A DNA stretch of 64,000 nucleotides from Candidatus Omnitrophota bacterium (lineage in GTDB: Bacteria > Omnitrophota > Gorgyraeia > VGKH01 > JBHPFN01). This document shows, one piece after another, positions 1 through 64,000 of this stretch (within the stretch, counting starts at the first letter, position 1; the number at the start of each line of letters is the position of its first letter). The stretch spans positions 507 to 64,506 of the forward strand of contig JBHPFN010000004.1 in assembly GCA_042571725.1 (NCBI GenBank). The letters run 5' to 3'. A program made the translations under genes and the position numbers. The notes beneath the pieces are model-generated. The model was not told where the DNA came from. It saw only the letters and a program-made list of their open reading frames with translations, and made no database searches.

Positions 1-1
1 A

Positions 2-3000
2 TCACCAACAAGGGATACTCGGGATTCGCCGCAACAAGGCGGCGGCGCAATGTTTGTTTCGTTTTGGCCGCTGTTACTGCTAGGCGGCGCAGCACTTGCC
101 GGTGCGCATTTGTTTGGGGCAGAATGCTTAGCTTACGCGGGTATCCCATTCTTAGCAAAAAAGGGTTCTGGTGGCAGAGCTAAGGCAAAAGGCCTGCTGG
201 GTAGGGGATGGGAAAGGGTTACTACCTTCTTTAGTCCTCCCAATATAGCGCAGGAGCGAAGCAGTGATCAGATTGAAGAGCGTGAACTCGAATTAAGAAA
301 TCTAGATGAAGGCGAAACCATTACGCTGAAAGATGGGAGTAATAAAAAATATAGATTTACTTTATTGAAAAAGCCAAAAGGAATGAGAGGAGTTTTATGC
401 TACGATCCCTATCTCGACGGTGACGAAGACAAGATAATGTATTTTGCAAAGGCAAGGGATTTAGATGGCGGAAGAAATGTCCTTCTTCTGTTTAATCTTC
501 AGGCCTCTCAATTATCAGAAGAAGCATTGTCAGATAGAAGCCGAGAAAACATTGCTTTTTTGGCTAAAGTTAACCATCGTAATATTGCGCCTAACCATGT
601 TCTAAAAGACTCAAGAGGAGATATAGTAGTCGTGATTCCTTATTTTCCTGTTCAGGATCCAACACACCTACGCTTCTACCATAGAGATAAGGTAAGCCGT
701 TTTAAAGATGTTCTCTTTCGCTATTTAGCCAATTGCGACAGGATCGAAAGAGAAGACGTCATTAAGCTTCTGGATATGATTGTCGGTTTAGCTGATGCCT
801 TTATGTGTTTCATTGATGATCTTGAGGTTGTTCCGGGCGACTTTGATTTCTCTATAGATGAATCCGGCGTGATATTGTTGGTTCCTAATTATCAAGGGTA
901 CACTACGCTTGATTACCAACGTGACAAAATGGAAATAGAGAGAAAATTATTAGAAATCATGCATGGCTGCATAGAAGCGATAGAGCCATTTTTACCAAAC
1001 GAACCCCGCTATCATTCATTAATTCATCGAGCATTAGGTATCCTAAAAAACTACAGGTACTTTTGGGATAGGTCTAAAAGTAAAACTATTGGGGATTTAG
1101 TAGTTGATTTACAAAGTATGCGGGCTGATTTTATTGCTCAAGATCAAACTCCCGGAACTTTTGAACCAACCTATCATGATTTATTGGGACAAAGGCGAGT
1201 ACCGTGTAGGTTCTCATGGCAAGAAGACGAAAGTTTTGTAAGTCTTGAAGCCAAAAAAGCAGAGTCTTGGTGGGAACTTTTTGGCAATGCTAGCGCTCAC
1301 CAAAAGGAACGGGAGCTAGCAATAGCTTCTTCAGAGCTACTAAAAGTAGGCGTAAGCATTTCAGATTTTGTGAGAGGTAAAAAAGTTCTCTCTATTGGTT
1401 TTGGCAAGTGCGTTGGTGAGCTTGGAGTATTAATTGAAGAATATTCTGAAGATGCGTCAGGGATTGTGGGTATAGAGTGGGAGAGGGATTTAGTTGTTGA
1501 TGCGGCGCAAGGACTTTTTAATCGCTTCGCTGATGCTTCAGGAGATGGCGTCTATCGCCAAAGAGTTTTGGATAAGGTAAGGCTCTTTTGTGAGGATGCC
1601 GCTTGTCTAAATGAAATACTTGAGGATAATTCTGTCGGATTTATCTATGTGGCTAATATATTTGTTAATGATTTTCCGATTTCCAAAAATAAGAAACAGG
1701 CGATATTTGAAGAAATGATGAGGATCTTGGAAGATGGGGGAATTGTTGTGTTGATCACTACGGATGATTGGGTAAAAGAAAAGCTAAGAGAAACAGGTAC
1801 TGTTATTTGCGAACAGCAAGCGCTCGTTGTCTATCAGCATTCTAATCAATCAGCGCAAGAGACAAAGCCTGCTTTGGATGTTGCGCAAATGGTTTCTTCC
1901 TGGTGGCCGATGGTGATTCCGCTTGGCCTTGGTCTGTTAGAGAGCTTTACTGGTGGAATCACAGAAACAACCGGGCTTGCTGTTTTCGTGGGGATTCCAT
2001 TTTCACTCGAGAGAATACTCAATGGGGTTAATGGTATCCGCGGTTCGCCGTGGCTGCGCAAGCCTAAAAAGATCTTCCGCAATCGTTCCACCGCTATTAT
2101 CCTTGGCCTCTTAATTGTCCTCAACGGCATAGCACCCTTTCCCGGAAAACCCAGCATTGCCCAAAACGATATTGCCACTTTGGTCTTTATCATCAATCTC
2201 ATCGCAGGAATTATGTTTCTTCCCTTGATGCAGTTTATGTTTAACGGCAGATTCATCGCACTTTCAAAAGATTTAACCAAAAAACAATGGCGTGACATCA
2301 TAGGGCACGGGTTGCTCATCCAGGGCGTTGTCTTCCCCTTGTTTTTATTGGGCTTAGGGCTTGTTTCGGAAAAAACCTTTGTCATTGTGACTCGTCTACA
2401 GCCATTTCTGATATTGTTGCTGGGTATCCTATGGTTTAAAACGGATACGTTCGCATGGAGGAAATTAATCGGCTTTGTTTCTGTAACGGGCACCATGGCT
2501 CTATTTCTTGCATCAAAGACTTCCGCAGGCAGTAGCCAGATGTGGGGGGTTATCTTTGTGGTATTGGCAACCATTGTGGGATCGGTTGCGAACTGCTGGA
2601 GAGGAAAGATAGTAAGGGTCATCGAAAATGGCGCCTTGATTACAGTCTTATCGATTTGGATCGGTGTAGTTACAGGGGTGCTCCTTGCGGGGCTGGCGCT
2701 CATCGGCTATGCTATCGGGTTTGCGAATCCAGATATTCTTAATGAGCTTTTTTCAATTCATCATGTGTACCCGGTGATATCTTGGCAATTGATTGTGTAT
2801 TCCCTCATCTTAGGCTGGGGCCTGTTTCTTAATTTTGAAGCGCACGAACGCAATCCAGCGGCCCCGTTGACAAATTTGCTTTCGTTTGCTCCGGTTGTCA
2901 CGATGATTGTTTTCCAGGCTATCCATCGGACTATGCCAGTATCGAATGAGATTGTAGTTGTCGCAATTATGATTCTCGGGACGTTCTTGATAAAGCGGTC

Positions 3001-6000
3001 TTATCGGGGCAAAACCGGGCTGGGCAAGGGCAACAACGAAGTTGATTTACACATTCACTCAAAACCCTATTCTCCCGGAGCAACGCTGCTCTCCGAAAAG
3101 ATTGTGGATGAAGCAGTTGAAAGGGATTTAAAGGCCATTGCAGTTACCGATTACCATTCTTTGAGAGGCACGGTGAAAGCAATACGCTACGTTGAAGAAA
3201 AGGGATTGAATAGTAAGATTGAAATCATCCCCGGCGTTGAAATTGAGACAAAGGAAGGCTATCGTCTGCTGGTTTATTTTCCTGATGTTCAACGGTTTAG
3301 AACTCATTTCGATAGAATTGAAGCCACCATGCCCGAGATGGAGAAGAGGACCGCGCGAGAAGTTTTTCGGTGGGCCAACACTTCCGGTTTTGGCGGCGTT
3401 GCCATTTGTTCCCTTTCGGGCGAAGGTCAAAAACCGACCAACGAGCGAGAGATGGTTAAGCTCTTACGTCAAGGGTGTGACGGTTTTGAAGCAGATCACT
3501 CCTCATCCCGCAGCCGCAGCGTAGTTAATACCTTGATGATTCTTAATAACTGGAACTTTTTCTACCCTACTTTTGCTAAGATTATCACTGTGGGCAGCAA
3601 TTTTTATGACGGTCGTAAGCAAGAAATCGGCCGCGGATGGCCCGGTAGAAGAGACTTTAGACATGCGTACAGTTGGGGTTATGATTTAGTTGAGGATCTT
3701 AAGGCTCTGGCAAACCGTAAGATTCTTCAGCAAGAGCAGAGTGATGGCACGCTAGCCTTAGGCCCTGAATTCGATCTGCGTGAGTATCCTTATGTGTTAA
3801 ATTCTGCCAGACAGGTTGAGAGAAGTGCGACGCCGATGATTGACCTGCATGTGGTTTCTTCCTGTTCCCACAGGAAGCGTCCCTCGCCATTAGAGATTAT
3901 CGAATCAGTCTCACGCAGGGGAGTCAAAACAATTGCCTTTGCCGACATAGGGACTGCGCAAGGTGCCATAGATACAAAAGAGCTCGCTGCGGAAAGGGGA
4001 GTGGAGGTTATTCTCGCGGTTGAGATTCATACCAATGAGCTTGAGCATCTTCTTGTGTATTTTATTGAAGGAGCGCAGCGCATGTCTGCTGAGGATATCG
4101 AGATTCTCATTCAGCAATCCAAGAGAATGACCGTTGAAGAGACGATTAACTGGGCGCGTGCCTTAGGCGGCATTGCTCACCTGGCGCATCCGGGATGGTA
4201 CGGAGAACCGTTTGATATAGAGAGGTCCCGAGCCTGGTGTAATGCAGGTTTAGGCGGTTTTGAAGTTGACCACGGATTTTTTAGATCAAGAAATCGGCTG
4301 CCAATTATGGTGTTTCTTTTTAAACACAACCTATCAGAGATCTGGAAAAACCCCGATGGTTCAAGCCTTGATTTAAAAACCATGACCGTCGGCAGCGGCG
4401 GCAAAGGCATACCCTGCCAAGGCTGGGAACATAAAACACAATGGCCTGATGCTCCTTCGTACGGGCCTGGGGTTGTGGAGGCATTGAAGCGCAAGGCAGC
4501 AATGCAAAACGCACACGCAACAGAGAGCACAGCTTTGCCGGCAGCAGGCCAATCCGGAACAGGTGATGGAGTAAGTTGCTTTATGGGGATGGGATCCGGC
4601 GCATTAGACACCATATTAGGGACGTTTCTGAATTTGTTCAGAGAACTGTCCCTCATAGGGACACACTTAGCTTTAGCATCAGAAACGTCCCTAATTAGCT
4701 TTGGCGGGATGGTGTTGGGTGTGGCCATTGATGCTGATGACGAATGGAGAGAAGAGCTTGATCGAATAAATCATGAATTCAAGCAACTACAAAAGGAAGA
4801 AGGATTATCAACAGAAGAATATGTAGACAGAGCAAATATTTTAATCGTGGAGCTTGCAGAATATGCCAAAAAAGCTTGCATGGATATAAATGCGTTTCCT
4901 CTTTATGAGAAACTCCTTCTTTCAAAGCAAGAAAGGGTAAAGGCTGATCCGAAATACTATAGAGAAGGAAAAAGAATAGATCCTTATGAAGAAATTGCCA
5001 AACCGCTTGGAAGAGGTCCGATTTTTGTGTTTATTAATCCTTACTCACGCCCTTACGGCTTTTGGTTACCGACAAATATTTTCCATCTTTCTAATGAGTT
5101 AAGAGCTGCAGGTATCGCTCAAGGTCATTCATCTATTGCTTCTGGCGATGTAGTCAATGTATCTTCGGCTTCATTAGATGATGAAATAAGAAAAATGCGA
5201 AACTATTATGGAGACAGAGAATTGATTTATGGAATATCGACTAGTGAAACATTATATCCGGCATGCATGGAATTTGTAAAAGCAATAAGAAGGAATGAGC
5301 CAGAGTCCTTGGTTGTTCTAGGCGGACATATGGTTAATGCTGACCATGAAAACGTTGCCAAGCATGCAAGGCAACTAGGGGTAAATGTTTTAGTCAGAGG
5401 AGGAGCAAGGAATCTCCCTGAGTTAGTCAAGGCATTAATCGGCCAAAAAGCAAACGAGCCTATAGGAGCAGATTTAAGGAAATTTGTAGAAAGTCAACAG
5501 GGAGTATTGTTGCTTGCTGGCGGTAAAGAGGCAGAAGGAAGATATTATGATATTGGAAATGAAGCAGAGACCTATCCTGACTTAGAAAGCAGAGTCTTGC
5601 ATCCAAGCGTTGTAAGGTATGCGGCAGAACTTTCTGCAAAAGGTGCTTATCTTAAAGAAGAAGACAGAAGAACAATGACTATCCAGATAACTTCGGAGAT
5701 TGGATGTCCTTATGGGTGTGATTATTGCTCCGGTCCCTTTAGCAAGGTTAAATGTGTAAGCGCAGGAAAATTGATTGCTGAAATAGAAGAGATTATAGAC
5801 ATTCTAGGCCTTGAGAATGACATCGTTATTGAGCTTACAGGTGCAGACACACTGATCAATAAAAAACGAATAAGAGAGTTCTTAGATATTATTTTAACTG
5901 ATAAGAGGCAGCTTATTCCTTATCTGAAGAGATCAAAATGCACTGCATCTGTACGCTCATTCTATGTTGAAGGAAGATTGGATGAAGAGTTGATAGATAA

Positions 6001-9000
6001 GTTAGCCCAAGTTTTTGGCGTTGTGCAAATTGGAGTTGAAAGCGGTGACGATGAAGAACTCGTACGATGGGGCAAGGGGGTAACATGGAGTCAAACAGAA
6101 GCTCTTTTTGAGGCAATTGAGAGAGCAAATAAGAAACACAAAACATCTTTTTCAGTTGATATGTATGCAATTGCATCTGGACTAGAGACGCGGCCACGTA
6201 ATTTAATTAACTCATTAGCAAATCTCCTCTATGCCTTTTTGCGATATGATTGCATCGGAAGAACCTATGTCATGTCTGTAGTGATACCTGATATTGGATC
6301 AAGAGTTTTTGTACGACTAACTGACGATGATATGAGAAGGATGGATCCTGATTACAGAAGACAGTACAGAATACTTGAAGAATTAGATTGTTTCTTATAT
6401 GAGCACGTTCTTCCAAGAGACGCATTGGTAAGAAGCTTTTTCGTAGGTAAGAAGCTAAGAGAAGAAGTTCTTGGGGCTACGCGCAATGAAGGATGCCCGA
6501 GAGGCTTGGAAGCAATAAGTATTTATGAAGCGCTGTGGAATTTTGGTTATTTATGCGCAGAGCAACGATTAAGACTTACCAAAGAAAAAGAAGAAGGAAC
6601 TAATTGGAATGAAGAAAAACAAGCAAGGTTAGATGAGTTAATAGATGTAATTGATCTTTTTAATGAAAAGCTTAGCTTTATGAAAAGAACCGGACTCAAA
6701 GACAAATATGATGCCATAGTTGAAAAATATTCTGAGCCAGATGAAAGCCAAGGTCGTGGCGGCGGGGCGTTTATTTCTTCCTGGTGGCCAATATTGATTC
6801 TTGGTGGCACGACTCTTGTCGGAGCGCATTTCTTAGGCGTGCAGGGTGCGGAATCAGCTATGATGTTACCGATATTTTTGAAACTCCGACGCCGCGGGCC
6901 GCCCTTCGGCAGGATACGGCTTGCGTTTAATCGAGCAGTCGAAAAAATAAAGAATGAAAGAGATGAGTTAGTCAGAAAAGGATTTATCGGCAATCAGTAT
7001 TGGAGAGATAGAGATAATATTAAAGATGAATTGATGTTGGTCTTTTTTGTAACCGCTGCATACTCATTTTTGTTTAAATACGTACTTGAGGTTTTTGGCG
7101 GCGCCCCTCCGAGCTTATCGATTGCCAATTACATCATTATTGCCATTTTTATATTTCTAATCACTCTTAGCGCCTCAGTAGGACACCCGATTTTCCATAT
7201 CATTCATGCCTATCGAATTAACAAACGGAATAAAAAAGCCGGAATAGAGTTACCGACGGCCAAACAGAGAATCTCTGTTCTTAAAAGACCATTCATTGTT
7301 CATAACACAATAACTGTTCTTGCCATTGCCGCCGTAATGATCGTTAACAACGATATTCTACAAGGAGTATTTGTTTTTGCAGCGATTATTCATTTCTGGA
7401 GAGGAGCCGCAGCGCGTGTAAGTACAGATGGCTACGCAATAGAATCGCTAAAGAAACACGGGCAAGCTTACGACATGTTAAGAGACGGATTTGAGGATGT
7501 GGTAAGAGATGTGCGCTTAGGCGTAATGCAGCGTATCGGGCTTCTTTTTCCGATTGCAATTGAGGCAGAAGGAAGAAGGTGGCAGGTCCACCCTGGGACA
7601 CTCGGGCCGTTTGCAGAATATGTTACCTCGCGTATCGACGCATTATTATCTCGAGGAGATCGAGGCAGCGGTGAACAAGATTTCGACGTGGCGCCCCCTG
7701 TCCCGAGCGCAGTCGAGGGGCTCGCATCAGATGAGTCAACGATGGATACTCGGGATTCGCCGCGGGAAGGCGGCGGCGTAATGATGAGTATGTGGGGGCT
7801 GTTTACCACGCTTGCCGGCCTTTTCTTCGGTGGGATGGTGTTGGGTGTGGCTGCAGATGCTGATAACGATGAGAGTGCCACAGGTAATTTTTGGGCTGAA
7901 GAGGAAGACGTTGAGCTCACAAAGGTCATCACGCTGGAATTATATCTTAATCCTCGATTTAGGGAACTGAGGGGTTTATTAAGTTCTTTAGGTATAGGCA
8001 GAAACTTTAACAAAATACATACAGGTTTAAGATTTGCTCGATTTCTACTTCATGAGGAAAAGGCTCATCCTCACGTCAGCGTAAACGCACTATTATCGCG
8101 CGCTCGAATGCTCAGGATATTTATTGAAATGATGAGGGAGTATTTCTCGGCAGAAGAAATGGTTGAGATTTTTGCGCTCTCATACACGGGATTATTTTTC
8201 AGCCATCAAGTTGAAGGCGCAGAAGAAGCAATTTCGTTACATGATAATAAGCTCAGAGAGACTCTTTATCCTAATGAAATCTTTAATTTAGGGTTAGATG
8301 AGAAGCAATTTGTGCCAATGGCATTAGTGGTGTTGAGTTGTCTGGAAAGATTGGAAAATCCGGATAATGAGACTACTCCCGGAGTAGAAACGCCTACACG
8401 AAGGGTTGTGAGAGAATTCATTGACACGACACTTAATGAGTATATCCCGCGACTTCAGCAAGAGAATCAAAATATTCACCAGGGAGCACCGTTTTATCCT
8501 CCTTATCTAGGTAGTGCAGGTTGGCTCATTGATTGGCAGGAGGGCGCTCGGGAGCGTAGCGCATTATTGGGAGATCACTGTAGATATCACGCCTATCAAT
8601 TTGGATATAGTGCTATAAGGCAGATAGGCTGGGGTTTTAGCGGAGGGCGGATCTGGAATATGATTTCAACACACAGGCACGACTATCCAGCCATTGTTGG
8701 GTTTATTGAGAAGCATTGCAGGCTTGCAAGCGGCAGGATTAGCCTTAGGTTAATTAAAGATGTATTTCAGGGGGGTAAGGCATTTCCAAACCTACCAATG
8801 CTTGAGGAATTTCTCACCAATCGGCCTACCACGACCATCGATGAGCTTATGCAATGCAGCAGCGCTCCATTGATAACACCCTATCACATAGATACCAATA
8901 GGGGTGGAGAAATATACGTACCCATTGGATTTCAGCTTGGGAGGGAAGGCTTTGGTATGGAACATATGAAATCTAAAGTTGCTCAAAGGAGAATTGATCT

Positions 9001-12000
9001 CCAAGAGCTATTAGGAGAAATGTGGTTAGATACTATAATTAAAGTTGGAGTGTTACCTATTATTGGAATGGGATTGCAAGTTCCCGCGGCACAAGGAGAA
9101 AGGATGTTTTTCTTTGGGAAGATAAATCCTCATAGAGTTAGATGGCTACAACAGACCAGACAAGAGATAGGTAGGTTTCAACCATTAAGCGATGAAACCA
9201 TAGATCTATTGGGAAACATTTACTTGCAGGTTGTTGTTGGCCTTGTTGAGGATGAGCACGTCAGAGGCTATAAGGGGAATGTAATAACCGCTTTTCCGAT
9301 TGTTGAGCCCCAAGAGGTAGCTGAGCAGGTATTGGTCAGCGTAAAGGAATTAGATGGTAGAAGGGCCTTGAGTCGACAAAGCATTTATCAGCACATAGTA
9401 CAGCCGTGTAATAGACTTTTTAGGAGATGGGGTGTTCCTTTTGTGATACGACGGCATAAAGAAGGTAAAAGAAAATACACGCTTGTGCCTACTAACGCTT
9501 CAACTGGTAGCGGAATAATTGCTTCGATGTGGGGAATCGTTATTTTACTTTCCGGTTTTTTCTCCGGTGGCATGGTGTTGGGGGTGGCAGAGGGTTTAGG
9601 TTGTAGTGCATCCTTACTGCCGCCGATGTATACCAATGCGCAGGAGGGTAATTTTGTTGGACGCTATAGCAAAATTATTGAGCAAGAAAAAGGCCGAGTT
9701 ACCGCAGATGATGTTGAAGAATTGCGCCGATTCAGCCGTCTCATACCAGAGTTGCTCACTTTAAAATCACTTCGAAGTTGCGATGGTTCAGCATTAGAGG
9801 TTTTTGACCTACTTGAGAACAATGAATTTGTGGTGAGGTGGCACGATGCAGTAAGCATGGATGCCGATAGAGGAGATTCTCATTGTTATTGTAGCGTTGT
9901 CATCGCAGGAGTGAGATTTATTCTGGATTTAACCGCTGAGCAGTTTGAAACCGCTCCTTCAGAGGAAGAAAAATATACATTTTTAGGTATTGTATTAATT
10001 CCCGCACGGGTTGCGTTTGAGCTTAGGGAAAGGCTTGATTTCTATTCTATGCCCGATGGTTGTCGAGGCTATACATCTACGTATGTTGATTGGAGGAAGG
10101 CTCAAGGTTATCGCGTTGAGTATGAAGAAGGCAACCCCGAACTCCTAGAAAATAGAAATCTAGCAGGGATGGTTTCTCTTATCTGTGCACTCGAGGATAT
10201 TGACCCCCGGGTAAGAGAAGCAGCCCAATCACTGCTGGATAATTCGCCCTATGCATTAATAGGCCCCTATAGGAGACGATTGCTGGATCCGGGAGTGAGC
10301 TGGACGATAAGTGAGTCCGTTGCTTCTTTTCTGCTTGATGAATATTTTCGATATGCAGATAATTTTGATGTTCCATTGCCTTTGTTTGTGGTTGACGGTC
10401 CTTCCGGGATTGGTAAGACCACTACAGCGCAAGAGATGGTCAGGGTCACAGGAAAAGGAAAAATAAAATACCAACTAGTGTATTTAAACCTCGATATGTT
10501 TCTGAAGGATCAGGCGTGGCGCCATGAGATAAGAGATAAAATTGCCAGCGGAGAATTACATCCGGACGACTTTGATGAAAGGGATTTCTTTGATTACGAT
10601 AGGATTATTGCGATGTTAAGGGATATTGATGAGTTTCGTCGCTCAGGAGATGAAACCGGTGTGTTGGTGCTTACTCATGTGTGGAATCCCGAGAAAGGAC
10701 GATATGAGGATCTGCAGATTCCCTTGACAAGAAATACAGTTTTTCTTATTGACGGAAAGTATGCACATGAGAAAAGGCTTCGTCCCTTTTACGGCAAGCA
10801 TCCTTTTAAAGTCCGTTTAGACGAGGATGATGATTCGATTGGGAGGAAGTTTGAACACAGAGAACGCGCCAAAGGAAAAAGCGAAGAAGAGGTAGCCAAG
10901 CAGATGATATTTCATGATTTGGTTGTTTTACCTCACTTTAGGCGCTATGCCCAAGAGCCGCAAGAGAACCTTTTTGTCTTAAGATGTTCTCACGGAGAAA
11001 TCCCAACCGAGCCGCTAAGAGATGCAGATGTCGACAGCGTAGAGAGAGAATCCCGCGCTGCAGGCGGCGGGGCGATGATGTTGATGTGGGGGATATTTAC
11101 CACGCTCACCGGTCTTTTCTCTGGCGGGATGGTGTTGGGTGTGGCTGCAGATGCTGATGGAGGTAGAAAGGATGACGCCGTGCCGCCGGCGTCGGGGAGG
11201 GTTGCCAGACTTACCGATAGATTCCTCGGATGGTTGAATGAGCGGTTATTCGCACTACAGCGAATCATCGGCAGAAGACTTTCCGAAAGCCGGCGTTTAA
11301 CGGCAGTTTGGACCAATGAAGAGATAGCTTTAGAGGGTATCTTGCAATTTTCTCCAGCAGAATTAGAAGAGCAAAGACAAAATATCATTAATAGGTATAT
11401 AGTCCCGCAGCGCAGACTACAGTATTTACCGTACGAAAGTAGGCTGCGTGGAAGAAATAGATGGCGCTGGAATGATACGGTGTTCGTTGTTCTTCTTGAA
11501 GATGGTACACAGGTAACTGCGCACTCCAGCCATATCCGCGGAGTTCTTATAAAAGTTGTTCTAGAAATTGAAAATCGGATTCAGCTCGAAGAAAGAAAAC
11601 GGAGGCGTAAACTTTCTGATGATGAAAGAGAGGAGTTCATCCGTCAATTGACCCTTGTGGTGGCTTCCACCGATTACTTAGGAGAAGCTGTGGCTATTGT
11701 GGCGCGGCTTATGGGAGTACAGGCACAGATATTTCTTCCGCAATGGGCTTCACAGGGAACCATCGAAGCTCTCTCGCAATTCGGCGTATCCGTTGATAGC
11801 CATTTACCGGATTATGATGTTGCCAGCGCCCACGCACGCAACTTTTTTGAACTTCATGCCAACGCCATACTCATTGACGGCGCCGAAGACGAAACCAAGG
11901 CCCGGGGCGCAGCCATTGCCGCTATGGAGATGATGCACGAATGGCATAAGTGGATCGGCTACGAAACCATTAAGGCCATGGCGCGATTGATCGCCAAGTA

Positions 12001-15000
12001 TGAAAAAATGAGCCTCGAAGCAGTTATCCGAGAATATGATTACTCAGAACTTGCCCAGCGCTGGGAGGATCTAGAAGAACAATTGAAAAGAAGAGATCAC
12101 AGGCACTACACTTCTGTTAATGAAGATGTCACCATGCTTTCCAGCGCAGAGGCCCAGCCACTCCTTGAGGAGCTTCGGCAGGATGAGGAACTCCTCGTTG
12201 AGTTGGTTAGGCCTATCGGATTGGTACCGAGTCAATTCGTTGTTGTTGGCGGCACGGGATTGGACGCCGCGGGTACAATCGAAGGGCTCAGACGCGACAA
12301 TGTACCGGTTACTATCGTTGAGCCATCCGGAGCTAATCCGCTCTATTGTTCTTTAACCGGAAGAGAAGAAGGTGAGCCGCCGATACTCCTTAGGGCCTCT
12401 GAGACCAGCGCAATCGGTGTACGTGTGCGCTCAGTCGGTCATATGCCGCATGCGGTGCTTCGAAAGACACTTCATAGGGCCGTAACCGTAAGCGAAGAGT
12501 CTGTTGAAGAAATGAGAAAATTCTTAAGCGCAACAGGTCTCGATGTAGAAGGAACCGGCGCACTCCCGCATGCAGCGGTTGTTTTAGAGCGCGCTGATCT
12601 TTTTGACGATGATATCATTTTGCACGTGAACAGTTCGCGCATTGATACTGAGCTCAGTCAAGAAGAATTAGCGCATCCGAAGGCTAAGACGGTTTTCTTT
12701 AGGATCCACCCCAGACTCCAGGAACTTTGGCTTTTGGTACGAGGCGCTATTCGCGTTCCAAGGTTCTCAAGAATCTTCTTCCAAAGAATGCGATTTCAGA
12801 AAATCGGCGGCGAGCGACAACTGGCCCGCCAAGTGGCTGCTGTCTACGAAGAAACAATTCAAGATATTCTTAGGCGATGGGATGCTATCCCCGAAAAAGA
12901 AGAAAGACTGCGCGGTAGAATGAGGCAGCTGATGGGCTTGCTAGTGGAATTAGATATTACCGATTTAAGCGTATTTCGCCTACGCCCGCGCCATTGGATT
13001 TGGCTATACCAAAATACGGTTTTGCAAGGTGAACAGCCTGCGTTTGTCGCACAGGTACGCGAAAGGGTAGAGACCATCTGTAGGATCACGGAGGTGCAAG
13101 ATTTTACGTCATTAGCCGATGCCGAATTCGACGGTTACGGTAAAAAGCTTAAGTCTCTTGCCAGAGAACACAGCAAAACAGATTTTGTTCAATTAGAGCC
13201 GAAAGACTTGATTGATCTATTCGAACACTTCAGCGCAGGGCTACCCTACGATGCAAGGCAGTGGATCCGTCATGCCCTTGATCCGCTGCTCTGGGGCCGT
13301 ACTCAGAAAAACTGGGGAAGAGCCGAAGCAGCACGCGATGAGATTATAGAATCATTTAACCACGACCAGGAGGGCGTAGCCACCGCGTACTATGATAGGA
13401 GGGAGGCGGTGCCGATAGATAGGTTAGTGCCCACACAAGACTTGAAAGCGGAATTTCCGGGCGATGATCACGCAGGAATTGTTAAGAGATTGAGACGCGA
13501 CATCAAAGGAGGCCTTATCGTACCTATTACGGTTTTTGAAATACCGGGAAGTGATGATTATTTTCTTATGTGGGGTGGTCCTCGTGCGTTGGCCAAGTAC
13601 CAAGAAGGCCACGCCACCATAAATGCCTTTATTGTGAAAGTAGCATCGCCGCAAGAGCAAACGCTACAGTTCCTATCCCAGCAGATGCACCTGCGCTGCC
13701 AAGAGAAAGGATTGGCTTCAATTTTGGATCTATTCCCGGATAGTCCGACCAGATTCTTAAATAAAACCCTCCTCTATCCGCCAACCGCGCACCGTATAGA
13801 AAGAGCAATCGACAGCGAAGAAAGAGAATTTACACCGATGACGGACTTTCCTATAAGAGGCGCTCACGTGCGCATAGCTACGTTCAGGTCTGAGGTTCAG
13901 GGGGCGCCGTTAGTCTTTATTCATACCCGCAGAGCGGGAGATACATTGGAGATTTATTTCTCGTTGGCTGCGTTTATACTCTTTCGCCAGGTATTTTCTG
14001 AGTCGGCAAGGCAGGATGGCCTGGAGATGATTGTCGTGTATCTCTCCGAGCGGCTTATCCGGGAGAGGTCGCACACAACGGCCTCAGTTGCGTTTGAGAC
14101 ATACAGCCAGAGATCTGCCCGTATGAAGGAAGCCCGCAGAAGATTGAGACTATTGACCCAGAAGGCAGAGAAGCGAAATCTTACCGGCGACTGGAGAGTG
14201 ACCGGCTCACGCGGAGATCGCGAGCAACCGGAATCCATGCCGGTGGAAGAGGACGATTGGTCAGTGGTCATGCATGCATATTTGATAGTGAGAAATGCGC
14301 ATCTTTCGGCGGACCTTCCTGCCAATAGACATGAATACGAAGACGTTTTGGCCCGTGTAACCAGAAGTCTTTCTGGCCGCCAATTTACTATCACTGTGGA
14401 TGGCAGGGTGATCTTGGCGTATGATGCAGGGTTACAACAAGCTCCGGTCGTTCACGATCTTTGGTTGACGCAAAGGGGAAGAAAAGTATTCTACTCCGCG
14501 GCTGGCATACTCTTTTCAGAAGAAGAACCCTTTATCACGATTATCGGCTCTGCAACACCAACCGATAGATCTGAACATGATACTGATGAGTTTCCAAGAC
14601 TCGTCGATGATAACGAAGCAACTGATGCTACCCCTCCGGAGAGACCGGAGGGAGATCAACCCAGCGGCGGTGGGGCCAGCTGCTTTGTGGGAATAGAGTT
14701 ATTCCAGTTAAGTCTGTTAGGACAGTTAATACAGTTCGCATTCGGTGGGCTGGTGTTGGGTGTGACGGTAGATGCTGATAACAATAATATATCTGAAGGT
14801 CCGCCTGAGCATAGATGGTGGGATGAACAAGAAAGTCCAGCTTTTGATGTATTAGAAGCACAGCTTGAAGTCCAGCGTAGGATTATGGAAAGACTTCAAG
14901 AAAGAATTAATGGTGCAATTCATGGCAAATTTAGATTAAAGTCGACTCCCTTTGTGTGTGCAATCTTTAACATAGCACACGCAGATGCTTTGCGAATACA

Positions 15001-18000
15001 AGTTTTTCTAAGTGAGGAAGAAAGAAGCCGCGACCCTGAATTAGCAGATGCCCTGGCAAGTTTGGGTATGAGTAAGGGGTGGATTGGAATAATGGATATA
15101 GTAATAGCTACAGACATAAAAATGCAACCTCTATTGGTCATTTCGGAAGTATTGGTTGCAAAAGCTTATTGGAGACTTAGAGATAGAGATAAACGAAAGA
15201 TTAAGCGTTGGCATAAATTACTTGTTAGCTACTTTGAGGCGATAAAAGAGGAAGTCGGCGTAGCAGAGGTTCTGAAACCGACCAATGGACAAATGAAATC
15301 TCTTCCCGCTCTTCAAAGGGAATTTGAGGAGAGAGCTCATTTACCAGATGCAATCGATGAACTTTACGGCAGGCCTTCTCGCGAATACAGAGATGAAGAA
15401 AGAGAAATTTTAATTTGGAAGTATGGCGGTTGTACGGTGAAGGCGGATTTTTGGGTTTATAGAGAGGCATTCCTCGTATCAGACAGTTCAACAAGGGATA
15501 CTCAGGATTCGCCACAGAAAGGTGATGGGAACGGCATAATAACTTCGATGTGGGCACTGTTTACTACACTTGCCGGCATTTTCTCCGGTGGGATGGTGTT
15601 GGGTGTAGCAAGTGGGTCAGATGGAGTTGGCAGTCCCTCATTGGTTTCCGAGAGGGGAGATTCACCTTTATCCATTTCGGAAACAAAACGCAGAGCATAC
15701 GATGAGCTCGCGAGAAGAAGAAAATATGATCTTGGCGAAAGACCTGCAATGAAAGAAGCAGCAGCATCAATTTTTGGCCAAGCGATTCCGCTCGATGAAG
15801 TAAGGGGCAGCAAAGTTTTGGACGTGGCTATAGGAGCGGGTTTGATATCCGGATATGCTGCAGAAAATGGTGCCAGAGAAATTGTAGGCGTAGACATATC
15901 GTCCGGAATGCTTAAATGGGCGGATAGCAACCTCGCCCCATTTACATCAACCGCTACAATACGTCTGATTAAAGGAGATATTTTAAGATTGGCCGATTTA
16001 TTCAGAAAGGAAGATGGGCAAGTAGAGAAATTCGAAATTATCACTATAGGCAATGTGCTTTCTTTTTATCCTCCTAAAGAGAGAGTAGCAATTTTATCGC
16101 AGGCATTAGAATTGCTCGAGGAGGGCGGATATATTGTTCTTCTTTATAGAAGCATGGATGAGGTGAAAAATCCTCTCGCAACTCTTGTTTATCGTAGGCC
16201 CATGATACCAAAAATCACACCAGATGGGTACGTTGAAATTCTGGAAAATTTAGCAAGAGACTTAGGATATACTGTTGAGGCAGGGTTTTATGCTGCCAAC
16301 TATGAGACAGATACGGATTATAATCGTCAGTTAAGCGATCTTGAGGTGGTAGTAAGTCACACTATGGTTCTCTGGGCAAAAAGAAAACCTTTGGCAGCTC
16401 GAAACATCGGAGATTTACCTACACCCGCGCAACCCGGCGGCGACGACGCGAGCTGTTTTATGGGAATGGGGTTATTCCAGTTAGGTTGGTTAAGTCAGTT
16501 ATTTCAGTTCGCATTTGGTGGGATGGTGTTGGGTGTGGCAGAGGGGTCAGGCTCATTTGAACAAGCAAGAGGATTTACATCGTATGAATACGAGAGATAT
16601 GGTTTGAACCTTTCCGATATACCAGATGAATTTGCGTGCGAGCCGCTCGCTATTATTAGAATAAGAGAGAATCTATCGCAGAGAAATTGGTTCTGGAGGC
16701 ACGCGACGCCCAAGATTCGAGAAAGAGCAATAGAGCGTATTAAGACATTGATGAATAAATTAGAAGCATTGCAAAGTTTAGAATCATTCAAAAATATTAT
16801 CGGAGACAGGAAGATCGTTGCTATTTACACGGCTGGTAGTTATCCATGGCATGATGACCCAGGGGATATAGATGTTCATTTCGTCGTTAGAGGGGAAAGA
16901 GGATTTGAGCTGATATATTTATCTGCAGAGGAAGCTGATGAACTCAGCATTGCTTTAGAATTCACCGGTAGAAAAATGACAAGAATTGCATTGCAGATAT
17001 TTGGTACAACCAATTTAGAAAGGGCGGCACAAGACATAGAGATCAAAGATGGAGGAAATCTTCAAAGAAAATTATTGACTATATATGGTAATGCTGTGCA
17101 ATTAGGCGGATTAGATTTATTTGAAAATAGTCAACCACCCGCTAATGACTTTCACATTTTAGCCTCCTGCATAAGAAGTTTAGCTGTTGGTTCCGTGAGA
17201 GAAAAACGTCTTCGGGAAGCAGAAGCTATAGAAGATTGGTTGGCAGAAGGGATAACCACCCCGAAGATGGGTGTGGCAGAGGTCGGTGGTTTTAGTAGTG
17301 GGGTAGACATAATTACGATTGCTAACCAAGTAGCACAGCGAAGCGGTCATGCGGGAAGCGTGGCTTTAAAAATTCACGCCTTTTTAAACAGAAGCAACCC
17401 AGATATACATAGACATGCTGTTTTACTTTCGCGTGCCTCGAAAAGTTCTGTGCCTGGCATGAAAAGATCTAAGGTTCCACCTAATCCTGTTATTAGTATT
17501 GCCTCGGCAAAATATATGCTTCGCGCAGCCGCAATGAGGGCCGGTAAAACGAAATATTATGATTCGTCGATTCCAGAAGAATCTAGCAACCCAGAAGATT
17601 CGCATTCTGGCGGTGGGGCGATGTTTATTTTTATATGGCCGGTGGTGATTCTTGCAGCTTTACTTGCTGTGCCGACGATTGCGTGGGCGGGTGAATTTGG
17701 AAAGCTTATTGATACAGCCAATTCATTTTATCAATGGTATGCAGCTTTATTATCAACGCATACTCTTATAGTTAAGATTTTGACCTCAGCGATATTGTTG
17801 GCTATCGGAGATTTCATCGCCCAATGGACCGAGAAAAAATCCCTACGATCATTAGATAAGTGGCGTCTGATTTATATGACAATCCTGGGTGGCGGTTACG
17901 GTATCGTATGGCACGTCCTGTTTATGCTGCTTGAGAAAGGTTTTCCTGGTAGGGATCTTCTAAGCGGAGTCTTACCGAAGCTATTAATTGATCAAGGGCC

Positions 18001-21000
18001 TTTTACAATGTTTTTTCATTTTCTTAACTTTTTTATGGTTGGGTTATTCGGAGGCGTTGGGAGCTTCTTTGCAACCGGAGTCTTTACATTTACATTTGAA
18101 AAGTATAAAGACACGATAAGGAAGGATTACAAACTAGCTTTATTCACAAATTGGCTGTATTGGCCAACCATTCAAGCGGTAAGTTATCTTATTATTCCTC
18201 TTGATTTCCGAGTCCTATGGGTGAATATTGCTTTTATTTTTTGGGCACCTATTCTTTCTAAAATAGGTCATGGCGAATGGAAAGCATTCACACGAAAACT
18301 CGCAAGAAATCCTCGTTCCGGCGGTGGGGCGATGATGTCAATATGGGGATTATTTACCACACTTGCCGGCCTTTTCTCCGGCGGGATGGTGTTGGGTGTG
18401 GCCGCAGATGCGGGTGATGTGAGCGCCACAGCTGATTCGCACGATTATCTGATCCTTGCTGAAGCGCAAAGGTTATTTGAAGGGGAAGGGATTGCGCACC
18501 GCGTAGAAGAGGTTATCGCCTTCACTGGTCCGCAACGGGCATTCATTGAATACGCCATATCAAAATTGAATCAAGGTTATCAATTAAGTGATGTTGTCTA
18601 TCTGGTCGAATCGGTCCGGCAGACAAGTTTTGCGCACGTTGAGGAGTTATTATCAGATGATAGGATTATTTGGTATGCCAATCGACCAAAGGCTACAATT
18701 GGCACCATTATATGGCATACCGTGAATTGCGCGTATCGGGACAATATCCATCAAGCCCATACACTGATGTATGAGTTAGGTATCGCCCCGAGTTGCCTAA
18801 AGGGAATCATAGATGCCATCGGTTTCATAGGTATTGAAGACGTTCGCTTATGGCTAACGGGTCGTGAGTTTCCAATCCGTCCGAGTGAGATCTTTAGAAT
18901 TGCGCACCTTCAGAAACAGTCATCTATGGAAGAGGTGAAAAAGGCTTTAAGATCAGGCACTGAATATCTCCGGATACAGGATGACATGACTGAACCACGA
19001 TGCTTTTCTTCGATAGAAGAGGCAATAGAAGTTCTTGGTCACGAAGAATTGAAGGCGCTGAGAGTTAGCCCGCAGAGGCCGCTAAGAGTTTCGGATGTGC
19101 TTTATGTTGTTGCTGTCCTAAAAGAATATGGGGCTGATGAAGTCAATTTTGCCATGTCGTTTGGCGTAGATCCATGGAAGTTACAGTATGTTTTAAAAGG
19201 CTTGAGAAGCGATCGAGAAAAATGGTTATCTTGGCTTCAGGAAAGAGAACGATACGGACGATACAAAGTAACTTTAAATCGAGCCGCTCAAAGCCGCCGC
19301 GCTCTAGAAAGCTTTCGGACGGCAGAGCAGCATCGCCGGGAACAAAGAGGTTTTCGATTACGGCTATTTGACTTTGAGGCTCGGATTTATCCATTTTCGG
19401 ATTATGACCCCCGGGCAAAAGCTGATGCGGATGAAGATTTCGTATTAGCCCTTTATCCGAGCGGTTCAGATTCTTTAAGAAGCCCAAAGAAGAAAACAAG
19501 AAAGATAGGTTTTCATTATCCGCACGGCACGATAGGCGGTATGCGGTTTAAGATCATCAATAATGAAATTATTGTTTGTGACGTTCAAAGCGACATCCAG
19601 GAAGATCTTCACCGACGCTATAAATATTGGTATACGATGATTCTCGTGGTGCTTGAAGATTTTGCAGCTGAATTTAGTATCACTCGCATCATCGTGCCAC
19701 CAGCGTATGCTCAATTCAGATTATGGGCAGAGCAACTCTACGGCCCGAATCCTTTAACAATGTTTTCTTTTTATGCACGAGGATATCCTGCTGGAGATTA
19801 TTCACTTCGACAAATGCCCGACGGGGCTATGCATGGGTTAGTCGCCATGCCCTTTGCGTGGACCAAAGGGATTAACGCAAGAGACGAGCTTGATGTTTCA
19901 ACCGTGGAACGTTGTTTCTTTGAACTTTTGGAAAGAGAAATAGGTCAGTCAGCGAAAGAAGAAGCGGTAAGAGGCGGAGGAGCAATGGTTTCGATGTGGG
20001 GATTGTTTACTACGCTTGCCGGCCTTTTCTCCGGTGGGATGGTGTTGGGTGTGGCAGGCGGGCTGGATGAAGCTCGTTCTTCCACACCGGTGGAGACAGA
20101 GAAGAGCAGATCGCAGGTGCTATGGAATGTGGCAGAAAGATTGGGTTCTTTGACTTCTATTGAAGAGAGAGGTGCTTGTGAGGATGCATTTGCGGATGCG
20201 CTAAAAACTGCTCTTGCGAGAAAAGAGGCAATGAGATTACTTGATTTTATAAGGTCTAGAGCAAGAAGAGAGCCAGACGAAAACCAGCCTTGTCCAGGTT
20301 TTTATTATGTTCGTCAAGACTCGCAAGAAAATCTCGTGTTAGCTCGATTTGCTGAAGGTGACTTTCTGGCTGCTATTTTAGGCAGCAAGTTTGCACCTCC
20401 CGGCAATGAACAATCTGTGTGGTATGGCAATGAGGCAAAAGACATCATGCTCTATACAAATGTTAACAACAATGGCTACATCGTAGTTTTTCCTAGTGCT
20501 GCATTTAATGCATTAGCTAATCAAGGCCAAGCAAAACATGTGACTGGTTTACCAGATCTAGAAGAATGGCACTATTTCTATGTTAAAGACGATTTGCCCA
20601 TTTCAGGGGAAACTACACCACTAATTTTTATAGGCACAGGACTGAGCGAGAAGTTAGAAGCTGCACAAAGCGAAGATGCACAATTAAGAGAAAAATTGGA
20701 GGCCTTAAGAAAACAAGTTCAGATTGAGGTCTTAGATCTTACAAAACAAACCATGGTTGATAACCTAGAGGCTGCACTTGCGCGTCATGGTTTCAAATTT
20801 GTGGGGAAAAAGTTCTGGCCGAGCTGGAAAGTTATTATTTACAATGTTCTGCAGGTTCCAGAAATGAGCGAGATTACAGAAAAAATATTAAGATCAGAAG
20901 GCGAAGACAGTGCCTCTGTTTCCTCGCCAGGAGGAGATCAACCCACCGGCGGCGGGGCATCCCTCGCATCAGATAGGCTAACAGATGATCGAATATTCTT

Positions 21001-24000
21001 ACAAGCTGTTAGGGATGCTTTACATGCACGACCTTTTGTCCCAGAACAACTTATTCGTGCTCTAAAGCGCGATCCAGAAATCCGCAGATTATTTGAGACG
21101 AAAGCAAAATCCTGGATTAGTCAAAGAGTTCGGGCAACCTTAGAAGCACGTCACCCAGGAGCCGTGAAACAGTGGGTTTTGGACACTCTCGAAATACATA
21201 CTCTAAGAGTCATGCATCAGTTTGAGCGCTATTTAGCAGCGGAAGAGCTGCCTTCAGGCGCAGATCTTAGCATGTTCAGATTGCTGTTAGCGCTACACGA
21301 TATTGGTAAGCCGCTTACAAAAGGTGATGAAGATACTCGTAAACAATATGTGCACACGCAAGATACTATTAAAGAATTGCGGCATAAACTTCCTTTGCCC
21401 GCAGAGCAAATTGATTTAATGATGGCTTTGCTTGATGGAGACCCTCTTGGTTTGTATATGCAAGGATCTACAGCAATAGAAAAGACCAGGACAACTATTA
21501 TTGGGATGAACAATAGAGTTAAGTATCCATTAGCAGACTTCTTTAGACTACTTACTCTCTATTATCAATCCGATACACTAAGTTACACTTTGGATGCAGG
21601 GTATGATTCTGATTGGCTGGCGGGACTCTTTGTTTTCGATATAGAACATTCAAGGTTTGTTTTTGATGATGAAGCGGGAAGGATGAAATTTTCAGGAGAA
21701 AAAGAAAGCAGATTTCGAGCTTTGGAAGAATCGATTGTTAGTTTAAATGTCGGGCATCGGGAAATCTACCCAAAAGGCGGTGGGGCGAGCTGTTTTGTGG
21801 GAATAGGGCTATTTCAGTTAGGACAGTTAAGTCAGTTAGGTCAGCTTGCCCTGAGTGCAGTCGAAGGGTTATTTCAGTTTACATTTGGCGGGATGGTGTT
21901 GGGTGTGGCCAGCGGGTCAGATGAATCTCGTTCCTCCTCGCCGGCAAGAAGAAACAGGAGAAATGACGATGCTAAAAGGAAGCTAAGGGAAGCTTTTGAG
22001 AGAGGGGAAGATATTGTCATAGCGCTTTCAGATAGAACACCACAAGCAAAATTGTTTGCATTTGACTGGGATGGCATTTTTGCAAAAGAGAAGGGTTATT
22101 TTGAAAAAGCCTGGGCAGCTTTAATAGTTATGATAAAGAACAAAACAGAAAATATTAATGCGGGGGAGCTCAGCCCTGAGCAGGTTCAAGAAGGTGAAGT
22201 TTTTAGAAGGGAAACAAGAGGCATGGAATACGCTTTACGCTTCGATCGACTAAGAGCAATGGCCTTGCAGTCTGGAGCGGATAGATCTCAACTAAGAACT
22301 GATCAAGAGTGTGCAGATATATTTTACGAAATAATTATTAGGCTCGCTCAACAAGATTTTGGAGAAGATTTAGAGGATTGGATCTATCCGGAATCAAAAG
22401 CATTTTTAATAAATTTAAAAACCGATCATCCAGATAGGTTAACATATGTTGTTACAGCAAATATTCAAAACGCCTTTAGGGAAATAATAGTTTCACGATT
22501 TAGCATAAAGAGATATTTTGACGGTATTTTTGGGCATCCTTTGAGATCAAGCCCGGATAACATTATAAATAAGACTACTATTTTAACCGAATTAAGACAG
22601 AGAAATGGTTTGGGTGTTAATGAGGTTGTATTTTTTGGTGACGCGGTAAGCGACATAAGATTCGGAAGAGAAGCAGGTGTAATCGTTGTTGGGGTAGCCA
22701 ATACTTATGAGAATGGTGTGCAATTAATAGATGCGGGAGCAGATATTATAGTTACTAGCCTAGCTCCTAGAAGAGAAATTATGCAACTATTAATGGATAG
22801 CTCCGCTTCTTCACCGACGGGAGAAGGTAAGCCAACAGGCGGAGGGGCGATGGTTTCTATATGGGGACTGCTTGCCACGCTCACTGGACTTTTCTCCGGT
22901 GGGATGGTATTGGGTGTGGCAGCAGATGCTAAAAACGATGAGGGCGCCGCAGGAGATTCAGAAACAGATACCGCCTCATCGTTGATGACAGTGCGAACGT
23001 TTAGCACCGGAAGGCATTCATTCCAAATTGTTTCAACTCCGCACGATACCGAATTTGGCATTGACTTATCTGTCCCCCATGAAGGCAGAGAGGAATGTGA
23101 GATTGGAATACATCTATGGAGATTTGCACGCTTGGCTGAATTTTTTATGGATTCTTACCGAGGTAATATGGAGAACGGGCCCGGCTATTTAGAACAGTGG
23201 ATGAGGACACACGATATAGTTACTACGTTTCTTGATGAAGACGAGCATCGCTTGCTGTGCGGTGAGAGATTGACATTGTTAGGGCGGCAGACAACTGTGG
23301 AAGATCGAGAACTTCTTGAAAAGAACTTTATTCCAGAATTATTAGGTTTTATTGTTACCATCGCAAGCAACGATGAAATAAGGGAGCAATTTCTGAGGAT
23401 TTGCAATGAGGAGCTGGTAAGATGGAGCGACCCATATATTCGAAGCCATTTTATTCCTGCAGAAATTCAAACTGTAATACAGCAATTTCAAGGCGGGCTT
23501 AGGGGGCTTGGTAACGTCAAGCCTCTTGATGTTGAAATAATGCAAGTTTTGAGAATTTTGTCGAGAAGAAGGCTACCGGTAAGAAAATTCTTCATGTACG
23601 AAAGAGACACTCGATGGGCTAGAGACGAAAAACTGCTCTTACCTCATTTGGAAGGCGAGCCTTATTATTTCGTCTTCCCAGGTGAAGGAGAATTTGATAA
23701 GGATGAGACCCATTTATTCGAGAGAGGTGCGGTTGTTTCAGGAATCGCGAGAACGCCGTTTTTAATTTATGCAGATTCGGTGGATGTACAGGAAGTAGAG
23801 GCCTTAGGTCGTTATGCGCGAGAAAATATTCCTGGATACGAAGCGCTCAGCGTGTATAGGCTACCGGCCGGCTGGGCCACATTTCAATTTGGAAATAAGA
23901 TTTACCTTTTAGATAACGCTCATCTTGATTGTGTGAGCGGATATATTCCAAGAAGATTTAGTCATCGTAACGAGAATATTCTTTTACTCGATCCTCACTA

Positions 24001-27000
24001 TTGTCGGGCAATAAAAAATCATAGCGAATTAGCAAGGTTTCTTTCTGAGCAGGGACCACATGTAGGCGTTGAGATTATTGATTCCGATGAAACACAATTT
24101 AATCCTGCGAATTTTGCTGATTTATCCGAAGACCACCTACTCTTTAATTATGCCCCTCATTTGATTGGAAGATTACAGTTGAGAGAAGGTATGTATAGCA
24201 TGATTGATTCAGGAGTAAACGCATTGACTGCAATTACTACCTTGGGGGGTAGCATCGGTTGTCTTATGTCACGCACTCCCATAACTTCAGCATACCGACA
24301 CCAATTCGCAATAGCGGGAGAAGATCAAGTCAGCGTCAAGCGCTCAGGCGGCGGCGTAATGATGTCGATGTGGGGATTATTTACCACGCTTGCCGGTCTT
24401 TTTTCCGGTGGGATGGTATTGGGTGTGGCAAGCGGGTCAGATGATAGTCATCTCTCCTCGCCGGCACAGACTCTTTCACTCGATTCGATCTCAATCGAAC
24501 GTATTGAAGAAGATGCATATGACGCATTGACTGATGAAATAAACGCACTCATCGAGCCAAGCGCCCAATTTTATGATAATCCTCTCGGTCGAGCTGTATT
24601 GTTTCATCGTCTGTTATCTCAAGGTGATTATTTTACCTTATCCCTTTTTAATATTTGGGAGTTATTAATTAAAGGAAGAAAACTGGTTACTCAGGTTTTA
24701 ACGGCACGTTCGCCAGACGGTCAGCTATGCGGCATACACATGTTGAGTCTGGCAGATACAAGTCGCTATGTAGAAAAATATCCTATGCTAGCAGGGGAGC
24801 AACTTTTTGCAGCTACTGTGGCGGTGTTTCCTCAGGCACGAAGGTTGGGTTTGGGAAGTATGCTTACTCAGATAAGCTTGACTCTTGCTCATAGGCAAGA
24901 TAATGTGAGGCTCTTTAGATTTTCCGCTCTTAAAGGTAATGAGCTTTCAGGCAGAACTATGAATGCTGCAGCACGTACCCTGCAGGCAACACCTCAATAT
25001 CTCGGCGAGAGACATTCTAACCCAGGTGTTTTACTTGATGATTATCTATTGAGCATGAATGGAGATGCGCCATTTTCTGCTCGCGCTGAGGCTCTTTCTA
25101 AAGAAGAAGATAAGACAGGAAGGGGGGCAACGGCTTCGATGGGAGGATTGCTTACTACACTTACCGGCCTTTTCTCCGGCGGGATGGTGTTGGGTGTGGC
25201 AGCACTGACCTTTGTAAATGAGGCAGTACAGCACCAACTTTCTCTGGATGTATTAGACATAGTCAGTGCAGCACTGAAACTTGTATGCGAGGCAGTGCAG
25301 CACCCACTCAATTCAACACATATGGGTGCAGTGCCAACTTCCTTTGCCTATTTATTTGGAATAGTTGGTGCAGAAGCAGGTGAAGGTAACCCGTCGAAGA
25401 AAGCGACAAGAGAAGATTTAAAGCGTCGCGTAAGAGAAAAGAAAATCATATGGTCGCTGACCGATAAGCACAGAGATAAGCTTCCATTGCTTTTGGCTCT
25501 AGATATTATTCCGGGCTTATCAATCAGTGATGTCAGAATTAATCGAAATCGCTTTTTTCATTGGGTTACGACTGTCCGAATGATTGCTGACAGCATTCGG
25601 AGAAAAGAAGATGGATTGTTGTCGGCAGTTACGGATATTGGAGCAACATTATTTCTAGCTCACGCCAGAGCTGAAGCGGACATTTATATAGGCAGTAGGT
25701 CTATAACTCGGAAATCGATTACAGAGGGCCGAAAGATTGCTGCACAAGAAGGCCGAGAGATTTTGGTTTTAGTCTCAAGAGGTATGTATGCACTTAGAAA
25801 AAACATACTTGGACAACTTGAAAGATCTTGTCAGAGGGCTCAAGACAATGGTGCTGACGGAATAATTATTGAGCCATCGAGTAGAAAAGAGGACATTGCA
25901 AGTATCGTTACAGCGCTTAAGCGGAAATTTCCGCAGCTACTCATTGGTATCGGAGTTAGTGCAGGACTGACCGATGCTCATTTACTTTTCAAGGAAACAG
26001 AAGCTGATTTTATTATGATAAGGACTAACTGGATTTCTGATGAGCCTATTAAAGAAGCACCGAGGCTTCGCAGAGACGTTGACGAGGTGCTCGCAGAGAA
26101 AGGCGGAGCAGTTCATTCAACCTTAACGGGAATCACCACACTCACACAGGATATCATAGTAAAGAATCCCCGCACAGGTAAATATGGTAGATTTGCTGAA
26201 AGTCAACTATGCGACTGGAGAGATCCACTGATAGTCAGAACAGCAGAAGAGATTGTGCAGGGTGCAACAACCGATGCAGAAAAGGCGCGCAGGATTTGCG
26301 TATGGCTTAAAGAGAACATCGAATACCATCTTGGCCACGGAGCGTACTGGGATATGCCTGCTTCCGGAACACTCGCTACCCGAGATAAAGAACCTAATAA
26401 GGGTAAGATTAAAGCGCACTGTTTTAATTGTGCGAATATACAGGTTGCGATGTTACGTGCTGTAGGTGTTTTTGCACGTTACGCGTCCGTTGAGAGAGAG
26501 ATGGTTGCGGCTAAGAATTTACTTCCTTCGTGGGCATTAGCAAGGATGAGGATATTCAGACATATCTTTGCAGAGGTTTTTGTTGACGGAGCATGGCGCA
26601 GATTCGATGTTACCATGGATGATGATTTTGATACGCCCGGAGAGTGGGAAAAACATGATTCACCGGAGACGCAAGAAGAATACGCAATTTTAGATGCGTA
26701 TGCTTTCGAACAAGCCAAGAGAGATACCCATGCCGAGCGCGACGCAATCGACGATTTTCTTCAGGAAAGACTGCGAAGGCAATTAAGCCGCGGCGGGAGC
26801 CTTGCTACATTCTTTACTCAATGGAGAGAGTGGCATCCTGCTAGAGATGAAGAAGAAGCAAGGTTGCTTAAAGAAAGAGTAGTTTTATGCATTCAGCATT
26901 CGAGAGATGTCACATCGGAGTTTCGGGAAGCTTTAATAGCATTGCAAGAAGATGTGCTGAATTTCGTTTCGACATTCGGGTACACAGAAATTATGAGAGA

Positions 27001-27502
27001 TCCGAGACGAGGTCGGGGTGCGGTAGGATTACTTGCAGTTGTAGGATTTGATCCAGGCGATGGATTTAGAGCTATGCAGGACCGAATAATACAGGTGGTG
27101 CAGCGTGCTGAGTTACGCGTTCTTGATACAGGAGGTCCCTTTTTTAAAACCCCTGTTGGAGAAGCTGTGTTACTCGTAGGAGAAAGTAGTGGCCACACTA
27201 TTTTTTATATTACCAAACAATTTTTTCTTACGCTTAACGAACAGATTGCTGAAAGCTGGTTTTCTCCTTTAGGGACAATTTTTGCTCACGGTGCCTGTCG
27301 CGTCGCTGGATATACCGAAGCTCAGGCTAATGCCTATCATTTAGTAGTAAATAAAGAGATAGATCAGCTAGTGCAGGCTATATCTGTCGGTTCCGATTCA
27401 CAGACAAAAAGACATGGCGGCGGGAAGACCTCGCCTATTCCTGGCGAAGAAGATGAAGAGGCAAAGAAAGATGACGAGCACGTTGAGGAGGAAGAAAACT
27501 AA
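2..27502 (+). CDS. Giant multi-module ORF, 5' end off-window (9,166 sense codons visible): at least 18 heterogeneous enzyme/membrane modules joined by a recurring hydrophobic junction
   Basis: No stop in this frame from nt 2 to the TAA at 27500-27502. The 16 codons before the first ATG (SPTRDTRDSPQQGGGA) reproduce the pre-junction motif seen again at 7736-7780 and 15485-15530, so the ORF continues upstream. Each inter-junction block carries a different catalytic signature (see domain features). Confidence 0.9.
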   Translation, partial: SPTRDTRDSPQQGGGAMFVSFWPLLLLGGAALAGAHLFGAECLAYAGIPFLAKKGSGGRAKAKGLLGRGWERVTTFFSPPNIAQERSSDQIEERELELRNLDEGETITLKDGSNKKYRFTLLKKPKGMRGVLCYDPYLDGDEDKIMYFAKARDLDGGRNVLLLFNLQASQLSEEALSDRSRENIAFLAKVNHRNIAPNHVLKDSRGDIVVVIPYFPVQDPTHLRFYHRDKVSRFKDVLFRYLANCDRIEREDVIKLLDMIVGLADAFMCFIDDLEVVPGDFDFSIDESGVILLVPNYQGYTTLDYQRDKMEIERKLLEIMHGCIEAIEPFLPNEPRYHSLIHRALGILKNYRYFWDRSKSKTIGDLVVDLQSMRADFIAQDQTPGTFEPTYHDLLGQRRVPCRFSWQEDESFVSLEAKKAESWWELFGNASAHQKERELAIASSELLKVGVSISDFVRGKKVLSIGFGKCVGELGVLIEEYSEDASGIVGIEWERDLVVDAAQGLFNRFADASGDGVYRQRVLDKVRLFCEDAACLNEILEDNSVGFIYVANIFVNDFPISKNKKQAIFEEMMRILEDGGIVVLITTDDWVKEKLRETGTVICEQQALVVYQHSNQSAQETKPALDVAQMVSSWWPMVIPLGLGLLESFTGGITETTGLAVFVGIPFSLERILNGVNGIRGSPWLRKPKKIFRNRSTAIILGLLIVLNGIAPFPGKPSIAQNDIATLVFIINLIAGIMFLPLMQFMFNGRFIALSKDLTKKQWRDIIGHGLLIQGVVFPLFLLGLGLVSEKTFVIVTRLQPFLILLLGILWFKTDTFAWRKLIGFVSVTGTMALFLASKTSAGSSQMWGVIFVVLATIVGSVANCWRGKIVRVIENGALITVLSIWIGVVTGVLLAGLALIGYAIGFANPDILNELFSIHHVYPVISWQLIVYSLILGWGLFLNFEAHERNPAAPLTNLLSFAPVVTMIVFQAIHRTMPVSNEIVVVAIMILGTFLIKRSYRGKTGLGKGNNEVDLHIHSKPYSPGATLLSEKIVDEAVERDLKAIAVTDYHSLRGTVKAIRYVEEKGLNSKIEIIPGVEIETKEGYRLLVYFPDVQRFRTHFDRIEATMPEMEKRTAREVFRWANTSGFGGVAICSLSGEGQKPTNEREMVKLLRQGCDGFEADHSSSRSRSVVNTLMILNNWNFFYPTFAKIITVGSNFYDGRKQEIGRGWPGRRDFRHAYSWGYDLVEDLKALANRKILQQEQSDGTLALGPEFDLREYPYVLNSARQVERSATPMIDLHVVSSCSHRKRPSPLEIIESVSRRGVKTIAFADIGTAQGAIDTKELAAERGVEVILAVEIHTNELEHLLVYFIEGAQRMSAEDIEILIQQSKRMTVEETINWARALGGIAHLAHPGWYGEPFDIERSRAWCNAGLGGFEVDHGFFRSRNRLPIMVFLFKHNLSEIWKNPDGSSLDLKTMTVGSGGKGIPCQGWEHKTQWPDAPSYGPGVVEALKRKAAMQNAHATESTALPAAGQSGTGDGVSCFMGMGSGALDTILGTFLNLFRELSLIGTHLALASETSLISFGGMVLGVAIDADDEWREELDRINHEFKQLQKEEGLSTEEYVDRANILIVELAEYAKKACMDINAFPLYEKLLLSKQERVKADPKYYREGKRIDPYEEIAKPLGRGPIFVFINPYSRPYGFWLPTNIFHLSNELRAAGIAQGHSSIASGDVVNVSSASLDDEIRKMRNYYGDRELIYGISTSETLYPACMEFVKAIRRNEPESLVVLGGHMVNADHENVAKHARQLGVNVLVRGGARNLPELVKALIGQKANEPIGADLRKFVESQQGVLLLAGGKEAEGRYYDIGNEAETYPDLESRVLHPSVVRYAAELSAKGAYLKEEDRRTMTIQITSEIGCPYGCDYCSGPFSKVKCVSAGKLIAEIEEIIDILGLENDIVIELTGADTLINKKRIREFLDIILTDKRQLIPYLKRSKCTASVRSFYVEGRLDEELIDKLAQVFGVVQIGVESGDDEELVRWGKGVTWSQTEALFEAIERANKKHKTSFSVDMYAIASGLETRPRNLINSLANLLYAFLRYDCIGRTYVMSVVIPDIGSRVFVRLTDDDMRRMDPDYRRQYRILEELDCFLYEHVLPRDALVRSFFVGKKLREEVLGATRNEGCPRGLEAISIYEALWNFGYLCAEQRLRLTKEKEEGTNWNEEKQARLDELIDVIDLFNEKLSFMKRTGLKDKYDAIVEKYSEPDESQGRGGGAFISSWWPILILGGTTLVGAHFLGVQGAESAMMLPIFLKLRRRGPPFGRIRLAFNRAVEKIKNERDELVRKGFIGNQYWRDRDNIKDELMLVFFVTAAYSFLFKYVLEVFGGAPPSLSIANYIIIAIFIFLITLSASVGHPIFHIIHAYRINKRNKKAGIELPTAKQRISVLKRPFIVHNTITVLAIAAVMIVNNDILQGVFVFAAIIHFWRGAAARVSTDGYAIESLKKHGQAYDMLRDGFEDVVRDVRLGVMQRIGLLFPIAIEAEGRRWQVHPGTLGPFAEYVTSRIDALLSRGDRGSGEQDFDVAPPVPSAVEGLASDESTMDTRDSPREGGGVMMSMWGLFTTLAGLFFGGMVLGVAADADNDESATGNFWAEEEDVELTKVITLELYLNPRFRELRGLLSSLGIGRNFNKIHTGLRFARFLLHEEKAHPHVSVNALLSRARMLRIFIEMMREYFSAEEMVEIFALSYTGLFFSHQVEGAEEAISLHDNKLRETLYPNEIFNLGLDEKQFVPMALVVLSCLERLENPDNETTPGVETPTRRVVREFIDTTLNEYIPRLQQENQNIHQGAPFYPPYLGSAGWLIDWQEGARERSALLGDHCRYHAYQFGYSAIRQIGWGFSGGRIWNMISTHRHDYPAIVGFIEKHCRLASGRISLRLIKDVFQGGKAFPNLPMLEEFLTNRPTTTIDELMQCSSAPLITPYHIDTNRGGEIYVPIGFQLGREGFGMEHMKSKVAQRRIDLQELLGEMWLDTIIKVGVLPIIGMGLQVPAAQGERMFFFGKINPHRVRWLQQTRQEIGRFQPLSDETIDLLGNIYLQVVVGLVEDEHVRGYKGNVITAFPIVEPQEVAEQVLVSVKELDGRRALSRQSIYQHIVQPCNRLFRRWGVPFVIRRHKEGKRKYTLVPTNASTGSGIIASMWGIVILLSGFFSGGMVLGVAEGLGCSASLLPPMYTNAQEGNFVGRYSKIIEQEKGRVTADDVEELRRFSRLIPELLTLKSLRSCDGSALEVFDLLENNEFVVRWHDAVSMDADRGDSHCYCSVVIAGVRFILDLTAEQFETAPSEEEKYTFLGIVLIPARVAFELRERLDFYSMPDGCRGYTSTYVDWRKAQGYRVEYEEGNPELLENRNLAGMVSLICALEDIDPRVREAAQSLLDNSPYALIGPYRRRLLDPGVSWTISESVASFLLDEYFRYADNFDVPLPLFVVDGPSGIGKTTTAQEMVRVTGKGKIKYQLVYLNLDMFLKDQAWRHEIRDKIASGELHPDDFDERDFFDYDRIIAMLRDIDEFRRSGDETGVLVLTHVWNPEKGRYEDLQIPLTRNTVFLIDGKYAHEKRLRPFYGKHPFKVRLDEDDDSIGRKFEHRERAKGKSEEEVAKQMIFHDLVVLPHFRRYAQEPQENLFVLRCSHGEIPTEPLRDADVDSVERESRAAGGGAMMLMWGIFTTLTGLFSGGMVLGVAADADGGRKDDAVPPASGRVARLTDRFLGWLNERLFALQRIIGRRLSESRRLTAVWTNEEIALEGILQFSPAELEEQRQNIINRYIVPQRRLQYLPYESRLRGRNRWRWNDTVFVVLLEDGTQVTAHSSHIRGVLIKVVLEIENRIQLEERKRRRKLSDDEREEFIRQLTLVVASTDYLGEAVAIVARLMGVQAQIFLPQWASQGTIEALSQFGVSVDSHLPDYDVASAHARNFFELHANAILIDGAEDETKARGAAIAAMEMMHEWHKWIGYETIKAMARLIAKYEKMSLEAVIREYDYSELAQRWEDLEEQLKRRDHRHYTSVNEDVTMLSSAEAQPLLEELRQDEELLVELVRPIGLVPSQFVVVGGTGLDAAGTIEGLRRDNVPVTIVEPSGANPLYCSLTGREEGEPPILLRASETSAIGVRVRSVGHMPHAVLRKTLHRAVTVSEESVEEMRKFLSATGLDVEGTGALPHAAVVLERADLFDDDIILHVNSSRIDTELSQEELAHPKAKTVFFRIHPRLQELWLLVRGAIRVPRFSRIFFQRMRFQKIGGERQLARQVAAVYEETIQDILRRWDAIPEKEERLRGRMRQLMGLLVELDITDLSVFRLRPRHWIWLYQNTVLQGEQPAFVAQVRERVETICRITEVQDFTSLADAEFDGYGKKLKSLAREHSKTDFVQLEPKDLIDLFEHFSAGLPYDARQWIRHALDPLLWGRTQKNWGRAEAARDEIIESFNHDQEGVATAYYDRREAVPIDRLVPTQDLKAEFPGDDHAGIVKRLRRDIKGGLIVPITVFEIPGSDDYFLMWGGPRALAKYQEGHATINAFIVKVASPQEQTLQFLSQQMHLRCQEKGLASILDLFPDSPTRFLNKTLLYPPTAHRIERAIDSEEREFTPMTDFPIRGAHVRIATFRSEVQGAPLVFIHTRRAGDTLEIYFSLAAFILFRQVFSESARQDGLEMIVVYLSERLIRERSHTTASVAFETYSQRSARMKEARRRLRLLTQKAEKRNLTGDWRVTGSRGDREQPESMPVEEDDWSVVMHAYLIVRNAHLSADLPANRHEYEDVLARVTRSLSGRQFTITVDGRVILAYDAGLQQAPVVHDLWLTQRGRKVFYSAAGILFSEEEPFITIIGSATPTDRSEHDTDEFPRLVDDNEATDATPPERPEGDQPSGGGASCFVGIELFQLSLLGQLIQFAFGGLVLGVTVDADNNNISEGPPEHRWWDEQESPAFDVLEAQLEVQRRIMERLQERINGAIHGKFRLKSTPFVCAIFNIAHADALRIQVFLSEEERSRDPELADALASLGMSKGWIGIMDIVIATDIKMQPLLVISEVLVAKAYWRLRDRDKRKIKRWHKLLVSYFEAIKEEVGVAEVLKPTNGQMKSLPALQREFEERAHLPDAIDELYGRPSREYRDEEREILIWKYGGCTVKADFWVYREAFLVSDSSTRDTQDSPQKGDGNGIITSMWALFTTLAGIFSGGMVLGVASGSDGVGSPSLVSERGDSPLSISETKRRAYDELARRRKYDLGERPAMKEAAASIFGQAIPLDEVRGSKVLDVAIGAGLISGYAAENGAREIVGVDISSGMLKWADSNLAPFTSTATIRLIKGDILRLADLFRKEDGQVEKFEIITIGNVLSFYPPKERVAILSQALELLEEGGYIVLLYRSMDEVKNPLATLVYRRPMIPKITPDGYVEILENLARDLGYTVEAGFYAANYETDTDYNRQLSDLEVVVSHTMVLWAKRKPLAARNIGDLPTPAQPGGDDASCFMGMGLFQLGWLSQLFQFAFGGMVLGVAEGSGSFEQARGFTSYEYERYGLNLSDIPDEFACEPLAIIRIRENLSQRNWFWRHATPKIRERAIERIKTLMNKLEALQSLESFKNIIGDRKIVAIYTAGSYPWHDDPGDIDVHFVVRGERGFELIYLSAEEADELSIALEFTGRKMTRIALQIFGTTNLERAAQDIEIKDGGNLQRKLLTIYGNAVQLGGLDLFENSQPPANDFHILASCIRSLAVGSVREKRLREAEAIEDWLAEGITTPKMGVAEVGGFSSGVDIITIANQVAQRSGHAGSVALKIHAFLNRSNPDIHRHAVLLSRASKSSVPGMKRSKVPPNPVISIASAKYMLRAAAMRAGKTKYYDSSIPEESSNPEDSHSGGGAMFIFIWPVVILAALLAVPTIAWAGEFGKLIDTANSFYQWYAALLSTHTLIVKILTSAILLAIGDFIAQWTEKKSLRSLDKWRLIYMTILGGGYGIVWHVLFMLLEKGFPGRDLLSGVLPKLLIDQGPFTMFFHFLNFFMVGLFGGVGSFFATGVFTFTFEKYKDTIRKDYKLALFTNWLYWPTIQAVSYLIIPLDFRVLWVNIAFIFWAPILSKIGHGEWKAFTRKLARNPRSGGGAMMSIWGLFTTLAGLFSGGMVLGVAADAGDVSATADSHDYLILAEAQRLFEGEGIAHRVEEVIAFTGPQRAFIEYAISKLNQGYQLSDVVYLVESVRQTSFAHVEELLSDDRIIWYANRPKATIGTIIWHTVNCAYRDNIHQAHTLMYELGIAPSCLKGIIDAIGFIGIEDVRLWLTGREFPIRPSEIFRIAHLQKQSSMEEVKKALRSGTEYLRIQDDMTEPRCFSSIEEAIEVLGHEELKALRVSPQRPLRVSDVLYVVAVLKEYGADEVNFAMSFGVDPWKLQYVLKGLRSDREKWLSWLQERERYGRYKVTLNRAAQSRRALESFRTAEQHRREQRGFRLRLFDFEARIYPFSDYDPRAKADADEDFVLALYPSGSDSLRSPKKKTRKIGFHYPHGTIGGMRFKIINNEIIVCDVQSDIQEDLHRRYKYWYTMILVVLEDFAAEFSITRIIVPPAYAQFRLWAEQLYGPNPLTMFSFYARGYPAGDYSLRQMPDGAMHGLVAMPFAWTKGINARDELDVSTVERCFFELLEREIGQSAKEEAVRGGGAMVSMWGLFTTLAGLFSGGMVLGVAGGLDEARSSTPVETEKSRSQVLWNVAERLGSLTSIEERGACEDAFADALKTALARKEAMRLLDFIRSRARREPDENQPCPGFYYVRQDSQENLVLARFAEGDFLAAILGSKFAPPGNEQSVWYGNEAKDIMLYTNVNNNGYIVVFPSAAFNALANQGQAKHVTGLPDLEEWHYFYVKDDLPISGETTPLIFIGTGLSEKLEAAQSEDAQLREKLEALRKQVQIEVLDLTKQTMVDNLEAALARHGFKFVGKKFWPSWKVIIYNVLQVPEMSEITEKILRSEGEDSASVSSPGGDQPTGGGASLASDRLTDDRIFLQAVRDALHARPFVPEQLIRALKRDPEIRRLFETKAKSWISQRVRATLEARHPGAVKQWVLDTLEIHTLRVMHQFERYLAAEELPSGADLSMFRLLLALHDIGKPLTKGDEDTRKQYVHTQDTIKELRHKLPLPAEQIDLMMALLDGDPLGLYMQGSTAIEKTRTTIIGMNNRVKYPLADFFRLLTLYYQSDTLSYTLDAGYDSDWLAGLFVFDIEHSRFVFDDEAGRMKFSGEKESRFRALEESIVSLNVGHREIYPKGGGASCFVGIGLFQLGQLSQLGQLALSAVEGLFQFTFGGMVLGVASGSDESRSSSPARRNRRNDDAKRKLREAFERGEDIVIALSDRTPQAKLFAFDWDGIFAKEKGYFEKAWAALIVMIKNKTENINAGELSPEQVQEGEVFRRETRGMEYALRFDRLRAMALQSGADRSQLRTDQECADIFYEIIIRLAQQDFGEDLEDWIYPESKAFLINLKTDHPDRLTYVVTANIQNAFREIIVSRFSIKRYFDGIFGHPLRSSPDNIINKTTILTELRQRNGLGVNEVVFFGDAVSDIRFGREAGVIVVGVANTYENGVQLIDAGADIIVTSLAPRREIMQLLMDSSASSPTGEGKPTGGGAMVSIWGLLATLTGLFSGGMVLGVAADAKNDEGAAGDSETDTASSLMTVRTFSTGRHSFQIVSTPHDTEFGIDLSVPHEGREECEIGIHLWRFARLAEFFMDSYRGNMENGPGYLEQWMRTHDIVTTFLDEDEHRLLCGERLTLLGRQTTVEDRELLEKNFIPELLGFIVTIASNDEIREQFLRICNEELVRWSDPYIRSHFIPAEIQTVIQQFQGGLRGLGNVKPLDVEIMQVLRILSRRRLPVRKFFMYERDTRWARDEKLLLPHLEGEPYYFVFPGEGEFDKDETHLFERGAVVSGIARTPFLIYADSVDVQEVEALGRYARENIPGYEALSVYRLPAGWATFQFGNKIYLLDNAHLDCVSGYIPRRFSHRNENILLLDPHYCRAIKNHSELARFLSEQGPHVGVEIIDSDETQFNPANFADLSEDHLLFNYAPHLIGRLQLREGMYSMIDSGVNALTAITTLGGSIGCLMSRTPITSAYRHQFAIAGEDQVSVKRSGGGVMMSMWGLFTTLAGLFSGGMVLGVASGSDDSHLSSPAQTLSLDSISIERIEEDAYDALTDEINALIEPSAQFYDNPLGRAVLFHRLLSQGDYFTLSLFNIWELLIKGRKLVTQVLTARSPDGQLCGIHMLSLADTSRYVEKYPMLAGEQLFAATVAVFPQARRLGLGSMLTQISLTLAHRQDNVRLFRFSALKGNELSGRTMNAAARTLQATPQYLGERHSNPGVLLDDYLLSMNGDAPFSARAEALSKEEDKTGRGATASMGGLLTTLTGLFSGGMVLGVAALTFVNEAVQHQLSLDVLDIVSAALKLVCEAVQHPLNSTHMGAVPTSFAYLFGIVGAEAGEGNPSKKATREDLKRRVREKKIIWSLTDKHRDKLPLLLALDIIPGLSISDVRINRNRFFHWVTTVRMIADSIRRKEDGLLSAVTDIGATLFLAHARAEADIYIGSRSITRKSITEGRKIAAQEGREILVLVSRGMYALRKNILGQLERSCQRAQDNGADGIIIEPSSRKEDIASIVTALKRKFPQLLIGIGVSAGLTDAHLLFKETEADFIMIRTNWISDEPIKEAPRLRRDVDEVLAEKGGAVHSTLTGITTLTQDIIVKNPRTGKYGRFAESQLCDWRDPLIVRTAEEIVQGATTDAEKARRICVWLKENIEYHLGHGAYWDMPASGTLATRDKEPNKGKIKAHCFNCANIQVAMLRAVGVFARYASVEREMVAAKNLLPSWALARMRIFRHIFAEVFVDGAWRRFDVTMDDDFDTPGEWEKHDSPETQEEYAILDAYAFEQAKRDTHAERDAIDDFLQERLRRQLSRGGSLATFFTQWREWHPARDEEEARLLKERVVLCIQHSRDVTSEFREALIALQEDVLNFVSTFGYTEIMRDPRRGRGAVGLLAVVGFDPGDGFRAMQDRIIQVVQRAELRVLDTGGPFFKTPVGEAVLLVGESSGHTIFYITKQFFLTLNEQIAESWFSPLGTIFAHGACRVAGYTEAQANAYHLVVNKEIDQLVQAISVGSDSQTKRHGGGKTSPIPGEEDEEAKKDDEHVEEEEN
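38..124 (+). repeat. Junction J0 (type B): GGGA-MFVSFWPLLLLGGAALAGAHLFGAE
   Basis: In-frame ggc ggc ggc gca followed by atg at 50 and a hydrophobic WP-containing helix. Closely resembles J3 and J10. Basic flank follows (KKGSGGRAKAK). Confidence 0.8.
1379..1790 (+). other. Module 1 domain: class I SAM-dependent methyltransferase-like
   Basis: Motif I-like KKVLSIGFGKCVGELG, then GIEWERDLV, FIYVANIF and post-III ILEDGGIVVLIT. Confidence 0.5.
1889..1963 (+). repeat. Junction J1 (type B variant, no GGG): MVSSWWPMVIPLGLGLLESFTGGIT
   Basis: SSWWP core shared with J3 (ISSWWPILILGG). Leads into the polytopic membrane domain. GIPF shortly after, as in J0. Confidence 0.6.
1889..3000 (+). other. Module 2 domain: polytopic membrane region (about 9-10 hydrophobic segments, EamA/DMT-like impression)
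   Basis: A run of about 20-aa hydrophobic segments separated by short K/R loops (AIILGLLIVLNGIAPF, LVFIINLIAGIMFLPL, LLIQGVVFPLFLLGLGLV and others). Family assignment is tentative. Confidence 0.5.
3041..3620 (+). other. Module 2 domain: PHP (polymerase/histidinol-phosphatase) phosphoesterase, copy 1
   Basis: VDLHIHSKPYSPGA...AIAVTDYHSL...IIPGVEIETKEGYRLLVYF matches the canonical PHP N-terminal DLHxHS / TDH / GxE pattern. Confidence 0.6.
3836..4400 (+). other. Module 2 domain: PHP-like domain, copy 2 (more divergent)
   Basis: MIDLHVVSSCSH...KTIAFADIGTAQG...ILAVEIHTNELEHLLVYF...HLAHPGWYG parallels copy 1. Confidence 0.45.
4562..4741 (+). repeat. Junction J2 (type C, long): GDGVSCFMGMG...SLISFGGMVLGVAIDADD
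   Basis: SCFMGMG start and FGGMVLGVA end shared with J7, J9 and J13. Contains the exact 20-mer gggatggtgttgggtgtggc at 4706-4725. Confidence 0.8.
5218..6215 (+). other. Module 3 domain: B12-binding-like domain + radical SAM core
   Basis: CxxxCxxC at 5705-5728 (CPYGCDYC), preceded by a Rossmann-like LVVLGGHMVNADHE...VLVRGGARNLPELV segment, as in B12-binding (class B-type) radical SAM enzymes. GVESGDDEEL downstream. Confidence 0.65.
6758..6853 (+). repeat. Junction J3 (type B): GGGA-FISSWWPILILGGTTLVGAHFLGVQGAE
   Basis: ggc ggc ggg gcg then a hydrophobic WWP helix, near-identical in pattern to J0. Followed by a basic stretch (LKLRRRGPPFGRIR) and a membrane module. Confidence 0.8.
6854..7400 (+). 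other. Module 4: small membrane domain of unknown family (about 4 hydrophobic segments)
   Basis: LMLVFFVTAAYSFLFKYVLEVFGG, IANYIIIAIFIFLITLSASVG, ITVLAIAAVMIVNN, GVFVFAAIIHFW. Confidence 0.4.
7769..7864 (+). repeat. Junction J4 (type A): GGGV-MMSMWGLFTTLAGLFFGGMVLGVA-ADAD
   Basis: Prototype junction. ATG directly after the G-run (7781). Exact 20-mer present. Acidic flank ADADNDE. Confidence 0.9.
9506..9589 (+). repeat. Junction J5 (type A variant): GSGIIASMWGIVILLSGFFSGGMVLGVA
   Basis: SMWG...SGGMVLGVA retained. The 20-mer has 2 mismatches (ggcatggtgttgggggtggc). Confidence 0.8.
10379..10985 (+). other. Module 6 domain: P-loop kinase (uridine kinase/phosphoribulokinase-like)
   Basis: Walker A GPSGIGKTT at 10397-10423 followed by YLNLDMFLKD and VFLIDGKYA, the pattern of the PRK/uridine kinase family. 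Confidence 0.45.
11063..11158 (+). repeat. Junction J6 (type A): GGGA-MMLMWGIFTTLTGLFSGGMVLGVA-ADAD
   Basis: ggc ggc ggg gcg atg atg. Exact 20-mer. Acidic flank ADADGG. Confidence 0.9.
11393..12660 (+). other. Module 7 domain: PLP fold-type II (Trp-synthase-beta/threonine dehydratase superfamily)-like
   Basis: VVASTDYLGEAVAIVARLMGVQAQIFLP, and the VVVGGTGLDAAGTIEGL glycine loop. The expected SFKxRG lysine position reads SSHIRG (11525-11542). Confidence 0.45.
13409..13645 (+). other. Module 7 domain: ParB/sulfiredoxin-like N-terminal domain
   Basis: VPIDRLVPTQD...IVKRLRRDIKGGLIVPITVFEIPGSDDYFLMWGGPRALA...INAFIV resembles the ParB-like nuclease fold pattern (l.P...R, Pi.v, G.hR..A). Confidence 0.4.
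14666..14779 (+). repeat. Junction J7 (type C): GGGA-SCFVGIELFQLSLLGQLIQFAFGGLVLGVT-VDAD
   Basis: Preceded by GDQPS (ggagatcaaccc, also at 20933). The 20-mer has 2 mismatches. Confidence 0.85.
15521..15622 (+). repeat. Junction J8 (type A): GDGNGIITSMWALFTTLAGIFSGGMVLGVA-SGSD
   Basis: Preceded by SSTRDTQDSPQK (the TRDT-DSP pre-junction element). The 20-mer has 1 mismatch. Confidence 0.85.
15812..16150 (+). other. Module 9 domain: class I SAM-dependent methyltransferase
   Basis: KVLDVAIGAGLISGY (motif I), EIVGVDISSGML (motif II), ITIGNVLSFY, LEEGGYIVLL. Confidence 0.6.
16436..16540 (+). repeat. Junction J9 (type C): GGDDASCFMGMGLFQLGWLSQLFQFAFGGMVLGVA
   Basis: Type C pattern. Exact 20-mer. 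Followed by EGSGS. Confidence 0.85.
16808..17110 (+). other. Module 10 domain: nucleotidyltransferase (Pol-beta-fold)-like
   Basis: IVAIYTAGSYPWHDDPGDIDVHFVV matches the GS...(D/E)xD signature of minimal NTases. Confidence 0.4.
17267..17281 (+). repeat. Junction scar J9b: only the 3' end retained (MGVAE)
   Basis: tgggtgtggcagagg equals the last 15 nt of the J9 region (the preceding base differs, atg vs ttg). No GGG and no hydrophobic helix upstream. Confidence 0.5.
17609..17695 (+). repeat. Junction J10 (type B): GGGA-MFIFIWPVVILAALLAVPTIAWAGE
   Basis: ggc ggt ggg gcg atg ttt. Parallels J0 (GGGAMFVSFWP). Leads into the Mpv17/PMP22-like membrane module. Confidence 0.8.
17730..18270 (+). other. 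Module 11 domain: Mpv17/PMP22-family membrane protein-like
   Basis: WYAALLSTHTLIVKILTSAILLAIGDFIAQ...LLIDQGPFTMFF...NWLYWPTIQAVSYLIIPLDFRVLWVNIAFIFWAPILS tracks the family consensus as I recall it. Confidence 0.55.
18320..18418 (+). repeat. Junction J11 (type A): GGGA-MMSIWGLFTTLAGLFSGGMVLGVA-ADAGD
   Basis: Exact 20-mer. ATG directly after the G-run (18332). Confidence 0.9.
19973..20071 (+). repeat. Junction J12 (type A): GGGA-MVSMWGLFTTLAGLFSGGMVLGVA-GGLDE
   Basis: The G-run is ggcggaggagca (contains GGAGGA) immediately before ATG 19985. Exact 20-mer. Confidence 0.9.
20927..20965 (+). repeat. Junction scar J12b: only the 5' half retained (PGGDQPTGGGASL), no hydrophobic helix
   Basis: ggagatcaacccaccggcggcggggca is near-identical to the 5' half of J7 (14651-14677), but it runs straight into the soluble HD module. 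Confidence 0.6.
21187..21600 (+). other. Module 14 domain: HD phosphohydrolase
   Basis: EIHTLRVM...LLLALHDIGKP, with the HD doublet at 21296-21301. Confidence 0.55.
21776..21925 (+). repeat. Junction J13 (type C, longest): GGGA-SCFVGIGLFQLGQLSQLGQLALSAVEGLFQFTFGGMVLGVA-SGSDE
   Basis: Type C pattern with an internal QLGQLSQLGQL expansion. Exact 20-mer. Confidence 0.9.
22052..22710 (+). other. Module 15 domain: HAD-superfamily hydrolase
   Basis: Motif I FDWDG (DxD at 22064-22072), motif II VVTAN, motif IV FFGDAVSDI. Confidence 0.6.
22838..22930 (+). repeat. Junction J14 (type A): GGGA-MVSIWGLLATLTGLFSGGMVLGVA-ADA
   Basis: The G-run ggcggaggggcg (contains GGAGG) sits before ATG 22850. The 20-mer has 1 mismatch (gta for gtg). 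Confidence 0.9.
23650..24290 (+). other. Module 16 domain: guanidino-group modifying enzyme superfamily (amidinotransferase/arginine-deiminase/DDAH-like)
   Basis: AHLDCV (23921-) resembles the MHLDT motif. FNPANFADLSEDHLLFN. C-terminal GGSIGCLMS with the candidate catalytic Cys at 24260-24262. Confidence 0.5.
24347..24445 (+). repeat. Junction J15 (type A): GGGV-MMSMWGLFTTLAGLFSGGMVLGVA-SGSDD
   Basis: Peptide almost identical to J4. The 20-mer has 1 mismatch. ATG at 24359. Confidence 0.9.
24640..24965 (+). other. Module 17 domain: GNAT acetyltransferase-like
   Basis: VAVFPQARRLGLGSMLTQ resembles GNAT motif A (Q/RxxGxG). Confidence 0.45.
25118..25204 (+). repeat. Junction J16 (type A variant): GRGATASMGGLLTTLTGLFSGGMVLGVAA
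   Basis: Exact 20-mer. W replaced by G. No acidic flank (ALTF follows). Confidence 0.8.
26275..26625 (+). other. Module 18 domain: transglutaminase-like cysteine protease core
   Basis: KAHCFNCANIQVAMLRAVGVFARY (Cys at 26420-26422), then HIFAEVFVDGAWRRFDVT, giving the Cys-His-Asp arrangement of the TGase-like core. Confidence 0.55.
27416..27424 (+). repeat. Terminal GGG boundary motif (KRHGGG) followed only by a 25-aa acidic tail and the stop
   Basis: ggc ggc ggg in frame. The context basic-residue + GGG matches the 5' half of the junctions. No hydrophobic helix follows (KTSPIPGEEDEEAKKDDEHVEEEEN*). Confidence 0.5.
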
Positions 27503-27732
27503 TTCCTGGCGCAAAAGCCTTTGGTAGAGAGCGTATTAAGATAATAGTTGCTATGTTATGTAGTTTGTGTTATAACTTACACGCTTGGCCCATTTAGGCA
27601 AAAACTTCATGGGAAGCGCTTGCTTTTTAGTGAAAAGTATGTTACACTTTAAATGCCGACGTTAAATTAACGGTATGTCGGCACTGTTCGCCAGTCATTG
27701 AGACAGAGGCGAACCGGAAGGAAATAAAGCTA

Positions 27733-28062
27733 ATGCATGCTCAAGATTTACGATCAAATGTACGTTATGGCTGTACAGTTCCTATCATGTGCCGCCGTGG
27801 TACTGCCTTCGAGCATGGTCAGACCAGAGACATTTCAGAGAACGGCATTGGGTTAATCTCTCAGAAGTTTATCCCGAAGAATTCAAAACTTATCTTAGAG
27901 ATTGCCCTTGCTCCAGCCACGGAGCCTCTGATGGCGTTGGGAAAGGTTAAATGGGTTGAGAAAATGGGTTATTCAGAGATGTATCGGCTTGGGCTTCAAT
28001 TCGAGAACCTCTCTGTAGATACCCAGAAACGCCTTTCCAAGTTCTTCAGGGGTACAGTATAA
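27733..28062 (+). CDS. PilZ domain protein (c-di-GMP receptor-type)
   Basis: RSNVR (RxxxR) and DISENG (DxSxxG) motifs. 109 aa single domain. Confidence 0.7.
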   Translation: MHAQDLRSNVRYGCTVPIMCRRGTAFEHGQTRDISENGIGLISQKFIPKNSKLILEIALAPATEPLMALGKVKWVEKMGYSEMYRLGLQFENLSVDTQKRLSKFFRGTV

Positions 28063-28160
28063 CTCACCAATCACTACTGAAAGCCTGAGTTTTTCGACAC
28101 GAAAGAAGGTATGTGTACATCTCTATGTACGCATCGGGTCATCCATAAGGAGTGATCGAA

Positions 28161-28541
28161 ATGGAAGACAAAAGAGTTTTAAACCGGTGGCCTATCACCT
28201 TTACTGCTCAGTACTTCACCGAGAAAGACGCTGATACACAAACCCAGACAACCTGTACGTGTAAGAATATCAACAACAAAGGAATTTGTCTCTGCGTCGA
28301 TCGAGAGCTCCCGAAAGATTCCTACCTTGACGTAAACCTTATGCTGCGGGATTATGGTTCTGTGCCTGCGCGCTGCCGGGTTATCTGGCAGAGGAAGGTT
28401 GAGAGGGAAGGGGAGTCGCACTTTTTAACCGGACTTCGCTTCACCCGTATCAGCGACGAATACAAGGAGCGGATCTTCGAGTGTATCTATAGAAATATGC
28501 GTGAAGAACTACTGCAGCACTGGTGGAAGGGCATCGGGTAA
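28161..28541 (+). CDS. PilZ domain protein (second, divergent)
   Basis: RVLNR (RxxxR) and NINNKG in place of DxSxxG. ATG 28161 is preferred over the track's GTG 28152 because AAGGAG at 28147-28152 sits 8 nt upstream. Confidence 0.55.
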   Translation: MEDKRVLNRWPITFTAQYFTEKDADTQTQTTCTCKNINNKGICLCVDRELPKDSYLDVNLMLRDYGSVPARCRVIWQRKVEREGESHFLTGLRFTRISDEYKERIFECIYRNMREELLQHWWKGIG

Positions 28542-28674
28542 TAACCCTGCCGTATTGTAAAGCAAAAGCCTTTCTGGAAATTCCGCACAATAATTTCTTG
28601 ACCCTCTTTTTTTTCTATGTTACACTAAAAATCTAGTTTTCCCCGTAAACAGATAAAAATCCGATAGGAGCTAT

Positions 28675-31107
28675 ATGAGCAAAAAAACTTACGGACACTT
28701 CTCAAAAGACGGCCTCGAGTACATCATAACCCGGCCTGATACCCCCCGTCCGTGGATTAACTATCTTACCAATGATTCATACTGCGCGATTATTTCTCAG
28801 TGTGCGGGTGGATACAGTTTCTATAAGGATTGTCGGGCGTACCGCGTGTTGCGTTGGTTGCCAGAGAATTGGCACTTCGACCGACCCGGACGATACATAT
28901 ACGCAAAGGAAAAAGGGATATCTAACCTGTGGTCCCTTACGTATCAACCTACCAGAGTAAAACCTACCTTTTTCCAAGCGCGCCACGGATTAGGCTATAC
29001 GGTAATTGAAACAGAAAATCACGGCATACATTCCCAAATTACCTATTTTGTCCCGAATAACGCCGATTGCGAAATCTGGCTGGTTAAACTTACCAATAAA
29101 ACAGCAAGGAAACGGAATTTAGAGCTCTATCCGTACGCGGAATGGTTGATAGGTGATTATCATGAAGAGTTGCGCTACCGTAACATCTTGAATCTTTACA
29201 ACCGCGTGTGGTTTGATAAGGTACATAAGGCTATTTTTGCCAAGAAGACCGCTACCTGGAAAGACATGGGTATCCAGCCGTTCGATTCCTTGGCATTTAT
29301 GGGTTCTTCGCTGCCGGTAAAGGCAAGTGTTACTCGCAAAGGTGCGTTTTTAGGACAGTACAACACCGAAGAAAGACCCCAGATGCTCACACAGGATACA
29401 TTCAAGAATGTACCGTTTTGTTCAGGGGAGGACGGAATCGCCTGCTTCAAGCACGATGTTACCTTAAAGGCAAAGGCGACAAAAGAGTTTGTGATTGTTT
29501 TAGGGCAGACCGATAGCGTTCCTAAGATAAATAAGTTTCTGACTAAATTCCGAAAGATTTCTCAGACCAAGGAAGAGCTTAGGAAAACAAAGGACCTCTG
29601 GAAGAAACGAGTCGTAGATAACATTCACATTGAGACCCCTGATAAAGATTTCAATACTTTGATGAATACGTGGGTGAAATATCAGCTCTATATCTGTAAT
29701 ACCTGGAGCCGTTCGCCATCGTATTATCACGAAGGCTCAGGTGGAAGAGGCTATCGCGATTCCTGCCAGGATTCTGAGAGTATTGCCTCAATCAATCCTC
29801 TCTTTACCCGCGCGAGGATTTTAACCCTGGCTTCCTTGATTAGAAAAGACGGCACCTCAGCACCGGGTTGGTCTGATACCAGCGGTGCGGCGAAACACCG
29901 GCCAAATAAAGATCATCAGATCTGGTTGGCGGTAACGGTTGCTTCCTATATAAAGGAGACGGGCGATAAGGACATCCTTTTAGAGTATGCACCATATCTT
30001 AAGGATAATTGGATAAATGGTTGGGAGAAAGATTCAGATTACAAAGGCGGCTCGGCTACTGACGGAGAGGGCACGGTATTTGAACATCTGGAGCGCAATC
30101 TTAATTTTACCTTTAATGATGTGGGGCAGCGGGGCCTGCCGTTAATAGGCCATGCGGATTGGAATGATGCTATTGATTCGGCCGGAATTCGTTTAAAAGG
30201 TGAGAGCGTGTGGCTTGCGCAGGCACTGGTTCGGGCCTTAAAGGTTTTAGCAGAATTGGCTGAGCTTATCGGGCAACAAGAAAAGAAGCGGGAGTACCTG
30301 CATAAAGCCCAGACTATGACCGAACGCATCAACGGCGTCGGGTGGGACGGTGCATGGTACCGGCGAGGATTTACCGATAATGGTTCGGTGTACGGCAGCA
30401 AGAGCAATAAGGAAGGTAAGATCTATTTGAATGCCCAGTCCTGGGCAGTGCTCTCCGGCGTAGCTGAAGGTGAGAGGCTTAAGAAGGTAATTAAATCCGT
30501 GGATAAACATCTCGACGGGCCACACGGGCTGGCGCTGTTTCATCCGGCATATAGTAACTTTCAGCCGGAATTAGGACGTATCAGCATGTTTTCGGAAGGG
30601 ACAAAGGAGAACGCAGCGGTGTTTTGTCATGCTGCACATTTTATGGTGGTGGCGTATTGCATGGCTGGCTGCGGCAATCGTGCATACGAGTCATTAAAAA
30701 AGATCATGCCTAACGCACAGCCCGATTATGATCTGTATGCCACCGAGCCGTATGCGTATGCCGAATACTTAGTAGGGCCGCAGCATCCTTACCTTTATGG
30801 CCTGGGCGCATTTACCTGGATTACAGGCACCGCAGGCTGGGGGTTTATGGCTGCGACCCAGTGGTTGTTAGGAGTACGTGCTGATTATAATGGATTAATC
30901 GTCGATCCCTGCATACCAAGTCATTGGAAAAAATGTTTTGTCAAACGTGAATTTAGAGGTGCGGTCTACGAGATTTCCATAGAAAATCCGCGCGGCGTGC
31001 AACATGGTGTGCGAGAAGTAGTTGTTGACGGAAAAAGCATTGTAGGAAATCTCGTTGAACCGTTTAATGACGGAAAGGCCCATAAGGTTAAGGTGGTTTT
31101 AGGCTAA
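28675..31107 (+). CDS. GH94-like glycoside phosphorylase (cellobiose/cellodextrin/chitobiose phosphorylase family)
   Basis: 810 aa. RGYRDSCQDSE and GHADWNDA motifs and a size typical of GH94. Confidence 0.6.
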   Translation: MSKKTYGHFSKDGLEYIITRPDTPRPWINYLTNDSYCAIISQCAGGYSFYKDCRAYRVLRWLPENWHFDRPGRYIYAKEKGISNLWSLTYQPTRVKPTFFQARHGLGYTVIETENHGIHSQITYFVPNNADCEIWLVKLTNKTARKRNLELYPYAEWLIGDYHEELRYRNILNLYNRVWFDKVHKAIFAKKTATWKDMGIQPFDSLAFMGSSLPVKASVTRKGAFLGQYNTEERPQMLTQDTFKNVPFCSGEDGIACFKHDVTLKAKATKEFVIVLGQTDSVPKINKFLTKFRKISQTKEELRKTKDLWKKRVVDNIHIETPDKDFNTLMNTWVKYQLYICNTWSRSPSYYHEGSGGRGYRDSCQDSESIASINPLFTRARILTLASLIRKDGTSAPGWSDTSGAAKHRPNKDHQIWLAVTVASYIKETGDKDILLEYAPYLKDNWINGWEKDSDYKGGSATDGEGTVFEHLERNLNFTFNDVGQRGLPLIGHADWNDAIDSAGIRLKGESVWLAQALVRALKVLAELAELIGQQEKKREYLHKAQTMTERINGVGWDGAWYRRGFTDNGSVYGSKSNKEGKIYLNAQSWAVLSGVAEGERLKKVIKSVDKHLDGPHGLALFHPAYSNFQPELGRISMFSEGTKENAAVFCHAAHFMVVAYCMAGCGNRAYESLKKIMPNAQPDYDLYATEPYAYAEYLVGPQHPYLYGLGAFTWITGTAGWGFMAATQWLLGVRADYNGLIVDPCIPSHWKKCFVKREFRGAVYEISIENPRGVQHGVREVVVDGKSIVGNLVEPFNDGKAHKVKVVLG

Positions 31108-31230
31108 ATTTCCTATTTAAGCGCTTTCTTAGCGCAATCCTGCGTAACTTATTTTATTGTAATAATTACTGGCAAAATCTTCAAAAATATGCTATACTAT
31201 AGGTACATTAGAATCATAAAATAGAAATTC

Positions 31231-31258
31231 AAAAGGGTCAGAGGTTGACCCTTTTTTA
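31231..31258 (+). terminator. Intrinsic terminator downstream of the phosphorylase gene
   Basis: aaaagggtca (31231-40) pairs perfectly with tgaccctttt (31246-55), 5-nt loop, T-run follows. Confidence 0.6.
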
Positions 31259-31468
31259 TTGGATAGATTTTAAACTATTTGAAAAAGAATGTAACTATGA
31301 AGCCAAGAAGACAAGCAGAGAGCGATTGGTTTACGCAGATTACTGCAGATGAAACAATGCAGGAGATTACTGATATCTGCGATCAACTGTTTATGCAGTC
31401 TGTGTCTATCTGCGTAAGGATGAGTCAGCTTAGTATGTTAAACAAACAAAAGCCTTGGAGGCGCAAGG

Positions 31469-31861
31469 ATGTTTAGGCTAGCTAAAATGACTGGGTTGTA
31501 TGTTATTATTGTTTTTGTTTTGAGTTTTGTTTTTAATTGTCTTGTTATAGGGATTGAATGTGTTGATGAATGGTTTGAAACCAATGGAATTCATGTTCCG
31601 GCAGAGGTTATTGAGATCAAAGACAAAAAGGAACTTAAAGGAAAGAGCGAGCACCTATGTCCAAATTGCACAAGATACGTTGAAATCGAGTCTTTGAAGC
31701 TTGGAGACGCTATTTCAGTTTTCAATAATAAAAAGTTGACGCAATCCAAGATTACCCGTATAATGGAAAATACGTCTTCTGTGACAGTGCACAACTTAGA
31801 AGTAGATGGCGCACACCACAAGACAGCGCCGCAAGACACAGCAAAGAAGCAGCTCTGCTAG
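31469..31861 (+). CDS. Hypothetical small membrane-anchored protein with a Hint-like C-terminal motif
   Basis: N-terminal hydrophobic helix. LKLGDAISVF...VTVHNLEVDGAHH is reminiscent of Hint/intein terminal blocks. Weak. Confidence 0.3.
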   Translation: MFRLAKMTGLYVIIVFVLSFVFNCLVIGIECVDEWFETNGIHVPAEVIEIKDKKELKGKSEHLCPNCTRYVEIESLKLGDAISVFNNKKLTQSKITRIMENTSSVTVHNLEVDGAHHKTAPQDTAKKQLC

Positions 31862-32000
31862 GTATGGCGGTCAGCGTAGATAACATTATAGCGGGTAAGC
31901 TATTCAGTTTTATAACCTATTAAAAAAACTCCTTTTTTAAAAACATACTAAAGTAGTATTTTAGTATAGCAAGGTGGATTTATTTATTCGAGGGGATGGA

Positions 32001-33293
32001 ATGAAAAAAGCATTACTATACGGATTAGTGCTGGGCGTATTCTTCTTCAGTGGCTGCGTTGAGCAAGCACAGGATGGAGAGAAAACCTTAACCGCGTGGC
32101 ACTGGATGACCGACCGAGACGAGGCATTCCAGGAATTAGCCAAGCAATACGAGGAACAAACCGGAATAAAAGTCAATTTTGAACTTTTTGCCCCTTCTGA
32201 CATTTATACCCAGAAGGTGCGCGCTGCTGCCCAGGGCATGAACCTCCCGGATATTTACGGAATCTTAGCGGAGAAGCGCGATTTTTCTTCCTTTATTAAA
32301 GCCGGGCATGTGCTGGAGCTGACTCCTTATATGGAGGAAGCAGAATATGAATGGCAGAAGACGTTCTTTCCTAAGGCCCTGGAGGTGAATAGATTTGAGC
32401 CGGACAATAGTTACGGCATAAACCCAGGGATTTACGGGGTGCCTCTGGATGTAGTGACTATCCAGATGGTTTACAACAAAAAATTATTTTCTGAGTTAGG
32501 GCTTGATCCCGAGAGGCCTCCGCAGACATTTGGGGAATTGCTTGATATTGGTAAGAAAATCAAGGCCGCGAAAATGCTGGGGTTAGTTTCCGGGTGGGGC
32601 GAGATTTGGATGATTGACTGTTTTGCCAATAATTACGCCTTTAATATTATGGGTAGAGATAAGGTCTTGGCTACCATTAGAGGAGAGGTTTCTTATACTG
32701 ATCCGGATTGGGTGCGCGTGCTTGAGCTTTTTCAACAGATGCAAGAAGCCGGTGTTCTGGCAGGCGGATTGGTGACGATGATTAATAAGGTTGCTGAGCA
32801 GCATTTTGCCAATGACCGCGCGGTATTCGGCTTTAACGGCTCCTGGTGCGTGAATGTATTTAAGGGGATGAATCCCGGTCTGGAATACGGGGCAATGCTT
32901 CCACCTAAGGCTTCTGACGAATATCCTCGGTCTATCTGGGGAGGGGCGGGTTCTTCTTTTATGGTAAACGCGCGTTCGCGCAATATAGATGAAGTAATAA
33001 AATTTCTGAAGTGGTTGACGGGCAAGGACCAGCAGGCATTTCTTGCTCAGGCGACCAATAACCTGCCTTCAAACAGAGAGAGCTTGAGCGAAATCTCCGG
33101 GATGCTGCAGCAGTTTGCCGACGATATGGATAATACCACCCATCCTAATACCTGGGAGATTTCGGAGTTTCCGGCAGTCATTGAAGCGTTTGATAAAGGC
33201 ATTCAGTCGATCATTATCGGTGAGAAAACTCCTCAACAGGTTGCCTCCGAGGTACAAAAGATAAAGGAACGCGAACTGTCACGCAGGAAATAA
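32001..33293 (+). CDS. ABC sugar transporter, extracellular solute-binding lipoprotein
   Basis: MKKALLYGLVLGVFFFSGC lipobox. Family-1 SBP-like sequence. Start moved to ATG 32001 (the track's GTG 31974 adds 9 non-signal residues). Confidence 0.7.
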   Translation: MKKALLYGLVLGVFFFSGCVEQAQDGEKTLTAWHWMTDRDEAFQELAKQYEEQTGIKVNFELFAPSDIYTQKVRAAAQGMNLPDIYGILAEKRDFSSFIKAGHVLELTPYMEEAEYEWQKTFFPKALEVNRFEPDNSYGINPGIYGVPLDVVTIQMVYNKKLFSELGLDPERPPQTFGELLDIGKKIKAAKMLGLVSGWGEIWMIDCFANNYAFNIMGRDKVLATIRGEVSYTDPDWVRVLELFQQMQEAGVLAGGLVTMINKVAEQHFANDRAVFGFNGSWCVNVFKGMNPGLEYGAMLPPKASDEYPRSIWGGAGSSFMVNARSRNIDEVIKFLKWLTGKDQQAFLAQATNNLPSNRESLSEISGMLQQFADDMDNTTHPNTWEISEFPAVIEAFDKGIQSIIIGEKTPQQVASEVQKIKERELSRRK

Positions 33294-33296
33294 CGT

Positions 33297-34190
33297 ATGG
33301 TACCGTTTACGAGAATTAAATCAACACTAGAAAATTACTTTTTCGTACTGCCCGCAGTCACTATCTTTGCCATATTTTATATCATACCTTTTGTATGGGT
33401 ATTTAGATTGGGGCTCTATGATTGGGATGGGATTATGCCTACTAAGGCATTCGTGGGCTTAAGCAATTTTAAAGAGATACTTTTCCATGATAAAATCTGG
33501 TGGCAGTCTATGTTTAATGCCGGCTATATTACTTTCATCGCGCTGACCTTCCAGAATGCCTTGGCGTTTTTACTGGCCTTGGCCTGCGACCGGGAGATAA
33601 GGCTAAAGAATTTTTACCGGGTGATATTTTTTATCCCGCCGGTTTTATCCGCAATAGTCGTGGGGCTCGTATGGCAGTGGATTTTAGACGGAAATTACGG
33701 GATCCTTAATCATTGGCTGGTGAGTATGGGCTTTCCTCATTTAGCTAAGAATTGGCTCTCTGATCCTAAAACAGCACTTACAACCGTGGCATTGGTGCAT
33801 TCCTGGAAGGGATTTGGGTGGGGGTTCTTGATATTTCTTGCCGGCTTACAAACTATTCCGCGCGAACTCTATGAAGCAGCGCGCGTTGACGGCGCGAATT
33901 CCTGGTGTCGCTTTATCAGGATTACCATTCCCTTGATGATACCCGTGGCAGTGTTGGTGGGGATCCTTACGGTGCTCGGGACAATGCAGGCATTCGTTCT
34001 TATTATTTCTATGACCGAAGGAGGCCCGGCATATCATACTCAGGTTCCTATGTTAAGGATACTGGGCTCAATGCTTGGTTCTTCCCGTTTCGGGTATGCC
34101 TGCGCGCAGGGGATTAATTTTGGTTTGGTTCTGGTGATTATATCGTTTATTCAATATCGGTTCTCGCGTAGGGCAAGGGAGATGGTTTAA
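33297..34190 (+). CDS. ABC sugar transporter permease (MalF/UgpA-type)
   Basis: EAA loop YEAARVDGANSWCRFIRITIPL. Six hydrophobic segments. Confidence 0.8.
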   Translation: MVPFTRIKSTLENYFFVLPAVTIFAIFYIIPFVWVFRLGLYDWDGIMPTKAFVGLSNFKEILFHDKIWWQSMFNAGYITFIALTFQNALAFLLALACDREIRLKNFYRVIFFIPPVLSAIVVGLVWQWILDGNYGILNHWLVSMGFPHLAKNWLSDPKTALTTVALVHSWKGFGWGFLIFLAGLQTIPRELYEAARVDGANSWCRFIRITIPLMIPVAVLVGILTVLGTMQAFVLIISMTEGGPAYHTQVPMLRILGSMLGSSRFGYACAQGINFGLVLVIISFIQYRFSRRAREMV

Positions 34191-34262
34191 GGGCGGCACA
34201 CCGAAGGTTCAGCTCTCCGTTTGAACGAAACGGAGAGGAGAAACCCCGGCTCGGAAAAAATT

Positions 34263-35111
34263 ATGAGAATTAACGCATATTACAAAGCTAAGAGGATTGC
34301 GGTTAATACGCCGATACACATATTTCTGTTTGCTGTGGCGATTACGTGTTTATTTCCTTTGGTATGGATGGTCTCATCCAGCCTTAAGACGCAGGAAGTG
34401 ATCTTCAGGAATATGTCGCTTATCCCTGAGGGGTGGCATTTTGAGAATTATTACCGGGCTTGGGTAGAAGGCGGCTTCGGAAGGTATTTTTTAAACAGCT
34501 TATTTTATTCGGTGGCGGTAGTGATCGGCATTGTTATTGTTTCTTCCCTGGCCGCGTATGCGTTTTCGCGCCTGAAGTTTCCGGGGAAAAATATTTTGTT
34601 TATTATGTTCTTGGCGGGAATGATGATTCCTATCCCGGGGAGTTTTGTGGCGTTGTATGTCTTATTGAATAAACTGGGCTTAAGGAATACCGCCTTGGGC
34701 TATATTTTATGTATGATAAACGTGGGGCTCTCCACGAGCATATTTCTCTTAAAAACATTTTTTGATAAGATGCCTAAAGAATTAGAGGATGCCGCGCGCA
34801 TCGACGGGTGTTCAAAGATAGGCACATGGCGCCATGTAGCTCTGCCTCTTGCTAAGCCGGTGCTGGCGGTGGTGGTGGTTTTTAACGCCCTGAATGTCTG
34901 GAACGAATATGTGCTGGCTCTGATAGTATTTGACAGTAAATCCCTGATGCCCCTTCAGCGGGCGTTGATGATGTTTCGGGGAGAGTACATGACGAATTAC
35001 CCGCTTTTAATGGCAGGGCTTACCATAACGGCACTGCCAATAATCATACTGTACCTTCTTATGCAGAAGTATATTGTAAAGGGAGTAACTGCCGGAGCGA
35101 TATACGGATGA
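34263..35111 (+). CDS. ABC sugar transporter permease (MalG/UgpE-type)
   Basis: EDAARIDGCSKIGTWRHVALPLAKP EAA loop. The start is ambiguous (TTG 34221 or ATG 34263). Confidence 0.75.
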   Translation: MRINAYYKAKRIAVNTPIHIFLFAVAITCLFPLVWMVSSSLKTQEVIFRNMSLIPEGWHFENYYRAWVEGGFGRYFLNSLFYSVAVVIGIVIVSSLAAYAFSRLKFPGKNILFIMFLAGMMIPIPGSFVALYVLLNKLGLRNTALGYILCMINVGLSTSIFLLKTFFDKMPKELEDAARIDGCSKIGTWRHVALPLAKPVLAVVVVFNALNVWNEYVLALIVFDSKSLMPLQRALMMFRGEYMTNYPLLMAGLTITALPIIILYLLMQKYIVKGVTAGAIYG

Positions 35112-35164
35112 AAAAACGTTTCATCTAGAAACGTTGTTTTAATTGAAAGGAGAAGCGTTAATCT

Positions 35165-36643
35165 ATGGGAGAACAAACTGTGCAGCCAAAACACCATGTT
35201 ACAGCTCGAGAAGACCGTATCCCCGTTTTTCAAAAAGCCGTATACAGCATAGGCGCACTTGTCAATAGCCTTCAGGCCGCAGCTATTGGGGCGATGGTTA
35301 TTGTTTTGAATCTCGGATTAGGCGTTAATCCCGCTTTAGTCGGCTTCGTCGGATTCATTCCCCGTATTGTCGATGCAATACTTGACCCTCTTGTTGGTTA
35401 TACTTCGGATAACATGCGCACCCGATGGGGTCGCCGCAGGCCTCTTATATTCTTTGGGGCTATTTCTGCAGGAATTTTATATGCATTACTGTTTCAATTA
35501 TATCAGGGCCGTCCCGAAATATTCTATGTTGTTTATTTCTTGGGGATTCAGATTCTCTTTTTCGTCGGATTTACCTGCTATTCTATTCCCTGGATAGCAC
35601 TTGGCTATGAAATGACGCCCGACTATCACGAGCGCACACGTTTGCAGGGGGTCAGCAACTTTGTCGCTCAAATCGCCTGGATTATCGCTCCCTGGATTTT
35701 CAAAATCATGAGTAACAAGACCATGTTTACCGATATTGTTCACGGGGCACGGATTCTGGCGATATTTATCGGCGGCTTTATCATTATCGGCGGTATATTA
35801 CCGGCTATCTTCAACAAAGAGCATTTTGCGGACTTGCCAAGACCAAAGAGAGAAAAGGGCCGTCTGAACACATTAAAAGACTTTCTTAATGGCGTGGCGA
35901 TTACTTTTAAATGTAAACCATTTGTCAAGCTTTGCGCGGCAACATTTTTGATTTTTAACGGGTTCATGCTGGCTTCGGCCTTCTCTGCCTATGTCATTTT
36001 CTTTTATGTGTATGGCGGCTCCGAGAACCTTGATGCCGCTTATTCACAGGGCGGGACATTGCTTGGTTGGTTTGGATCGATCAGTTCGGTATGTACCTTT
36101 TGTGTTATCTTTCTGGTTACATGGATCTCGACCAAGATTGGAAAGCGGAAAACCTTTTTAATCGCTATTAGCCTTTCAATCATCGGTTATGCTTTGAAAT
36201 GGGTAGGGTATAATCCCAATCAGCCATACTTGCTGCTTATTGCGTCGCCATTTATCGCCTTCGGCCTGGGGTCGCTCTTTACGATGGTCAATTCCATGGT
36301 TGCCGATGTTTGCGACCTTGACGAACTTGAGACCGGCACACGCAGAGAAGGTATGTTCGGGGCTATTTACTGGTGGATGGTAAAGCTCGGGCTTGCTGTT
36401 ACATCGCTTATTTCCGGGATCCTCCTTAATGTGAGCGGTTTCAATGTCGAATTAGGCCTTAACCAGACAGCCAGCGCTTTAATGAAGATGAGGATTTTTG
36501 ATATCGGCATCCCGATCGTAACGTCTCTGGCGGCTCTTTTTATCATTATGACTTTCTCGATTACCGAAGATAAGGCCTATCAGATTCGTGCGCAGGTCGA
36601 AAAACAAAGAGAAGAAAGGAAAAAAGGAGAAAGGCGGGGTTAG
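35165..36643 (+). CDS. Glycoside-pentoside-hexuronide (GPH):cation symporter family transporter
   Basis: DPLVGYTSDNMRTRWGRRRPLIFFGA is the classic GPH/MelB loop motif. 12-TM-like profile. Confidence 0.7.
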   Translation: MGEQTVQPKHHVTAREDRIPVFQKAVYSIGALVNSLQAAAIGAMVIVLNLGLGVNPALVGFVGFIPRIVDAILDPLVGYTSDNMRTRWGRRRPLIFFGAISAGILYALLFQLYQGRPEIFYVVYFLGIQILFFVGFTCYSIPWIALGYEMTPDYHERTRLQGVSNFVAQIAWIIAPWIFKIMSNKTMFTDIVHGARILAIFIGGFIIIGGILPAIFNKEHFADLPRPKREKGRLNTLKDFLNGVAITFKCKPFVKLCAATFLIFNGFMLASAFSAYVIFFYVYGGSENLDAAYSQGGTLLGWFGSISSVCTFCVIFLVTWISTKIGKRKTFLIAISLSIIGYALKWVGYNPNQPYLLLIASPFIAFGLGSLFTMVNSMVADVCDLDELETGTRREGMFGAIYWWMVKLGLAVTSLISGILLNVSGFNVELGLNQTASALMKMRIFDIGIPIVTSLAALFIIMTFSITEDKAYQIRAQVEKQREERKKGERRG

Positions 36644-36716
36644 ATATCAAACGCCAAGATAAGTTGTTGTAGAAGTATATCGTTAAAGATATTATCGCAG
36701 AAGCGGTGGAGGGAAG

Positions 36717-39071
36717 ATGTATAAACGTAAAGTTAAAAACTCAAATCTCAAAACTAAAACTCAAAACGCAAAATTTTCCGTTTTACGTTTTGGTTATGCA
36801 CTTTGCGTTTTAAGTTTTGCGCTTTTAACCTGTTTTGCATTTGCTCAGGAAGGTCTTTCTTCCAAAGAGTATGTAGCCAAGGCATGGGAGGTTTTGGGGC
36901 AGAAGAACTGGGAAGAACTTTTTGACCTTACCAATAAATGTATAGAAGAATATAAGGATGAAGCTGATACCCAGCAGGCATCTTTGAGTGAATGTCCGCC
37001 GAAGGGAGCAGAAGGTGTCCATCAGGAATTAAATGATGTGGCAACCTGTTATTTTATCCAGGGCGAGGCGTATATGCGCCAAGGGAAAAATGAAAAGGCA
37101 AAGAAAATTTTTCAGCATATCATTGATAATTATAAATTCGCACAGGCCTGGGATCCGCGCGGATGGTTTTGGTTGGTGGAGGAGAAGGCGCGCGTGACCA
37201 TCGATAAATTAGAAGGCAAGGTGGCAAAACCAGAAGTAAAGCCGAGGATTACTCGTAAAGCCACCCGTCTGGTGCTTAACAATCCAGGGACAGAAAGAAT
37301 CGTCAACTATAAAAAATACGGGACGTTTAAAAATATCGGCACTAAGGATTATCAATATGAAGTAATTAACCAGGCTGGCCTTATTGAAGCGGTGGGAGAC
37401 GGTATCTATCCGAATACCTCAGGGGTACGAAAAGACCCAGAATACAAAAAGGCACAAAAAGAGGGGCGGCTTGAAGGGAATCACTGGGATTATATGTATA
37501 CCGACGATCTAGCGGCTAATTTTTACAAATGGGCAATGTCAAATGAGCCGCCGGGGACAAAGTTGTTTTATACCGCCTTGGCATTAGAGAGGGCTGGTTT
37601 AATTGAGCAGGCAATAAAAGCCTACTATACTATTATAGTGCATTTTCCTGGTTCAACAGGATGGACCTATTGGCACACGCCATGGTATCCGGGCCAGGCA
37701 GCAATCGCTAAGGTCCGTTTTCTGGTTCGAAAATACCCCGAATTAGAGCTTCGGTTTGAGGGCGCGCGCATTAAGATAACAAATGGATTTGATAATGATA
37801 TCACTAACGATATTGTAATTGCCAATCCCGGGGTTTTAAGAAAGATTAATTTCTTTGATCGGCTCAAAGACCGATTTTTCCCTAAAGGAATCAGTTTCTT
37901 TAGTCAGGAAGAGATAAAGAAGGTTATCGGAGATGGCAAGGTACAGTTAGTGCAGTATAAAAATAATCATTGGCGGGTTATGATAGAAGGAAAACCCTTT
38001 GTGATAAAAGGGATTACCTATGCACCTACGCGCGTGGGGCAAAGTCCTGACGAAGGCACGCTGGCGAATTGGATGGTGGAGGATTCCGACAACAACGGTA
38101 AAATCGACGGGCCATATGATGTCTGGGTGGATAAGAACCGTAGCGGCAGGCAGGATGCGGATGAGCCGGTGGTGGGTGATTTTCAACTTCTTAAAGAGAT
38201 GGGCACTAACGTTATCAGGCTGTATAAACAGCCGCACGAGATTAAAAAAGAAGTTTTAAGGGATTTATATGAAAATTACGGCATCTATACTATGATCGGA
38301 GATTTCTTAGGTAAGTATGCCTTAGGATCCGGGGCAGGCTGGTATGAGGGCACCGATTACACCAATCCGGAGCATAAGAAGAATATGCTCGAGTCCGTCA
38401 GGCAAATGGTCATGAGACATAAAGACGAACCGTATACGCTGATGTGGCTTTTAGGCAATGAAAATAATTACGGGGTAGCCTGTAACGCGGATAAAAACCC
38501 CGAGGCCTATTTTAAATTTGTCAATGAGGCAGCACTCTTGATTAAGTCTTTGGATAAAGACCATCCTGTAGCGGTGGTAAACGGTGATACGTTATTTTTA
38601 GATATATTTGCTAAGTATTGCCCGGATGTCGATGCCTTTGGCGCCAATGCCTACCGGGGAGATTACGGCTTTGGTTCGTTCTGGGAACAGGTCAATGATG
38701 CAGCAGGCATCCCAGGGTTTATTACCGAATACGGCTGTCCTGCCCATGTGGATGGCAAGACTCCGGAAGAAGGCGAACAGGCGCAGGCAGATTATCACAA
38801 AGGGTGTTGGGATGATATCGCCTACAATATGTTTGGCGGTAAAGGTGAAGGCAATGCGATAGGAGGAGTGATTTATCAATGGTTAGATGAATGGTGGAAG
38901 GCATATGAGCCTTCTATGCACGATACCGCAGGATTATTCAGCGGTCCGTTTCCTGACGGCTATATGCATGAGGAGTGGCTAGGTATCTGCGGCCAGGGGC
39001 ACGGGGCGAGCAGCCCGTTTTTACGGGAGCTTCGCAAGAGCTATTTTGTATATCAGGCGTTATGGAGGTGA
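36717..39071 (+). CDS. Secreted glycoside hydrolase, clan GH-A TIM barrel (GH2/GH5-like) with an N-terminal TPR-like WFW module
   Basis: Signal peptide. LLKEMGTNVIRLY, WLLGNENNYG (acid/base NE) and GFITEYG (nucleophile E) motifs. Confidence 0.5.
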   Translation: MYKRKVKNSNLKTKTQNAKFSVLRFGYALCVLSFALLTCFAFAQEGLSSKEYVAKAWEVLGQKNWEELFDLTNKCIEEYKDEADTQQASLSECPPKGAEGVHQELNDVATCYFIQGEAYMRQGKNEKAKKIFQHIIDNYKFAQAWDPRGWFWLVEEKARVTIDKLEGKVAKPEVKPRITRKATRLVLNNPGTERIVNYKKYGTFKNIGTKDYQYEVINQAGLIEAVGDGIYPNTSGVRKDPEYKKAQKEGRLEGNHWDYMYTDDLAANFYKWAMSNEPPGTKLFYTALALERAGLIEQAIKAYYTIIVHFPGSTGWTYWHTPWYPGQAAIAKVRFLVRKYPELELRFEGARIKITNGFDNDITNDIVIANPGVLRKINFFDRLKDRFFPKGISFFSQEEIKKVIGDGKVQLVQYKNNHWRVMIEGKPFVIKGITYAPTRVGQSPDEGTLANWMVEDSDNNGKIDGPYDVWVDKNRSGRQDADEPVVGDFQLLKEMGTNVIRLYKQPHEIKKEVLRDLYENYGIYTMIGDFLGKYALGSGAGWYEGTDYTNPEHKKNMLESVRQMVMRHKDEPYTLMWLLGNENNYGVACNADKNPEAYFKFVNEAALLIKSLDKDHPVAVVNGDTLFLDIFAKYCPDVDAFGANAYRGDYGFGSFWEQVNDAAGIPGFITEYGCPAHVDGKTPEEGEQAQADYHKGCWDDIAYNMFGGKGEGNAIGGVIYQWLDEWWKAYEPSMHDTAGLFSGPFPDGYMHEEWLGICGQGHGASSPFLRELRKSYFVYQALWR

Positions 39072-39175
39072 GGTTGAAAAAAAGTAAAATGGATGGTATA
39101 CTTACTGTGCTAAAGCACATAAGCGGAACGAAGAAAAGGACAACTAACAAGGATGCGTTAAAAAGGAGGTCGGAT

Positions 39176-40114
39176 ATGAAAAAAACAGTCCTTTCGTTGT
39201 TGGTAATCGGTGCATTATGTATGATGATGCCCCTTGGAGTGTTCGCTCAAGAATATAACTTTGGCGATTACCGTTCAGTAACACTGGCCACTAAAGGCTG
39301 GCAGGCACTGGATAAGGGTGACATTGAGGCAGTACTTGCATACACTAATAAATGTATCGAACTGTATTCAAAAGAAGCAAAGAAGATGCAGGGAGGCTTA
39401 ACCGAATATGTTAAGAGCGCTGCAGAAGGCGGTTCTGACCAGGACGTCTTTAGTCTTTGGGCCTTAAATGATGTGGGCACCTGTTATTTTATCCAGGGCG
39501 AAGCATTCAGGAAGGCATCGATGTTTGAAGAGGCCAAGGAAGCATATACTACTTTGGTAAACGGGTATGCTTTTGCACAATGCTGGGATTCGAAGGGTTG
39601 GTTCTGGAAACCTGCAGAAGCTGCAAAAGAGAAGTTAGAAATGTTTGTATCAGGAAAGGATTACGATTTCGGCGACTATACGTCTCAAACACTTACCACC
39701 AAGGCATGGGGAGCGTTTAACGCCGGCGATTTAAATATGGCCTTGATGTATACTGATAAATGTATCGAGCTTTACCAGGATAAAGCAAAAGAGATGCAGG
39801 CATCACTCGATGGTTATCCTTGGGAGAGCAACGAAGAAGTTTTTTCTTATTGGGCACTTAATGATGTCGGAACTTGTTTCTTCATTAAAGGTGATATGCT
39901 TCGTCAGGCTGGAAAGATACAGGAGGCAAAAGAGGCATTTAATACCTTGATGGATGAATTTAAATATGCGCAAAGCTGGGACCCTAATGGTTGGTTCTGG
40001 AAGCCTGCTGATGCCGCGCGCGAGCGGTTACTTGAGATAGAAGATGTCGCTTCGACAGAAGCGGTTGATCAAGCATTAGAAAAGGCCGAGGGAGAAGTAG
40101 AAGCAGCAGAATAA
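39176..40114 (+). CDS. Secreted protein with two tandem TPR-like WFW modules
   Basis: AAGGAGG at 39163-69 precedes ATG 39176. Signal peptide MKKTVLSLLVIGALCMMMPLGVFA. Two about 125-aa internal repeats ending in GWFWKPA. Confidence 0.65.
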   Translation: MKKTVLSLLVIGALCMMMPLGVFAQEYNFGDYRSVTLATKGWQALDKGDIEAVLAYTNKCIELYSKEAKKMQGGLTEYVKSAAEGGSDQDVFSLWALNDVGTCYFIQGEAFRKASMFEEAKEAYTTLVNGYAFAQCWDSKGWFWKPAEAAKEKLEMFVSGKDYDFGDYTSQTLTTKAWGAFNAGDLNMALMYTDKCIELYQDKAKEMQASLDGYPWESNEEVFSYWALNDVGTCFFIKGDMLRQAGKIQEAKEAFNTLMDEFKYAQSWDPNGWFWKPADAARERLLEIEDVASTEAVDQALEKAEGEVEAAE

Positions 40115-40189
40115 TCAATACGAATTGCAGCATTAATTTTAGAGAGTGCAGTTAAGGAATTGCTGTGTAAAGAGGAGGTAATAGAATAA

Positions 40190-40840
40190 GTGAAAAAACT
40201 CTTATTTTTGGTAGTGGCAGTATTTCTTAGTGTGGTAGTTGGCTGTGGCAAATACGCTGACGAAGAAAAGGCTCTTGAGGTTTCAGAGGAGCCAGGCGGG
40301 AGTTCGGTTGCCATGGCAGAGGAATTTCGCCTTTTCGGAGTGTATATCGATAAAGGTTCCGGAGAGAATCATTTTATTCCTTCCGGCTGGATGGGGGATG
40401 TTAATGATGTGGAGTTTAGCGATATGTCCAGAGAAAACCCTCATTCCGGAAAGACCTGTATTAAGGTTGTATACTTGCCGAATGCATCCGGAGGAAACCG
40501 TTGGGTAGGCATCTATTGGCAATCCACCGCGAATAACTGGGGCAATAAAAAGGGAGGTTATGATTTAACCGGCGCGACCAAGCTTACCTTTTGGGCCCGA
40601 GGAGATAAAGGCGGAGAGCGGGTTGAAGAGTTTAAGCTCGGCGGCATTACCGGCACGTATCCCGATTCTGATATTGCCGGAATCGGCCCGGTTATCTTAA
40701 CCAACGAATGGCAGGAATACAAGATTGACCTGGGAGGCAAAGATCTATCGTATATTAACGGCGGATTCGGTTGGGCAACTAACCTTGATGTGAATCCTGA
40801 AGGATGCACGTTTTATATTGACGACATAGTATACGAATAG
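40190..40840 (+). CDS. Lipoprotein with a CBM/jelly-roll-like carbohydrate-binding domain (tentative)
   Basis: MKKLLFLVVAVFLSVVVGC lipobox. Beta-rich, W/G/N-rich sequence. Sits in the glycan cluster. Confidence 0.35.
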   Translation: MKKLLFLVVAVFLSVVVGCGKYADEEKALEVSEEPGGSSVAMAEEFRLFGVYIDKGSGENHFIPSGWMGDVNDVEFSDMSRENPHSGKTCIKVVYLPNASGGNRWVGIYWQSTANNWGNKKGGYDLTGATKLTFWARGDKGGERVEEFKLGGITGTYPDSDIAGIGPVILTNEWQEYKIDLGGKDLSYINGGFGWATNLDVNPEGCTFYIDDIVYE

Positions 40841-41147
40841 ACCGCGCTTTGTTTTGACTATTGCGGGAAGAAGACTTTAAAAAAGTTTTTTTCCCGTTTT
40901 TTTGTTGCCATCGTCTTATCAGGCCCTAACGAAAAAGAAAATTTTTTAAAAAAGATATGGAATTCGGAAATTTGTTTGCTATAATAAAACAAAAGTCAAA
41001 ACTCTGTATTATTATTTGAGTTACGGAGAAAAAGTAATTATTTTTGTATTCATCTAAGAATTACCAGCCTTAGCAGTAAACATTGCTACTATCGAGAACG
41101 TAAAGAGATGTTGTTCTGTAAGCCACGGAGGAAGGAAATGGTTATAG

Positions 41148-42392
41148 ATGAAACCCTTAAGCTTAAGGGAGGAGATGCTTAATGAGCGGCAGCGTAAGAA
41201 TCTCTCTATCTTAGAAGCGATAAAGCGCTTCGGCCCCGTGAGTAAAACAGATATCGGCAAGCTTTCTGGTTTGAATATCGTTACCGTAACTAACTATATC
41301 GATCATTTTTTACGTTCTAACATCGTGTTTGAAAAAGAGTTAGATATTTCCACCGGCGGCAGGCGGCCGGTATTGCTGGATTTAAACGATAGGGCAGGAT
41401 ATGCTATCGGCATAGGGATGAACCTATTAAATACGGTAGGGGTTGTTACCGATTTCGACGGTACCGTAGTTCATCGGGTGGAAAAAGAGTCTTTGGATTT
41501 AAGCTCAAAAGAAATAGCGCAGTCGCTTATAGAGGTTATTCGGCAGTTATTAAACGCAAATGCAATAAGCAAAGATAAGATACAAGGTGTCGGAATTGGC
41601 CTTGCCGGAGTGGTGAATAATAAGACAGGCTCGGTGCGTTGGCCGGAAAAGTTAGCAGGCAGCAATTGTTCATATGCTTCAGTGTATCTGCCTCTGCGCG
41701 ATATGATAAAGAATGAGTTTGGTCTTTCATGCACGCTGGAGAACGATGCTACGGTTGCCTGTTTTGGAGAACAGTGGTTGGGGATGGATGCCGATGTAGA
41801 GAATCTGATTTATATGTTTTCCGGAGTTGGCTGCGGCATAATGATTAATAGAGAGATTTACCGTGGTACTACTGGTAGCGCAGGAGAGCTTTCAATTCAT
41901 AATGCAAAAGATGACCTTCCCTCAAAATGTGATTTTGGCTCTCCCTGTTTAATGAAGCGCTGGGAAGCAGACTTAGGCCTGGTGAATGAGGCTAAGGTGA
42001 TTTTAGGCGGCAAGGGCGCTTCAAAATACAAGGACAGCAAAATCATGGAGTTAGCAGGGGCAGAGACAGATTCTATTAAGCTTATGCATATCTTTGAAGC
42101 TGCAAAACAGAACGATGCTCTTGCGGGAATTTTAGTGGAACGCGCCGGAAAACTATTGGGGATAAAAATTGCTTATTTAGTGAATCTTTTGAATCCTCAG
42201 CTGGTGATTATCGGAGGTGGCATCGAAAAAGCAGGAGACAAATTGCTCGATGCGGTAAAAGAAACGGTATCGCGCTGGGCATTTGAGGATACGGCGGGTG
42301 CGGTAAAAATTATCCCTTCGAGATTCGGCGAAGATTCCGTAGCCCTCGGTGCGGCCAGCTTGGTTGTGCGTAACATTTTTACCCAAATTTGA
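41148..42392 (+). CDS. ROK-family transcriptional regulator (wHTH + sugar-kinase fold)
   Basis: N-terminal wHTH (ILEAIKRFGPVSKTDIGKLSGLNIVTVTNYIDHF), then GIGLAGVVN, ENDATVACFGE and GAASLV motifs of ROK proteins. Alternative start ATG 41175. Confidence 0.75.
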   Translation: MKPLSLREEMLNERQRKNLSILEAIKRFGPVSKTDIGKLSGLNIVTVTNYIDHFLRSNIVFEKELDISTGGRRPVLLDLNDRAGYAIGIGMNLLNTVGVVTDFDGTVVHRVEKESLDLSSKEIAQSLIEVIRQLLNANAISKDKIQGVGIGLAGVVNNKTGSVRWPEKLAGSNCSYASVYLPLRDMIKNEFGLSCTLENDATVACFGEQWLGMDADVENLIYMFSGVGCGIMINREIYRGTTGSAGELSIHNAKDDLPSKCDFGSPCLMKRWEADLGLVNEAKVILGGKGASKYKDSKIMELAGAETDSIKLMHIFEAAKQNDALAGILVERAGKLLGIKIAYLVNLLNPQLVIIGGGIEKAGDKLLDAVKETVSRWAFEDTAGAVKIIPSRFGEDSVALGAASLVVRNIFTQI

Positions 42393-42533
42393 TTGTAGTT
42401 ATTAAATTTATATTAAATTTATCTTGAATTAGCAGAGTAAGTATGTTATATCATAAGAAAAGTGTAAGTACTTCTGTTGTTTATATTTCTCTACTCTTTA
42501 TAAAGCATTGCAATTTATAAAGGAGGATAATAC

Positions 42534-43736
42534 ATGGGTGCCTCAAAGGTATTAATAATTGTTTTAGGCGCGATACTGGTGGTGATGCTTATCTTTTCTC
42601 TTCAGACGTATAGCTCAAAACAGAGCCTTATGGGGCAATATCAAAGTTTAAAGCAGAGCGTTCAAGGTCAGCGGGATGAACTGGAGGCTCGCATCAACGG
42701 TTTGCAGCAGGAAAAGGTTAAATTACAGGATAGCGTGGGAAGAATTCAAAAGCAATTAGATGGTATTGCCACAGAGAGAAACGAATGGAAGAATAAATAT
42801 GAGGTTGTCTCGAGGGAAAAAGAGGACCTTATAAAGAAAATAAAAACAATGCCTACCACAGTCACACCTCAACCGGTTGCCCCGACAGCAGCACCGGTGG
42901 TATCTGGTGAGCCTCAACCAGGAGAAGATGCGTATTGGGCTAAATTGATACGTGATAAGAAAGCACTTGAATTAAAGTTGCAAGAATTAAAATCAGAGCT
43001 CAATCAGCAGCTCGTGCGATTCGGAGAGGTAAAGAGGTCGCACGCAGAAGTTGAGCTGGAGTTGGGTAAAGTGCAGCAAGAGAAGAATGAATTAGAGCGT
43101 AAGCTGCGTTTTAGCAAGCAGGTATCTAAGAACATTTCTTTGGAGTTAGTAACCGAAAAGAACGATAAGAAGTTAATGAAAGATGAATATAGTAGAATGA
43201 AAGCAGATAATTCGTCTTTGCGTAGAAACGTAAAAGAGCTTGCTTCTTCGAAACAATCATTGGAAAAGGGCTTAAATGAGCTGGAAGAGCAAAAAATAAA
43301 ATTGCAAAAGCGCATAGCCGATACTGAAGGCTTGGTGCGCAGCAGGCTTAACGATTTGTTGAGGCTTAAAGACGAAGTCGATATGATTTACGATGGAAGA
43401 GAAGAGGGCGAGGGTGAATATTCGTCAGTTGAGCTTCCTCCGATTGTAGTCCGGGCGCAACACGGAACAGCAGGCCCTACCAGTCCAGCGACCGCTACTC
43501 AGCTTAAGCCGCCGAAAGAATTAAGCGGTAAGATCATCTCTATTAATAAAGACAATAATTTTGCGATTGTTGATTTGGGCGAAGAAGAAGGCGTTATGAT
43601 GGGCAGGATTTTTAAAGTATATCGGGGTGAGGCTTCGGTAGGAACGCTTGAGGTAATCCAAACTCGTCGTGATATTTCTGCTGCTGATATTAAGGATGGA
43701 GTAGAAAAGATACAAGTGGGAGATTTAGTACGTTAG
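42534..43736 (+). CDS. Membrane-anchored coiled-coil protein, unknown function
   Basis: N-terminal TM helix, about 270 aa of heptad-rich K/E/L/Q sequence, small C-terminal beta domain. Confidence 0.5.
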   Translation: MGASKVLIIVLGAILVVMLIFSLQTYSSKQSLMGQYQSLKQSVQGQRDELEARINGLQQEKVKLQDSVGRIQKQLDGIATERNEWKNKYEVVSREKEDLIKKIKTMPTTVTPQPVAPTAAPVVSGEPQPGEDAYWAKLIRDKKALELKLQELKSELNQQLVRFGEVKRSHAEVELELGKVQQEKNELERKLRFSKQVSKNISLELVTEKNDKKLMKDEYSRMKADNSSLRRNVKELASSKQSLEKGLNELEEQKIKLQKRIADTEGLVRSRLNDLLRLKDEVDMIYDGREEGEGEYSSVELPPIVVRAQHGTAGPTSPATATQLKPPKELSGKIISINKDNNFAIVDLGEEEGVMMGRIFKVYRGEASVGTLEVIQTRRDISAADIKDGVEKIQVGDLVR

Positions 43737-43779
43737 TTTTTCCGTAATCAAGTAAACATTCAAGACAAGCAAAACATAC

Positions 43780-44778
43780 GTGACACAGAAAAGAATTCGA
43801 ATCGAAGATGTTGCAGAGGCCGCAGGAGTTTCGGTAACTACGGTTTCTCGCGTCATTAATAAAGTTCCTACCGTCAATGAAGCCAATCGACGTAAAGTCG
43901 AGGAAGCAGTCCGCCGTTTAAAATTCAAACCTCATGCGATTGCCCAGCGTTTAGCCAGTGGCACTAATCGGACCGTTGCGCTGGTAATCCCACGCTACGA
44001 AGGTATATTTCATTCTTTCTATGCAATGGAGCTTATCCGCGGCGTAGGGAGTGTCTGCGAGAGCCTCAAACTAGATCTTTTATTCCATATCACCGATAGT
44101 CGCGCAGATTTAAATATCTCTTCGGTTGGTGGTGTTATTTTCTCTGATATTATCGGTAACGAAAAGCAGCTAAAGCAGGCGCAGGAAGAAGAGGTTCCCT
44201 GCATTGTGGTAAACCATGCGGTGGAAACCAAAGATGTAAATTTTGTTGCTGCTGATAACGTCGCAGGTGCCAATGCAGCGATAGATCATTTGCTCCATTC
44301 AGGGCATAAGAGGATTGCAACGATTACCGGAGATCTCATCACGCAGTGCGCCCGGCAGAGGCTTGACGGTTACAAACAGGCGCTCAATAAAAAGAAAATT
44401 CCAGTAAAAGAACAATATATCATCAAGGGAGATTATTCCAGGCGTTCAGCTCGACACGCAACAGAGAAATTGCTTACGTTAAAAGAGCCGCCTTCTGCGA
44501 TTTTTGCTGCTAGTGACGACATGGCGCTCGAGGCGATTGCGGTGATTCTTGAAAAGAATCTTAAGGTCCCCGAAGACATTTCCGTAATCGGATTTGATGA
44601 TAATCCTGCTTCCCTTTACGGCCCTGTGCCGTTGACTACAGTAAAACAGCCGATATTCATCATGGCACAAGAGGCGGGTAAGGAATTAAATAAAATTATT
44701 AGCGGCAAGACAAAAGCTACGGTACAAAAAATACTTCCCACTGAGCTCGTAATACGAGATTCCTGCGCTCATATCTAA
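43780..44778 (+). CDS. LacI-family transcriptional regulator
   Basis: IEDVAEAAGVSVTTVSRVINK HTH plus a periplasmic-binding-fold effector domain. Confidence 0.85.
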   Translation: MTQKRIRIEDVAEAAGVSVTTVSRVINKVPTVNEANRRKVEEAVRRLKFKPHAIAQRLASGTNRTVALVIPRYEGIFHSFYAMELIRGVGSVCESLKLDLLFHITDSRADLNISSVGGVIFSDIIGNEKQLKQAQEEEVPCIVVNHAVETKDVNFVAADNVAGANAAIDHLLHSGHKRIATITGDLITQCARQRLDGYKQALNKKKIPVKEQYIIKGDYSRRSARHATEKLLTLKEPPSAIFAASDDMALEAIAVILEKNLKVPEDISVIGFDDNPASLYGPVPLTTVKQPIFIMAQEAGKELNKIISGKTKATVQKILPTELVIRDSCAHI

Positions 44779-44799
44779 CTTTTCTTTAAGAGGACAAAA

Positions 44800-45846
44800 G
44801 TGCGTAACGATATTTTTCAAAAAAAGCAATGCATCGCATCTGCAATTGGAAGTATGTCTCTTAAGGACCCTGAGGAAGCATGTGGTTTTATTATTGAGAC
44901 ATTTCAGAACGATCTTATCTTCTGGCCTCAGCTGCCGAGGCGTTCATTCTACGAAAATATGTATGTGCAGTATTCAGAAGGCTTACCCGGTGTGGTTATC
45001 GATGAGAAGAATCAACGAATTTTTGTCGATACCTCTGCAGAGAAATTCATGCAAGAGTTGGAGGCAAGTTATCAGGCGTACGAACAGAATGATATTGACT
45101 ATTTTTCTATGAGTCAAAAGTGTGCCTCTGGTCTTTACGCTATGCTTCGGCTGTTGCCAAAGCTTACCAGCTTTTCTGCAATCAAGGGGCAGGTAATCGG
45201 CCCGATAAGCTTTGCGCTTTCGGTGACCGATCAAGATAAACAACCGCTTATGTATAACGCGGATGTATTTGAGATTATTACCAAGACCTTGGCAATGAAG
45301 GCTCGGTGGCAGATACGAAAACTTAAAGAAAGCAATGCACTATTGCGTACCACGGTTGTATTTATCGACGAGCCATATTTGGTTTCTATCGGAAGTAGCT
45401 TTGTTGCTTTAAAAAAGGAGCAGGTAATCTCAAGCATCAATGCAGTGATCAAAGCAATCCATGAAGAAGGTGCCCTTGCAGGAATTCATTGCTGCGGCAA
45501 TACCGACTGGTCGATTGTGTTAGAGACCGACTTGGATATTTTGAATTTCGATGCGTATAGCTATGCTGAAAATCTTTTTTTGTACAAAGATGTCTTAAAA
45601 TCATTTGTCGATAGAAAAGGGATTATCGCCTGGGGCATTGTGCCTACTTCGCAGGATGTAGAACTTAATGAGGGCAGCGCTAAGAAGCTCGTTGAAAAAC
45701 TTACCACTCTCTCAAAAGAAAAAAATATATCACTCACTCGGTGTTTGATTACGCCCAGCTGTGGATGCGGAAGCATTACATCCGATGAATTAAACATATT
45801 GATACATGCACTTACCGTTAAAACCGCCAATCTGTTGTCACGTTAA
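44800..45846 (+). CDS. MetE-C-terminal/URO-D-like (cobalamin-independent methyltransferase fold) family protein, tentative
   Basis: IKGQVIGPISFAL, VVFIDEPYL and GIHCCGNTDW resemble the Meth_synt_2-type pattern. Confidence 0.35.
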   Translation: MRNDIFQKKQCIASAIGSMSLKDPEEACGFIIETFQNDLIFWPQLPRRSFYENMYVQYSEGLPGVVIDEKNQRIFVDTSAEKFMQELEASYQAYEQNDIDYFSMSQKCASGLYAMLRLLPKLTSFSAIKGQVIGPISFALSVTDQDKQPLMYNADVFEIITKTLAMKARWQIRKLKESNALLRTTVVFIDEPYLVSIGSSFVALKKEQVISSINAVIKAIHEEGALAGIHCCGNTDWSIVLETDLDILNFDAYSYAENLFLYKDVLKSFVDRKGIIAWGIVPTSQDVELNEGSAKKLVEKLTTLSKEKNISLTRCLITPSCGCGSITSDELNILIHALTVKTANLLSR

Positions 45847-45854
45847 AATTCTAT

Positions 45855-45883
45855 TTGACAATTATTTTCTTTCGCTGTAGTAT
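45855..45883 (+). promoter_or_regulatory. Candidate sigma70 promoter for the riboswitch-btuF transcript
   Basis: TTGACA (45855-60), 17-nt spacer, TAGTAT (45878-83). Confidence 0.4.
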
Positions 45884-45896
45884 AAAGCAGTTGTTC

Positions 45897-46075
45897 TTTT
45901 GTGAGAAACGATAAAGGGAATTCGGTGAAAATCCGAAACTGCCCCCGCAACTGTAAGTAGCAAAAGAAAGCGGTAGTCACTGGGATAGTCGGTTTAAAAA
46001 GCTGCTATTCTGGGAAGGCACGCTAGAGTCAAAACGCTACAAGTCAGGAGACCTGAAAGCAATCTCCGGGGTGAG
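45897..46075 (+). promoter_or_regulatory. Cobalamin (B12) riboswitch 1
   Basis: AAAGGGAA...GGTGAAAATCC...GCCCCCGCAACTGTAA core and B12 box aagtcaggagacctg at 46041-46055. Upstream of the btuF-like gene. Confidence 0.8.
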
Positions 46076-46098
46076 AGGGAACAAAAAGTATGGCTATT

Positions 46099-46132
46099 AC
46101 CCAATCTCTACTTACGGAGATTGGGTTTTTTT
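46099..46132 (+). terminator. Riboswitch 1 expression-platform terminator
   Basis: acccaatctc (46099-108) pairs perfectly with gagattgggt (46117-126). T7 run ends 1 nt before ATG 46133. Confidence 0.7.
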
Positions 46133-46978
46133 ATGAAAAAATATCTTATCATTACAATCACAGCTTTATTACTTGTCGGCAATCAAAGCAAAAGCTTATT
46201 CGCTGAACAAAGAACACAGAGAATTATTTCTCTCACCCCCGCAACCACAGAGATTTTATTTAGCTTAAGCTTGGATGATCAGATTATTGGGGTAACCACT
46301 TTTTGCAATTATCCTCCTGAGGCCATTACAAAAGAAAAGGTAGGGACATTCAGCCAGCCGAATATCGAAAAGATTGTTTTGTTAAAACCTGATATTATCT
46401 TTGCCACAGGCCTTGAGCAGGCGCATACCGTTGAGAGGCTTAGGCAGCTACAATTACGCGTGGTGGTTAGCCATCCTGCGACAATCGATGAGTTATTTAG
46501 TTCAATCGCAGAGATTGGAACGGTTACCCATCGGGAAAAAGAAGCCCAGGGGATAATCGATGCGATGAAAAAGAAGATTGAAGTTATTGCAGCAAACGTA
46601 GCGCATATCGCACAAGAGGAAAAACCAGAGGTGTTTATTGAGATTTGGCATGATCCCTTGATGACTGCAGGCAAGGGTTCGTTTGTGGATGAATTAATTA
46701 CCCTGGCAGGAGGAATTAACATTGCAGGCGACACCCCCCGGCCTTACAGTTATTTTAGCGCTGAACAAGTAATTATCCGCAACCCCGACTGTATTATCCT
46801 TGGCTATATGGATAGCGAGCAAGGCGCTGGTATTGCGCATCGATTGGGATGGGGTGATATTAAAGCAGTGCAACGCAATCGGGTCTATAGCGATATTGAT
46901 CCCGATGTATTATTGCGTCCCGGACCTAGGTTAGCCCAGGGCCTCTACGAGCTTCACCAGAGATTCTACGCCCAATAA
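46133..46978 (+). CDS. btuF: Cobalamin/siderophore-type periplasmic binding protein (BtuF-like)
   Basis: Signal peptide, then RIISLTPATTEILFSLSL and IIFATG motifs of cluster-A (FecB/BtuF) SBPs. Follows a B12 riboswitch. Start at ATG 46133, not TTG 46121, which lies inside the terminator stem. Confidence 0.7.
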   Translation: MKKYLIITITALLLVGNQSKSLFAEQRTQRIISLTPATTEILFSLSLDDQIIGVTTFCNYPPEAITKEKVGTFSQPNIEKIVLLKPDIIFATGLEQAHTVERLRQLQLRVVVSHPATIDELFSSIAEIGTVTHREKEAQGIIDAMKKKIEVIAANVAHIAQEEKPEVFIEIWHDPLMTAGKGSFVDELITLAGGINIAGDTPRPYSYFSAEQVIIRNPDCIILGYMDSEQGAGIAHRLGWGDIKAVQRNRVYSDIDPDVLLRPGPRLAQGLYELHQRFYAQ

Positions 46979-46980
46979 TT

Positions 46981-47937
46981 ATGAACGCAAAAAGAAATAT
47001 ATTTCTATTAACGATGCTTTTGCTAGCTGCAGTGGTTTTAGGAATTAGTCAAGGGTCTGTGCGCATCCCGTTTTCAGAACTGTTATCCGAAAAATACCAG
47101 CAGATCTTGTTTTTACGATTTGCACGTGTTGCGCTGAGTATTTTAGTCGGGGCTGGGTTGGGCGTCTGCGGTGTTGTGCTGCAGGCAATCTTAAGAAATC
47201 CACTTGCTGAGCCCTATCTCTTAGGTACTTCAAGCGGCGCTGGTTTAGGTGCGGTGGTAGGAATCATTATCGGAATTTCCGGCGCAGCGCTTCCCTTTGT
47301 TGCATTCTTAGGAGCACTTCTGACGATTTTCTTAGTCTATAACATAGCGCGGGAGAACAATACAATTCCGGTTCAATCTCTTATTTTATCAGGGGTAATT
47401 GTTGCGATCGCACTTTCTGGAATTGTGGTATTCTTGGTATCACTTCACAGCAGCGAGGCGCTGCATGGGATGATGTGGTGGCTCTTAGGGAGTCTGCAGG
47501 TATATGATTTAAAACTCCTTTCGATAGTTACTGCGATAGTGGTAAGCGGGATTATCCTTATATTTATTCTTGCGCAGGATTTAAATGCGATTAGTATTGG
47601 CGAAGAAGCCGCGCTCCATTTGGGCATTGATATAGAAAAGATAAAGAAGATATTGCTATTGATCACTTCTTTAATTACCGGAGCGCTGGTTTCTATTTCC
47701 GGAATGATCGGGTTTGTCGGTTTAATTATTCCGCATATCATGAGGTTTATCGTGGGGCCAGATCACAAAAGGCTTATTCCGGCGACCTGTATTGGTGCAG
47801 CGGCATTTTTAGTGCTATGCGATACCTTCTCGCGCAGCATAGTTCCTCCGGTTGAAATTCCGATAGGGGTAATTACTGCGTTTGTAGGCGCACCGATTTT
47901 TATCACTTTATTAAGAAGGAAGCAGAGGGTCAAATAG
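46981..47937 (+). CDS. btuC: FecCD-family ABC permease (BtuC-like)
   Basis: 318 aa, about 9-10 TM, GAGLGVCGVVLQAILRNPLAEPYLLGTSSGA signature. Confidence 0.8.
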   Translation: MNAKRNIFLLTMLLLAAVVLGISQGSVRIPFSELLSEKYQQILFLRFARVALSILVGAGLGVCGVVLQAILRNPLAEPYLLGTSSGAGLGAVVGIIIGISGAALPFVAFLGALLTIFLVYNIARENNTIPVQSLILSGVIVAIALSGIVVFLVSLHSSEALHGMMWWLLGSLQVYDLKLLSIVTAIVVSGIILIFILAQDLNAISIGEEAALHLGIDIEKIKKILLLITSLITGALVSISGMIGFVGLIIPHIMRFIVGPDHKRLIPATCIGAAAFLVLCDTFSRSIVPPVEIPIGVITAFVGAPIFITLLRRKQRVK

Positions 47938-47939
47938 GT

Positions 47940-48731
47940 ATGGGTACTGTATTAAAAGTTGATACGCTTTCTGCTGGTTATGGTAGCCAGACCGTTATAC
48001 GAGATGTTTCATTTACGATCCGCAAGGGTGAATTTGTAGGCATTATAGGTCCCAATGGTTCGGGAAAATCAACATTGCTAAGGACCCTAAGCCGCGCACT
48101 TACTCCCTTGAAGGGAACCGTAGTATTTGAGGGACAGGATATATATGCTATGGGGCTGAAAGATTTGTTTCAAAGAATTGCCTTTGTGCCTCAGGATACG
48201 TTGATTAATTTCTCATTTTCCGTCTGGGAGATTGTCTTAATGGGCAGGATCCCTCATCTGAAAAGGCTTCAGGCAGAGCAAAAAGCAGATTGTGTTATAG
48301 CTGAAGATTCTCTTAAAGTTACGGATTCATTGTCGCTTAAAGAGAAGATGATTAACCAGTTAAGCGCAGGAGAGCGTCAGCGGGTTATTATTGCCAAGGC
48401 ATTGACCCAGGAGCCGATACTGCTCTTTCTTGATGAGCCGACGTCACATTTGGATATTACGCATCAGATACGGATATTAGATTTACTCAAAAGATTAAAC
48501 CGCGAACAGGGCTTAACTATTGTTGTTGTCCTGCACGATTTAAATTTAGCAGGGGAATATTGCAAGAGGCTTATGATGCTTAACGAAGGCGCTATCTTTA
48601 AAGACGGCACCCCGGAAGAGGTATTAACGTATCAAAATATCGAAGAAGTGTATAAAACTGTAGTGGTAGTAAACAAAAATCCCATGTCTTCAAAGCCGTA
48701 TGTAACATTGGTTTCACAAGAAAAGGGATAG
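47940..48731 (+). CDS. btuD: ABC transporter ATPase (BtuD/FepC-like)
   Basis: Walker A GPNGSGKST, signature LSAGERQR, Walker B LLFLDEPTSHLD. Confidence 0.85.
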   Translation: MGTVLKVDTLSAGYGSQTVIRDVSFTIRKGEFVGIIGPNGSGKSTLLRTLSRALTPLKGTVVFEGQDIYAMGLKDLFQRIAFVPQDTLINFSFSVWEIVLMGRIPHLKRLQAEQKADCVIAEDSLKVTDSLSLKEKMINQLSAGERQRVIIAKALTQEPILLFLDEPTSHLDITHQIRILDLLKRLNREQGLTIVVVLHDLNLAGEYCKRLMMLNEGAIFKDGTPEEVLTYQNIEEVYKTVVVVNKNPMSSKPYVTLVSQEKG

Positions 48732-48764
48732 TGTTTTTTGACAACCTGGCTTATATTGGTGCTC

Positions 48765-48960
48765 GTAAAAGCTTAATAGGGAAACTTGTACTTGCCTGTA
48801 CTCATCGTGCTCAATAGTGAGTGCAGGCAGGAAGCAAGTGCGGTCCCGCCGCTGTACGAGGCTACGAACGTCACAAAAAAAAGCCACTACTCGCCATAAG
48901 GTGTGTGGGAAGGCAGTGATAAGTAGGTTTGATGCCTTAAGTCAGAAGACCTGCCAATAT
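48765..48960 (+). promoter_or_regulatory. Cobalamin (B12) riboswitch 2
   Basis: AATAGGGAA...GGTCCCGCCGCTGTA...GCCACT...GGGAAGGC and B12 box aagtcagaagacctgcc at 48939-48955. Upstream of the TonB-dependent receptor. Confidence 0.8.
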
Positions 48961-49041
48961 ATTAGAGAATGTTTCTTACAAAGCCTCGTGGATAGGCCTA
49001 AGGAGACTATAGATTTTTAAGGGTAAAGTAAAACAGGGTGC

Positions 49042-49080
49042 AGCCCTTGGCGTAAAAAAACGTCAAGGGCTCTTTTATTT
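49042..49080 (+). terminator. Riboswitch 2 expression-platform terminator
   Basis: agcccttg (49042-49) pairs with caagggct (49064-71), followed by cttttattt. Confidence 0.55.
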
Positions 49081-49094
49081 GAGAAAGGAAAAAG

Positions 49095-51134
49095 ATGAAA
49101 CGATTTATTATTACTGGTTTTACCATTTGGATTCTTCTGGCGTGTACGTCTATTGCTGCAGCCGATGAGGAAAGTGCTGTGGATTTAGGTCCGATTGTCA
49201 TTACCGCCAGCCGTATCGCACAACATGACTATAAGGTTGCCGGCAATGTTACCGTTATTAATAGCGAGGATATTGAAGCATCTAACGCACGCACAATCCC
49301 CGAAATTTTACAGCTTCAACCCGGTGTCAACATCTACGACACCGGTACCACTAAGACGGCAACGGTTGACATTCGCGGGTTCGGTGATACCGCAGCTCGA
49401 AACGTGCTTATTTTAGTCAATGACCGCAAGGTTAATTCTATCGATATTTCAGGACCTGACCTTATGCAGATTCCTCTTGAAGCAGTAGAGCAAATTGAAA
49501 TCGTACGGGGTGCGAGTTCAGTTTTGTATGGAGATAACGCGGTCGGAGGTGTGGTTAACATTATCACCAAGCAGGGCAAAGGTTCGCTCTCAGGCCAAGT
49601 CGGCGCGGCCTACGGAAGTTATCGGACTTCAGGTGCTAATATGGAAGTCACCGGATCGCGAAAATTTGAAATGACCGGTTTAGATAATGAAATATCATAC
49701 TATTTGTATTCGAAGTATTATTATACTGATGGCTACCGGGATAACAGCGATTTGTTGAGTAAGGATTATAACGGCCACTTTGGTTATAAGTTGTCTGATA
49801 GGGCATCGGTTGACCTTCGGATGGGCTGGCATAGGGATGATTACGGACTTCCCGGTGGGTTGGATACCGATGAATTAGCAAGCTTAGGCAGAAGAGGTTC
49901 AGCTGATTCCAATGATTTTGCTTCCTCTAAAGATAAATTCGTTCAACTTGCATTTGATATAAAGCCTTATCCCGACGATATTGAGCTTGGACACCTTGCC
50001 CTTGATTTTTCCTATCGCAAGCGCGATACCTATGGTTCGTTTGCAGCGTTTGATTTTAACTCAAAGCGCGCAATCGATTCCTATGGGTTGACCAGCAAAT
50101 ACATTTTTGATAAAGAATTGTTTGATAAAGAATTTAATTTTGTTGCCGGCCTTGATTATTACGATACAGATAATGGTATTTTAGGAAGTGGTTCAAACAC
50201 CGATGACTTGACCATTTCGAAAGAAGAATTCGGTGGCTATCTGTTTGCTGAATATGAAGCCTTTGATGATTTCTTTGCAAGCGCGGGAACACGTTTTCAA
50301 CAAGCCGATTATACCTTTGATCAGAGGGCAGCAACGGTCAGCTACGATTCTACAAAACCGCAAGAATCGGTGAGCTCCTTTGGTATGAAGTATGAATATG
50401 CGCCAGGTTCAAATATGTTTTTTGACGTTCAGCAAACCTTTCGGTTTCTCGCAACCGATGAATGGTACGATTCATTTACGGCTACACTCAATAGAGATCT
50501 CGAGCAGCAAACCGGTATGCAGTATGAGGCGGGCCTAAAGCACAATTACAAGAATGCCAGCGTTCTTACCGCAACGGTGTATCAGTTAGATTTAAAAAAT
50601 GAGATTTTCTATGATCCAAAAGGAGGACCCGGAGGGTGGGGTGCGAATTCCAACTACGATACCACACGTCGATTTGGCTTCGAAGCAGGCCAGACTACAA
50701 ATGTGTTGCGGTTTCTTGATACGGAAATGTTTAACACTTTGGAATTCTCCACCAACTACGCGTATCAAGATCCGGAATTTGTAGACGGTGTAAACGACGG
50801 TAAGCTTATTCCTTTAGCAGCTCAGCATCAGGCTAATATTGGTTGCAATCTCGAGTTGTATAATAATCTCGGGTTTTCGATACAGGGTCGTTACGTAAGT
50901 TCTCGATACCCTATCAATGATACCGAGAATATCACTGTACCACTAAAGCCATACTTTGTAGTGGACAGTAAATTTTCTTATAAGAGACGACATCTGGAGT
51001 TTTTCGTAGCGATTAATAATATGTTTAATGAGAAATACTATAGTTATGCAGCGAAAAAATCAGGGTCACTCGATAAAGATCACTATCCTGCTGCAGAACG
51101 CAATATTCTCATCGGTGTAACGGGTAAATTCTAA
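49095..51134 (+). CDS. TonB-dependent outer-membrane receptor (BtuB-like by riboswitch context)
   Basis: Signal peptide. TonB-box-like LGPIVITASR. Plug motifs IEIVRGASSVLYGDNAVGGVVNIITK. C-terminal beta-barrel ending in F. Confidence 0.8.
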   Translation: MKRFIITGFTIWILLACTSIAAADEESAVDLGPIVITASRIAQHDYKVAGNVTVINSEDIEASNARTIPEILQLQPGVNIYDTGTTKTATVDIRGFGDTAARNVLILVNDRKVNSIDISGPDLMQIPLEAVEQIEIVRGASSVLYGDNAVGGVVNIITKQGKGSLSGQVGAAYGSYRTSGANMEVTGSRKFEMTGLDNEISYYLYSKYYYTDGYRDNSDLLSKDYNGHFGYKLSDRASVDLRMGWHRDDYGLPGGLDTDELASLGRRGSADSNDFASSKDKFVQLAFDIKPYPDDIELGHLALDFSYRKRDTYGSFAAFDFNSKRAIDSYGLTSKYIFDKELFDKEFNFVAGLDYYDTDNGILGSGSNTDDLTISKEEFGGYLFAEYEAFDDFFASAGTRFQQADYTFDQRAATVSYDSTKPQESVSSFGMKYEYAPGSNMFFDVQQTFRFLATDEWYDSFTATLNRDLEQQTGMQYEAGLKHNYKNASVLTATVYQLDLKNEIFYDPKGGPGGWGANSNYDTTRRFGFEAGQTTNVLRFLDTEMFNTLEFSTNYAYQDPEFVDGVNDGKLIPLAAQHQANIGCNLELYNNLGFSIQGRYVSSRYPINDTENITVPLKPYFVVDSKFSYKRRHLEFFVAINNMFNEKYYSYAAKKSGSLDKDHYPAAERNILIGVTGKF

Positions 51135-51398
51135 ACAGACACTGTTGTTTATTGCTATTGTATAGTTAGATGGTAATGGATTTTTCAATAATTAATCTGA
51201 ATGAACAAAAAAAATTTAATCAATACACTTTAAAAAAGTTTTTTAACGACGAATTTTCACAATCAGCATGAAGCAACAAGTCAACACGATTAAAATATGT
51301 TGACAAAGAAAAAAGAAGTGATAGAATTAAATTGTTATCAGGAAAGATAATCGTCTTCATAAGACATTTTAAATAGATTAATACGCAATTACTCCGCA

Positions 51399-51446
51399 AC
51401 ACAACAGATTGTATTCTTTCCTGAGTTTTGACACAATATCTGGTAT
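51399..51446 (+). promoter_or_regulatory. Candidate tandem NrdR boxes
   Basis: acacaacagattgtat (51399-414) and acacaatatctggtat (51431-446) match about 13/16 and 12/16 of the remembered palindrome acaCwAtATaTwGtgt. Their starts are 32 bp apart, just upstream of the nrdJ promoter. Confidence 0.35.
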
Positions 51447-51454
51447 TTTGTAAC

Positions 51455-51483
51455 TTGACAAGCACAATCCTCTTTGTTATACT
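51455..51483 (+). promoter_or_regulatory. Candidate sigma70 promoter of nrdJ
   Basis: TTGACA (51455-60), 17-nt spacer, TATACT (51478-83), 34 nt before the GTG start, with AAGGTGG as the RBS. Confidence 0.55.
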
Positions 51484-51516
51484 GTAATACACTTCTCGTT
51501 TGAAAGGTGGTGAATA

Positions 51517-53781
51517 GTGATCGACAAACTCTCCGAAAATGCCCTCACGGTTTTAGAAAAACGTTACCTCAAAAAAGATCATTCCGGAAAATCTACCGAA
51601 GGCCCCTACGATATGTTTCGGCGCGTTGCAAAAGCAATTGCGTCTGCGGATAAATCATATGACACTTCGTCTGAAGAGATAAAAAGGGCCGAGGAAGCAT
51701 TTTACTCGATGATGGTGCAGTTAAAATTTATGCCCAACTCCCCAACGCTAATGAACGCAGGAAGAGATTTAGGCCAACTCTCTGCCTGTTTCGTGCTTCC
51801 TATCAATGATTCTATGGATTCCATATTCGAGACATTAAAAGCCACTGCACTTATTCATAAATCAGGAGGCGGAACCGGATTTTCGTTTTCACGCTTGAGA
51901 TCTAAGAATAGTGTTGTGAAGACTACCGGAGGCGTAGCCTCAGGACCGATATCCTTTATGAAGGTTTTCGATGGTGCTACGCAAGCGGTTAAGCAGGGAG
52001 GTACCAGGCGCGGCGCGAATATGGGTATTTTACGCGTTGACCATCCTGATATTATAGATTTTATTACCTGTAAGGCAGAGGATAAGCAGATTAGCAATTT
52101 TAATATCTCTGTTGCGGTAACCAGAGAATTTATGAGCGCATTAGAGCATAATGAGGATTACGATTTAGTCGATCCTCGTACTGACAAAGTAGTCAAAAGC
52201 CTTAATGCCAAAGAGGTTTTTGACCTTATCGTAAAGATGGCTCATAAAAACGGAGAGCCCGGAATCATCTTTATCGATAAAATGAATGATTTTAATCCTA
52301 CACCGAAATTAGGCGCATATGAATCTACTAACCCTTGTGGTGAGCAGGTCCTGTTGCCTTACGAGAGCTGTAATTTAGGCTCAATTAACCTATATCGCAT
52401 GCTTAAGAAAACAAGCGACCGTTATGAGATTGATTGGGAAGAATTACGCGTCACCACTCATACCGCTGTACATTTCTTAGATAACGTCATTGATATCAAT
52501 AAGTTTCCTCTCAGTGAAATTGAGAGGAGCACAAAACTTACCCGTAAGATAGGCTTAGGCGTAATGGGATGGGCGAGCATGCTCTTGCGTTTAGGCATAC
52601 CGTATAATTCTCAAGAAGCAGTAAATATCGCTGAAGAGATAATGTTGTTTATTTTAGAGGAGGCACGCAAGAAATCGCAGAAGCTGGCGAGAGTAAAAGG
52701 CGTTTTCCCCGCATTTAAAGGCAGTATCTACGATAGAAAAGGCATCAAGAAGCAGAGAAATGCCACCCTTACTACCATTGCCCCTACCGGGACCATTAGC
52801 ATTATCGCAGGCCCGTGTTCTTCGGGGATTGAGCCGGTCTTTGCCATTTCGTACTACCGCTCCTGCATGGATAATCATAAATTAGTAGAAGTTGACCCTG
52901 TGTTTGAAGAGATTGCACGCGAGCGCGGATTTTATTCAAAAGAATTAATGGATAAGATTGCTAAAGAAGGTTCGATTCAGAGGCTAAAAGAGGTTCCTGA
53001 GGACATAAAGCGGGTGTTTGTTACTTCACACGATATCAGCCCTGAATGGCATATTAGAATGCAGGCTGCATTCCAGAAATATACCGATAATGCAGTCTCA
53101 AAGACAGTTAATTTCTCCACTACAGCTACGGTTAAAGATGTGCGCGAAGTGTATATGTTAGCCCACCATTTAGGTTGTAAAGGCGTTACTATTTATCGTG
53201 ATGGCAGCAGGGAAGAACAGGTATTAAACATCTCTGGAAGGGACAAAAAACTACACGTTGCCAGTAAAGTTGCCCCTCGCCCAAGACCTGAGGTGACCAT
53301 GGGCACCACCACAAAGGTTTCAACCGGCTGCGGCAATCTCTATGTGACTATCAATGTTGATCAAGACAGCAAGCCCTTCGAAGTCTTTACCCAAATCGGA
53401 AAAGCCGGCGGTTGTGCTGCCAGCCAGCTAGAAGCAGTCGGCAGGCTGGTATCGTTGGCTCTGCGTTCCGGAGTGGAAATAAAGTCTATCGTTGATCAAT
53501 TGCGCGGCATTCGGTGTCCGTCTCCGTCATGGGAGAAAGGAAAAAGGATTTTCTCATGCACCGATGCAATTTCCCGAGTAGTCGAAAAACGTCTTTGCGA
53601 CGAAACTGCAGTTATATCCCAGGAAGAAACACAGGCTGAGAGCACATCGAAGATAGGGCATCAGGCGGTGAAACGACGCGGAACCACCGTTGTAGTAGGC
53701 ATGTGTCCCGATTGCGGAAGTGCTCTGCGCCACGAAGAAGGCTGCGTTAAGTGTCAGGCCTGCGGATTCTCTAAATGCTAA
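51517..53781 (+). CDS. nrdJ: Class II (adenosylcobalamin-dependent) ribonucleotide reductase
   Basis: 754 aa. SNPCGEQ, TIAPTGT and VSKTVN motifs. C-terminal CxxC...CxxC zinc tail. No separate beta subunit adjacent. Confidence 0.85.
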   Translation: MIDKLSENALTVLEKRYLKKDHSGKSTEGPYDMFRRVAKAIASADKSYDTSSEEIKRAEEAFYSMMVQLKFMPNSPTLMNAGRDLGQLSACFVLPINDSMDSIFETLKATALIHKSGGGTGFSFSRLRSKNSVVKTTGGVASGPISFMKVFDGATQAVKQGGTRRGANMGILRVDHPDIIDFITCKAEDKQISNFNISVAVTREFMSALEHNEDYDLVDPRTDKVVKSLNAKEVFDLIVKMAHKNGEPGIIFIDKMNDFNPTPKLGAYESTNPCGEQVLLPYESCNLGSINLYRMLKKTSDRYEIDWEELRVTTHTAVHFLDNVIDINKFPLSEIERSTKLTRKIGLGVMGWASMLLRLGIPYNSQEAVNIAEEIMLFILEEARKKSQKLARVKGVFPAFKGSIYDRKGIKKQRNATLTTIAPTGTISIIAGPCSSGIEPVFAISYYRSCMDNHKLVEVDPVFEEIARERGFYSKELMDKIAKEGSIQRLKEVPEDIKRVFVTSHDISPEWHIRMQAAFQKYTDNAVSKTVNFSTTATVKDVREVYMLAHHLGCKGVTIYRDGSREEQVLNISGRDKKLHVASKVAPRPRPEVTMGTTTKVSTGCGNLYVTINVDQDSKPFEVFTQIGKAGGCAASQLEAVGRLVSLALRSGVEIKSIVDQLRGIRCPSPSWEKGKRIFSCTDAISRVVEKRLCDETAVISQEETQAESTSKIGHQAVKRRGTTVVVGMCPDCGSALRHEEGCVKCQACGFSKC

Positions 53782-53820
53782 TTTTCTCACGCCTTGCCAC
53801 CCAATACAGAGGACGTGGTT

Positions 53821-55107
53821 ATGAAAAAGATTCTTTATATCGTCCTTGATGGCCTTGGGGATTTACCGATTAAAGAATTAGGCAAAAAAACCCCCCTTGA
53901 GGCCGCAAATACTCCTCGCTTAGATACCTTGGCACAAAAAGCGAAGCTAGGTAAAGTGTATCCTGTGGCAAGGGGCATCGCACCGGAATCAGATATCGCA
54001 GTTATAAGTCTTTTAGGGTTAGACGCGCATACGCATTATACAGGCCGTGGTCCTTTAGAGAGCTTTGCCGAAGGGCTTATGGTACACAAAGGAGATCTGG
54101 CACTACGAGTAAACTTTGCTACGGTAAAAGAAGACGGCAAGACTATCGAAGACCGGCGCGTAGGAAGAAATCTCTCGGCAGAAGAAACAGAAGCCCTTTC
54201 TAAAGAAATCAATTCGCAGGTTATTTTAAGTAGCGCCACGTTTGATTTTAAAGCTACTATAGGTCATCGTGGCGTTTTGGTTATTCGATGTATCAGAAAT
54301 AGGCTTTCCGGATGGATTACCAACACAGACCCCGCCTATGAAAGAAGAGGCTTGTTGGGCATTGCGAAAAAGAAACCAGGCAAGGCGCTGCTGGAAAGCA
54401 GACCTATGTCCGGACACGAGAAGTCGCTTCATGCAAAAGAAGCAGCAAAGCTGCTCAACGAATTTACTCAGAAATCGCATAGCGTCCTTAATCAATCTGC
54501 GGTAAACAAACAGAGAATTTCCGACGGCCATTTACCGGCAAATATTATTCTTTCTCGGGATGCAGGCGACCATCTGTCGCAATTTCCTTCTTTGCAAGAA
54601 ACGCATGGACTGAGTTTTGGTTCATTTGTCGAGATGCCGGTCGAGAGAGGTATCGCACTTCTTGCCGGTATGGCGGTTATCAATGTTCCTTCACGCACAG
54701 GGGATCTGGATATTGATTATGGCGTCTGGGCAAAGCTTGCATTAGAAGGGTTGCATAAGTTTGATTGCCTCTATGTCCACATCAAAGGGCCTGATGAGGC
54801 AGCGCACGACGGAGATTTTATAAAGAAAAAAGAAATCATCGAAGCAATCGATGCGTTCTTTTTTGCAAAGTTACTCCCTGCGCTTGATATGGATGATACC
54901 GTAGTTGCCGTAACTGCAGATCATACCACTGTAAGTCGATTGCGAGCCCACACTGCTGATCCGGTGCCGCTTTTAGTCTACGTACAAGGCATTCAAGGGG
55001 ATCGCGCATCTGGTTTTAGCGAGCGGCAGGCAAAAAGGGGAAGCTTAAAGTCGATAACCGGTAGAAAGCTAATGGACTTGTTTAAAAAATACGCCGCGAG
55101 TACATAG
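53821..55107 (+). CDS. apgM: Cofactor-independent phosphoglycerate mutase, archaeal type
   Basis: ILYIVLDGLGD N-terminus, HIKGPDEAAHDG and VTADHTT metal-site motifs. Start at ATG 53821 (RBS GAGGA 7 nt upstream). Confidence 0.7.
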   Translation: MKKILYIVLDGLGDLPIKELGKKTPLEAANTPRLDTLAQKAKLGKVYPVARGIAPESDIAVISLLGLDAHTHYTGRGPLESFAEGLMVHKGDLALRVNFATVKEDGKTIEDRRVGRNLSAEETEALSKEINSQVILSSATFDFKATIGHRGVLVIRCIRNRLSGWITNTDPAYERRGLLGIAKKKPGKALLESRPMSGHEKSLHAKEAAKLLNEFTQKSHSVLNQSAVNKQRISDGHLPANIILSRDAGDHLSQFPSLQETHGLSFGSFVEMPVERGIALLAGMAVINVPSRTGDLDIDYGVWAKLALEGLHKFDCLYVHIKGPDEAAHDGDFIKKKEIIEAIDAFFFAKLLPALDMDDTVVAVTADHTTVSRLRAHTADPVPLLVYVQGIQGDRASGFSERQAKRGSLKSITGRKLMDLFKKYAAST

Positions 55108-55208
55108 TACACTATTTTAAAACTTGCCAAAAAGCGCGAAACACTGTAGAATAGCTTTAAGTAATTTTTGCCATAAACTTCTAACGCAATATTTGAAAGG
55201 AGGAATGA

Positions 55209-55604
55209 ATGAAGAAACAACGAGGTTTCAGCATGGGTTTTAAACGAGGTGTTATCATAGCCGCTGAAAAGGACAACGCGGTACACATTGCTAAATTAAT
55301 GGAGGAGTACGATATAGGCGCTGTGGTTATTTTACGGGGAGAAAAGCTTGTAGGACTTGTCAGCGAGCGCGATTTAGCCAGGCGCGTTATCGCAAAAGGG
55401 CTATCCCCGCAAAAAGTACACGCAAAAGATTTTATGACAACAAAAGTTGTTACCGCCGAGTTTAAAGACGGCATTCGAAAGATTTATCAGACGCTCTGCA
55501 ACGTAAAATTTAGACACCTTCCTATTATGGACAAGGGTAAGTTAGTCGGCATCGCATCTCAGAGGGATGTGTTGTATAGCTTGAGTCCTAAAGAAATGTT
55601 TTAA
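55209..55604 (+). CDS. CBS-domain pair protein
   Basis: Two CBS-like repeats (GAVVILRGEKLVGLVSERDL; HLPIMDKGKLVGIASQRDV). Confidence 0.75.
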   Translation: MKKQRGFSMGFKRGVIIAAEKDNAVHIAKLMEEYDIGAVVILRGEKLVGLVSERDLARRVIAKGLSPQKVHAKDFMTTKVVTAEFKDGIRKIYQTLCNVKFRHLPIMDKGKLVGIASQRDVLYSLSPKEMF

Positions 55605-55726
55605 CGATAGTTTTTGTGCTTCTAACGCATCGTACCGTTGATGAGTTATATTTTTATGATACGATATAATTCTCCTCCGCTGCAAACCCGCTTTTCTCCA
55701 CTCTATTTTCTAAGAAAGGAGCTTGT

Positions 55727-57118
55727 ATGAGCCTTAGGAAGATTCTACTCAACGAAAACGATATCCCCCGACAATGGTATAATTTAGCAGCCGATTTACC
55801 TACCCCTATGCAGCCGCCGTTGGGGCCCGACGGAAAACCAATTACGCCCGATATGCTCGCTCCGGTATTTCCCATGAATCTGATTGAGCAGGAGGCAAGC
55901 CAGGAGCGCTGGATTGATATCCCTGAAGAGATTTTAGAGATTTTGTACCGTTGGAGGCCGGCTCCTCTGCGAAGGGCGGTGTATTTAGAACAGCATTTAA
56001 AAACTCCTGCGCGTATTTATTATAAGGATGAAAGCTTAAGCCCTCCGGGGAGCCATAAGCCCAATACCGCTATTGCACAAGCCTGGTACAACAAACAGTT
56101 TGGCATAAAACGGTTAACCACAGAAACCGGCGCAGGTCAATGGGGTAGTGCCTTGGCCTTTGCCTGTAGTTTGATAGGGCTAGAGTGCAAGGTGTATATG
56201 GTGCGTATTAGTTACGAACAAAAACCACTTCGTAAATCGATGATGAAAATATGGGGCGCAGAATGTATCCCCAGTCCGAGCGATCAGACAAAAGCAGGTA
56301 GAGATATCTTGAAGCGGATGCCTGATACGCCCGGAAGTTTGGGCATTGCTATCTCGGAGGCAATCGAAGATGCAGTGACCGATACCTCAGGGAAAACCCG
56401 GTATTCATTAGGTAGTGTGTTGAATCATGTATTGTTGCATCAGACAATAATCGGGCTTGAGGCAAAAAAACAACTTGCCAGTATTAAAGAGAAGAACGTT
56501 GATGTAGTAATTGGTTGTGCCGGAGGGGGGAGTAATTTCGCCGGGCTTGCGTTTCCCTTTGTTTGCGATAAGATTAACGGCGCAAAAATAGATATTATTC
56601 CTACCGAGCCTACCGCATGTCCGACCATGACCCGCGGTCCGTTTACCTATGATTTCGGAGACGTCGCTTGTCAGACACCTTTGATTGCAATGTATACCCT
56701 AGGGCACGCCTTTGTACCACCGCCTATACATGCAGGAGGCCTGCGCTACCATGGCATGGCGCCTCTTGTTAGCCAGGCGGCTGTTGAGGGATTGATTAGT
56801 CCACGGTCGTTTGATCAGGTGAAATGTTATGAGTCTGCGGTGCTCTGGGCAAAAACCGAAGGGTTTATCTGCGCACCCGAGACCAGCCATGCTGTTGCCT
56901 GCGTGATTGATGAGGCGATAAAAGCACGGGAAGAAGGTAAGGAGAAGGTCATCCTTTTTAACTACAGCGGGCACGGACTAATGGATTTAGCCGGCTATGA
57001 CAAATTCCTCTCCGGAGAGCTCGATGTATATTCCTTGCCGGAAGGTGACTTAAAGGAATCGTTAGGTTCGATAAAAGATTTACCAAAGGCACCTGTGGGA
57101 AAGTCGGGTAAATGGTAG
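55727..57118 (+). CDS. trpB2: Tryptophan synthase beta-like, TrpB2 type
   Basis: 463 aa. [17 protein letters not shown]-lysine motif and [11 protein letters not shown] glycine loop. The N-terminal extension is typical of TrpB2. Confidence 0.75.
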
Positions 57119-57146
57119 AGCATAAACAGCGCAACGAATAGGATAC

Positions 57147-58136
57147 ATGAAGAGAATATTGCGCTTAGCGATTTTTGTTCTCATAGCATTTCTTATGGTA
57201 CGGGCAACGACAATCGGTTGGCGTTTTTGGAGTAAACAGATGAGATCTGCGGTAATAGAAGATACTACGTTAGCTCAAACATTAAAGGAGCATGTGAGAG
57301 TGCTTTCTCATGAAATAGGGGACCGAAGCGTTTTTTCTTACGAAGCACTACAGCAGGCTGAAGGATACATTGTCAATCAGCTTACTTCCTTTGGCTACAA
57401 CGTGGAATTCCAACCGTATTCTGTTTACGGAAAGAACGTGCGCAATATCATCGTGACCAAAGAGGGAATAGAAAAACCAGAAGAGATAGTTGTTGTCGGA
57501 GCCCATTACGATACCTGTGGTAATCCCGGAGCTGATGATAACGCAAGTGCCATTGCCGGCCTTTTAGAGCTTGCGCGGTCGGCCCTCGATGCAGAGAATA
57601 AGCGAACATTACAATTCATTGCCTTTGTGAATGAAGAGCCCCCGTTTTTTATGACCGACGATATGGGATCTCGGGTGTACACAAAAAAGGCCAAAGAGCA
57701 AGGTAAGGATATAAAGGCTGCTCTTATTTTGGAGATGATCGGATACTATAATGATGCTTCGTTTTCTCAACGCTACCCTCCGTTATTTGGCTTTTTTTAT
57801 CCAAATAAGGCAAATTTTATTTGTGTGGTGGGAGATTTCAATTCGCGTTGGTTGGCAAAAGATATCGTTTCACGCTTTAAGCGTATCTCAGCCTTTCCCA
57901 TCGAGTCAATAGTGACGTTTCGCGCAGTTCCTGGCGTTGAGTTTTCTGATCACTGGTCGTTTTGGCAAGAGGGATATCCGGCAGTGATGATTACCGATAC
58001 TGCATTTTATCGGTATCCGCACTATCATAGCCCTTTAGATACGTATGAAAAATTAGATTACGACAGTATGGCTGAAGTGGTTACGGGCCTGCAGTCCACA
58101 GTGGTTACATTAGCAAATAAACAGTTGTATAATTGA
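57147..58136 (+). CDS. M28-family aminopeptidase (membrane-anchored)
   Basis: VVGAHYDT, GADDNASAIAGLLELAR and NEEPPF motifs. Confidence 0.75.
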   Translation: MKRILRLAIFVLIAFLMVRATTIGWRFWSKQMRSAVIEDTTLAQTLKEHVRVLSHEIGDRSVFSYEALQQAEGYIVNQLTSFGYNVEFQPYSVYGKNVRNIIVTKEGIEKPEEIVVVGAHYDTCGNPGADDNASAIAGLLELARSALDAENKRTLQFIAFVNEEPPFFMTDDMGSRVYTKKAKEQGKDIKAALILEMIGYYNDASFSQRYPPLFGFFYPNKANFICVVGDFNSRWLAKDIVSRFKRISAFPIESIVTFRAVPGVEFSDHWSFWQEGYPAVMITDTAFYRYPHYHSPLDTYEKLDYDSMAEVVTGLQSTVVTLANKQLYN

Positions 58137-58144
58137 GAGGAGGT

Positions 58145-58417
58145 ATGTTTATGTTGGTGTATGCTCAAGTAGCGTTGCAGCTTCTTCAGTCAACGGCATT
58201 GTTCTTAGGTGTGAGCTTTTTTGTATTGTTTGCAGTAAGTAAAGTAGAAACGAAAGGCTTAAAGGTGTTTGGCACCGTTATTGCCGTGATGATTTGGATT
58301 CTTACTGCTTCACTGGTAGGATTCGGGATATACGCATCTGTAAAAAATGCCCAAGCTATGAAAAACTTAGAGAGTCAACAACAACTTGAAATGCCGGCTT
58401 TTCCAGAAGCACAGTAA
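58145..58417 (+). CDS. Small membrane protein, unknown function
   Basis: Three hydrophobic helices. GAGAGGAGG RBS before ATG 58145 (the track's TTG 58133 overlaps the RBS). Confidence 0.45.
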   Translation: MFMLVYAQVALQLLQSTALFLGVSFFVLFAVSKVETKGLKVFGTVIAVMIWILTASLVGFGIYASVKNAQAMKNLESQQQLEMPAFPEAQ

Positions 58418-58488
58418 TAGAGAGCGGTTTTAAAAGATATAAAAAAGGATACAAGGTAATAACAATTATCTTGTATCCTTTTTCTTTT

Positions 58489-59220
58489 TTATTTAGCTAA
58501 TTCTTCGTCGATAATTTTTTTAAAGGTTGAAAACGAACGTGCTCCTGAAATAAACCTACCGTTAACAAAAAAGGCGGGGGTGCCACCGACGCCAAATTTT
58601 CTGCCTTCTTTCATATCGTTGCTTACCTCTGCTTTTATTTCTTCGTCATTTAAGCATGCGTTAAAACTAGCAGTATCTAAGCCAATTTCTTGGGCAGTTG
58701 CCTTGAGCGACTCATCTGTTAAAGAATCAGCCGTGTTTAGCTTATCAAACATCTCCCAATATTTATCCTGTTCTCCCGCACATTCGGCTGCAACGGCTAC
58801 GGCTGCAGAACCTAAGGGGAAATCGCGATAGGTGAATTTTACCTTTCCTGTATCGATGTATTCTTTCTGAAGTTGAGGGAAGGTCGAGTTGTAGAACCGT
58901 TTAGAGTAAGGACATTTAAAATCACTGAATTCCACTAGTAAAACCTTTGCATTAGGATCTCCTTTTATCGCATTGCCAGCAGCGGTGACACCCTTTACAG
59001 TCTTTTCACCCGCTTTCGGCGGAACCATCCCTCTGGTTCTTTCCTGCATGGCCTTTGACCGCTCAAGTAGCGCAGCAGTTCGCGCATCCATGGTTTGAAT
59101 TTCTTTCTCTTCGATAGTTTTACTTATAGCTTTGGCACCAAAAATGAAGCTTGTTCCGATAATAACACCTGTAAGAATAATACACAGACACACCCACAAT
59201 GTACTTGCTCCTTTTTTCAT
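58489..59220 (-). CDS. DsbA-family thioredoxin-fold protein with a CPYS (monothiol) active site
   Basis: FSDFKCPYSKRF, with the motif encoded by 58903-58914 on the - strand. N-terminal membrane anchor. DsbA-like helical insert. Confidence 0.7.
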   Translation of the reverse strand: MKKGASTLWVCLCIILTGVIIGTSFIFGAKAISKTIEEKEIQTMDARTAALLERSKAMQERTRGMVPPKAGEKTVKGVTAAGNAIKGDPNAKVLLVEFSDFKCPYSKRFYNSTFPQLQKEYIDTGKVKFTYRDFPLGSAAVAVAAECAGEQDKYWEMFDKLNTADSLTDESLKATAQEIGLDTASFNACLNDEEIKAEVSNDMKEGRKFGVGGTPAFFVNGRFISGARSFSTFKKIIDEELAK

Positions 59221-59392
59221 TATGCCTCCTTTATTTTTTTATACTTCTATTATTTGCACCTATTGTAACACTAATTGTTATTTCTCACAAGCGCAATTCT
59301 TATAAAGCGATTAACGTTTTTTGGTCTTGTAAAAAAGTTAAATTCGAGTTAATATAATCGGAGAATCTAATGTTGCAAGAAGGAGAATCGCA

Positions 59393-60190
59393 ATGAAAAA
59401 GTATAAATTGTTGCCATATATTATTGTGGTATGTTTAATCGGCTGCGCAACGGTTCCAGTAACAGGGAGAAAACAGCTTTCTTTAGTATCGTCTTCTCAA
59501 CTGTTTGCTTTAAGTAGCGATAGCTATAGACAGTTAATCAGTAAAGCAAAGCTTTCCACGGATACTGAGAATACGCAGATGCTTCAGGAAGTAGGAAAGC
59601 GCATCGCCGTTGCAGCCGAAGAATTCATGCGAGAAAATAATATGGCTCAAGAGATACAAAGCTATCGATGGGAATTTAATCTTATCGAAGACGAAAAAGC
59701 AGTCAATGCATTTGCAATGCCGGGCGGGAAGGTTGCAGTCTATACAGGAATCCTTCCAGTTACCAAAGATGCAGACGGTCTTGCGACAGTGGTAGGACAC
59801 GAGATCGCTCATGTTATGGCAAATCACGGGGGAGAGAGGATGAGCCAGCTGTTGCTGGTAAACTTAGGTGGTATTGCCTTGGCAACGGCAGTAAGGCAGA
59901 AACCAAATGAAACTCAACAGTATGTAATGATCGCCTACGGATTAGGTGCAAACGTCGGGGTACTCTTACCGTATAGCCGTACCCATGAGTCAGAGTCGGA
60001 TCGCATTGGCCTTATTCTGATGGCCAGAGCCGGCTATGATCCTAGGAAAGCAATTGGATTCTGGGAGAGGATGAATGCGCAAAAAAAACTCAGGCCTCCT
60101 GAATTTTTATCCACGCACCCCGCGCCTGCTCGGCGGATCGATGATATCCGCAAGACCATTCCTGAGGCAATGGGGTATTACAAAAATTAA
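59393..60190 (+). CDS. M48-family zinc metalloprotease lipoprotein
   Basis: Lipobox LIGC. HEIAHV (HExxH). Downstream ESESDRIG. Confidence 0.8.
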   Translation: MKKYKLLPYIIVVCLIGCATVPVTGRKQLSLVSSSQLFALSSDSYRQLISKAKLSTDTENTQMLQEVGKRIAVAAEEFMRENNMAQEIQSYRWEFNLIEDEKAVNAFAMPGGKVAVYTGILPVTKDADGLATVVGHEIAHVMANHGGERMSQLLLVNLGGIALATAVRQKPNETQQYVMIAYGLGANVGVLLPYSRTHESESDRIGLILMARAGYDPRKAIGFWERMNAQKKLRPPEFLSTHPAPARRIDDIRKTIPEAMGYYKN

Positions 60191-60199
60191 ACGGTGAAT

Positions 60200-61120
60200 A
60201 TGAAGAGAAAAATAATTATACTCCTGCTTTTTATAGCGCTCTGTAGCGTATCAGGCATCCTTTTGCGCAATTCCTATGTGCACTTTCAACGGATGCGCGT
60301 CGAACGTTTACGACTTCAAAGGCGCAAGGCTGACTGGCAATTGTTGCAAGATGCCTTAGAGGATGAATTTTCTTATTATAGAGTTGAGCCATTACTGATT
60401 GTCGAAGATTTAAATACCGGATGGCAGTTTTCTCACAATAAAGATACTGCGGTGCCGTCGGCGAGCCTGGTAAAGGTGCCTATCATGGTGTGTTGTTTTG
60501 ATCAGGCAGCACGGGGTAAAATCAACTTGGATGATATCATTGCCCTTCGTGCCAAGCATAAGGTAGGCGGCTCGGGAAAGCTGCGCTATGCACCAAATGG
60601 AACCAAGACTTCAGTAGGAAAGCTTATTGAGCTTATGATTGCCCAGAGCGACAATACCGCAACGAATGTGCTTATTGATATGCTTGGCTTTGAGCAGCTC
60701 AATGCCTACTTTAAAGAAATTGGTTTGAAAAATACTAATATTTCTCGGATGATGATGGATTTTAAGAGCCGCGCGAAAGGAATTGAGAATTACACCACTG
60801 TTGAAGATATGGCATTTCTTTTTAAGAAGATGTATGAGGGAAGATTAATCAGCAAAGGCGTCTCATCTAAGTGTATTGAGATATTAAAGAAGCAGAAGTC
60901 ACGAGATAGAATTCCTGCCAGGCTTCCGAAAGAAGCAGTCGTTGCTCATAAAACAGGCTTAGAGAAAACAGTCTGCCATGATATCGGAATAGTGTATACA
61001 GAGAAGGGAAATGTGCTTATCTGTGCGCTCACAAAGCATAAGAATAAAAACTCCTGGCCTTCAAAAAAGTTTATTTCCAATGTTTCATTCTTAGCGTACA
61101 ATTATCTACAGGGAGGATAG
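60200..61120 (+). CDS. Class A beta-lactamase-like serine hydrolase
   Basis: SLVK (SxxK), SDN (QSDNTATN), HKTG (KTG). N-terminal anchor. Confidence 0.6.
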   Translation: MKRKIIILLLFIALCSVSGILLRNSYVHFQRMRVERLRLQRRKADWQLLQDALEDEFSYYRVEPLLIVEDLNTGWQFSHNKDTAVPSASLVKVPIMVCCFDQAARGKINLDDIIALRAKHKVGGSGKLRYAPNGTKTSVGKLIELMIAQSDNTATNVLIDMLGFEQLNAYFKEIGLKNTNISRMMMDFKSRAKGIENYTTVEDMAFLFKKMYEGRLISKGVSSKCIEILKKQKSRDRIPARLPKEAVVAHKTGLEKTVCHDIGIVYTEKGNVLICALTKHKNKNSWPSKKFISNVSFLAYNYLQGG

Positions 61121-61124
61121 TGCT

Positions 61125-61391
61125 ATGCCAGAAAACTATCATAAAGCAAAAGAAGGATTCATGAGCATGATTGGGCTTTTGTTTGCAGTTGCAATCATAG
61201 CAGTACTGTGCTATTTTGTAGTGACTACCTATGTTAAGCCGCCGGTAGCTGATACGTCAGTTCAGGAGGCTGCTTCGCAAGCAGGCATAGATACCTCGAA
61301 TTACAAGTCGGTACTTGAGACTACTAAAACGACGGTAAAGGATATTGAAAAACAACAAATGGATCGTCAGAAGCAATTAGGCGATTGGTAA
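61125..61391 (+). CDS. Small single-TM protein, unknown function
   Basis: One hydrophobic helix (MIGLLFAVAIIAVLCYFVV). Tightly packed in the operon. Confidence 0.4.
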   Translation: MPENYHKAKEGFMSMIGLLFAVAIIAVLCYFVVTTYVKPPVADTSVQEAASQAGIDTSNYKSVLETTKTTVKDIEKQQMDRQKQLGDW

Positions 61392-61401
61392 GGGGTGCAT
61401 A

Positions 61402-62127
61402 ATGATGCGTTCAGGTAATCCGGCGCTACGAGCAAATACATTTACTCAAGCGCGCTCCTATGACTCAACCGAAGTAATGAGCATACAGGGCACGGTCAAT
61501 AAAACCTTGCTTTTATTGTTTGCCACCGTTCTTACTGCATCGTGGGCATGGGGTAATCCTGTGAGAATACTACCGTTTCTGATGCCCGCGGCGATCGGAG
61601 GTTTTGTTATTGCTCTGGTGACCGTTTTTAAGAAGGAATGGGCAGGTATTACCGCACCTCTCTATGCCCTGGTGGAAGGAGTGTTTTTAGGTGGTATTTC
61701 ACTGGTGTTTGAAAAGTCATATCCCGGCATAGTGATTCAGGCAGTTGGATTGACCTTTGGAGTGCTCTTTTGCCTTTTGATGGCATATAAATCACGCATG
61801 ATTAAAGTCACTGATAACTTTAGGTTGGGAGTGGTAGCTGCAACAGGCGGTATTGCATTGTTCTATTTTGCGAGTATCATCTTGGGATTTTTTGGCATTC
61901 GCATACCGTTGATTCATGAGAGCGGGCCTATCGGAATCGGGTTTAGCTTATTCGTTGTGGTGATTGCATCGCTTAATCTCGTGCTTGATTTTGATTTTAT
62001 TGAGAAAGGTTCTGAAGCGAGAGCTCCTAAGTATATGGAATGGTACGCTGCCTTTGGCTTAATGGTAACGCTCATCTGGTTATATCTAGAGATGCTGAGA
62101 CTCCTATCAAAGATACGGAATAGATAA
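61402..62127 (+). CDS. Bax inhibitor-1/YccA family membrane protein
   Basis: About 7 TM, 241 aa, N-terminal MRSGNPAL and the overall BI-1 pattern. Confidence 0.7.
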   Translation: MMRSGNPALRANTFTQARSYDSTEVMSIQGTVNKTLLLLFATVLTASWAWGNPVRILPFLMPAAIGGFVIALVTVFKKEWAGITAPLYALVEGVFLGGISLVFEKSYPGIVIQAVGLTFGVLFCLLMAYKSRMIKVTDNFRLGVVAATGGIALFYFASIILGFFGIRIPLIHESGPIGIGFSLFVVVIASLNLVLDFDFIEKGSEARAPKYMEWYAAFGLMVTLIWLYLEMLRLLSKIRNR

Positions 62128-62141
62128 TTGGGGAGGGTAAA

Positions 62142-62321
62142 ATGAAATTTGTATGTCCTACGTGCCAAGAACAGATGGATCAAGACTTACTTATTGTTGT
62201 GCCGCACACCGAGCAGCACATTGTCGATGAGATCAAAAAGAAACATCCTGAATGGCAGGGAAAAGATGGGGTTTGTAAAAAATGTTATGTGTACTTTAAG
62301 AAACAACTCCATCCAGGTTAA
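62142..62321 (+). CDS. Small zinc-ribbon-like protein (59 aa; not in the ORF track)
   Basis: GGGGAGGG RBS before ATG 62142. CPTC...CKKC cysteine pairs. Stop TAA at 62319-21. Confidence 0.5.
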   Translation: MKFVCPTCQEQMDQDLLIVVPHTEQHIVDEIKKKHPEWQGKDGVCKKCYVYFKKQLHPG

Positions 62322-62333
62322 AAAATAAATTAG

Positions 62334-62600
62334 ATGGGAGGAATGATGAAAAAAACTATTTGCCTTCTGCTCCTGGCAGCATTTCTCGTTGGGTGCGCCT
62401 ATGGAAAAGATAAGATGGAAACACTTTTTATCGACCAGGATTACATCAAGTACAAACAGCTCGAAGATGAGCTTGAAAAAGACTATTTAAACGGCTATAT
62501 AAGTTACCACGAGTACGTCACCAGGAAAGACGAGCTTAATCAAGAGCGTCTTAAATCAGAACAGACCCGTCAAGATATCATTACAGGTCAAGAACAATAG
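62334..62600 (+). CDS. Small lipoprotein, unknown function
   Basis: LLLAAFLVGC lipobox. Confidence 0.5.
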   Translation: MGGMMKKTICLLLLAAFLVGCAYGKDKMETLFIDQDYIKYKQLEDELEKDYLNGYISYHEYVTRKDELNQERLKSEQTRQDIITGQEQ

Positions 62601-62606
62601 AATACA

Positions 62607-64000
62607 ATGGTACACTATGACTGCATAGTTGTCGGCGCAGGTCACGCCGGCATTGAGGCGTCTTTGTCCGCAGCGCGATTGGGTTGTAAGACGTTGTTGG
62701 TTACCATGGATCTGGATAAGATTGGCCAGATGAGCTGTAATCCTGCGATCGGCGGCGTCGGTAAGGGGCAGCTGGTAAAAGAGGTCGGCGCATTAGGTGG
62801 TCAGATGGCAGAGAGTGCTGATAGGACGGCGATTCAATTCCGCCAGCTCAACGCTTCAAAAGGCCCTGCAGTTCGCTCCTCGCGTTGCCAATCAGATATG
62901 GAAAAGTATCGTCTGCTTGCCAAACATATCCTGGAGGCGCAAGACAATCTTTTCTTGAAACAGGCTGAAGTTGTAAAGATTATTGCGAAATCAGCTGCTG
63001 CAGAAGGTGTTGTTACTGCCATCGGCGAGAAGTTTTTTGCCGCAACAATTATTCTTTGCCCCGGGACATTCTTAAACGGCCTTTTGCACTTTGGCCTGAC
63101 GCATTTTTCCGGCGGTAGAATCACAGAGCCAGCCAGTATATCCTTATCCAAAGATTTAGCTGAATTAGGATTTACCATGCAGCGATTTAAGACCGGCACC
63201 TGTCCTCGACTTGATGCGCGCACGATTAATTTTAAAAAGCTAGAGAAGCAACCGCCGGATAAACAGCCGTCATTCTTCTCTTTTGATACCACCAAAACGT
63301 ACTTAGCGCAGGTTCCTTGTTATATTACCTATACCAATCCTAAGACACATAAAATAATCCGCTCAGGTTTGGACCGCTCGCCGCTCTATACAGGGATTAT
63401 CCAATCAACGGGTGTGCGTTATTGCCCCTCGATTGAAGATAAGATAGTAAGGTTTTCCGATAGGGATAGGCATCAGGTGTTCTTAGAGCCGCAGGGGTTA
63501 GACACGTATGAATATTATCCCAATGGATTAGCCAGTTCGCTTCCTATCGATGTGCAATTAAAAATGCTGCATTCAATCCCTGGTCTTGAAAAAACAGAGT
63601 GTACCCGACCCGGATACGGGATTGAACACGATTTAGTTGATCCCAGAGAATTGTATCCGACGCTGGAGACAAAGAAGATCGAGAATCTTTTTCTTGCCGG
63701 ACAGATAAACGGCACTACCGGTTACGAGGAGGCAGCAGCGCAAGGTTTGATGGCCGGCATTAATGCAGCAGGAAAGGTGAAAAGAAAAGAACCTGTTGTG
63801 CTCGATAGGTCAGAAGCGTATATCGGGGTACTTATTGATGATTTAACTACCAAGGGGACAAATGAGCCGTATCGGATGTTTACCTCGCGCGTTGAATATC
63901 GACTTCTGGTGCGTGAAGACAATGCTGATATACGACTCAAAGGAATTGGTTATAACATCGGCCTCATTGAAAAAAAGCAATGGGCTAGAACTAAGAATAA
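62607..64000 (+). CDS. mnmG: tRNA uridine-5-carboxymethylaminomethyl modification enzyme MnmG (GidA), 3' end off-window
   Basis: Manual translation gives [26 protein letters not shown]...[18 protein letters not shown]. The frame stays open to nt 64000. Absent from the ORF track because there is no stop in the window. Confidence 0.9.

Follow-up and report, generated by a model that had tools for sequence, protein, structure and literature searches.

The 64-kb window, the whole stretch of DNA that was analysed, opens with the 3′ part of a giant gene, followed on the same strand by the features listed below.

2..27502, + strand: 3′ part of the giant ORF, open to the 5′ edge of the window and ending with TAA at 27500-27502
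27733..28062, + strand: PilZ-domain gene, directly downstream of the giant gene
28152..28541, + strand: second PilZ-domain gene
28675..39071, + strand: GH94, sugar ABC importer (a solute-binding protein, SBP_bac_1/8, and two permeases, BPD_transp_1), MFS_2 transporter and GH2/TPR protein

A single ORF is called at 50..27502, whose 9,150 aa are a lower bound: the frame is open from base 2 of the window, giving at least 9,166 codons, and upstream of base 50 it reads SPTRDTRDSPQQGGGA followed by MFVSFWP, a further module junction. Since the frame is open to base 2 with another junction there, the gene must be cut by the window edge. The window therefore holds its 3′-terminal part, at least 27.5 kb, and the N-terminal part and the upstream locus fall outside. 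Among 185,579 species genomes, the top ~35 matches of the class II RNR gene were from Omnitrophota, with Planctomycetes-labelled MAGs interleaved, at 63-72% identity, the best Omnitrophota MAG matches being 63-70% identical, and those in other phyla had identities of 60% or less. [quoted passage not shown] 2023, bioRxiv 10.1101/2023.11.21.568195); GH2 has also been reported to flank them (Nielsen & Lui 2026, bioRxiv 10.64898/2026.06.07.730766). Because of the best RNR matches and the downstream order of PilZ, glycoside hydrolase and importer genes, the locus appears to be of the Omnitrophota giant-gene type, a phylum call that draws on one marker gene and the locus architecture.

The encoded chain consists of at least 18 mutually unrelated modules placed head to tail, 15 of them with soluble enzyme folds and three integral-membrane, with 17 leaders in the 9,150 aa.

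50..1894, + strand: M01, WWP-type leader, protein-kinase-like region, weak Rossmann methyltransferase
1895..4594, + strand: M02, WWP-type leader, EamA/DMT-like multi-TM transporter module, two PHP phosphoesterase domains
4595..6754, + strand: M03, long SCF-type leader, B12-binding-like domain, radical SAM domain (CX3CX2C at 5705-5728)
6755..7774, + strand: M04, WWP-type leader and multi-TM membrane module; orphan, no family
7775..9499, + strand: M05, MWG-type leader and 540-aa orphan module
9500..11074, + strand: M06, MWG-type leader, orphan N-terminal domain, P-loop kinase-like domain (Walker A 10397-10423)
11075..14674, + strand: M07, MWG-type leader, fold-type II PLP domain, unassigned C-terminal domains
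14675..15529, + strand: M08, SCF-type leader and 250-aa orphan module
15530..16444, + strand: M09, MWG-type leader and class I SAM methyltransferase (motif I 15818-15841)
16445..17614, + strand: M10, SCF-type leader and nucleotidyltransferase-like module (GS..DxD 16835-16879)
17615..18319, + strand: M11, WWP-type leader and Mpv17/PMP22-family membrane module (E=3e-13)
18320..19984, + strand: M12, MWG-type leader and 520-aa orphan module
19985..20959, + strand: M13, MWG-type leader and orphan module with one standalone homolog (P0041, 32% identity)
20960..21784, + strand: M14, HD/HDIG phosphohydrolase (HD 21293-21313), the sole module without its own leader
21785..22843, + strand: M15, extra-long SCF-type leader and HAD phosphatase
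22844..24349, + strand: M16, MWG-type leader and orphan module with amidinotransferase/ADI-like C-terminal motifs
24350..25129, + strand: M17, MWG-type leader and weak GNAT-like module (RRLGLGS 24839-24859)
25130..27499, + strand: M18, MWG-like leader, weak TIM-barrel-like region and transglutaminase-like Cys-protease core, ending in HGGGK and an acidic tail

In self-BLAST the similarity between modules is limited to the 30-40 aa of the leader, the module bodies being unrelated. At each boundary a C-terminal polar or acidic low-complexity spacer leads to x-G-G-G-(A/V), and the leader of the next module, except that of M14, follows. This modular structure is far beyond chance expectation. Ten different Pfam families tile the chain at E<=0.01, a count in which AAA_18 is marginal and EamA (M02) and HD lie just under Pfam's own cut-offs; PHP alone is duplicated and no family dominates. 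At E<=0.01 Pfam assigns no family to nine of the 18 modules, and M12 is not covered by any of the 150 matches listed of an exhaustive search. Since all NCBIfam matches are far under the curated cut-offs, with 5-15% of the cut-off scores, they are read at superfamily level only.

Profiles identified the two PHP domains of M02 (E=4e-16; nt ~3044-4500), the radical SAM domain of M03 (PF04055, E=7e-12, with CPYGCDYC in place), the PLP domain of M07 (PALP, E=1.3e-25; Thr/Ser dehydratase- or racemase-like), the SAM methyltransferase of M09 (E=4.8e-12), the HD/HDIG module M14 (E ~1e-4; 622 homologs in an exhaustive search), the HAD phosphatase of M15 (E=6.5e-8; DxD at 22061-22075, GDxxxD at 22637-22654) and the Transglut_core of M18 (E=2.4e-12), with the triad AHC(8791)FNCA at 26414-26434, H(8838)IFAEV at 26561-26578 and RRFD(8853) at 26594-26608. 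Weak matches were obtained for the B12-binding domain of M03, the M01 methyltransferase (Methyltransf_11, E=0.2), the P-loop kinase of M06 (AAA_18/PRK, E=0.009-0.03; Walker A GPSGIGKTT), the GNAT fold of M17 (E ~0.1 in Pfam, E=1.2 against PDB) and the NTase of M10. The GS..DxD motif of M10 is invariant in two homologs, and its structure model, at pLDDT 40 a poor one (both predictions made lie at pLDDT 36-40), matches ANT(4′) nucleotidyltransferases (E ~3e-3). Three calls come from the reading of motifs: the kinase-like region of M01 (HRNIAPNH and GDFDFS, with Asn in place of the HRD catalytic Asp), a ParB-like WGGPRALA in the C-terminal part of M07 (13571-13594) and a guanidino-modifying enzyme in M16 (AHLD...GGSIGCLMS, the latter at 24245-24271). 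The recognised modules mostly keep intact catalytic motifs. In M07, the Schiff-base Lys appears to be replaced by His (SSHIRG at 11525-11542), and the second PHP domain of M02 lacks the second His of HxH; these changes, together with HRD to HRN in M01, may mark some modules as catalytically impaired.

The first-pass annotation had listed a set of modifying enzymes between 4742 and 27415. That observation is largely real, and profiles bear out the radical SAM, PLP, HD, HAD, transglutaminase-like, M09 methyltransferase and two PHP modules, with the PHP domains and the second methyltransferase lying outside that range. The P-loop kinase, GNAT, NTase and second methyltransferase returned as weak matches, and the ParB-like and guanidino-modifying calls found no confirmation in profile or structure searches. 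That list lacked the three modules integral to the membrane (EamA, Mpv17/PMP22 and a multi-TM module of no assigned family) and five orphans (M04, M05, M08, M12 and M13). Its view that the repertoire is not a coherent housekeeping function holds: the cofactor-dependent enzyme folds are diverse, the matches remain at superfamily level and the analysis supports no recognisable housekeeping pathway.

Kyte-Doolittle hydropathy gives numerous TM or signal-like segments, namely the 17 leaders and the three polytopic modules. The conserved hydrophobic leader (...SMWGLFTTLAGLFSGGMVLGVA...) opens 17 of the 18 modules, M14 being the exception, and comes in three related types, WWP, SCF and MWG. Thirteen leaders have in common an invariant GxxxGGxxxG-type core, G-LFS-GG-MVL-GV, and the 20-nt linker core GGGATGGTGTTGGGTGTGGC, which encodes G-MVLGVA, is present in 13 copies against 0 expected.

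4706..4725, + strand: linker core copy 1, GGGATGGTGTTGGGTGTGGC
7832..7851, + strand: copy 2
9569..9588, + strand: copy 3, 2 mismatches
11126..11145, + strand: copy 4
14747..14766, + strand: copy 5, 2 mismatches
15590..15609, + strand: copy 6
16520..16539, + strand: copy 7
18383..18402, + strand: copy 8
20036..20055, + strand: copy 9
21890..21909, + strand: copy 10
22901..22920, + strand: copy 11
24410..24429, + strand: copy 12
25181..25200, + strand: copy 13

The linker core is conserved at the codon level, minority codons being kept in 11-13 of the 13 copies, and the upstream half of the leader has pN=0.19 against pS=0.43, a codon pattern that shows purifying selection on the predicted leader peptide. 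The leader core was not found in any database searched. The hydrophobic stretch is 20-24 aa long, is single rather than a hairpin and sits internally in the chain, with 1-2 K/R within 15 aa upstream, an acidic downstream flank and, following GVA, the triplets ADA, SGS, EGS or AGG, which give small residues at -3/-1. In every MWG-type leader the charges run the same way, K/R before and acidic after, an arrangement that looks like a cleavable Sec signal and would put the modules outside the cytoplasm. As the leader is one stretch and forms no hairpin, an intact chain with every module in the cytoplasm is not topologically straightforward.

The tripeptide GGG occurs 13 times in the protein, against 4.4 expected; 12 of the 13 are at junctions or in the C-terminal HGGGK, and the remaining one lies within a TM helix.

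38..46, + strand: GGG junction upstream of M01, which shows that the ORF extends 5′ of the window
Starts at 6758, 7769, 11063, 14666, 17609, 18320, 19973, 20948, 21776, 22838, 24347 and 27416, + strand: other GGG junctions

The sequence directly after a junction is the same as the apparent N-terminus of the protein. The regular pattern of leader and GGG is a new element, which offers candidate processing points along the predicted chain.

Taking these features together, we consider it probable that the region is the 3′-terminal part of an Omnitrophota giant gene of the "multi-enzyme" class, encoding a beads-on-a-string (poly)protein that works as a membrane array. In the model, the leader would target each module to the inner membrane and hold it there, and the small-xxx-small motifs would let the leader helices pack together. 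In this way strongly diverged modifying enzymes, with SAM, B12/Fe-S, NTP, acetyl-CoA and PLP folds plus PHP/HD/HAD phosphoesterases, would be arrayed on the membrane beside transporter-like modules. Processing would most likely fall at the GGG junctions, where the cut may be made by M18, the Cys protease module of transglutaminase (papain-like) fold at the C-terminus, or by a C39-type peptidase whose coding sequence lies more upstream. The analysis shows the modular anatomy, the fold assignments given above, the type of locus and the lack of toxin or pathway signatures; that the leaders target the membrane, that their helices pack, that the chain is cut and on which face of the membrane the modules act is what we infer.

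A more far-reaching form of this model, which we put forward tentatively and think unlikely, is a bacterial polyprotein in the true sense. Cutting at the x-GGG|(A/V) junctions by one or the other of these peptidases would release at least 18 leader-bearing proteins, each inserted or exported, and the core GGGATGGTGTTGGGTGTGGC would serve as a recombination joint for gain, loss and shuffling of modules. M18 does place within the chain a protease fold with an intact catalytic triad, whose activity may be that of a protease, a transglutaminase or a deamidase; this transglutaminase-like module matches no known processing protease. If true, the strategy of viral polyproteins would take the place of an operon, and explicit sites of cleavage and shuffling would be at hand for the first time for the giant proteins of Omnitrophota, whose cleavage points have been stated as unknown (West-Roberts et al. 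2023). It is a recognised puzzle whether the Omnitrophota giants are one chain or many products, what they do and which face of the membrane carries their metabolic-looking domains. With the unusual regularity found here, in which a single 35-aa leader and a single junction motif recur beside one protease-like module, the question becomes open to simple experiments.

The same leaders can be read as export signals, as had been suggested earlier together with an effector or toxin kit acting inside another cell. In that scenario, Sec-type leaders, GGG cutting and signal peptidase I cleavage after GVA-x-x would release enzymes to work on or inside a host or prey cell that supplies SAM, ATP and acetyl-CoA. 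The leader has Sec-like features: K/R precede its hydrophobic core, the residues at -3/-1 are small and the early mature region is acidic. Standalone homologs exist elsewhere for M10, M13 and M14, and of the two for M10 (P0001 and P0002), P0001 starts with KIKKYYNFICIGFVFLIVLFTCALSCLALA followed by EKH, thus having its own N-terminal signal-like sequence. In the published view many domains of Omnitrophota giant proteins are extracellular and the phylum is predatory or episymbiotic, with which the earlier guess of a host-dependent or predatory lifestyle agrees, and the T2SS/T4P-like locus usual upstream of such genes would suit export. However, Pfam and PADLOC gave no match to any family of toxins, effectors, MARTX, Rhs/CDI or defence systems, a methyltransferase-like match being all that PADLOC returned, and the 64-kb window contains neither a secretion system nor an immunity-like gene. 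The hydrophobic stretch exceeds that of typical cleavable signal peptides, three modules are polytopic membrane proteins and 65 of the 67 standalone members of the HD family are leaderless. Moreover, the radical SAM/B12 module needs cytoplasmic loading of Fe-S and cofactor, and the leaders, as read, are without a twin-arginine motif; an Fe-S/B12 radical SAM enzyme is not expected to function after Sec export. The possible catalytic impairment of the PALP, second PHP and kinase-like regions would also speak against delivered enzymes. The effector kit, which fits existing speculation on the phylum, is thus not supported here at the family level, and we regard it as unlikely; the practical message is a modest one. 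Its most useful part is the comparison with MARTX, by which putative cleavage would separate the modules.

Evenly spaced single TM segments that Sec inserts co-translationally take an alternating topology by default. The chain might accordingly never be cut, its leaders alternating as signal-anchor and stop-transfer segments and its modules between cytoplasm and periplasm, as TM predictors give for the published Omnitrophota giants. But the polarity of the leader flanks is uniform, not alternating, and neighbouring modules dependent on SAM, NTP or acetyl-CoA (M09/M10, M16/M17) would face opposite sides, localisations that West-Roberts et al. (2023) themselves judge "highly unlikely". We find this intact polytopic protein improbable.

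The other function proposed earlier, a fused pathway of natural-product tailoring, would have one small molecule serve as the scaffold for each module in turn, with export of the product through the transporter modules. The B12-radical SAM methylase-like, methyltransferase, PLP, HAD, kinase, NTase, GNAT and EamA exporter modules resemble tailoring sets, and the best NCBIfam matches of M03 are PhpK/BchE-type B12 radical SAM enzymes, at 32 bits against a cut-off of 600 for the PhpK type. Such scores are the rule for all matches, no pathway-specific family is among them, and the 64-kb window contains no PKS, NRPS, terpene, RiPP-precursor or sugar-nucleotide core gene. The PLP module is seemingly without its catalytic lysine, and the HD module recurs in many unrelated combinations: it is also part of other proteins, 1,800-6,500 aa long, that have no second module in common with the giant protein. 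The missing pathway-level match weakly refutes this very unlikely reading.

It would be just as surprising if the chain were an operon written in one frame, in which the GGG-Ala-Met junctions (GGC GGA GGR GCR ATG) were Shine-Dalgarno-like sites and starts, the modules being made also by internal initiation. ATG directly follows GGG(A/V) at 8 of 17 junctions, often with two or three Met codons, GGAGG stands 4 nt ahead of ATG at two of them, and AGGAG/GGAGG-type sites precede the genuine genes of the window. Most junctions, however, have no good SD core or too short a spacing, the SCF-type and several others have no Met, and, the modules not being separated by any stop codon, ribosomes from upstream would read through. 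That the region is an assembly chimera or an array of decaying pseudogenes is hardly credible: the proteins of the window and the leader are absent from all collections searched, but 9,166 sense codons in a row in 44% GC DNA, the low pN of the leader relative to its pS, the catalytic motifs kept in most recognised modules and a context in agreement with published giant-gene loci all argue against it.

The membrane-array (poly)protein that we favour can be set beside several known systems. With MARTX it has in common a very large size, several unrelated enzyme modules, a cysteine protease module and the idea of inter-module cleavage. It differs in having no RTX-type glycine-rich repeats, Peptidase_C80 CPD or known MARTX effector domain (no Pfam match to the repeats or to Peptidase_C80 in any module, in the unassigned ones even at E<=5), and no type I secretion genes lie in the 36 kb downstream; here the modules, some of them polytopic membrane proteins, each stand behind a hydrophobic leader. 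Polymorphic toxins (Rhs, CdiA, LXG) repeatedly use the NTase, GNAT, HD, kinase and transglutaminase/deamidase folds. These toxins bear one variable tip, whereas the present chain has many modules, and a C-terminal toxin with a downstream immunity gene is absent: the last module is the transglutaminase-like core with its acidic tail and the next genes are PilZ. None of the trafficking or repeat domains of those toxins (RHS/YD, FHA, PAAR, LXG) is found in the part of the chain inside the window.

Gly-Gly(-Gly) at unit boundaries and a papain-clan-like Cys protease fold within the chain recall viral polyproteins, ubiquitin-like precursors and C39 double-glycine leaders, and the C-terminal unit closes, as in polyubiquitin, with GGG and a short tail. 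Unlike in those systems, the protease-like module is a transglutaminase core and not C39, PLpro or DUB, and the units are predicted membrane-targeted bacterial enzymes.

Closer analogues are two multi-enzyme proteins found through the HD module, P0042 (4,929 aa, JGI 3300029288) and P0070 (3,189 aa, GCA_028713715.1). In them unrelated modules (methyltransferases, GNAT, acyl-CoA dehydrogenase, APS-kinase-like, HD) are set apart by a recurring hydrophobic linker, whose motif GLFSFIGGC is similar to the GLFSGGM of the giant protein. Their linker, however, is a lipobox-like signal sequence (..L-I-G-G-C|APxQ) with a second TM helix 10-20 aa later, which makes a hairpin, so that the modules stay on one side of the membrane. 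In the giant protein the Cys and the second helix are absent and GGG stands ahead of the leader; homology is confined to the HD module.

The nearest counterparts are the Omnitrophota giants described as "multi-enzyme metabolic cluster" or Archaeovorin-type. In their "multi-enzyme" class, methyltransferase, GNAT, HAD, HD and radical SAM domains recur, with about one TM helix per 370 aa (Nielsen & Lui 2026), and SecA_DEAD and C39 domains are expected near the N-terminus of such giants. In the part of the chain inside the window (aa 1-9150) no SecA_DEAD, C39, HEAT, GT or GGDEF domain was found. The phylum is the same by best marker matches, and the ORF, of at least 9 kAA, is longer than 7,000 aa, the lower of the minimum sizes (7,000-10,000 aa) that mark such giants. 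The same five kinds of Pfam domain tile one chain, very divergent from their families, with a hydrophobic segment every few hundred residues, and downstream PilZ comes at once, ahead of solute-binding proteins, ABC importers and glycoside hydrolases, GH2 among them. The published descriptions of these giants mention neither a uniform repeated leader nor a GGG junction; this kind of giant protein has already been described, and the regularity of its leader and junction is what is new.

The giant gene is read as a single ORF on the + strand (window 50 to 27502, 9,150 aa). In window 2-49, 5' of the first ATG, the frame carries no stop and reads SPTRDTRDSPQQGGGA followed directly by MFVSFWP (given also as ...TRDTRDSPQQGGGA before MFVSFWP), a junction of the same type as those within the protein. 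The gene therefore begins 5' of the window and the 9,150 aa are a lower bound; with the frame open upstream, the protein start taken in the first-pass annotation is not a genuine one. Thirteen GG(M/L)VLGV(A/T) leaders and four related WWP-type leaders split the chain into about 18 modules, 235-1,200 aa long. In a self-comparison of the protein the modules had nothing in common except the leader of 30-40 aa; their bodies are unrelated, which rules out internal paralogy. All genes in window 1-58136, from the giant ORF through that of an M28 peptidase, lie on the + strand, and the GC skew keeps a positive sign over the whole interval; both fit a long block of co-oriented genes on the leading strand.

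At the end of each module stands a polar spacer rich in S/T/D/E/P and then x-G-G-G-(A/V); the sequence that comes next is similar to the apparent N-terminal residues of the protein. GGG occurs 13 times, versus 4.4 expected; 12 of these are junctions or the C-terminal HGGGK, and the other lies within a TM helix. After the commonest leader, (A)MMSMWGLFTTLAGLFSGGMVLGVA, come ADA, SGS or EGS and then a series of acidic residues. This leader is moderately hydrophobic (hydropathy 1.6-1.9 over 19 aa) and carries small-xxx-small motifs in tandem (G-LFS-G, G-MVL-G). It is preceded by 1-2 K/R, and on its downstream side the net charge ranges from 0 to -5 in the copies scored, mostly <= -2. A sorting signal of the sortase, exosortase or GlyGly-CTERM type was rejected for the GGG and TM unit, the flank past the helix being acidic and not basic. 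A lipoprotein signal was likewise discarded, since the leaders lack Cys; the single exception is a lipobox-like GLGC after the M06 leader (window 9590-9601, aa 3181-3184).

Purifying selection acts on the leader peptide (pN 0.19 and pS 0.43 in its upstream half; pS about 0.6 in the flanks). On top of this there is conservation at the nucleotide level: in the core GGG-ATG-GTG-TTG-GGT-GTG identical minority codons are used in 11-13 of the 13 copies, while synonymous sites elsewhere in the leader diverge normally. The 20-mer GGGATGGTGTTGGGTGTGGC has 13 sites, from window 4706 to 25200, all confined to the giant ORF, versus 0 expected. Candidate explanations are nucleotide-level constraint, local gene conversion, a recombination joint, a translational pause site or an RNA element. 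The leader profile had no match in protein clusters, 185,579 species genomes or JGI metagenomes, and the exact 23-nt core had none in metagenomes.

Folds were assigned with Pfam and NCBIfam profiles, and the catalytic motifs were then located in the sequence.

Modules of the giant ORF (+ strand, numbered 5' to 3')
M01: second methyltransferase, weak match (E=0.2)
M02: two PHP domains (E=4e-16); EamA/DMT-like transporter region
M03: radical SAM (E=7e-12, CPYGCDYC) with a weak B12-binding domain
M04: further polytopic module
M06: P-loop kinase, weak match (E=0.009-0.03)
M07: fold-type II PLP domain (E=1.3e-25)
M09: class I SAM methyltransferase (E=4.8e-12)
M11: Mpv17/PMP22 membrane module (E=3e-13)
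M14: HD/HDIG (E about 1e-4)
M15: HAD (E=6.5e-8), with DxD and GDxxxD
M17: GNAT, weak match (Pfam E about 0.1, PDB E=1.2)
M18: transglutaminase-like core (E=2.4e-12), with Cys, His and Asp

The heterogeneous, grab-bag character first attributed to the repertoire is thus borne out by the diversity of enzyme folds. From the original module list, the profiles uphold the radical SAM, M09 methyltransferase, HD, HAD, transglutaminase-like and two PHP assignments, the last lying 5' of the stretch that the list covered; the P-loop kinase, GNAT, NTase and second methyltransferase are weakly backed. The list had overlooked the transporter region of M02, M04, M11 and five orphan modules. The ParB-like (C-terminal part of M07) and guanidino-modifying (M16) calls found no profile, PDB or structural backing and are motif readings, the latter from an M16 C-terminal pattern, AHLD...N...GGSIGC, that resembles the amidinotransferase/ADI superfamily. 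At relaxed thresholds, Pfam returned noise alone for the still unassigned portions of M01, M03-M08, M10, M12, M13 and M16-M18, with ParB, amidinotransferase/ADI, protein kinase and NTase families all absent. A PDB sequence search with a composite of M10, M12, M13, M16 and M17 gave the GNAT match as its sole result, and one with the transglutaminase-like region of M18 gave none; M16-M17 and three linkers found no homolog at E<=1e-3 among 5.8 billion clusters. The single-sequence prediction for M16 (pLDDT 36.1) is too poor to trust, and a clan CE assignment from its Foldseek matches (PopP2/YopJ, NopD and SENP5, probability <=0.5) was disregarded.

M10 is a weakly supported NTase. Two homologs with 51% identity keep the GS..DxD motif unchanged, and Foldseek with an AlphaFold model from three sequences, itself too poor to trust (pLDDT 39.9), placed ANT(4') kanamycin nucleotidyltransferases on top (E about 3e-3, TM about 0.2), with cGAS, CdnC and NF90 ranking next. 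A standalone M10 homolog (51% identity; JGI 3300048653, locus L081, 1-982) has its own signal-like N-terminus, KIKKYYNFICIGFVFLIVLFTCALSCLALA before EKH, and has TP_methylase and GHL10 genes downstream; this orphan family therefore occurs outside giant proteins too. As judged from motifs, catalytic losses are possible in three places: the M07 PLP domain, with SSHIRG versus the expected Schiff-base motif SFKxRG (window 11525-11542; His in place of Lys, in an uncertain alignment), the second PHP copy of M02, with HVV in place of HxH and thus lacking the second His (window 3842-3859), and a kinase-like region of M01, with HRN versus HRD (window 575-598).

An exhaustive search with M12-M14 gave 622 relatives, nearly all of the HD module. 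The 149 HD matches fetched comprise 67 standalone proteins, about 220 aa in length and all except two without a hydrophobic N-terminus, and 82 cases in which the module forms part of a longer protein; seven of these proteins exceed 3,000 aa. No fetched HD-containing protein has a second module in common with the giant protein, and a shared multi-module architecture was hence rejected. The HD module thus occurs in varied combinations, and such combinatorial use of modules speaks against a fixed pathway.

The genes 3' of the giant ORF encode ordinary Gram-negative functions, namely GH94, a sugar ABC importer, an MFS transporter, GH2/TPR, ROK and LacI, together with a B12-type uptake system, a class II ribonucleotide reductase (RNR), iPGM and peptidases.

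Features downstream of the giant ORF
27733-28062, + strand: small PilZ-domain (c-di-GMP receptor) gene
28152-28541, + strand: second small PilZ-domain gene
45878-46074: cobalamin riboswitch (RF00174, 90 bits)
48740-48972: cobalamin riboswitch (RF00174, 81 bits)
51517-53781, + strand: B12-dependent class II RNR

The PilZ pair lies directly 3' of the giant gene; next come genes for glycoside hydrolases, for a solute-binding protein and for ABC permeases. One riboswitch precedes a BtuF-like/FecCD/ABC transporter and the other a TonB-dependent receptor; together with the RNR they form an island of B12 uptake and use, and M03 likewise has a B12-binding-like radical SAM module. Searched against 185,579 species genomes, the RNR has its best matches in Omnitrophota MAGs (63-70% identity). 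For three proteins encoded near the giant gene in the window, exact look-ups gave no record. The host-dependent or predatory lifestyle originally guessed agrees with publications on Omnitrophota.

Modular anatomy, folds, type of locus and lack of toxin or pathway signatures are, as a whole, best explained by a membrane-bound multi-enzyme (poly)protein from an Omnitrophota giant gene, a reading that we consider reasonably probable. In the model, each module would be taken to the inner membrane by its leader. The chain would probably be processed, or else the leaders would lie as monotopic anchors, because: (i) the identical polarity of all leaders would not allow a simple intact polytopic chain, and (ii) in an alternating arrangement, neighbouring modules that depend on SAM, NTP and acetyl-CoA would end up across the membrane from one another. 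The GGG junctions would be the best candidate cleavage sites. Candidate proteases are the module of transglutaminase (papain-like) fold at the C-terminus and a peptidase of the C39 type, which would be expected close to the N-terminus, outside the window; processing at these junctions is a tentative element that we rate somewhat short of probable. The modules may reside on either side of the membrane. The cytoplasmic face is favoured by the radical SAM module with its Fe-S/B12 needs, by the use of cytoplasmic cofactors, by the presence of polytopic modules and by an HD family whose members mostly lack a leader. Export is favoured by Sec-like leader features and the signal-like N-terminus of the M10 homolog. 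An exported effector kit is an unlikely reading of the protein. The toxin kit proposed at first is unsupported: toxin, effector, RTX, C80, Rhs/YD, PAAR/LXG and defence families were not detected in the modules, the sole PADLOC match is methyltransferase-like, and the visible 36 kb downstream contain no immunity-like gene or secretion system. Its alternative, a fused tailoring pathway, fares no better, as all NCBIfam matches score a small fraction of the curated cut-offs, and are therefore superfamily-level only, and no scaffold-forming biosynthetic gene is present.

PilZ genes, then glycoside hydrolases, solute-binding proteins and ABC permeases, lie downstream of most Omnitrophota giant genes (West-Roberts et al. 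2023, bioRxiv 10.1101/2023.11.21.568195), an arrangement common to the present locus; GH2 flanks of giant genes, and a "multi-enzyme metabolic cluster" class of giant proteins, have been described by Nielsen & Lui 2026 (bioRxiv 10.64898/2026.06.07.730766). The protein therefore belongs to an already described kind, and what is new is its undescribed, unusually regular leader/junction system, which opens to experiment the question of one chain or many products. Two multi-enzyme chains reached through the HD module are analogous to it: P0070 (L083, GCA_028713715.1 JAQTNU010000046.1) and P0042 (L084, JGI 3300029288 Ga0265297_10007696), both with repeated internal lipoprotein-like signals, L-I-G-G-C|APxQ. 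Unlike that of the giant protein, their linker combines the lipobox-like signal (..LIGGC|APxQ) with a second TM helix to form a hairpin, and is perhaps processed by signal peptidase II. Since these chains also separate their modules with a recurring linker, repeated signal-like linkers seem to be a general design of such proteins, of which the giant protein has its own version.

Follow-up and report, generated by a model that had tools for sequence, protein, structure and literature searches.

Giant 'Archaeovorin' or multi-enzyme-cluster proteins have been described from the Omnitrophota (Kizina et al. 2022; 10.1101/2023.11.21.568195; 10.64898/2026.06.07.730766), the same phylum as the locus analyzed here, and the class of gene to which this locus belongs is already known. 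In those giants, as here, the ORF is tiled with divergent enzyme domains such as radical SAM enzymes and methyltransferases, many TM helices are predicted, and little is conserved between genomes. Papers based on DeepTMHMM/TMHMM assume that these helices are single transmembrane spans. West-Roberts et al. 2023 (10.1101/2023.11.21.568195) describe C39 and S8 peptidase domains located close to the N-termini of these giants. They regard certain localisations derived from TM predictions as 'highly unlikely' and do not decide on cleavage, for which the available proteomics of the Velamenicoccus giant protein is too sparse. A repeated delimiter motif or a lineage-specific junction form was not found in the text of the papers on Omnitrophota giant proteins that we searched.

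Flavivirus-type polyproteins offer a second comparison, as they likewise join unrelated modules in a single ORF with single hydrophobic helices in between, preceded by basic or small residues and followed by small ones (V-x-A), as is seen here. Signal peptidase cleaves their internal signal/anchor helices at one end and a viral protease at the other, and cleavage solves the topology. C39 peptidases cleave after Gly-Gly, and in MARTX toxins a protease within the same chain frees the effector modules. The present locus differs from the viral case in its acidic flanks, its bacterial host, its twenty or more modules (complete multi-TM transporters among them) and a lineage-specific delimiter of 17-45 aa.

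The window is the whole analyzed stretch of 64,000 nucleotides of a Candidatus Omnitrophota contig; a GH94 protein encoded near the giant gene matches an Omnitrophota entry of NCBI with 100% identity. The window holds the 3' part of that giant gene, with >9,166 aa visible: a single ORF runs from 50 to 27502, no stop codon interrupts its 27.4 kb, and the frame is unbroken back to base 2, so the gene extends upstream. Its N-terminal part, the expected place of C39 or S8 domains, falls outside the window, and neither a SecA-DEAD nor a C39 domain was found in the visible 9,150 aa. Syntenic orthologues encode 11,957-32,516 aa, and two PilZ-domain genes follow the giant gene in all syntenic relatives as they do here. 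Roughly 20 unrelated modules, complete-looking proteins with multi-TM transporters (EamA, Mpv17) as well as cofactor enzymes among them, are parted by junctions of which type A is a stretch of ~25 aa following GGG and type C spans 32-46 aa. Two boundaries, at aa 6967 and aa 9123, consist of GGG without a helix. The features are as follows.

2..27502, + strand: 3' part of the giant gene, 9,150 aa counted from the first ATG at nt 50
4559..4729, + strand: J2, long type C, preceding the B12/radical-SAM module
5702..6145, + strand: radical SAM core with intact CxxxCxxC (CPYGCDYC), B12-binding domain before it
6758..6886, + strand: J3, type B, GGGAFISSWWPILILGGTTLVGAHFLGVQGAES..KLRRRG, opening onto a multi-TM module, with a basic cluster after it
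7769..7855, + strand: J4, type A, GGGVMMSMWGLFTTLAGLFFGGMVLGVAA, aa 2574-2602
9506..9592, + strand: J5, type A, GSGIIASMWGIVILLSGFFSGGMVLGVAE, aa 3153-3181
10397..10423, + strand: Walker A GPSGIGKTT (aa 3450) of a P-loop (PRK / uridine-kinase-like) module between J5 and J6
11063..11149, + strand: J6, type A, aa 3672-3700, sole element between the P-loop and PLP-enzyme modules
11747..12628, + strand: PLP-dependent enzyme (PALP) module between J6 and J7, E 1.4e-25
14666..14770, + strand: J7, type C, GGGASCFVGIELFQLSLLGQLIQFAFGGLVLGVTV, aa 4873-4907, the form nearest to the relatives' junctions
15521..15613, + strand: J8, type A, GDGNGIITSMWALFTTLAGIFSGGMVLGVAS, aa 5158-5188
15815..16129, + strand: SAM-dependent methyltransferase module between J8 and J9
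16436..16543, + strand: J9, type C, GGDDASCFMGMGLFQLGWLSQLFQFAFGGMVLGVAE, aa 5463-5498
17609..17695, + strand: unnumbered type B junction preceding the Mpv17/PMP22 membrane module
18320..18406, + strand: J10, type A
19973..20059, + strand: J11, type A
20948..20956, + strand: GGG boundary without hydrophobic helix (..GDQPTGGGASLASDR..), preceding the HD module
21776..21913, + strand: J12, long type C, mosaic
22838..22924, + strand: J13, type A
24347..24433, + strand: J14, type A
25118..25216, + strand: J15, degenerate type A
26240..26608, + strand: transglutaminase-like core (papain-like fold), candidate Cys-His-Asp, motifs HCFNCA..RAVGVFARY and HIFAEVFVDGAWRRFDVT
27416..27499, + strand: terminal GGG, 25-aa acidic tail and stop codon
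27733..28541, + strand: two PilZ-domain genes immediately 3' of the giant gene

The first-pass annotation had described J4-J9 as single hydrophobic stretches sharing one flank-charge polarity, and had argued from this for processing or a non-TM role. All six stretches were located in the ORF where it had placed them, and their C-terminal flanks are acidic or small, as it had quoted. A basic residue before the GGG, claimed for most, lies within 4 positions in only 3/6 (J4, J6 and J8), and the 15-aa N-terminal flanks are net acidic or neutral in 5/6 (K+R/D+E of 2/4 in J4, J6 and J8, 1/3 in J7 and 0/2 in J9; J5 alone has 2/0). Because both flanks are acidic, the shared polarity is weak in the positive-inside sense. 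The suggested signal-peptide layout fits poorly, as a positive n-region is absent and the h-region measures 22-25 aa rather than 7-15. The helices themselves are only marginally hydrophobic, with KD19 values of 1.3-2.0, a Hessa sum between +0.4 and +5 and an Eisenberg <H> of 0.55-0.70. Between them, the modules contain no credible TM segment, in agreement with the annotation; all KD19 peaks >1.5 have Hessa sums between +6 and +9 kcal/mol. Its alternation logic likewise holds, as single spans in an uncleaved chain must alternate and would distribute cofactor-dependent enzymes over the two sides of the membrane, and the topology problem stands biochemically because the P-loop NTPase and PLP enzyme modules are parted by J6 alone. 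The module with radical SAM and B12-binding domains belongs to an enzyme type confined to the cytoplasm. In an all-TM model, a parity count places five modules together (radical SAM, PALP, SAM methyltransferase, HD and transglutaminase-like) and the HAD phosphatase across the membrane from them. The first three of these are the cofactor enzymes with the best annotation, and as they share a side, the paradox rests mainly on the P-loop module.

An invariant core, GG[ML]VLGV, occurs in 13 copies in the giant ORF and is absent elsewhere in the window's six-frame translation; a junction profile searched against 1.84 billion representative proteins gave no true match. Seven syntenic relatives carry lineage-specific junction forms instead: S[CS]FVSF...GGxVFG[RV]AEE, PGFGCFVVPLSLGVVEE, FGCFFxP..FGLFGGD, or SS[SPA][PA]V[EV] alone. 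Genome by genome, the module boundaries of the giant genes are marked by S[CSH]FVSF..GG.VFG[RV]AEE in L012, by PGFGCFVVPLSLG[VM]VEE in L016 and L017 (8 copies, spaced 197-616 aa apart), by FGC[FY]F.P..FGLFGGD in L021 and L023, and by SS[SPA][PA]V[EV] in L018 and L024. These forms may be homologous to the junctions described here, judging from short common residues (CFV ... LGV[VA][ED]) rather than from the statistics of an alignment. In 11/13 junctions of this genome the stretch free of D, E, K and R is 24-38 aa long; in J2 and J12, that stretch around the motif measures 15 and 18 aa. The relatives' forms reach 10-19, 13-17, 14-19 and 5-12 aa, and their junctions often contain Pro, Glu or Asp. 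Maximum KD19 is 1.3-2.0 here versus 0.8-1.4 in 7/8 L016 junctions and <=1.1 in L018. Charge-free stretches of 5-19 aa in the equivalent junctions of syntenic giant genes show that membrane spanning is not the conserved function, which strongly backs the non-TM alternative of the first-pass annotation; the shared role of the delimiter is probably that of a processing or boundary signal.

Purifying selection acts on the junction peptide: over the 3' half of the helix, pN is 0.04 and pS 0.32, a pN/pS of 0.13. Mosaicism is also evident: the 5' half of J12 groups with J7 and J9 and its 3' flank with J14 and J11, both of type A (families D2 and D3), and each 5' type is found with each 3' flank type, four pairings in all, which points to recombination within the core.

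Two other readings keep the chain uncleaved. The junctions may be sticky connectors that do not span the membrane, as small-residue-faced hydrophobic or amphipathic helices lying in or on the cytoplasmic leaflet or bundled together, so that all modules are one-sided and form a single membrane-associated multi-enzyme assembly; we regard this as possible, though doubtful. The small-residue stripe (S3 G6 T9 T10 G13 S16 G17 A24) is typical of helix-helix packing, AlphaFold2 predicts a single straight helix, hydrophobicity is borderline, the relatives' junctions are too short for spanning, and those of L012 are amphipathic (muH <=0.36, <H> 0.31-0.41); many such proteins are also seen as membrane-anchored, with cytoplasmic content at the inner face (10.64898/2026.06.07.730766). 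However, the hydrophobic moment of the type A helix is low (0.04-0.13) and not that of a classic in-plane helix, the GGG-only boundaries offer nothing to stick, and the 17-aa L016 motif (invariant P-G-F-G-C-F..P) or the bare SSPVE of L018 resembles a recognition site more. Alternatively, true TM helices would alternate the modules between cytoplasm and outside (periplasm, cell coat or prey), which is unlikely. Most junctions reach the classic KD19 threshold of 1.6 over uncharged stretches of 24-38 aa, the parity count keeps most of the named enzymes together, and comparable spans are predicted in other giants, about one per 370 aa (10.64898/2026.06.07.730766), and 42 in the Velamenicoccus protein. 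Against this, the Hessa sums are positive, neither flank carries a positive-inside signal, the matching junctions of relatives cannot span, and the P-loop NTPase and a weakly annotated GNAT-like module would sit outside without ATP or acetyl-CoA, localisations of a kind with those already doubted by West-Roberts et al. (10.1101/2023.11.21.568195).

There is a slim chance that the selected element is DNA, an in-frame recombination scar or hotspot for module swaps, and that the peptide it encodes is tolerated as a by-product. In the 3' half of the junction, synonymous sites are strongly conserved and use codons that are rare in the ORF (TTG 9/9, TCC 7/8, GGG 8/9, TTC 8/9), pS is 0.32 in the junction versus ~0.7 in linkers, junctions are mosaic, and no common modules are detectable at the 3' ends of the relatives' giant genes. 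Yet a pN far under pS indicates selection on the peptide itself, the L016 and L012 motifs keep their peptide while synonymous sites vary freely, and no convincing conserved RNA structure emerged (covariation term -0.35); a DNA-level role is probably joint with a peptide function, not in place of it. Separate translation of modules from a junction Met, the helix serving as N-terminal anchor, was also suggested by the annotation and is extremely improbable. Met follows GGG[AV] in 7/9 type A junctions, and J11 and J13 have GGAGG 4-6 nt before it, but these are the only two of 16 junctions with both an SD-like site and Met (6/16 lack Met, 14/16 an SD-like site), and ribosomes from upstream would read through the stop-free ORF anyway.

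Tentatively, we favor the reading in which the junction helices are this lineage's version of a delimiter found across the clade's syntenic giant multi-enzyme genes, the ORF is a cleaved polyprotein, and the core is also a crossover point. The common skeleton would be a small residue, C/S-F-V, a variable middle and (F/L)-G-(V/R)-(A/V)-(E/D), with the middle enlarged in this genome to a Gly/Ser/Thr-rich helix of 22-40 aa. Most likely, the delimiter would flag module boundaries for post-translational recognition and cleavage. A cut at or near GGG would release soluble modules, such as the HD module after bare GGG, and would leave others tethered to the membrane by the hydrophobic helix at their N-terminus, while the near-identical DNA core would allow in-frame crossover for module shuffling. 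Cleavage at the junctions is plausible, and both the bare GGG at two boundaries and the transglutaminase-like Cys-His-Asp core of the last module favor processing. That core, which gave no match against solved structures, is a possible cis-acting protease. The annotation had seen no protease in the window, where in fact this papain-fold module and downstream genes for M28 and M48 peptidases are present, none tied to the junctions by evidence.

Individual processing systems resemble the junctions in part. As at double-glycine leaders cut by peptidase C39, Gly-Gly(-Gly) stands directly at module boundaries, whereas the polar residues ahead of GGG do not match the LSxxELxxIxGG leader, and the window holds no C39 or CPD domain. 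Since junctions of L016, L021 and L018 lack Gly-Gly, one GG-specific protease cannot explain all forms. GlyGly-CTERM signals, which the annotation had also invoked, likewise place a hydrophobic helix after Gly-Gly, but the junctions are internal and followed by an acidic stretch rather than a basic cluster, and no rhombosortase gene is present in the window. The G-C-F or S-C-F that starts the type C, L016, L021 and L012 junctions recalls the G|CF of Hedgehog/intein (Hint) domains. The Hint fold needs ~130-150 aa past the Cys, whereas here a module that differs every time starts 12-40 aa on, and type A has no Cys. In L012 and L022, a gene for a Hint/PT-HINT protein lies close to the giant gene.

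On the forward strand, the giant gene appears as a single open reading frame (ORF) from nt 50 to 27502 of the window, with 9,150 aa visible. Its frame carries no stop codon from the first ATG back to window base 2 (2-52), and the residues before that ATG, ..TRDTRDSPQQGGGA-M, recur ahead of other junctions between modules, their DNA being 87% identical to the sequence preceding J4 (7737-7783; J2-J15 are our numbered junctions). The gene thus runs off the 5' edge of the window, its true start lies outside, and its apparent N-terminus is itself a junction. Complete giant-gene calls in six of seven syntenic relatives span 11,957 to 32,516 aa; the seventh (locus L023) is cut by a contig end. Pfam searches of the ORF recovered PHP, EamA transporter, B12-binding and radical SAM, PLP-dependent enzyme (PALP), SAM methyltransferase, Mpv17/PMP22, HD, HAD and transglutaminase-like core domains, which are mutually unrelated and divergent, with modest scores. 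The CPYGCDYC motif of the radical SAM module is intact, roughly half of the modules match no Pfam family, and 44 segments of the ORF reach a KD19 hydrophobicity of at least 1.6. Protein word-index searches with the module at aa 6085-6700 and with aa 1-5000 as queries returned no matches. An Omnitrophota genome, tiled divergent enzyme domains and many predicted transmembrane (TM) helices are features that this locus shares with the Archaeovorin-like giants.

As expected of a viral-type or MARTX-type polyprotein, a conserved motif lies at every module boundary: 13 junctions carry the invariant core GG[ML]VLGV, three are of type B and two are a bare GGG. Type A junctions read GGG[AV]MMSMWGLFTTLAGLFSGGMVLGVA, and the longer type C junctions GGGASCFVG...F.FGGMVLGVA; GGGATGGTGTTGGGTGTGGC is the core of the junctions in this lineage. 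Type B, which precedes multi-TM modules, reads GGGA-MF.SFWP...GAH, or more fully GGGA-MF.SFWP.L.LGG..L.GAH..G..GAE. The type B and bare boundaries, and the last module, are located as follows.

Type B and bare GGG boundaries and the last module of the giant ORF
50-157, forward strand, type B junction
6758-6886, forward strand, type B junction
17609-17695, forward strand, type B junction
20948-20956 (aa 6967), forward strand, bare GGG with no hydrophobic helix, ahead of the HD module
27416-27499 (aa 9123), forward strand, bare GGG with no hydrophobic helix, ahead of a 25-aa acidic C-terminal tail
26240-26608, forward strand, transglutaminase-like core (Pfam) of the last module, with candidate Cys-His-Asp residues

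The occurrence of the junction motif is far beyond chance. No GG[ML]VLGV core was found outside the giant ORF junctions in a six-frame translation of the window, and a junction profile searched against 1.84 billion representative proteins found no true relative, its sole hit being a spurious FG-GAP repeat protein. In 185,579 species genomes, F-x-GGMVLGVA searched as a degenerate DNA pattern gave 11 single chance matches, all to unrelated membrane proteins; it gave none in viral contigs, and no relative was found in JGI metagenomes with one type A peptide pattern and junction alignment.

The first-pass annotation described six consecutive junctions, J4-J9 (7769-16552), as single hydrophobic helices of identical flank-charge polarity, and took this to argue for processing or a non-TM role, as the spans of an uncleaved chain must alternate. 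The junctions lie exactly where it placed them, and no credible TM segments were found in the modules that separate them. The shared polarity is weaker than described: in the 15-aa N-flanks of J4, J6, J7, J8 and J9 acidic residues outnumber basic ones, and the C-flanks are likewise acidic, so a positive-inside signal is lacking whichever orientation is considered. The charge argument was wrong, but the paradox is legitimate on other grounds, since a P-loop module (Walker A, GPSGIGKTT) and the PLP enzyme face each other across J6 and would lie on opposite sides of the membrane if each junction spans once. A parity count along the chain, in which a type B helix, 4 TM helices and a type A helix make six spans, separates the P-loop, HAD and GNAT-like modules from the PLP, HD, transglutaminase-like, radical SAM and SAM methyltransferase modules, which all share the opposite side; the paradox stands, but its main weight is on the P-loop module. 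After two of the type B junctions there is a strong basic cluster, KKGSGGRAKAKG and KLRRRGPPFGRIR, for which the positive-inside rule predicts an N-out/C-in orientation. That is hard to square with an uncut chain in which the radical SAM module ahead of it is cytoplasmic.

Relatives place the hydrophobic character of the junctions in context. The GH94 neighbor matches an NCBI protein of "Candidatus Omnitrophota bacterium" at 100% identity, and the next ~100 named matches are also to Omnitrophota. Seven relatives, with GH94 71-78% identical, share the gene order of giant gene, PilZ genes, GH94, sugar ABC transporter, MFS transporter and GH2/TPR. Blastp of our ORF against the 3' ends (last 2,300-2,950 aa) of the giant genes at loci L012, L016, L017 and L018 found no common module, despite the 71-78% identity of GH94. 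Module content turns over very fast. The 3' ends of the relatives are mostly punctuated likewise, each by a form of its own, with no evident motif in L022.

Junction forms in the giant genes of syntenic relatives
L012: [DE]xS[CSH]FVSF.SGLES.L...GG.VFG[RV]AEE
L016 and L017: [DN]xPGFGCFVVPLSLG[VM]VEE, 8 copies, spacing 197-616 aa
L021 and L023: FGC[FY]F.P..FGLFGGD
L018 and L024: SS[SPA][PA]V[EV] only

Our type C and the L012, L016 and L021 forms have in common a C-F-V start and an (L/F)-G-V-(A/V)-(E/D) end. In L018 and L024 the sole junction motif is SSP[VL]E or SSSAV, and the element of the L018 form recurs here as SSSP[AV] in the linkers after J11, J12 and J14. More widely, the linkers before and after junctions contain repeated S-S-[ST]-P-[AV] and D-S-P elements (about 20075-20095, 21925-21945, 24445-24465 and 22810-22835). 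Of our 13 junctions, 11 have a stretch free of D, E, K and R that extends over 24-38 aa, as against 10-19, 13-17, 14-19 and 5-12 aa in the forms of the relatives, and L012 junctions carry Glu or Asp mid-stretch. The elements of the relatives are unable to cross a bilayer, so the role that junctions have in common is not membrane spanning, and the TM-like look of those here is a local elaboration.

AlphaFold2 on a nine-copy alignment of type A predicts one straight helix, with pLDDT of ~85 over the first 20 residues. This set aside a helical hairpin, in which a bend at SGG would give a 16 + 7 aa split, and an in-plane amphipathic helix was rejected for type A because the hydrophobic moment is too low. 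The junctions may be true alternating TM spans, and published work has taken hydrophobic segments of such proteins as TM helices while leaving open whether the proteins are cut. Yet the junction helices are borderline hydrophobic (KD19 1.3-2.0; Eisenberg <H> 0.55-0.70; Hessa-scale sums of +0.4 to +5 kcal/mol), compared with KD of 2.4-2.6 and negative Hessa sums for genuine transporter helices of the same ORF, and the spans would have to accommodate the P-loop and PLP modules on opposite sides; we consider them improbable. The junctions could instead be sticky connectors, neither cleaved nor spanning. A stripe of small residues runs along the helix (S3 G6 T9 T10 G13 S16 G17 A24), while two boundaries have no helix at all; uncleaved connectors are less likely than not.

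A role mainly as a DNA-level recombination element has its own evidence. A DNA core of ~40 nt, CTTGCCGGYCTTTTCTCCGGYGGGATGGTGTTGGGTGTGGC, is nearly invariant, synonymous sites included, at 7800-7850 and in the equivalent part of every junction, and probably marks a tract of gene conversion or recombination. In the 3' half of the helix, synonymous sites are unusually uniform (pS 0.32 vs ~0.7 in linkers), and the copies have in common codons that the giant ORF seldom uses, a pattern that fits gene conversion. Junction J12 (21776-21946), compared against 14657-14764 and 24407-24466, is a mosaic whose 5' half resembles type C J7 and J9 and whose 3' flank resembles type A J14 and J11; all four combinations of 5' type and flank type (ADAD, SGSD) are present, and together these point to crossover inside the invariant core. 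Over nine type A copies, however, pN/pS is 0.35 for the whole helix and 0.13 for its 3' half, vs ~1 in the flanking linkers, so the peptide is under selection. Junctions of L016 and L012 preserve their peptide although its codons vary. No convincing conserved RNA structure was found at the junction, the fold being weak and without covariation. The DNA element probably works jointly with a peptide function, and as the main explanation it is very improbable.

The reading that we favor, though with less than even confidence, takes the junction for a module delimiter recognized after translation and the ORF for a polyprotein. The delimiter would be read post-translationally and the chain released as modules, some of which may remain tethered at the N-terminus by the helix. 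[quoted passage not shown] 2023, 10.1101/2023.11.21.568195). Pfam found no SecA-DEAD, C39 or S8 domain in the visible 9,150 aa, the N-terminal part of the protein lying upstream of the window. The transglutaminase-like module is possibly a protease within the chain, to judge from its sequence, and had no match among solved-structure sequences. Cleavage itself is a candidate mechanism. Downstream, at a distance of ~30 kb from the giant gene, lie genes for M28 and M48 peptidases (57147-58136, 59393-60190) and a DsbA-like thioredoxin (58489-59220, reverse strand), with no evident tie to it.

Several known processing signals differ from the junctions. Sec signal peptides have a positive n-region, an h-region of 7-15 aa and a polar c-region whose -3 and -1 residues are small, whereas the junctions have net acidic N-flanks, an h-region of 22-25 aa and no c-region, and of the signal-peptide layout first proposed only G-V-A/A fits the -3/-1 rule. 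The suggested likeness to GlyGly-CTERM fails similarly: that signal ends the protein with a GG motif, a TM helix and a basic cluster, in genomes that encode a rhombosortase, whereas the junctions are internal with acidic flanks, and the window contains no rhomboid-family gene. For double-glycine leaders of C39 systems, which are amphipathic, conform to LSxxELxxIxGG and end in the GG that is cleaved, the comparison is mixed. Read by eye, the pre-GGG sequence is polar and of low complexity, and the internal ..LAGLFSGG/M is hydrophobic at -4, -12 and -15 without L at -7 or E at -8. A Hint fold takes ~130-150 aa from a nucleophilic Cys or Ser, whereas the junctions, unlike Hint, intein or Hedgehog domains, are 17-46 aa and followed by unrelated modules; the giant ORF has no Hint Pfam match. 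A Hint/PT-HINT/intein-splicing protein of 1,011-1,166 aa is encoded just after GH94 in L012 (13088-16123) and L022 (12679-16179) and was not found in this window. A lipobox reading was also rejected. Separately made products, another early proposal, find little in the DNA: an SD-like site with Met occurs in only 2/16 junctions and 6/16 have no Met, and internal translation starts were discarded as a general mechanism.

Giant ORFs of 10,000 to 147,000 aa in Omnitrophota are a known puzzle. The Velamenicoccus giant protein has 39,678 aa and 42 predicted TM helices (Seymour et al. 2023), West-Roberts et al. (2023) noted "numerous transmembrane regions" with some resulting localizations "highly unlikely", and a 2026 preprint (10.64898/2026.06.07.730766) describes "multi-enzyme metabolic clusters" with ~1 TM helix per 370 aa. 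The gene class is thus a known one, but a text search of these three works turned up no account of a recurring motif at boundaries or of its lineage-specific forms. Module boundaries carry a conserved, lineage-specific delimiter, TM-like here by local elaboration; topologies based on TM counts are then probably unreliable for Omnitrophota giant proteins, and the delimiter suggests how giant genes gain and lose modules so fast. The motif and its forms make the question of giant-protein cutting directly testable, by supplying exact candidate cleavage or boundary sites for existing proteomes (PRIDE PXD025008) and two-module constructs. More speculatively, Omnitrophota giant genes may be true bacterial polyproteins, in which dozens of unrelated enzymes and membrane proteins, made as one chain, are cut at lineage-specific delimiters by a co-evolving protease, the delimiter DNA doubling as an in-frame cassette-exchange site; we hold this only tentatively. 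If true, a bacterial polyprotein would be an operon organized at the protein level.

Two to four genes for PilZ, a c-di-GMP receptor, always follow the giant gene and precede GH94 and the sugar-uptake genes (27733-28541 in the window; also L012, L016, L018 and L021-L024), a placement that hints at c-di-GMP control of the locus. Cobalamin riboswitches at 45878-46074 and 48740-48972 stand ahead of BtuF/FecCD/ABC transporter and TonB-dependent receptor genes, and a B12-dependent ribonucleotide reductase (51517-53781) follows these riboswitch-associated transporter genes.
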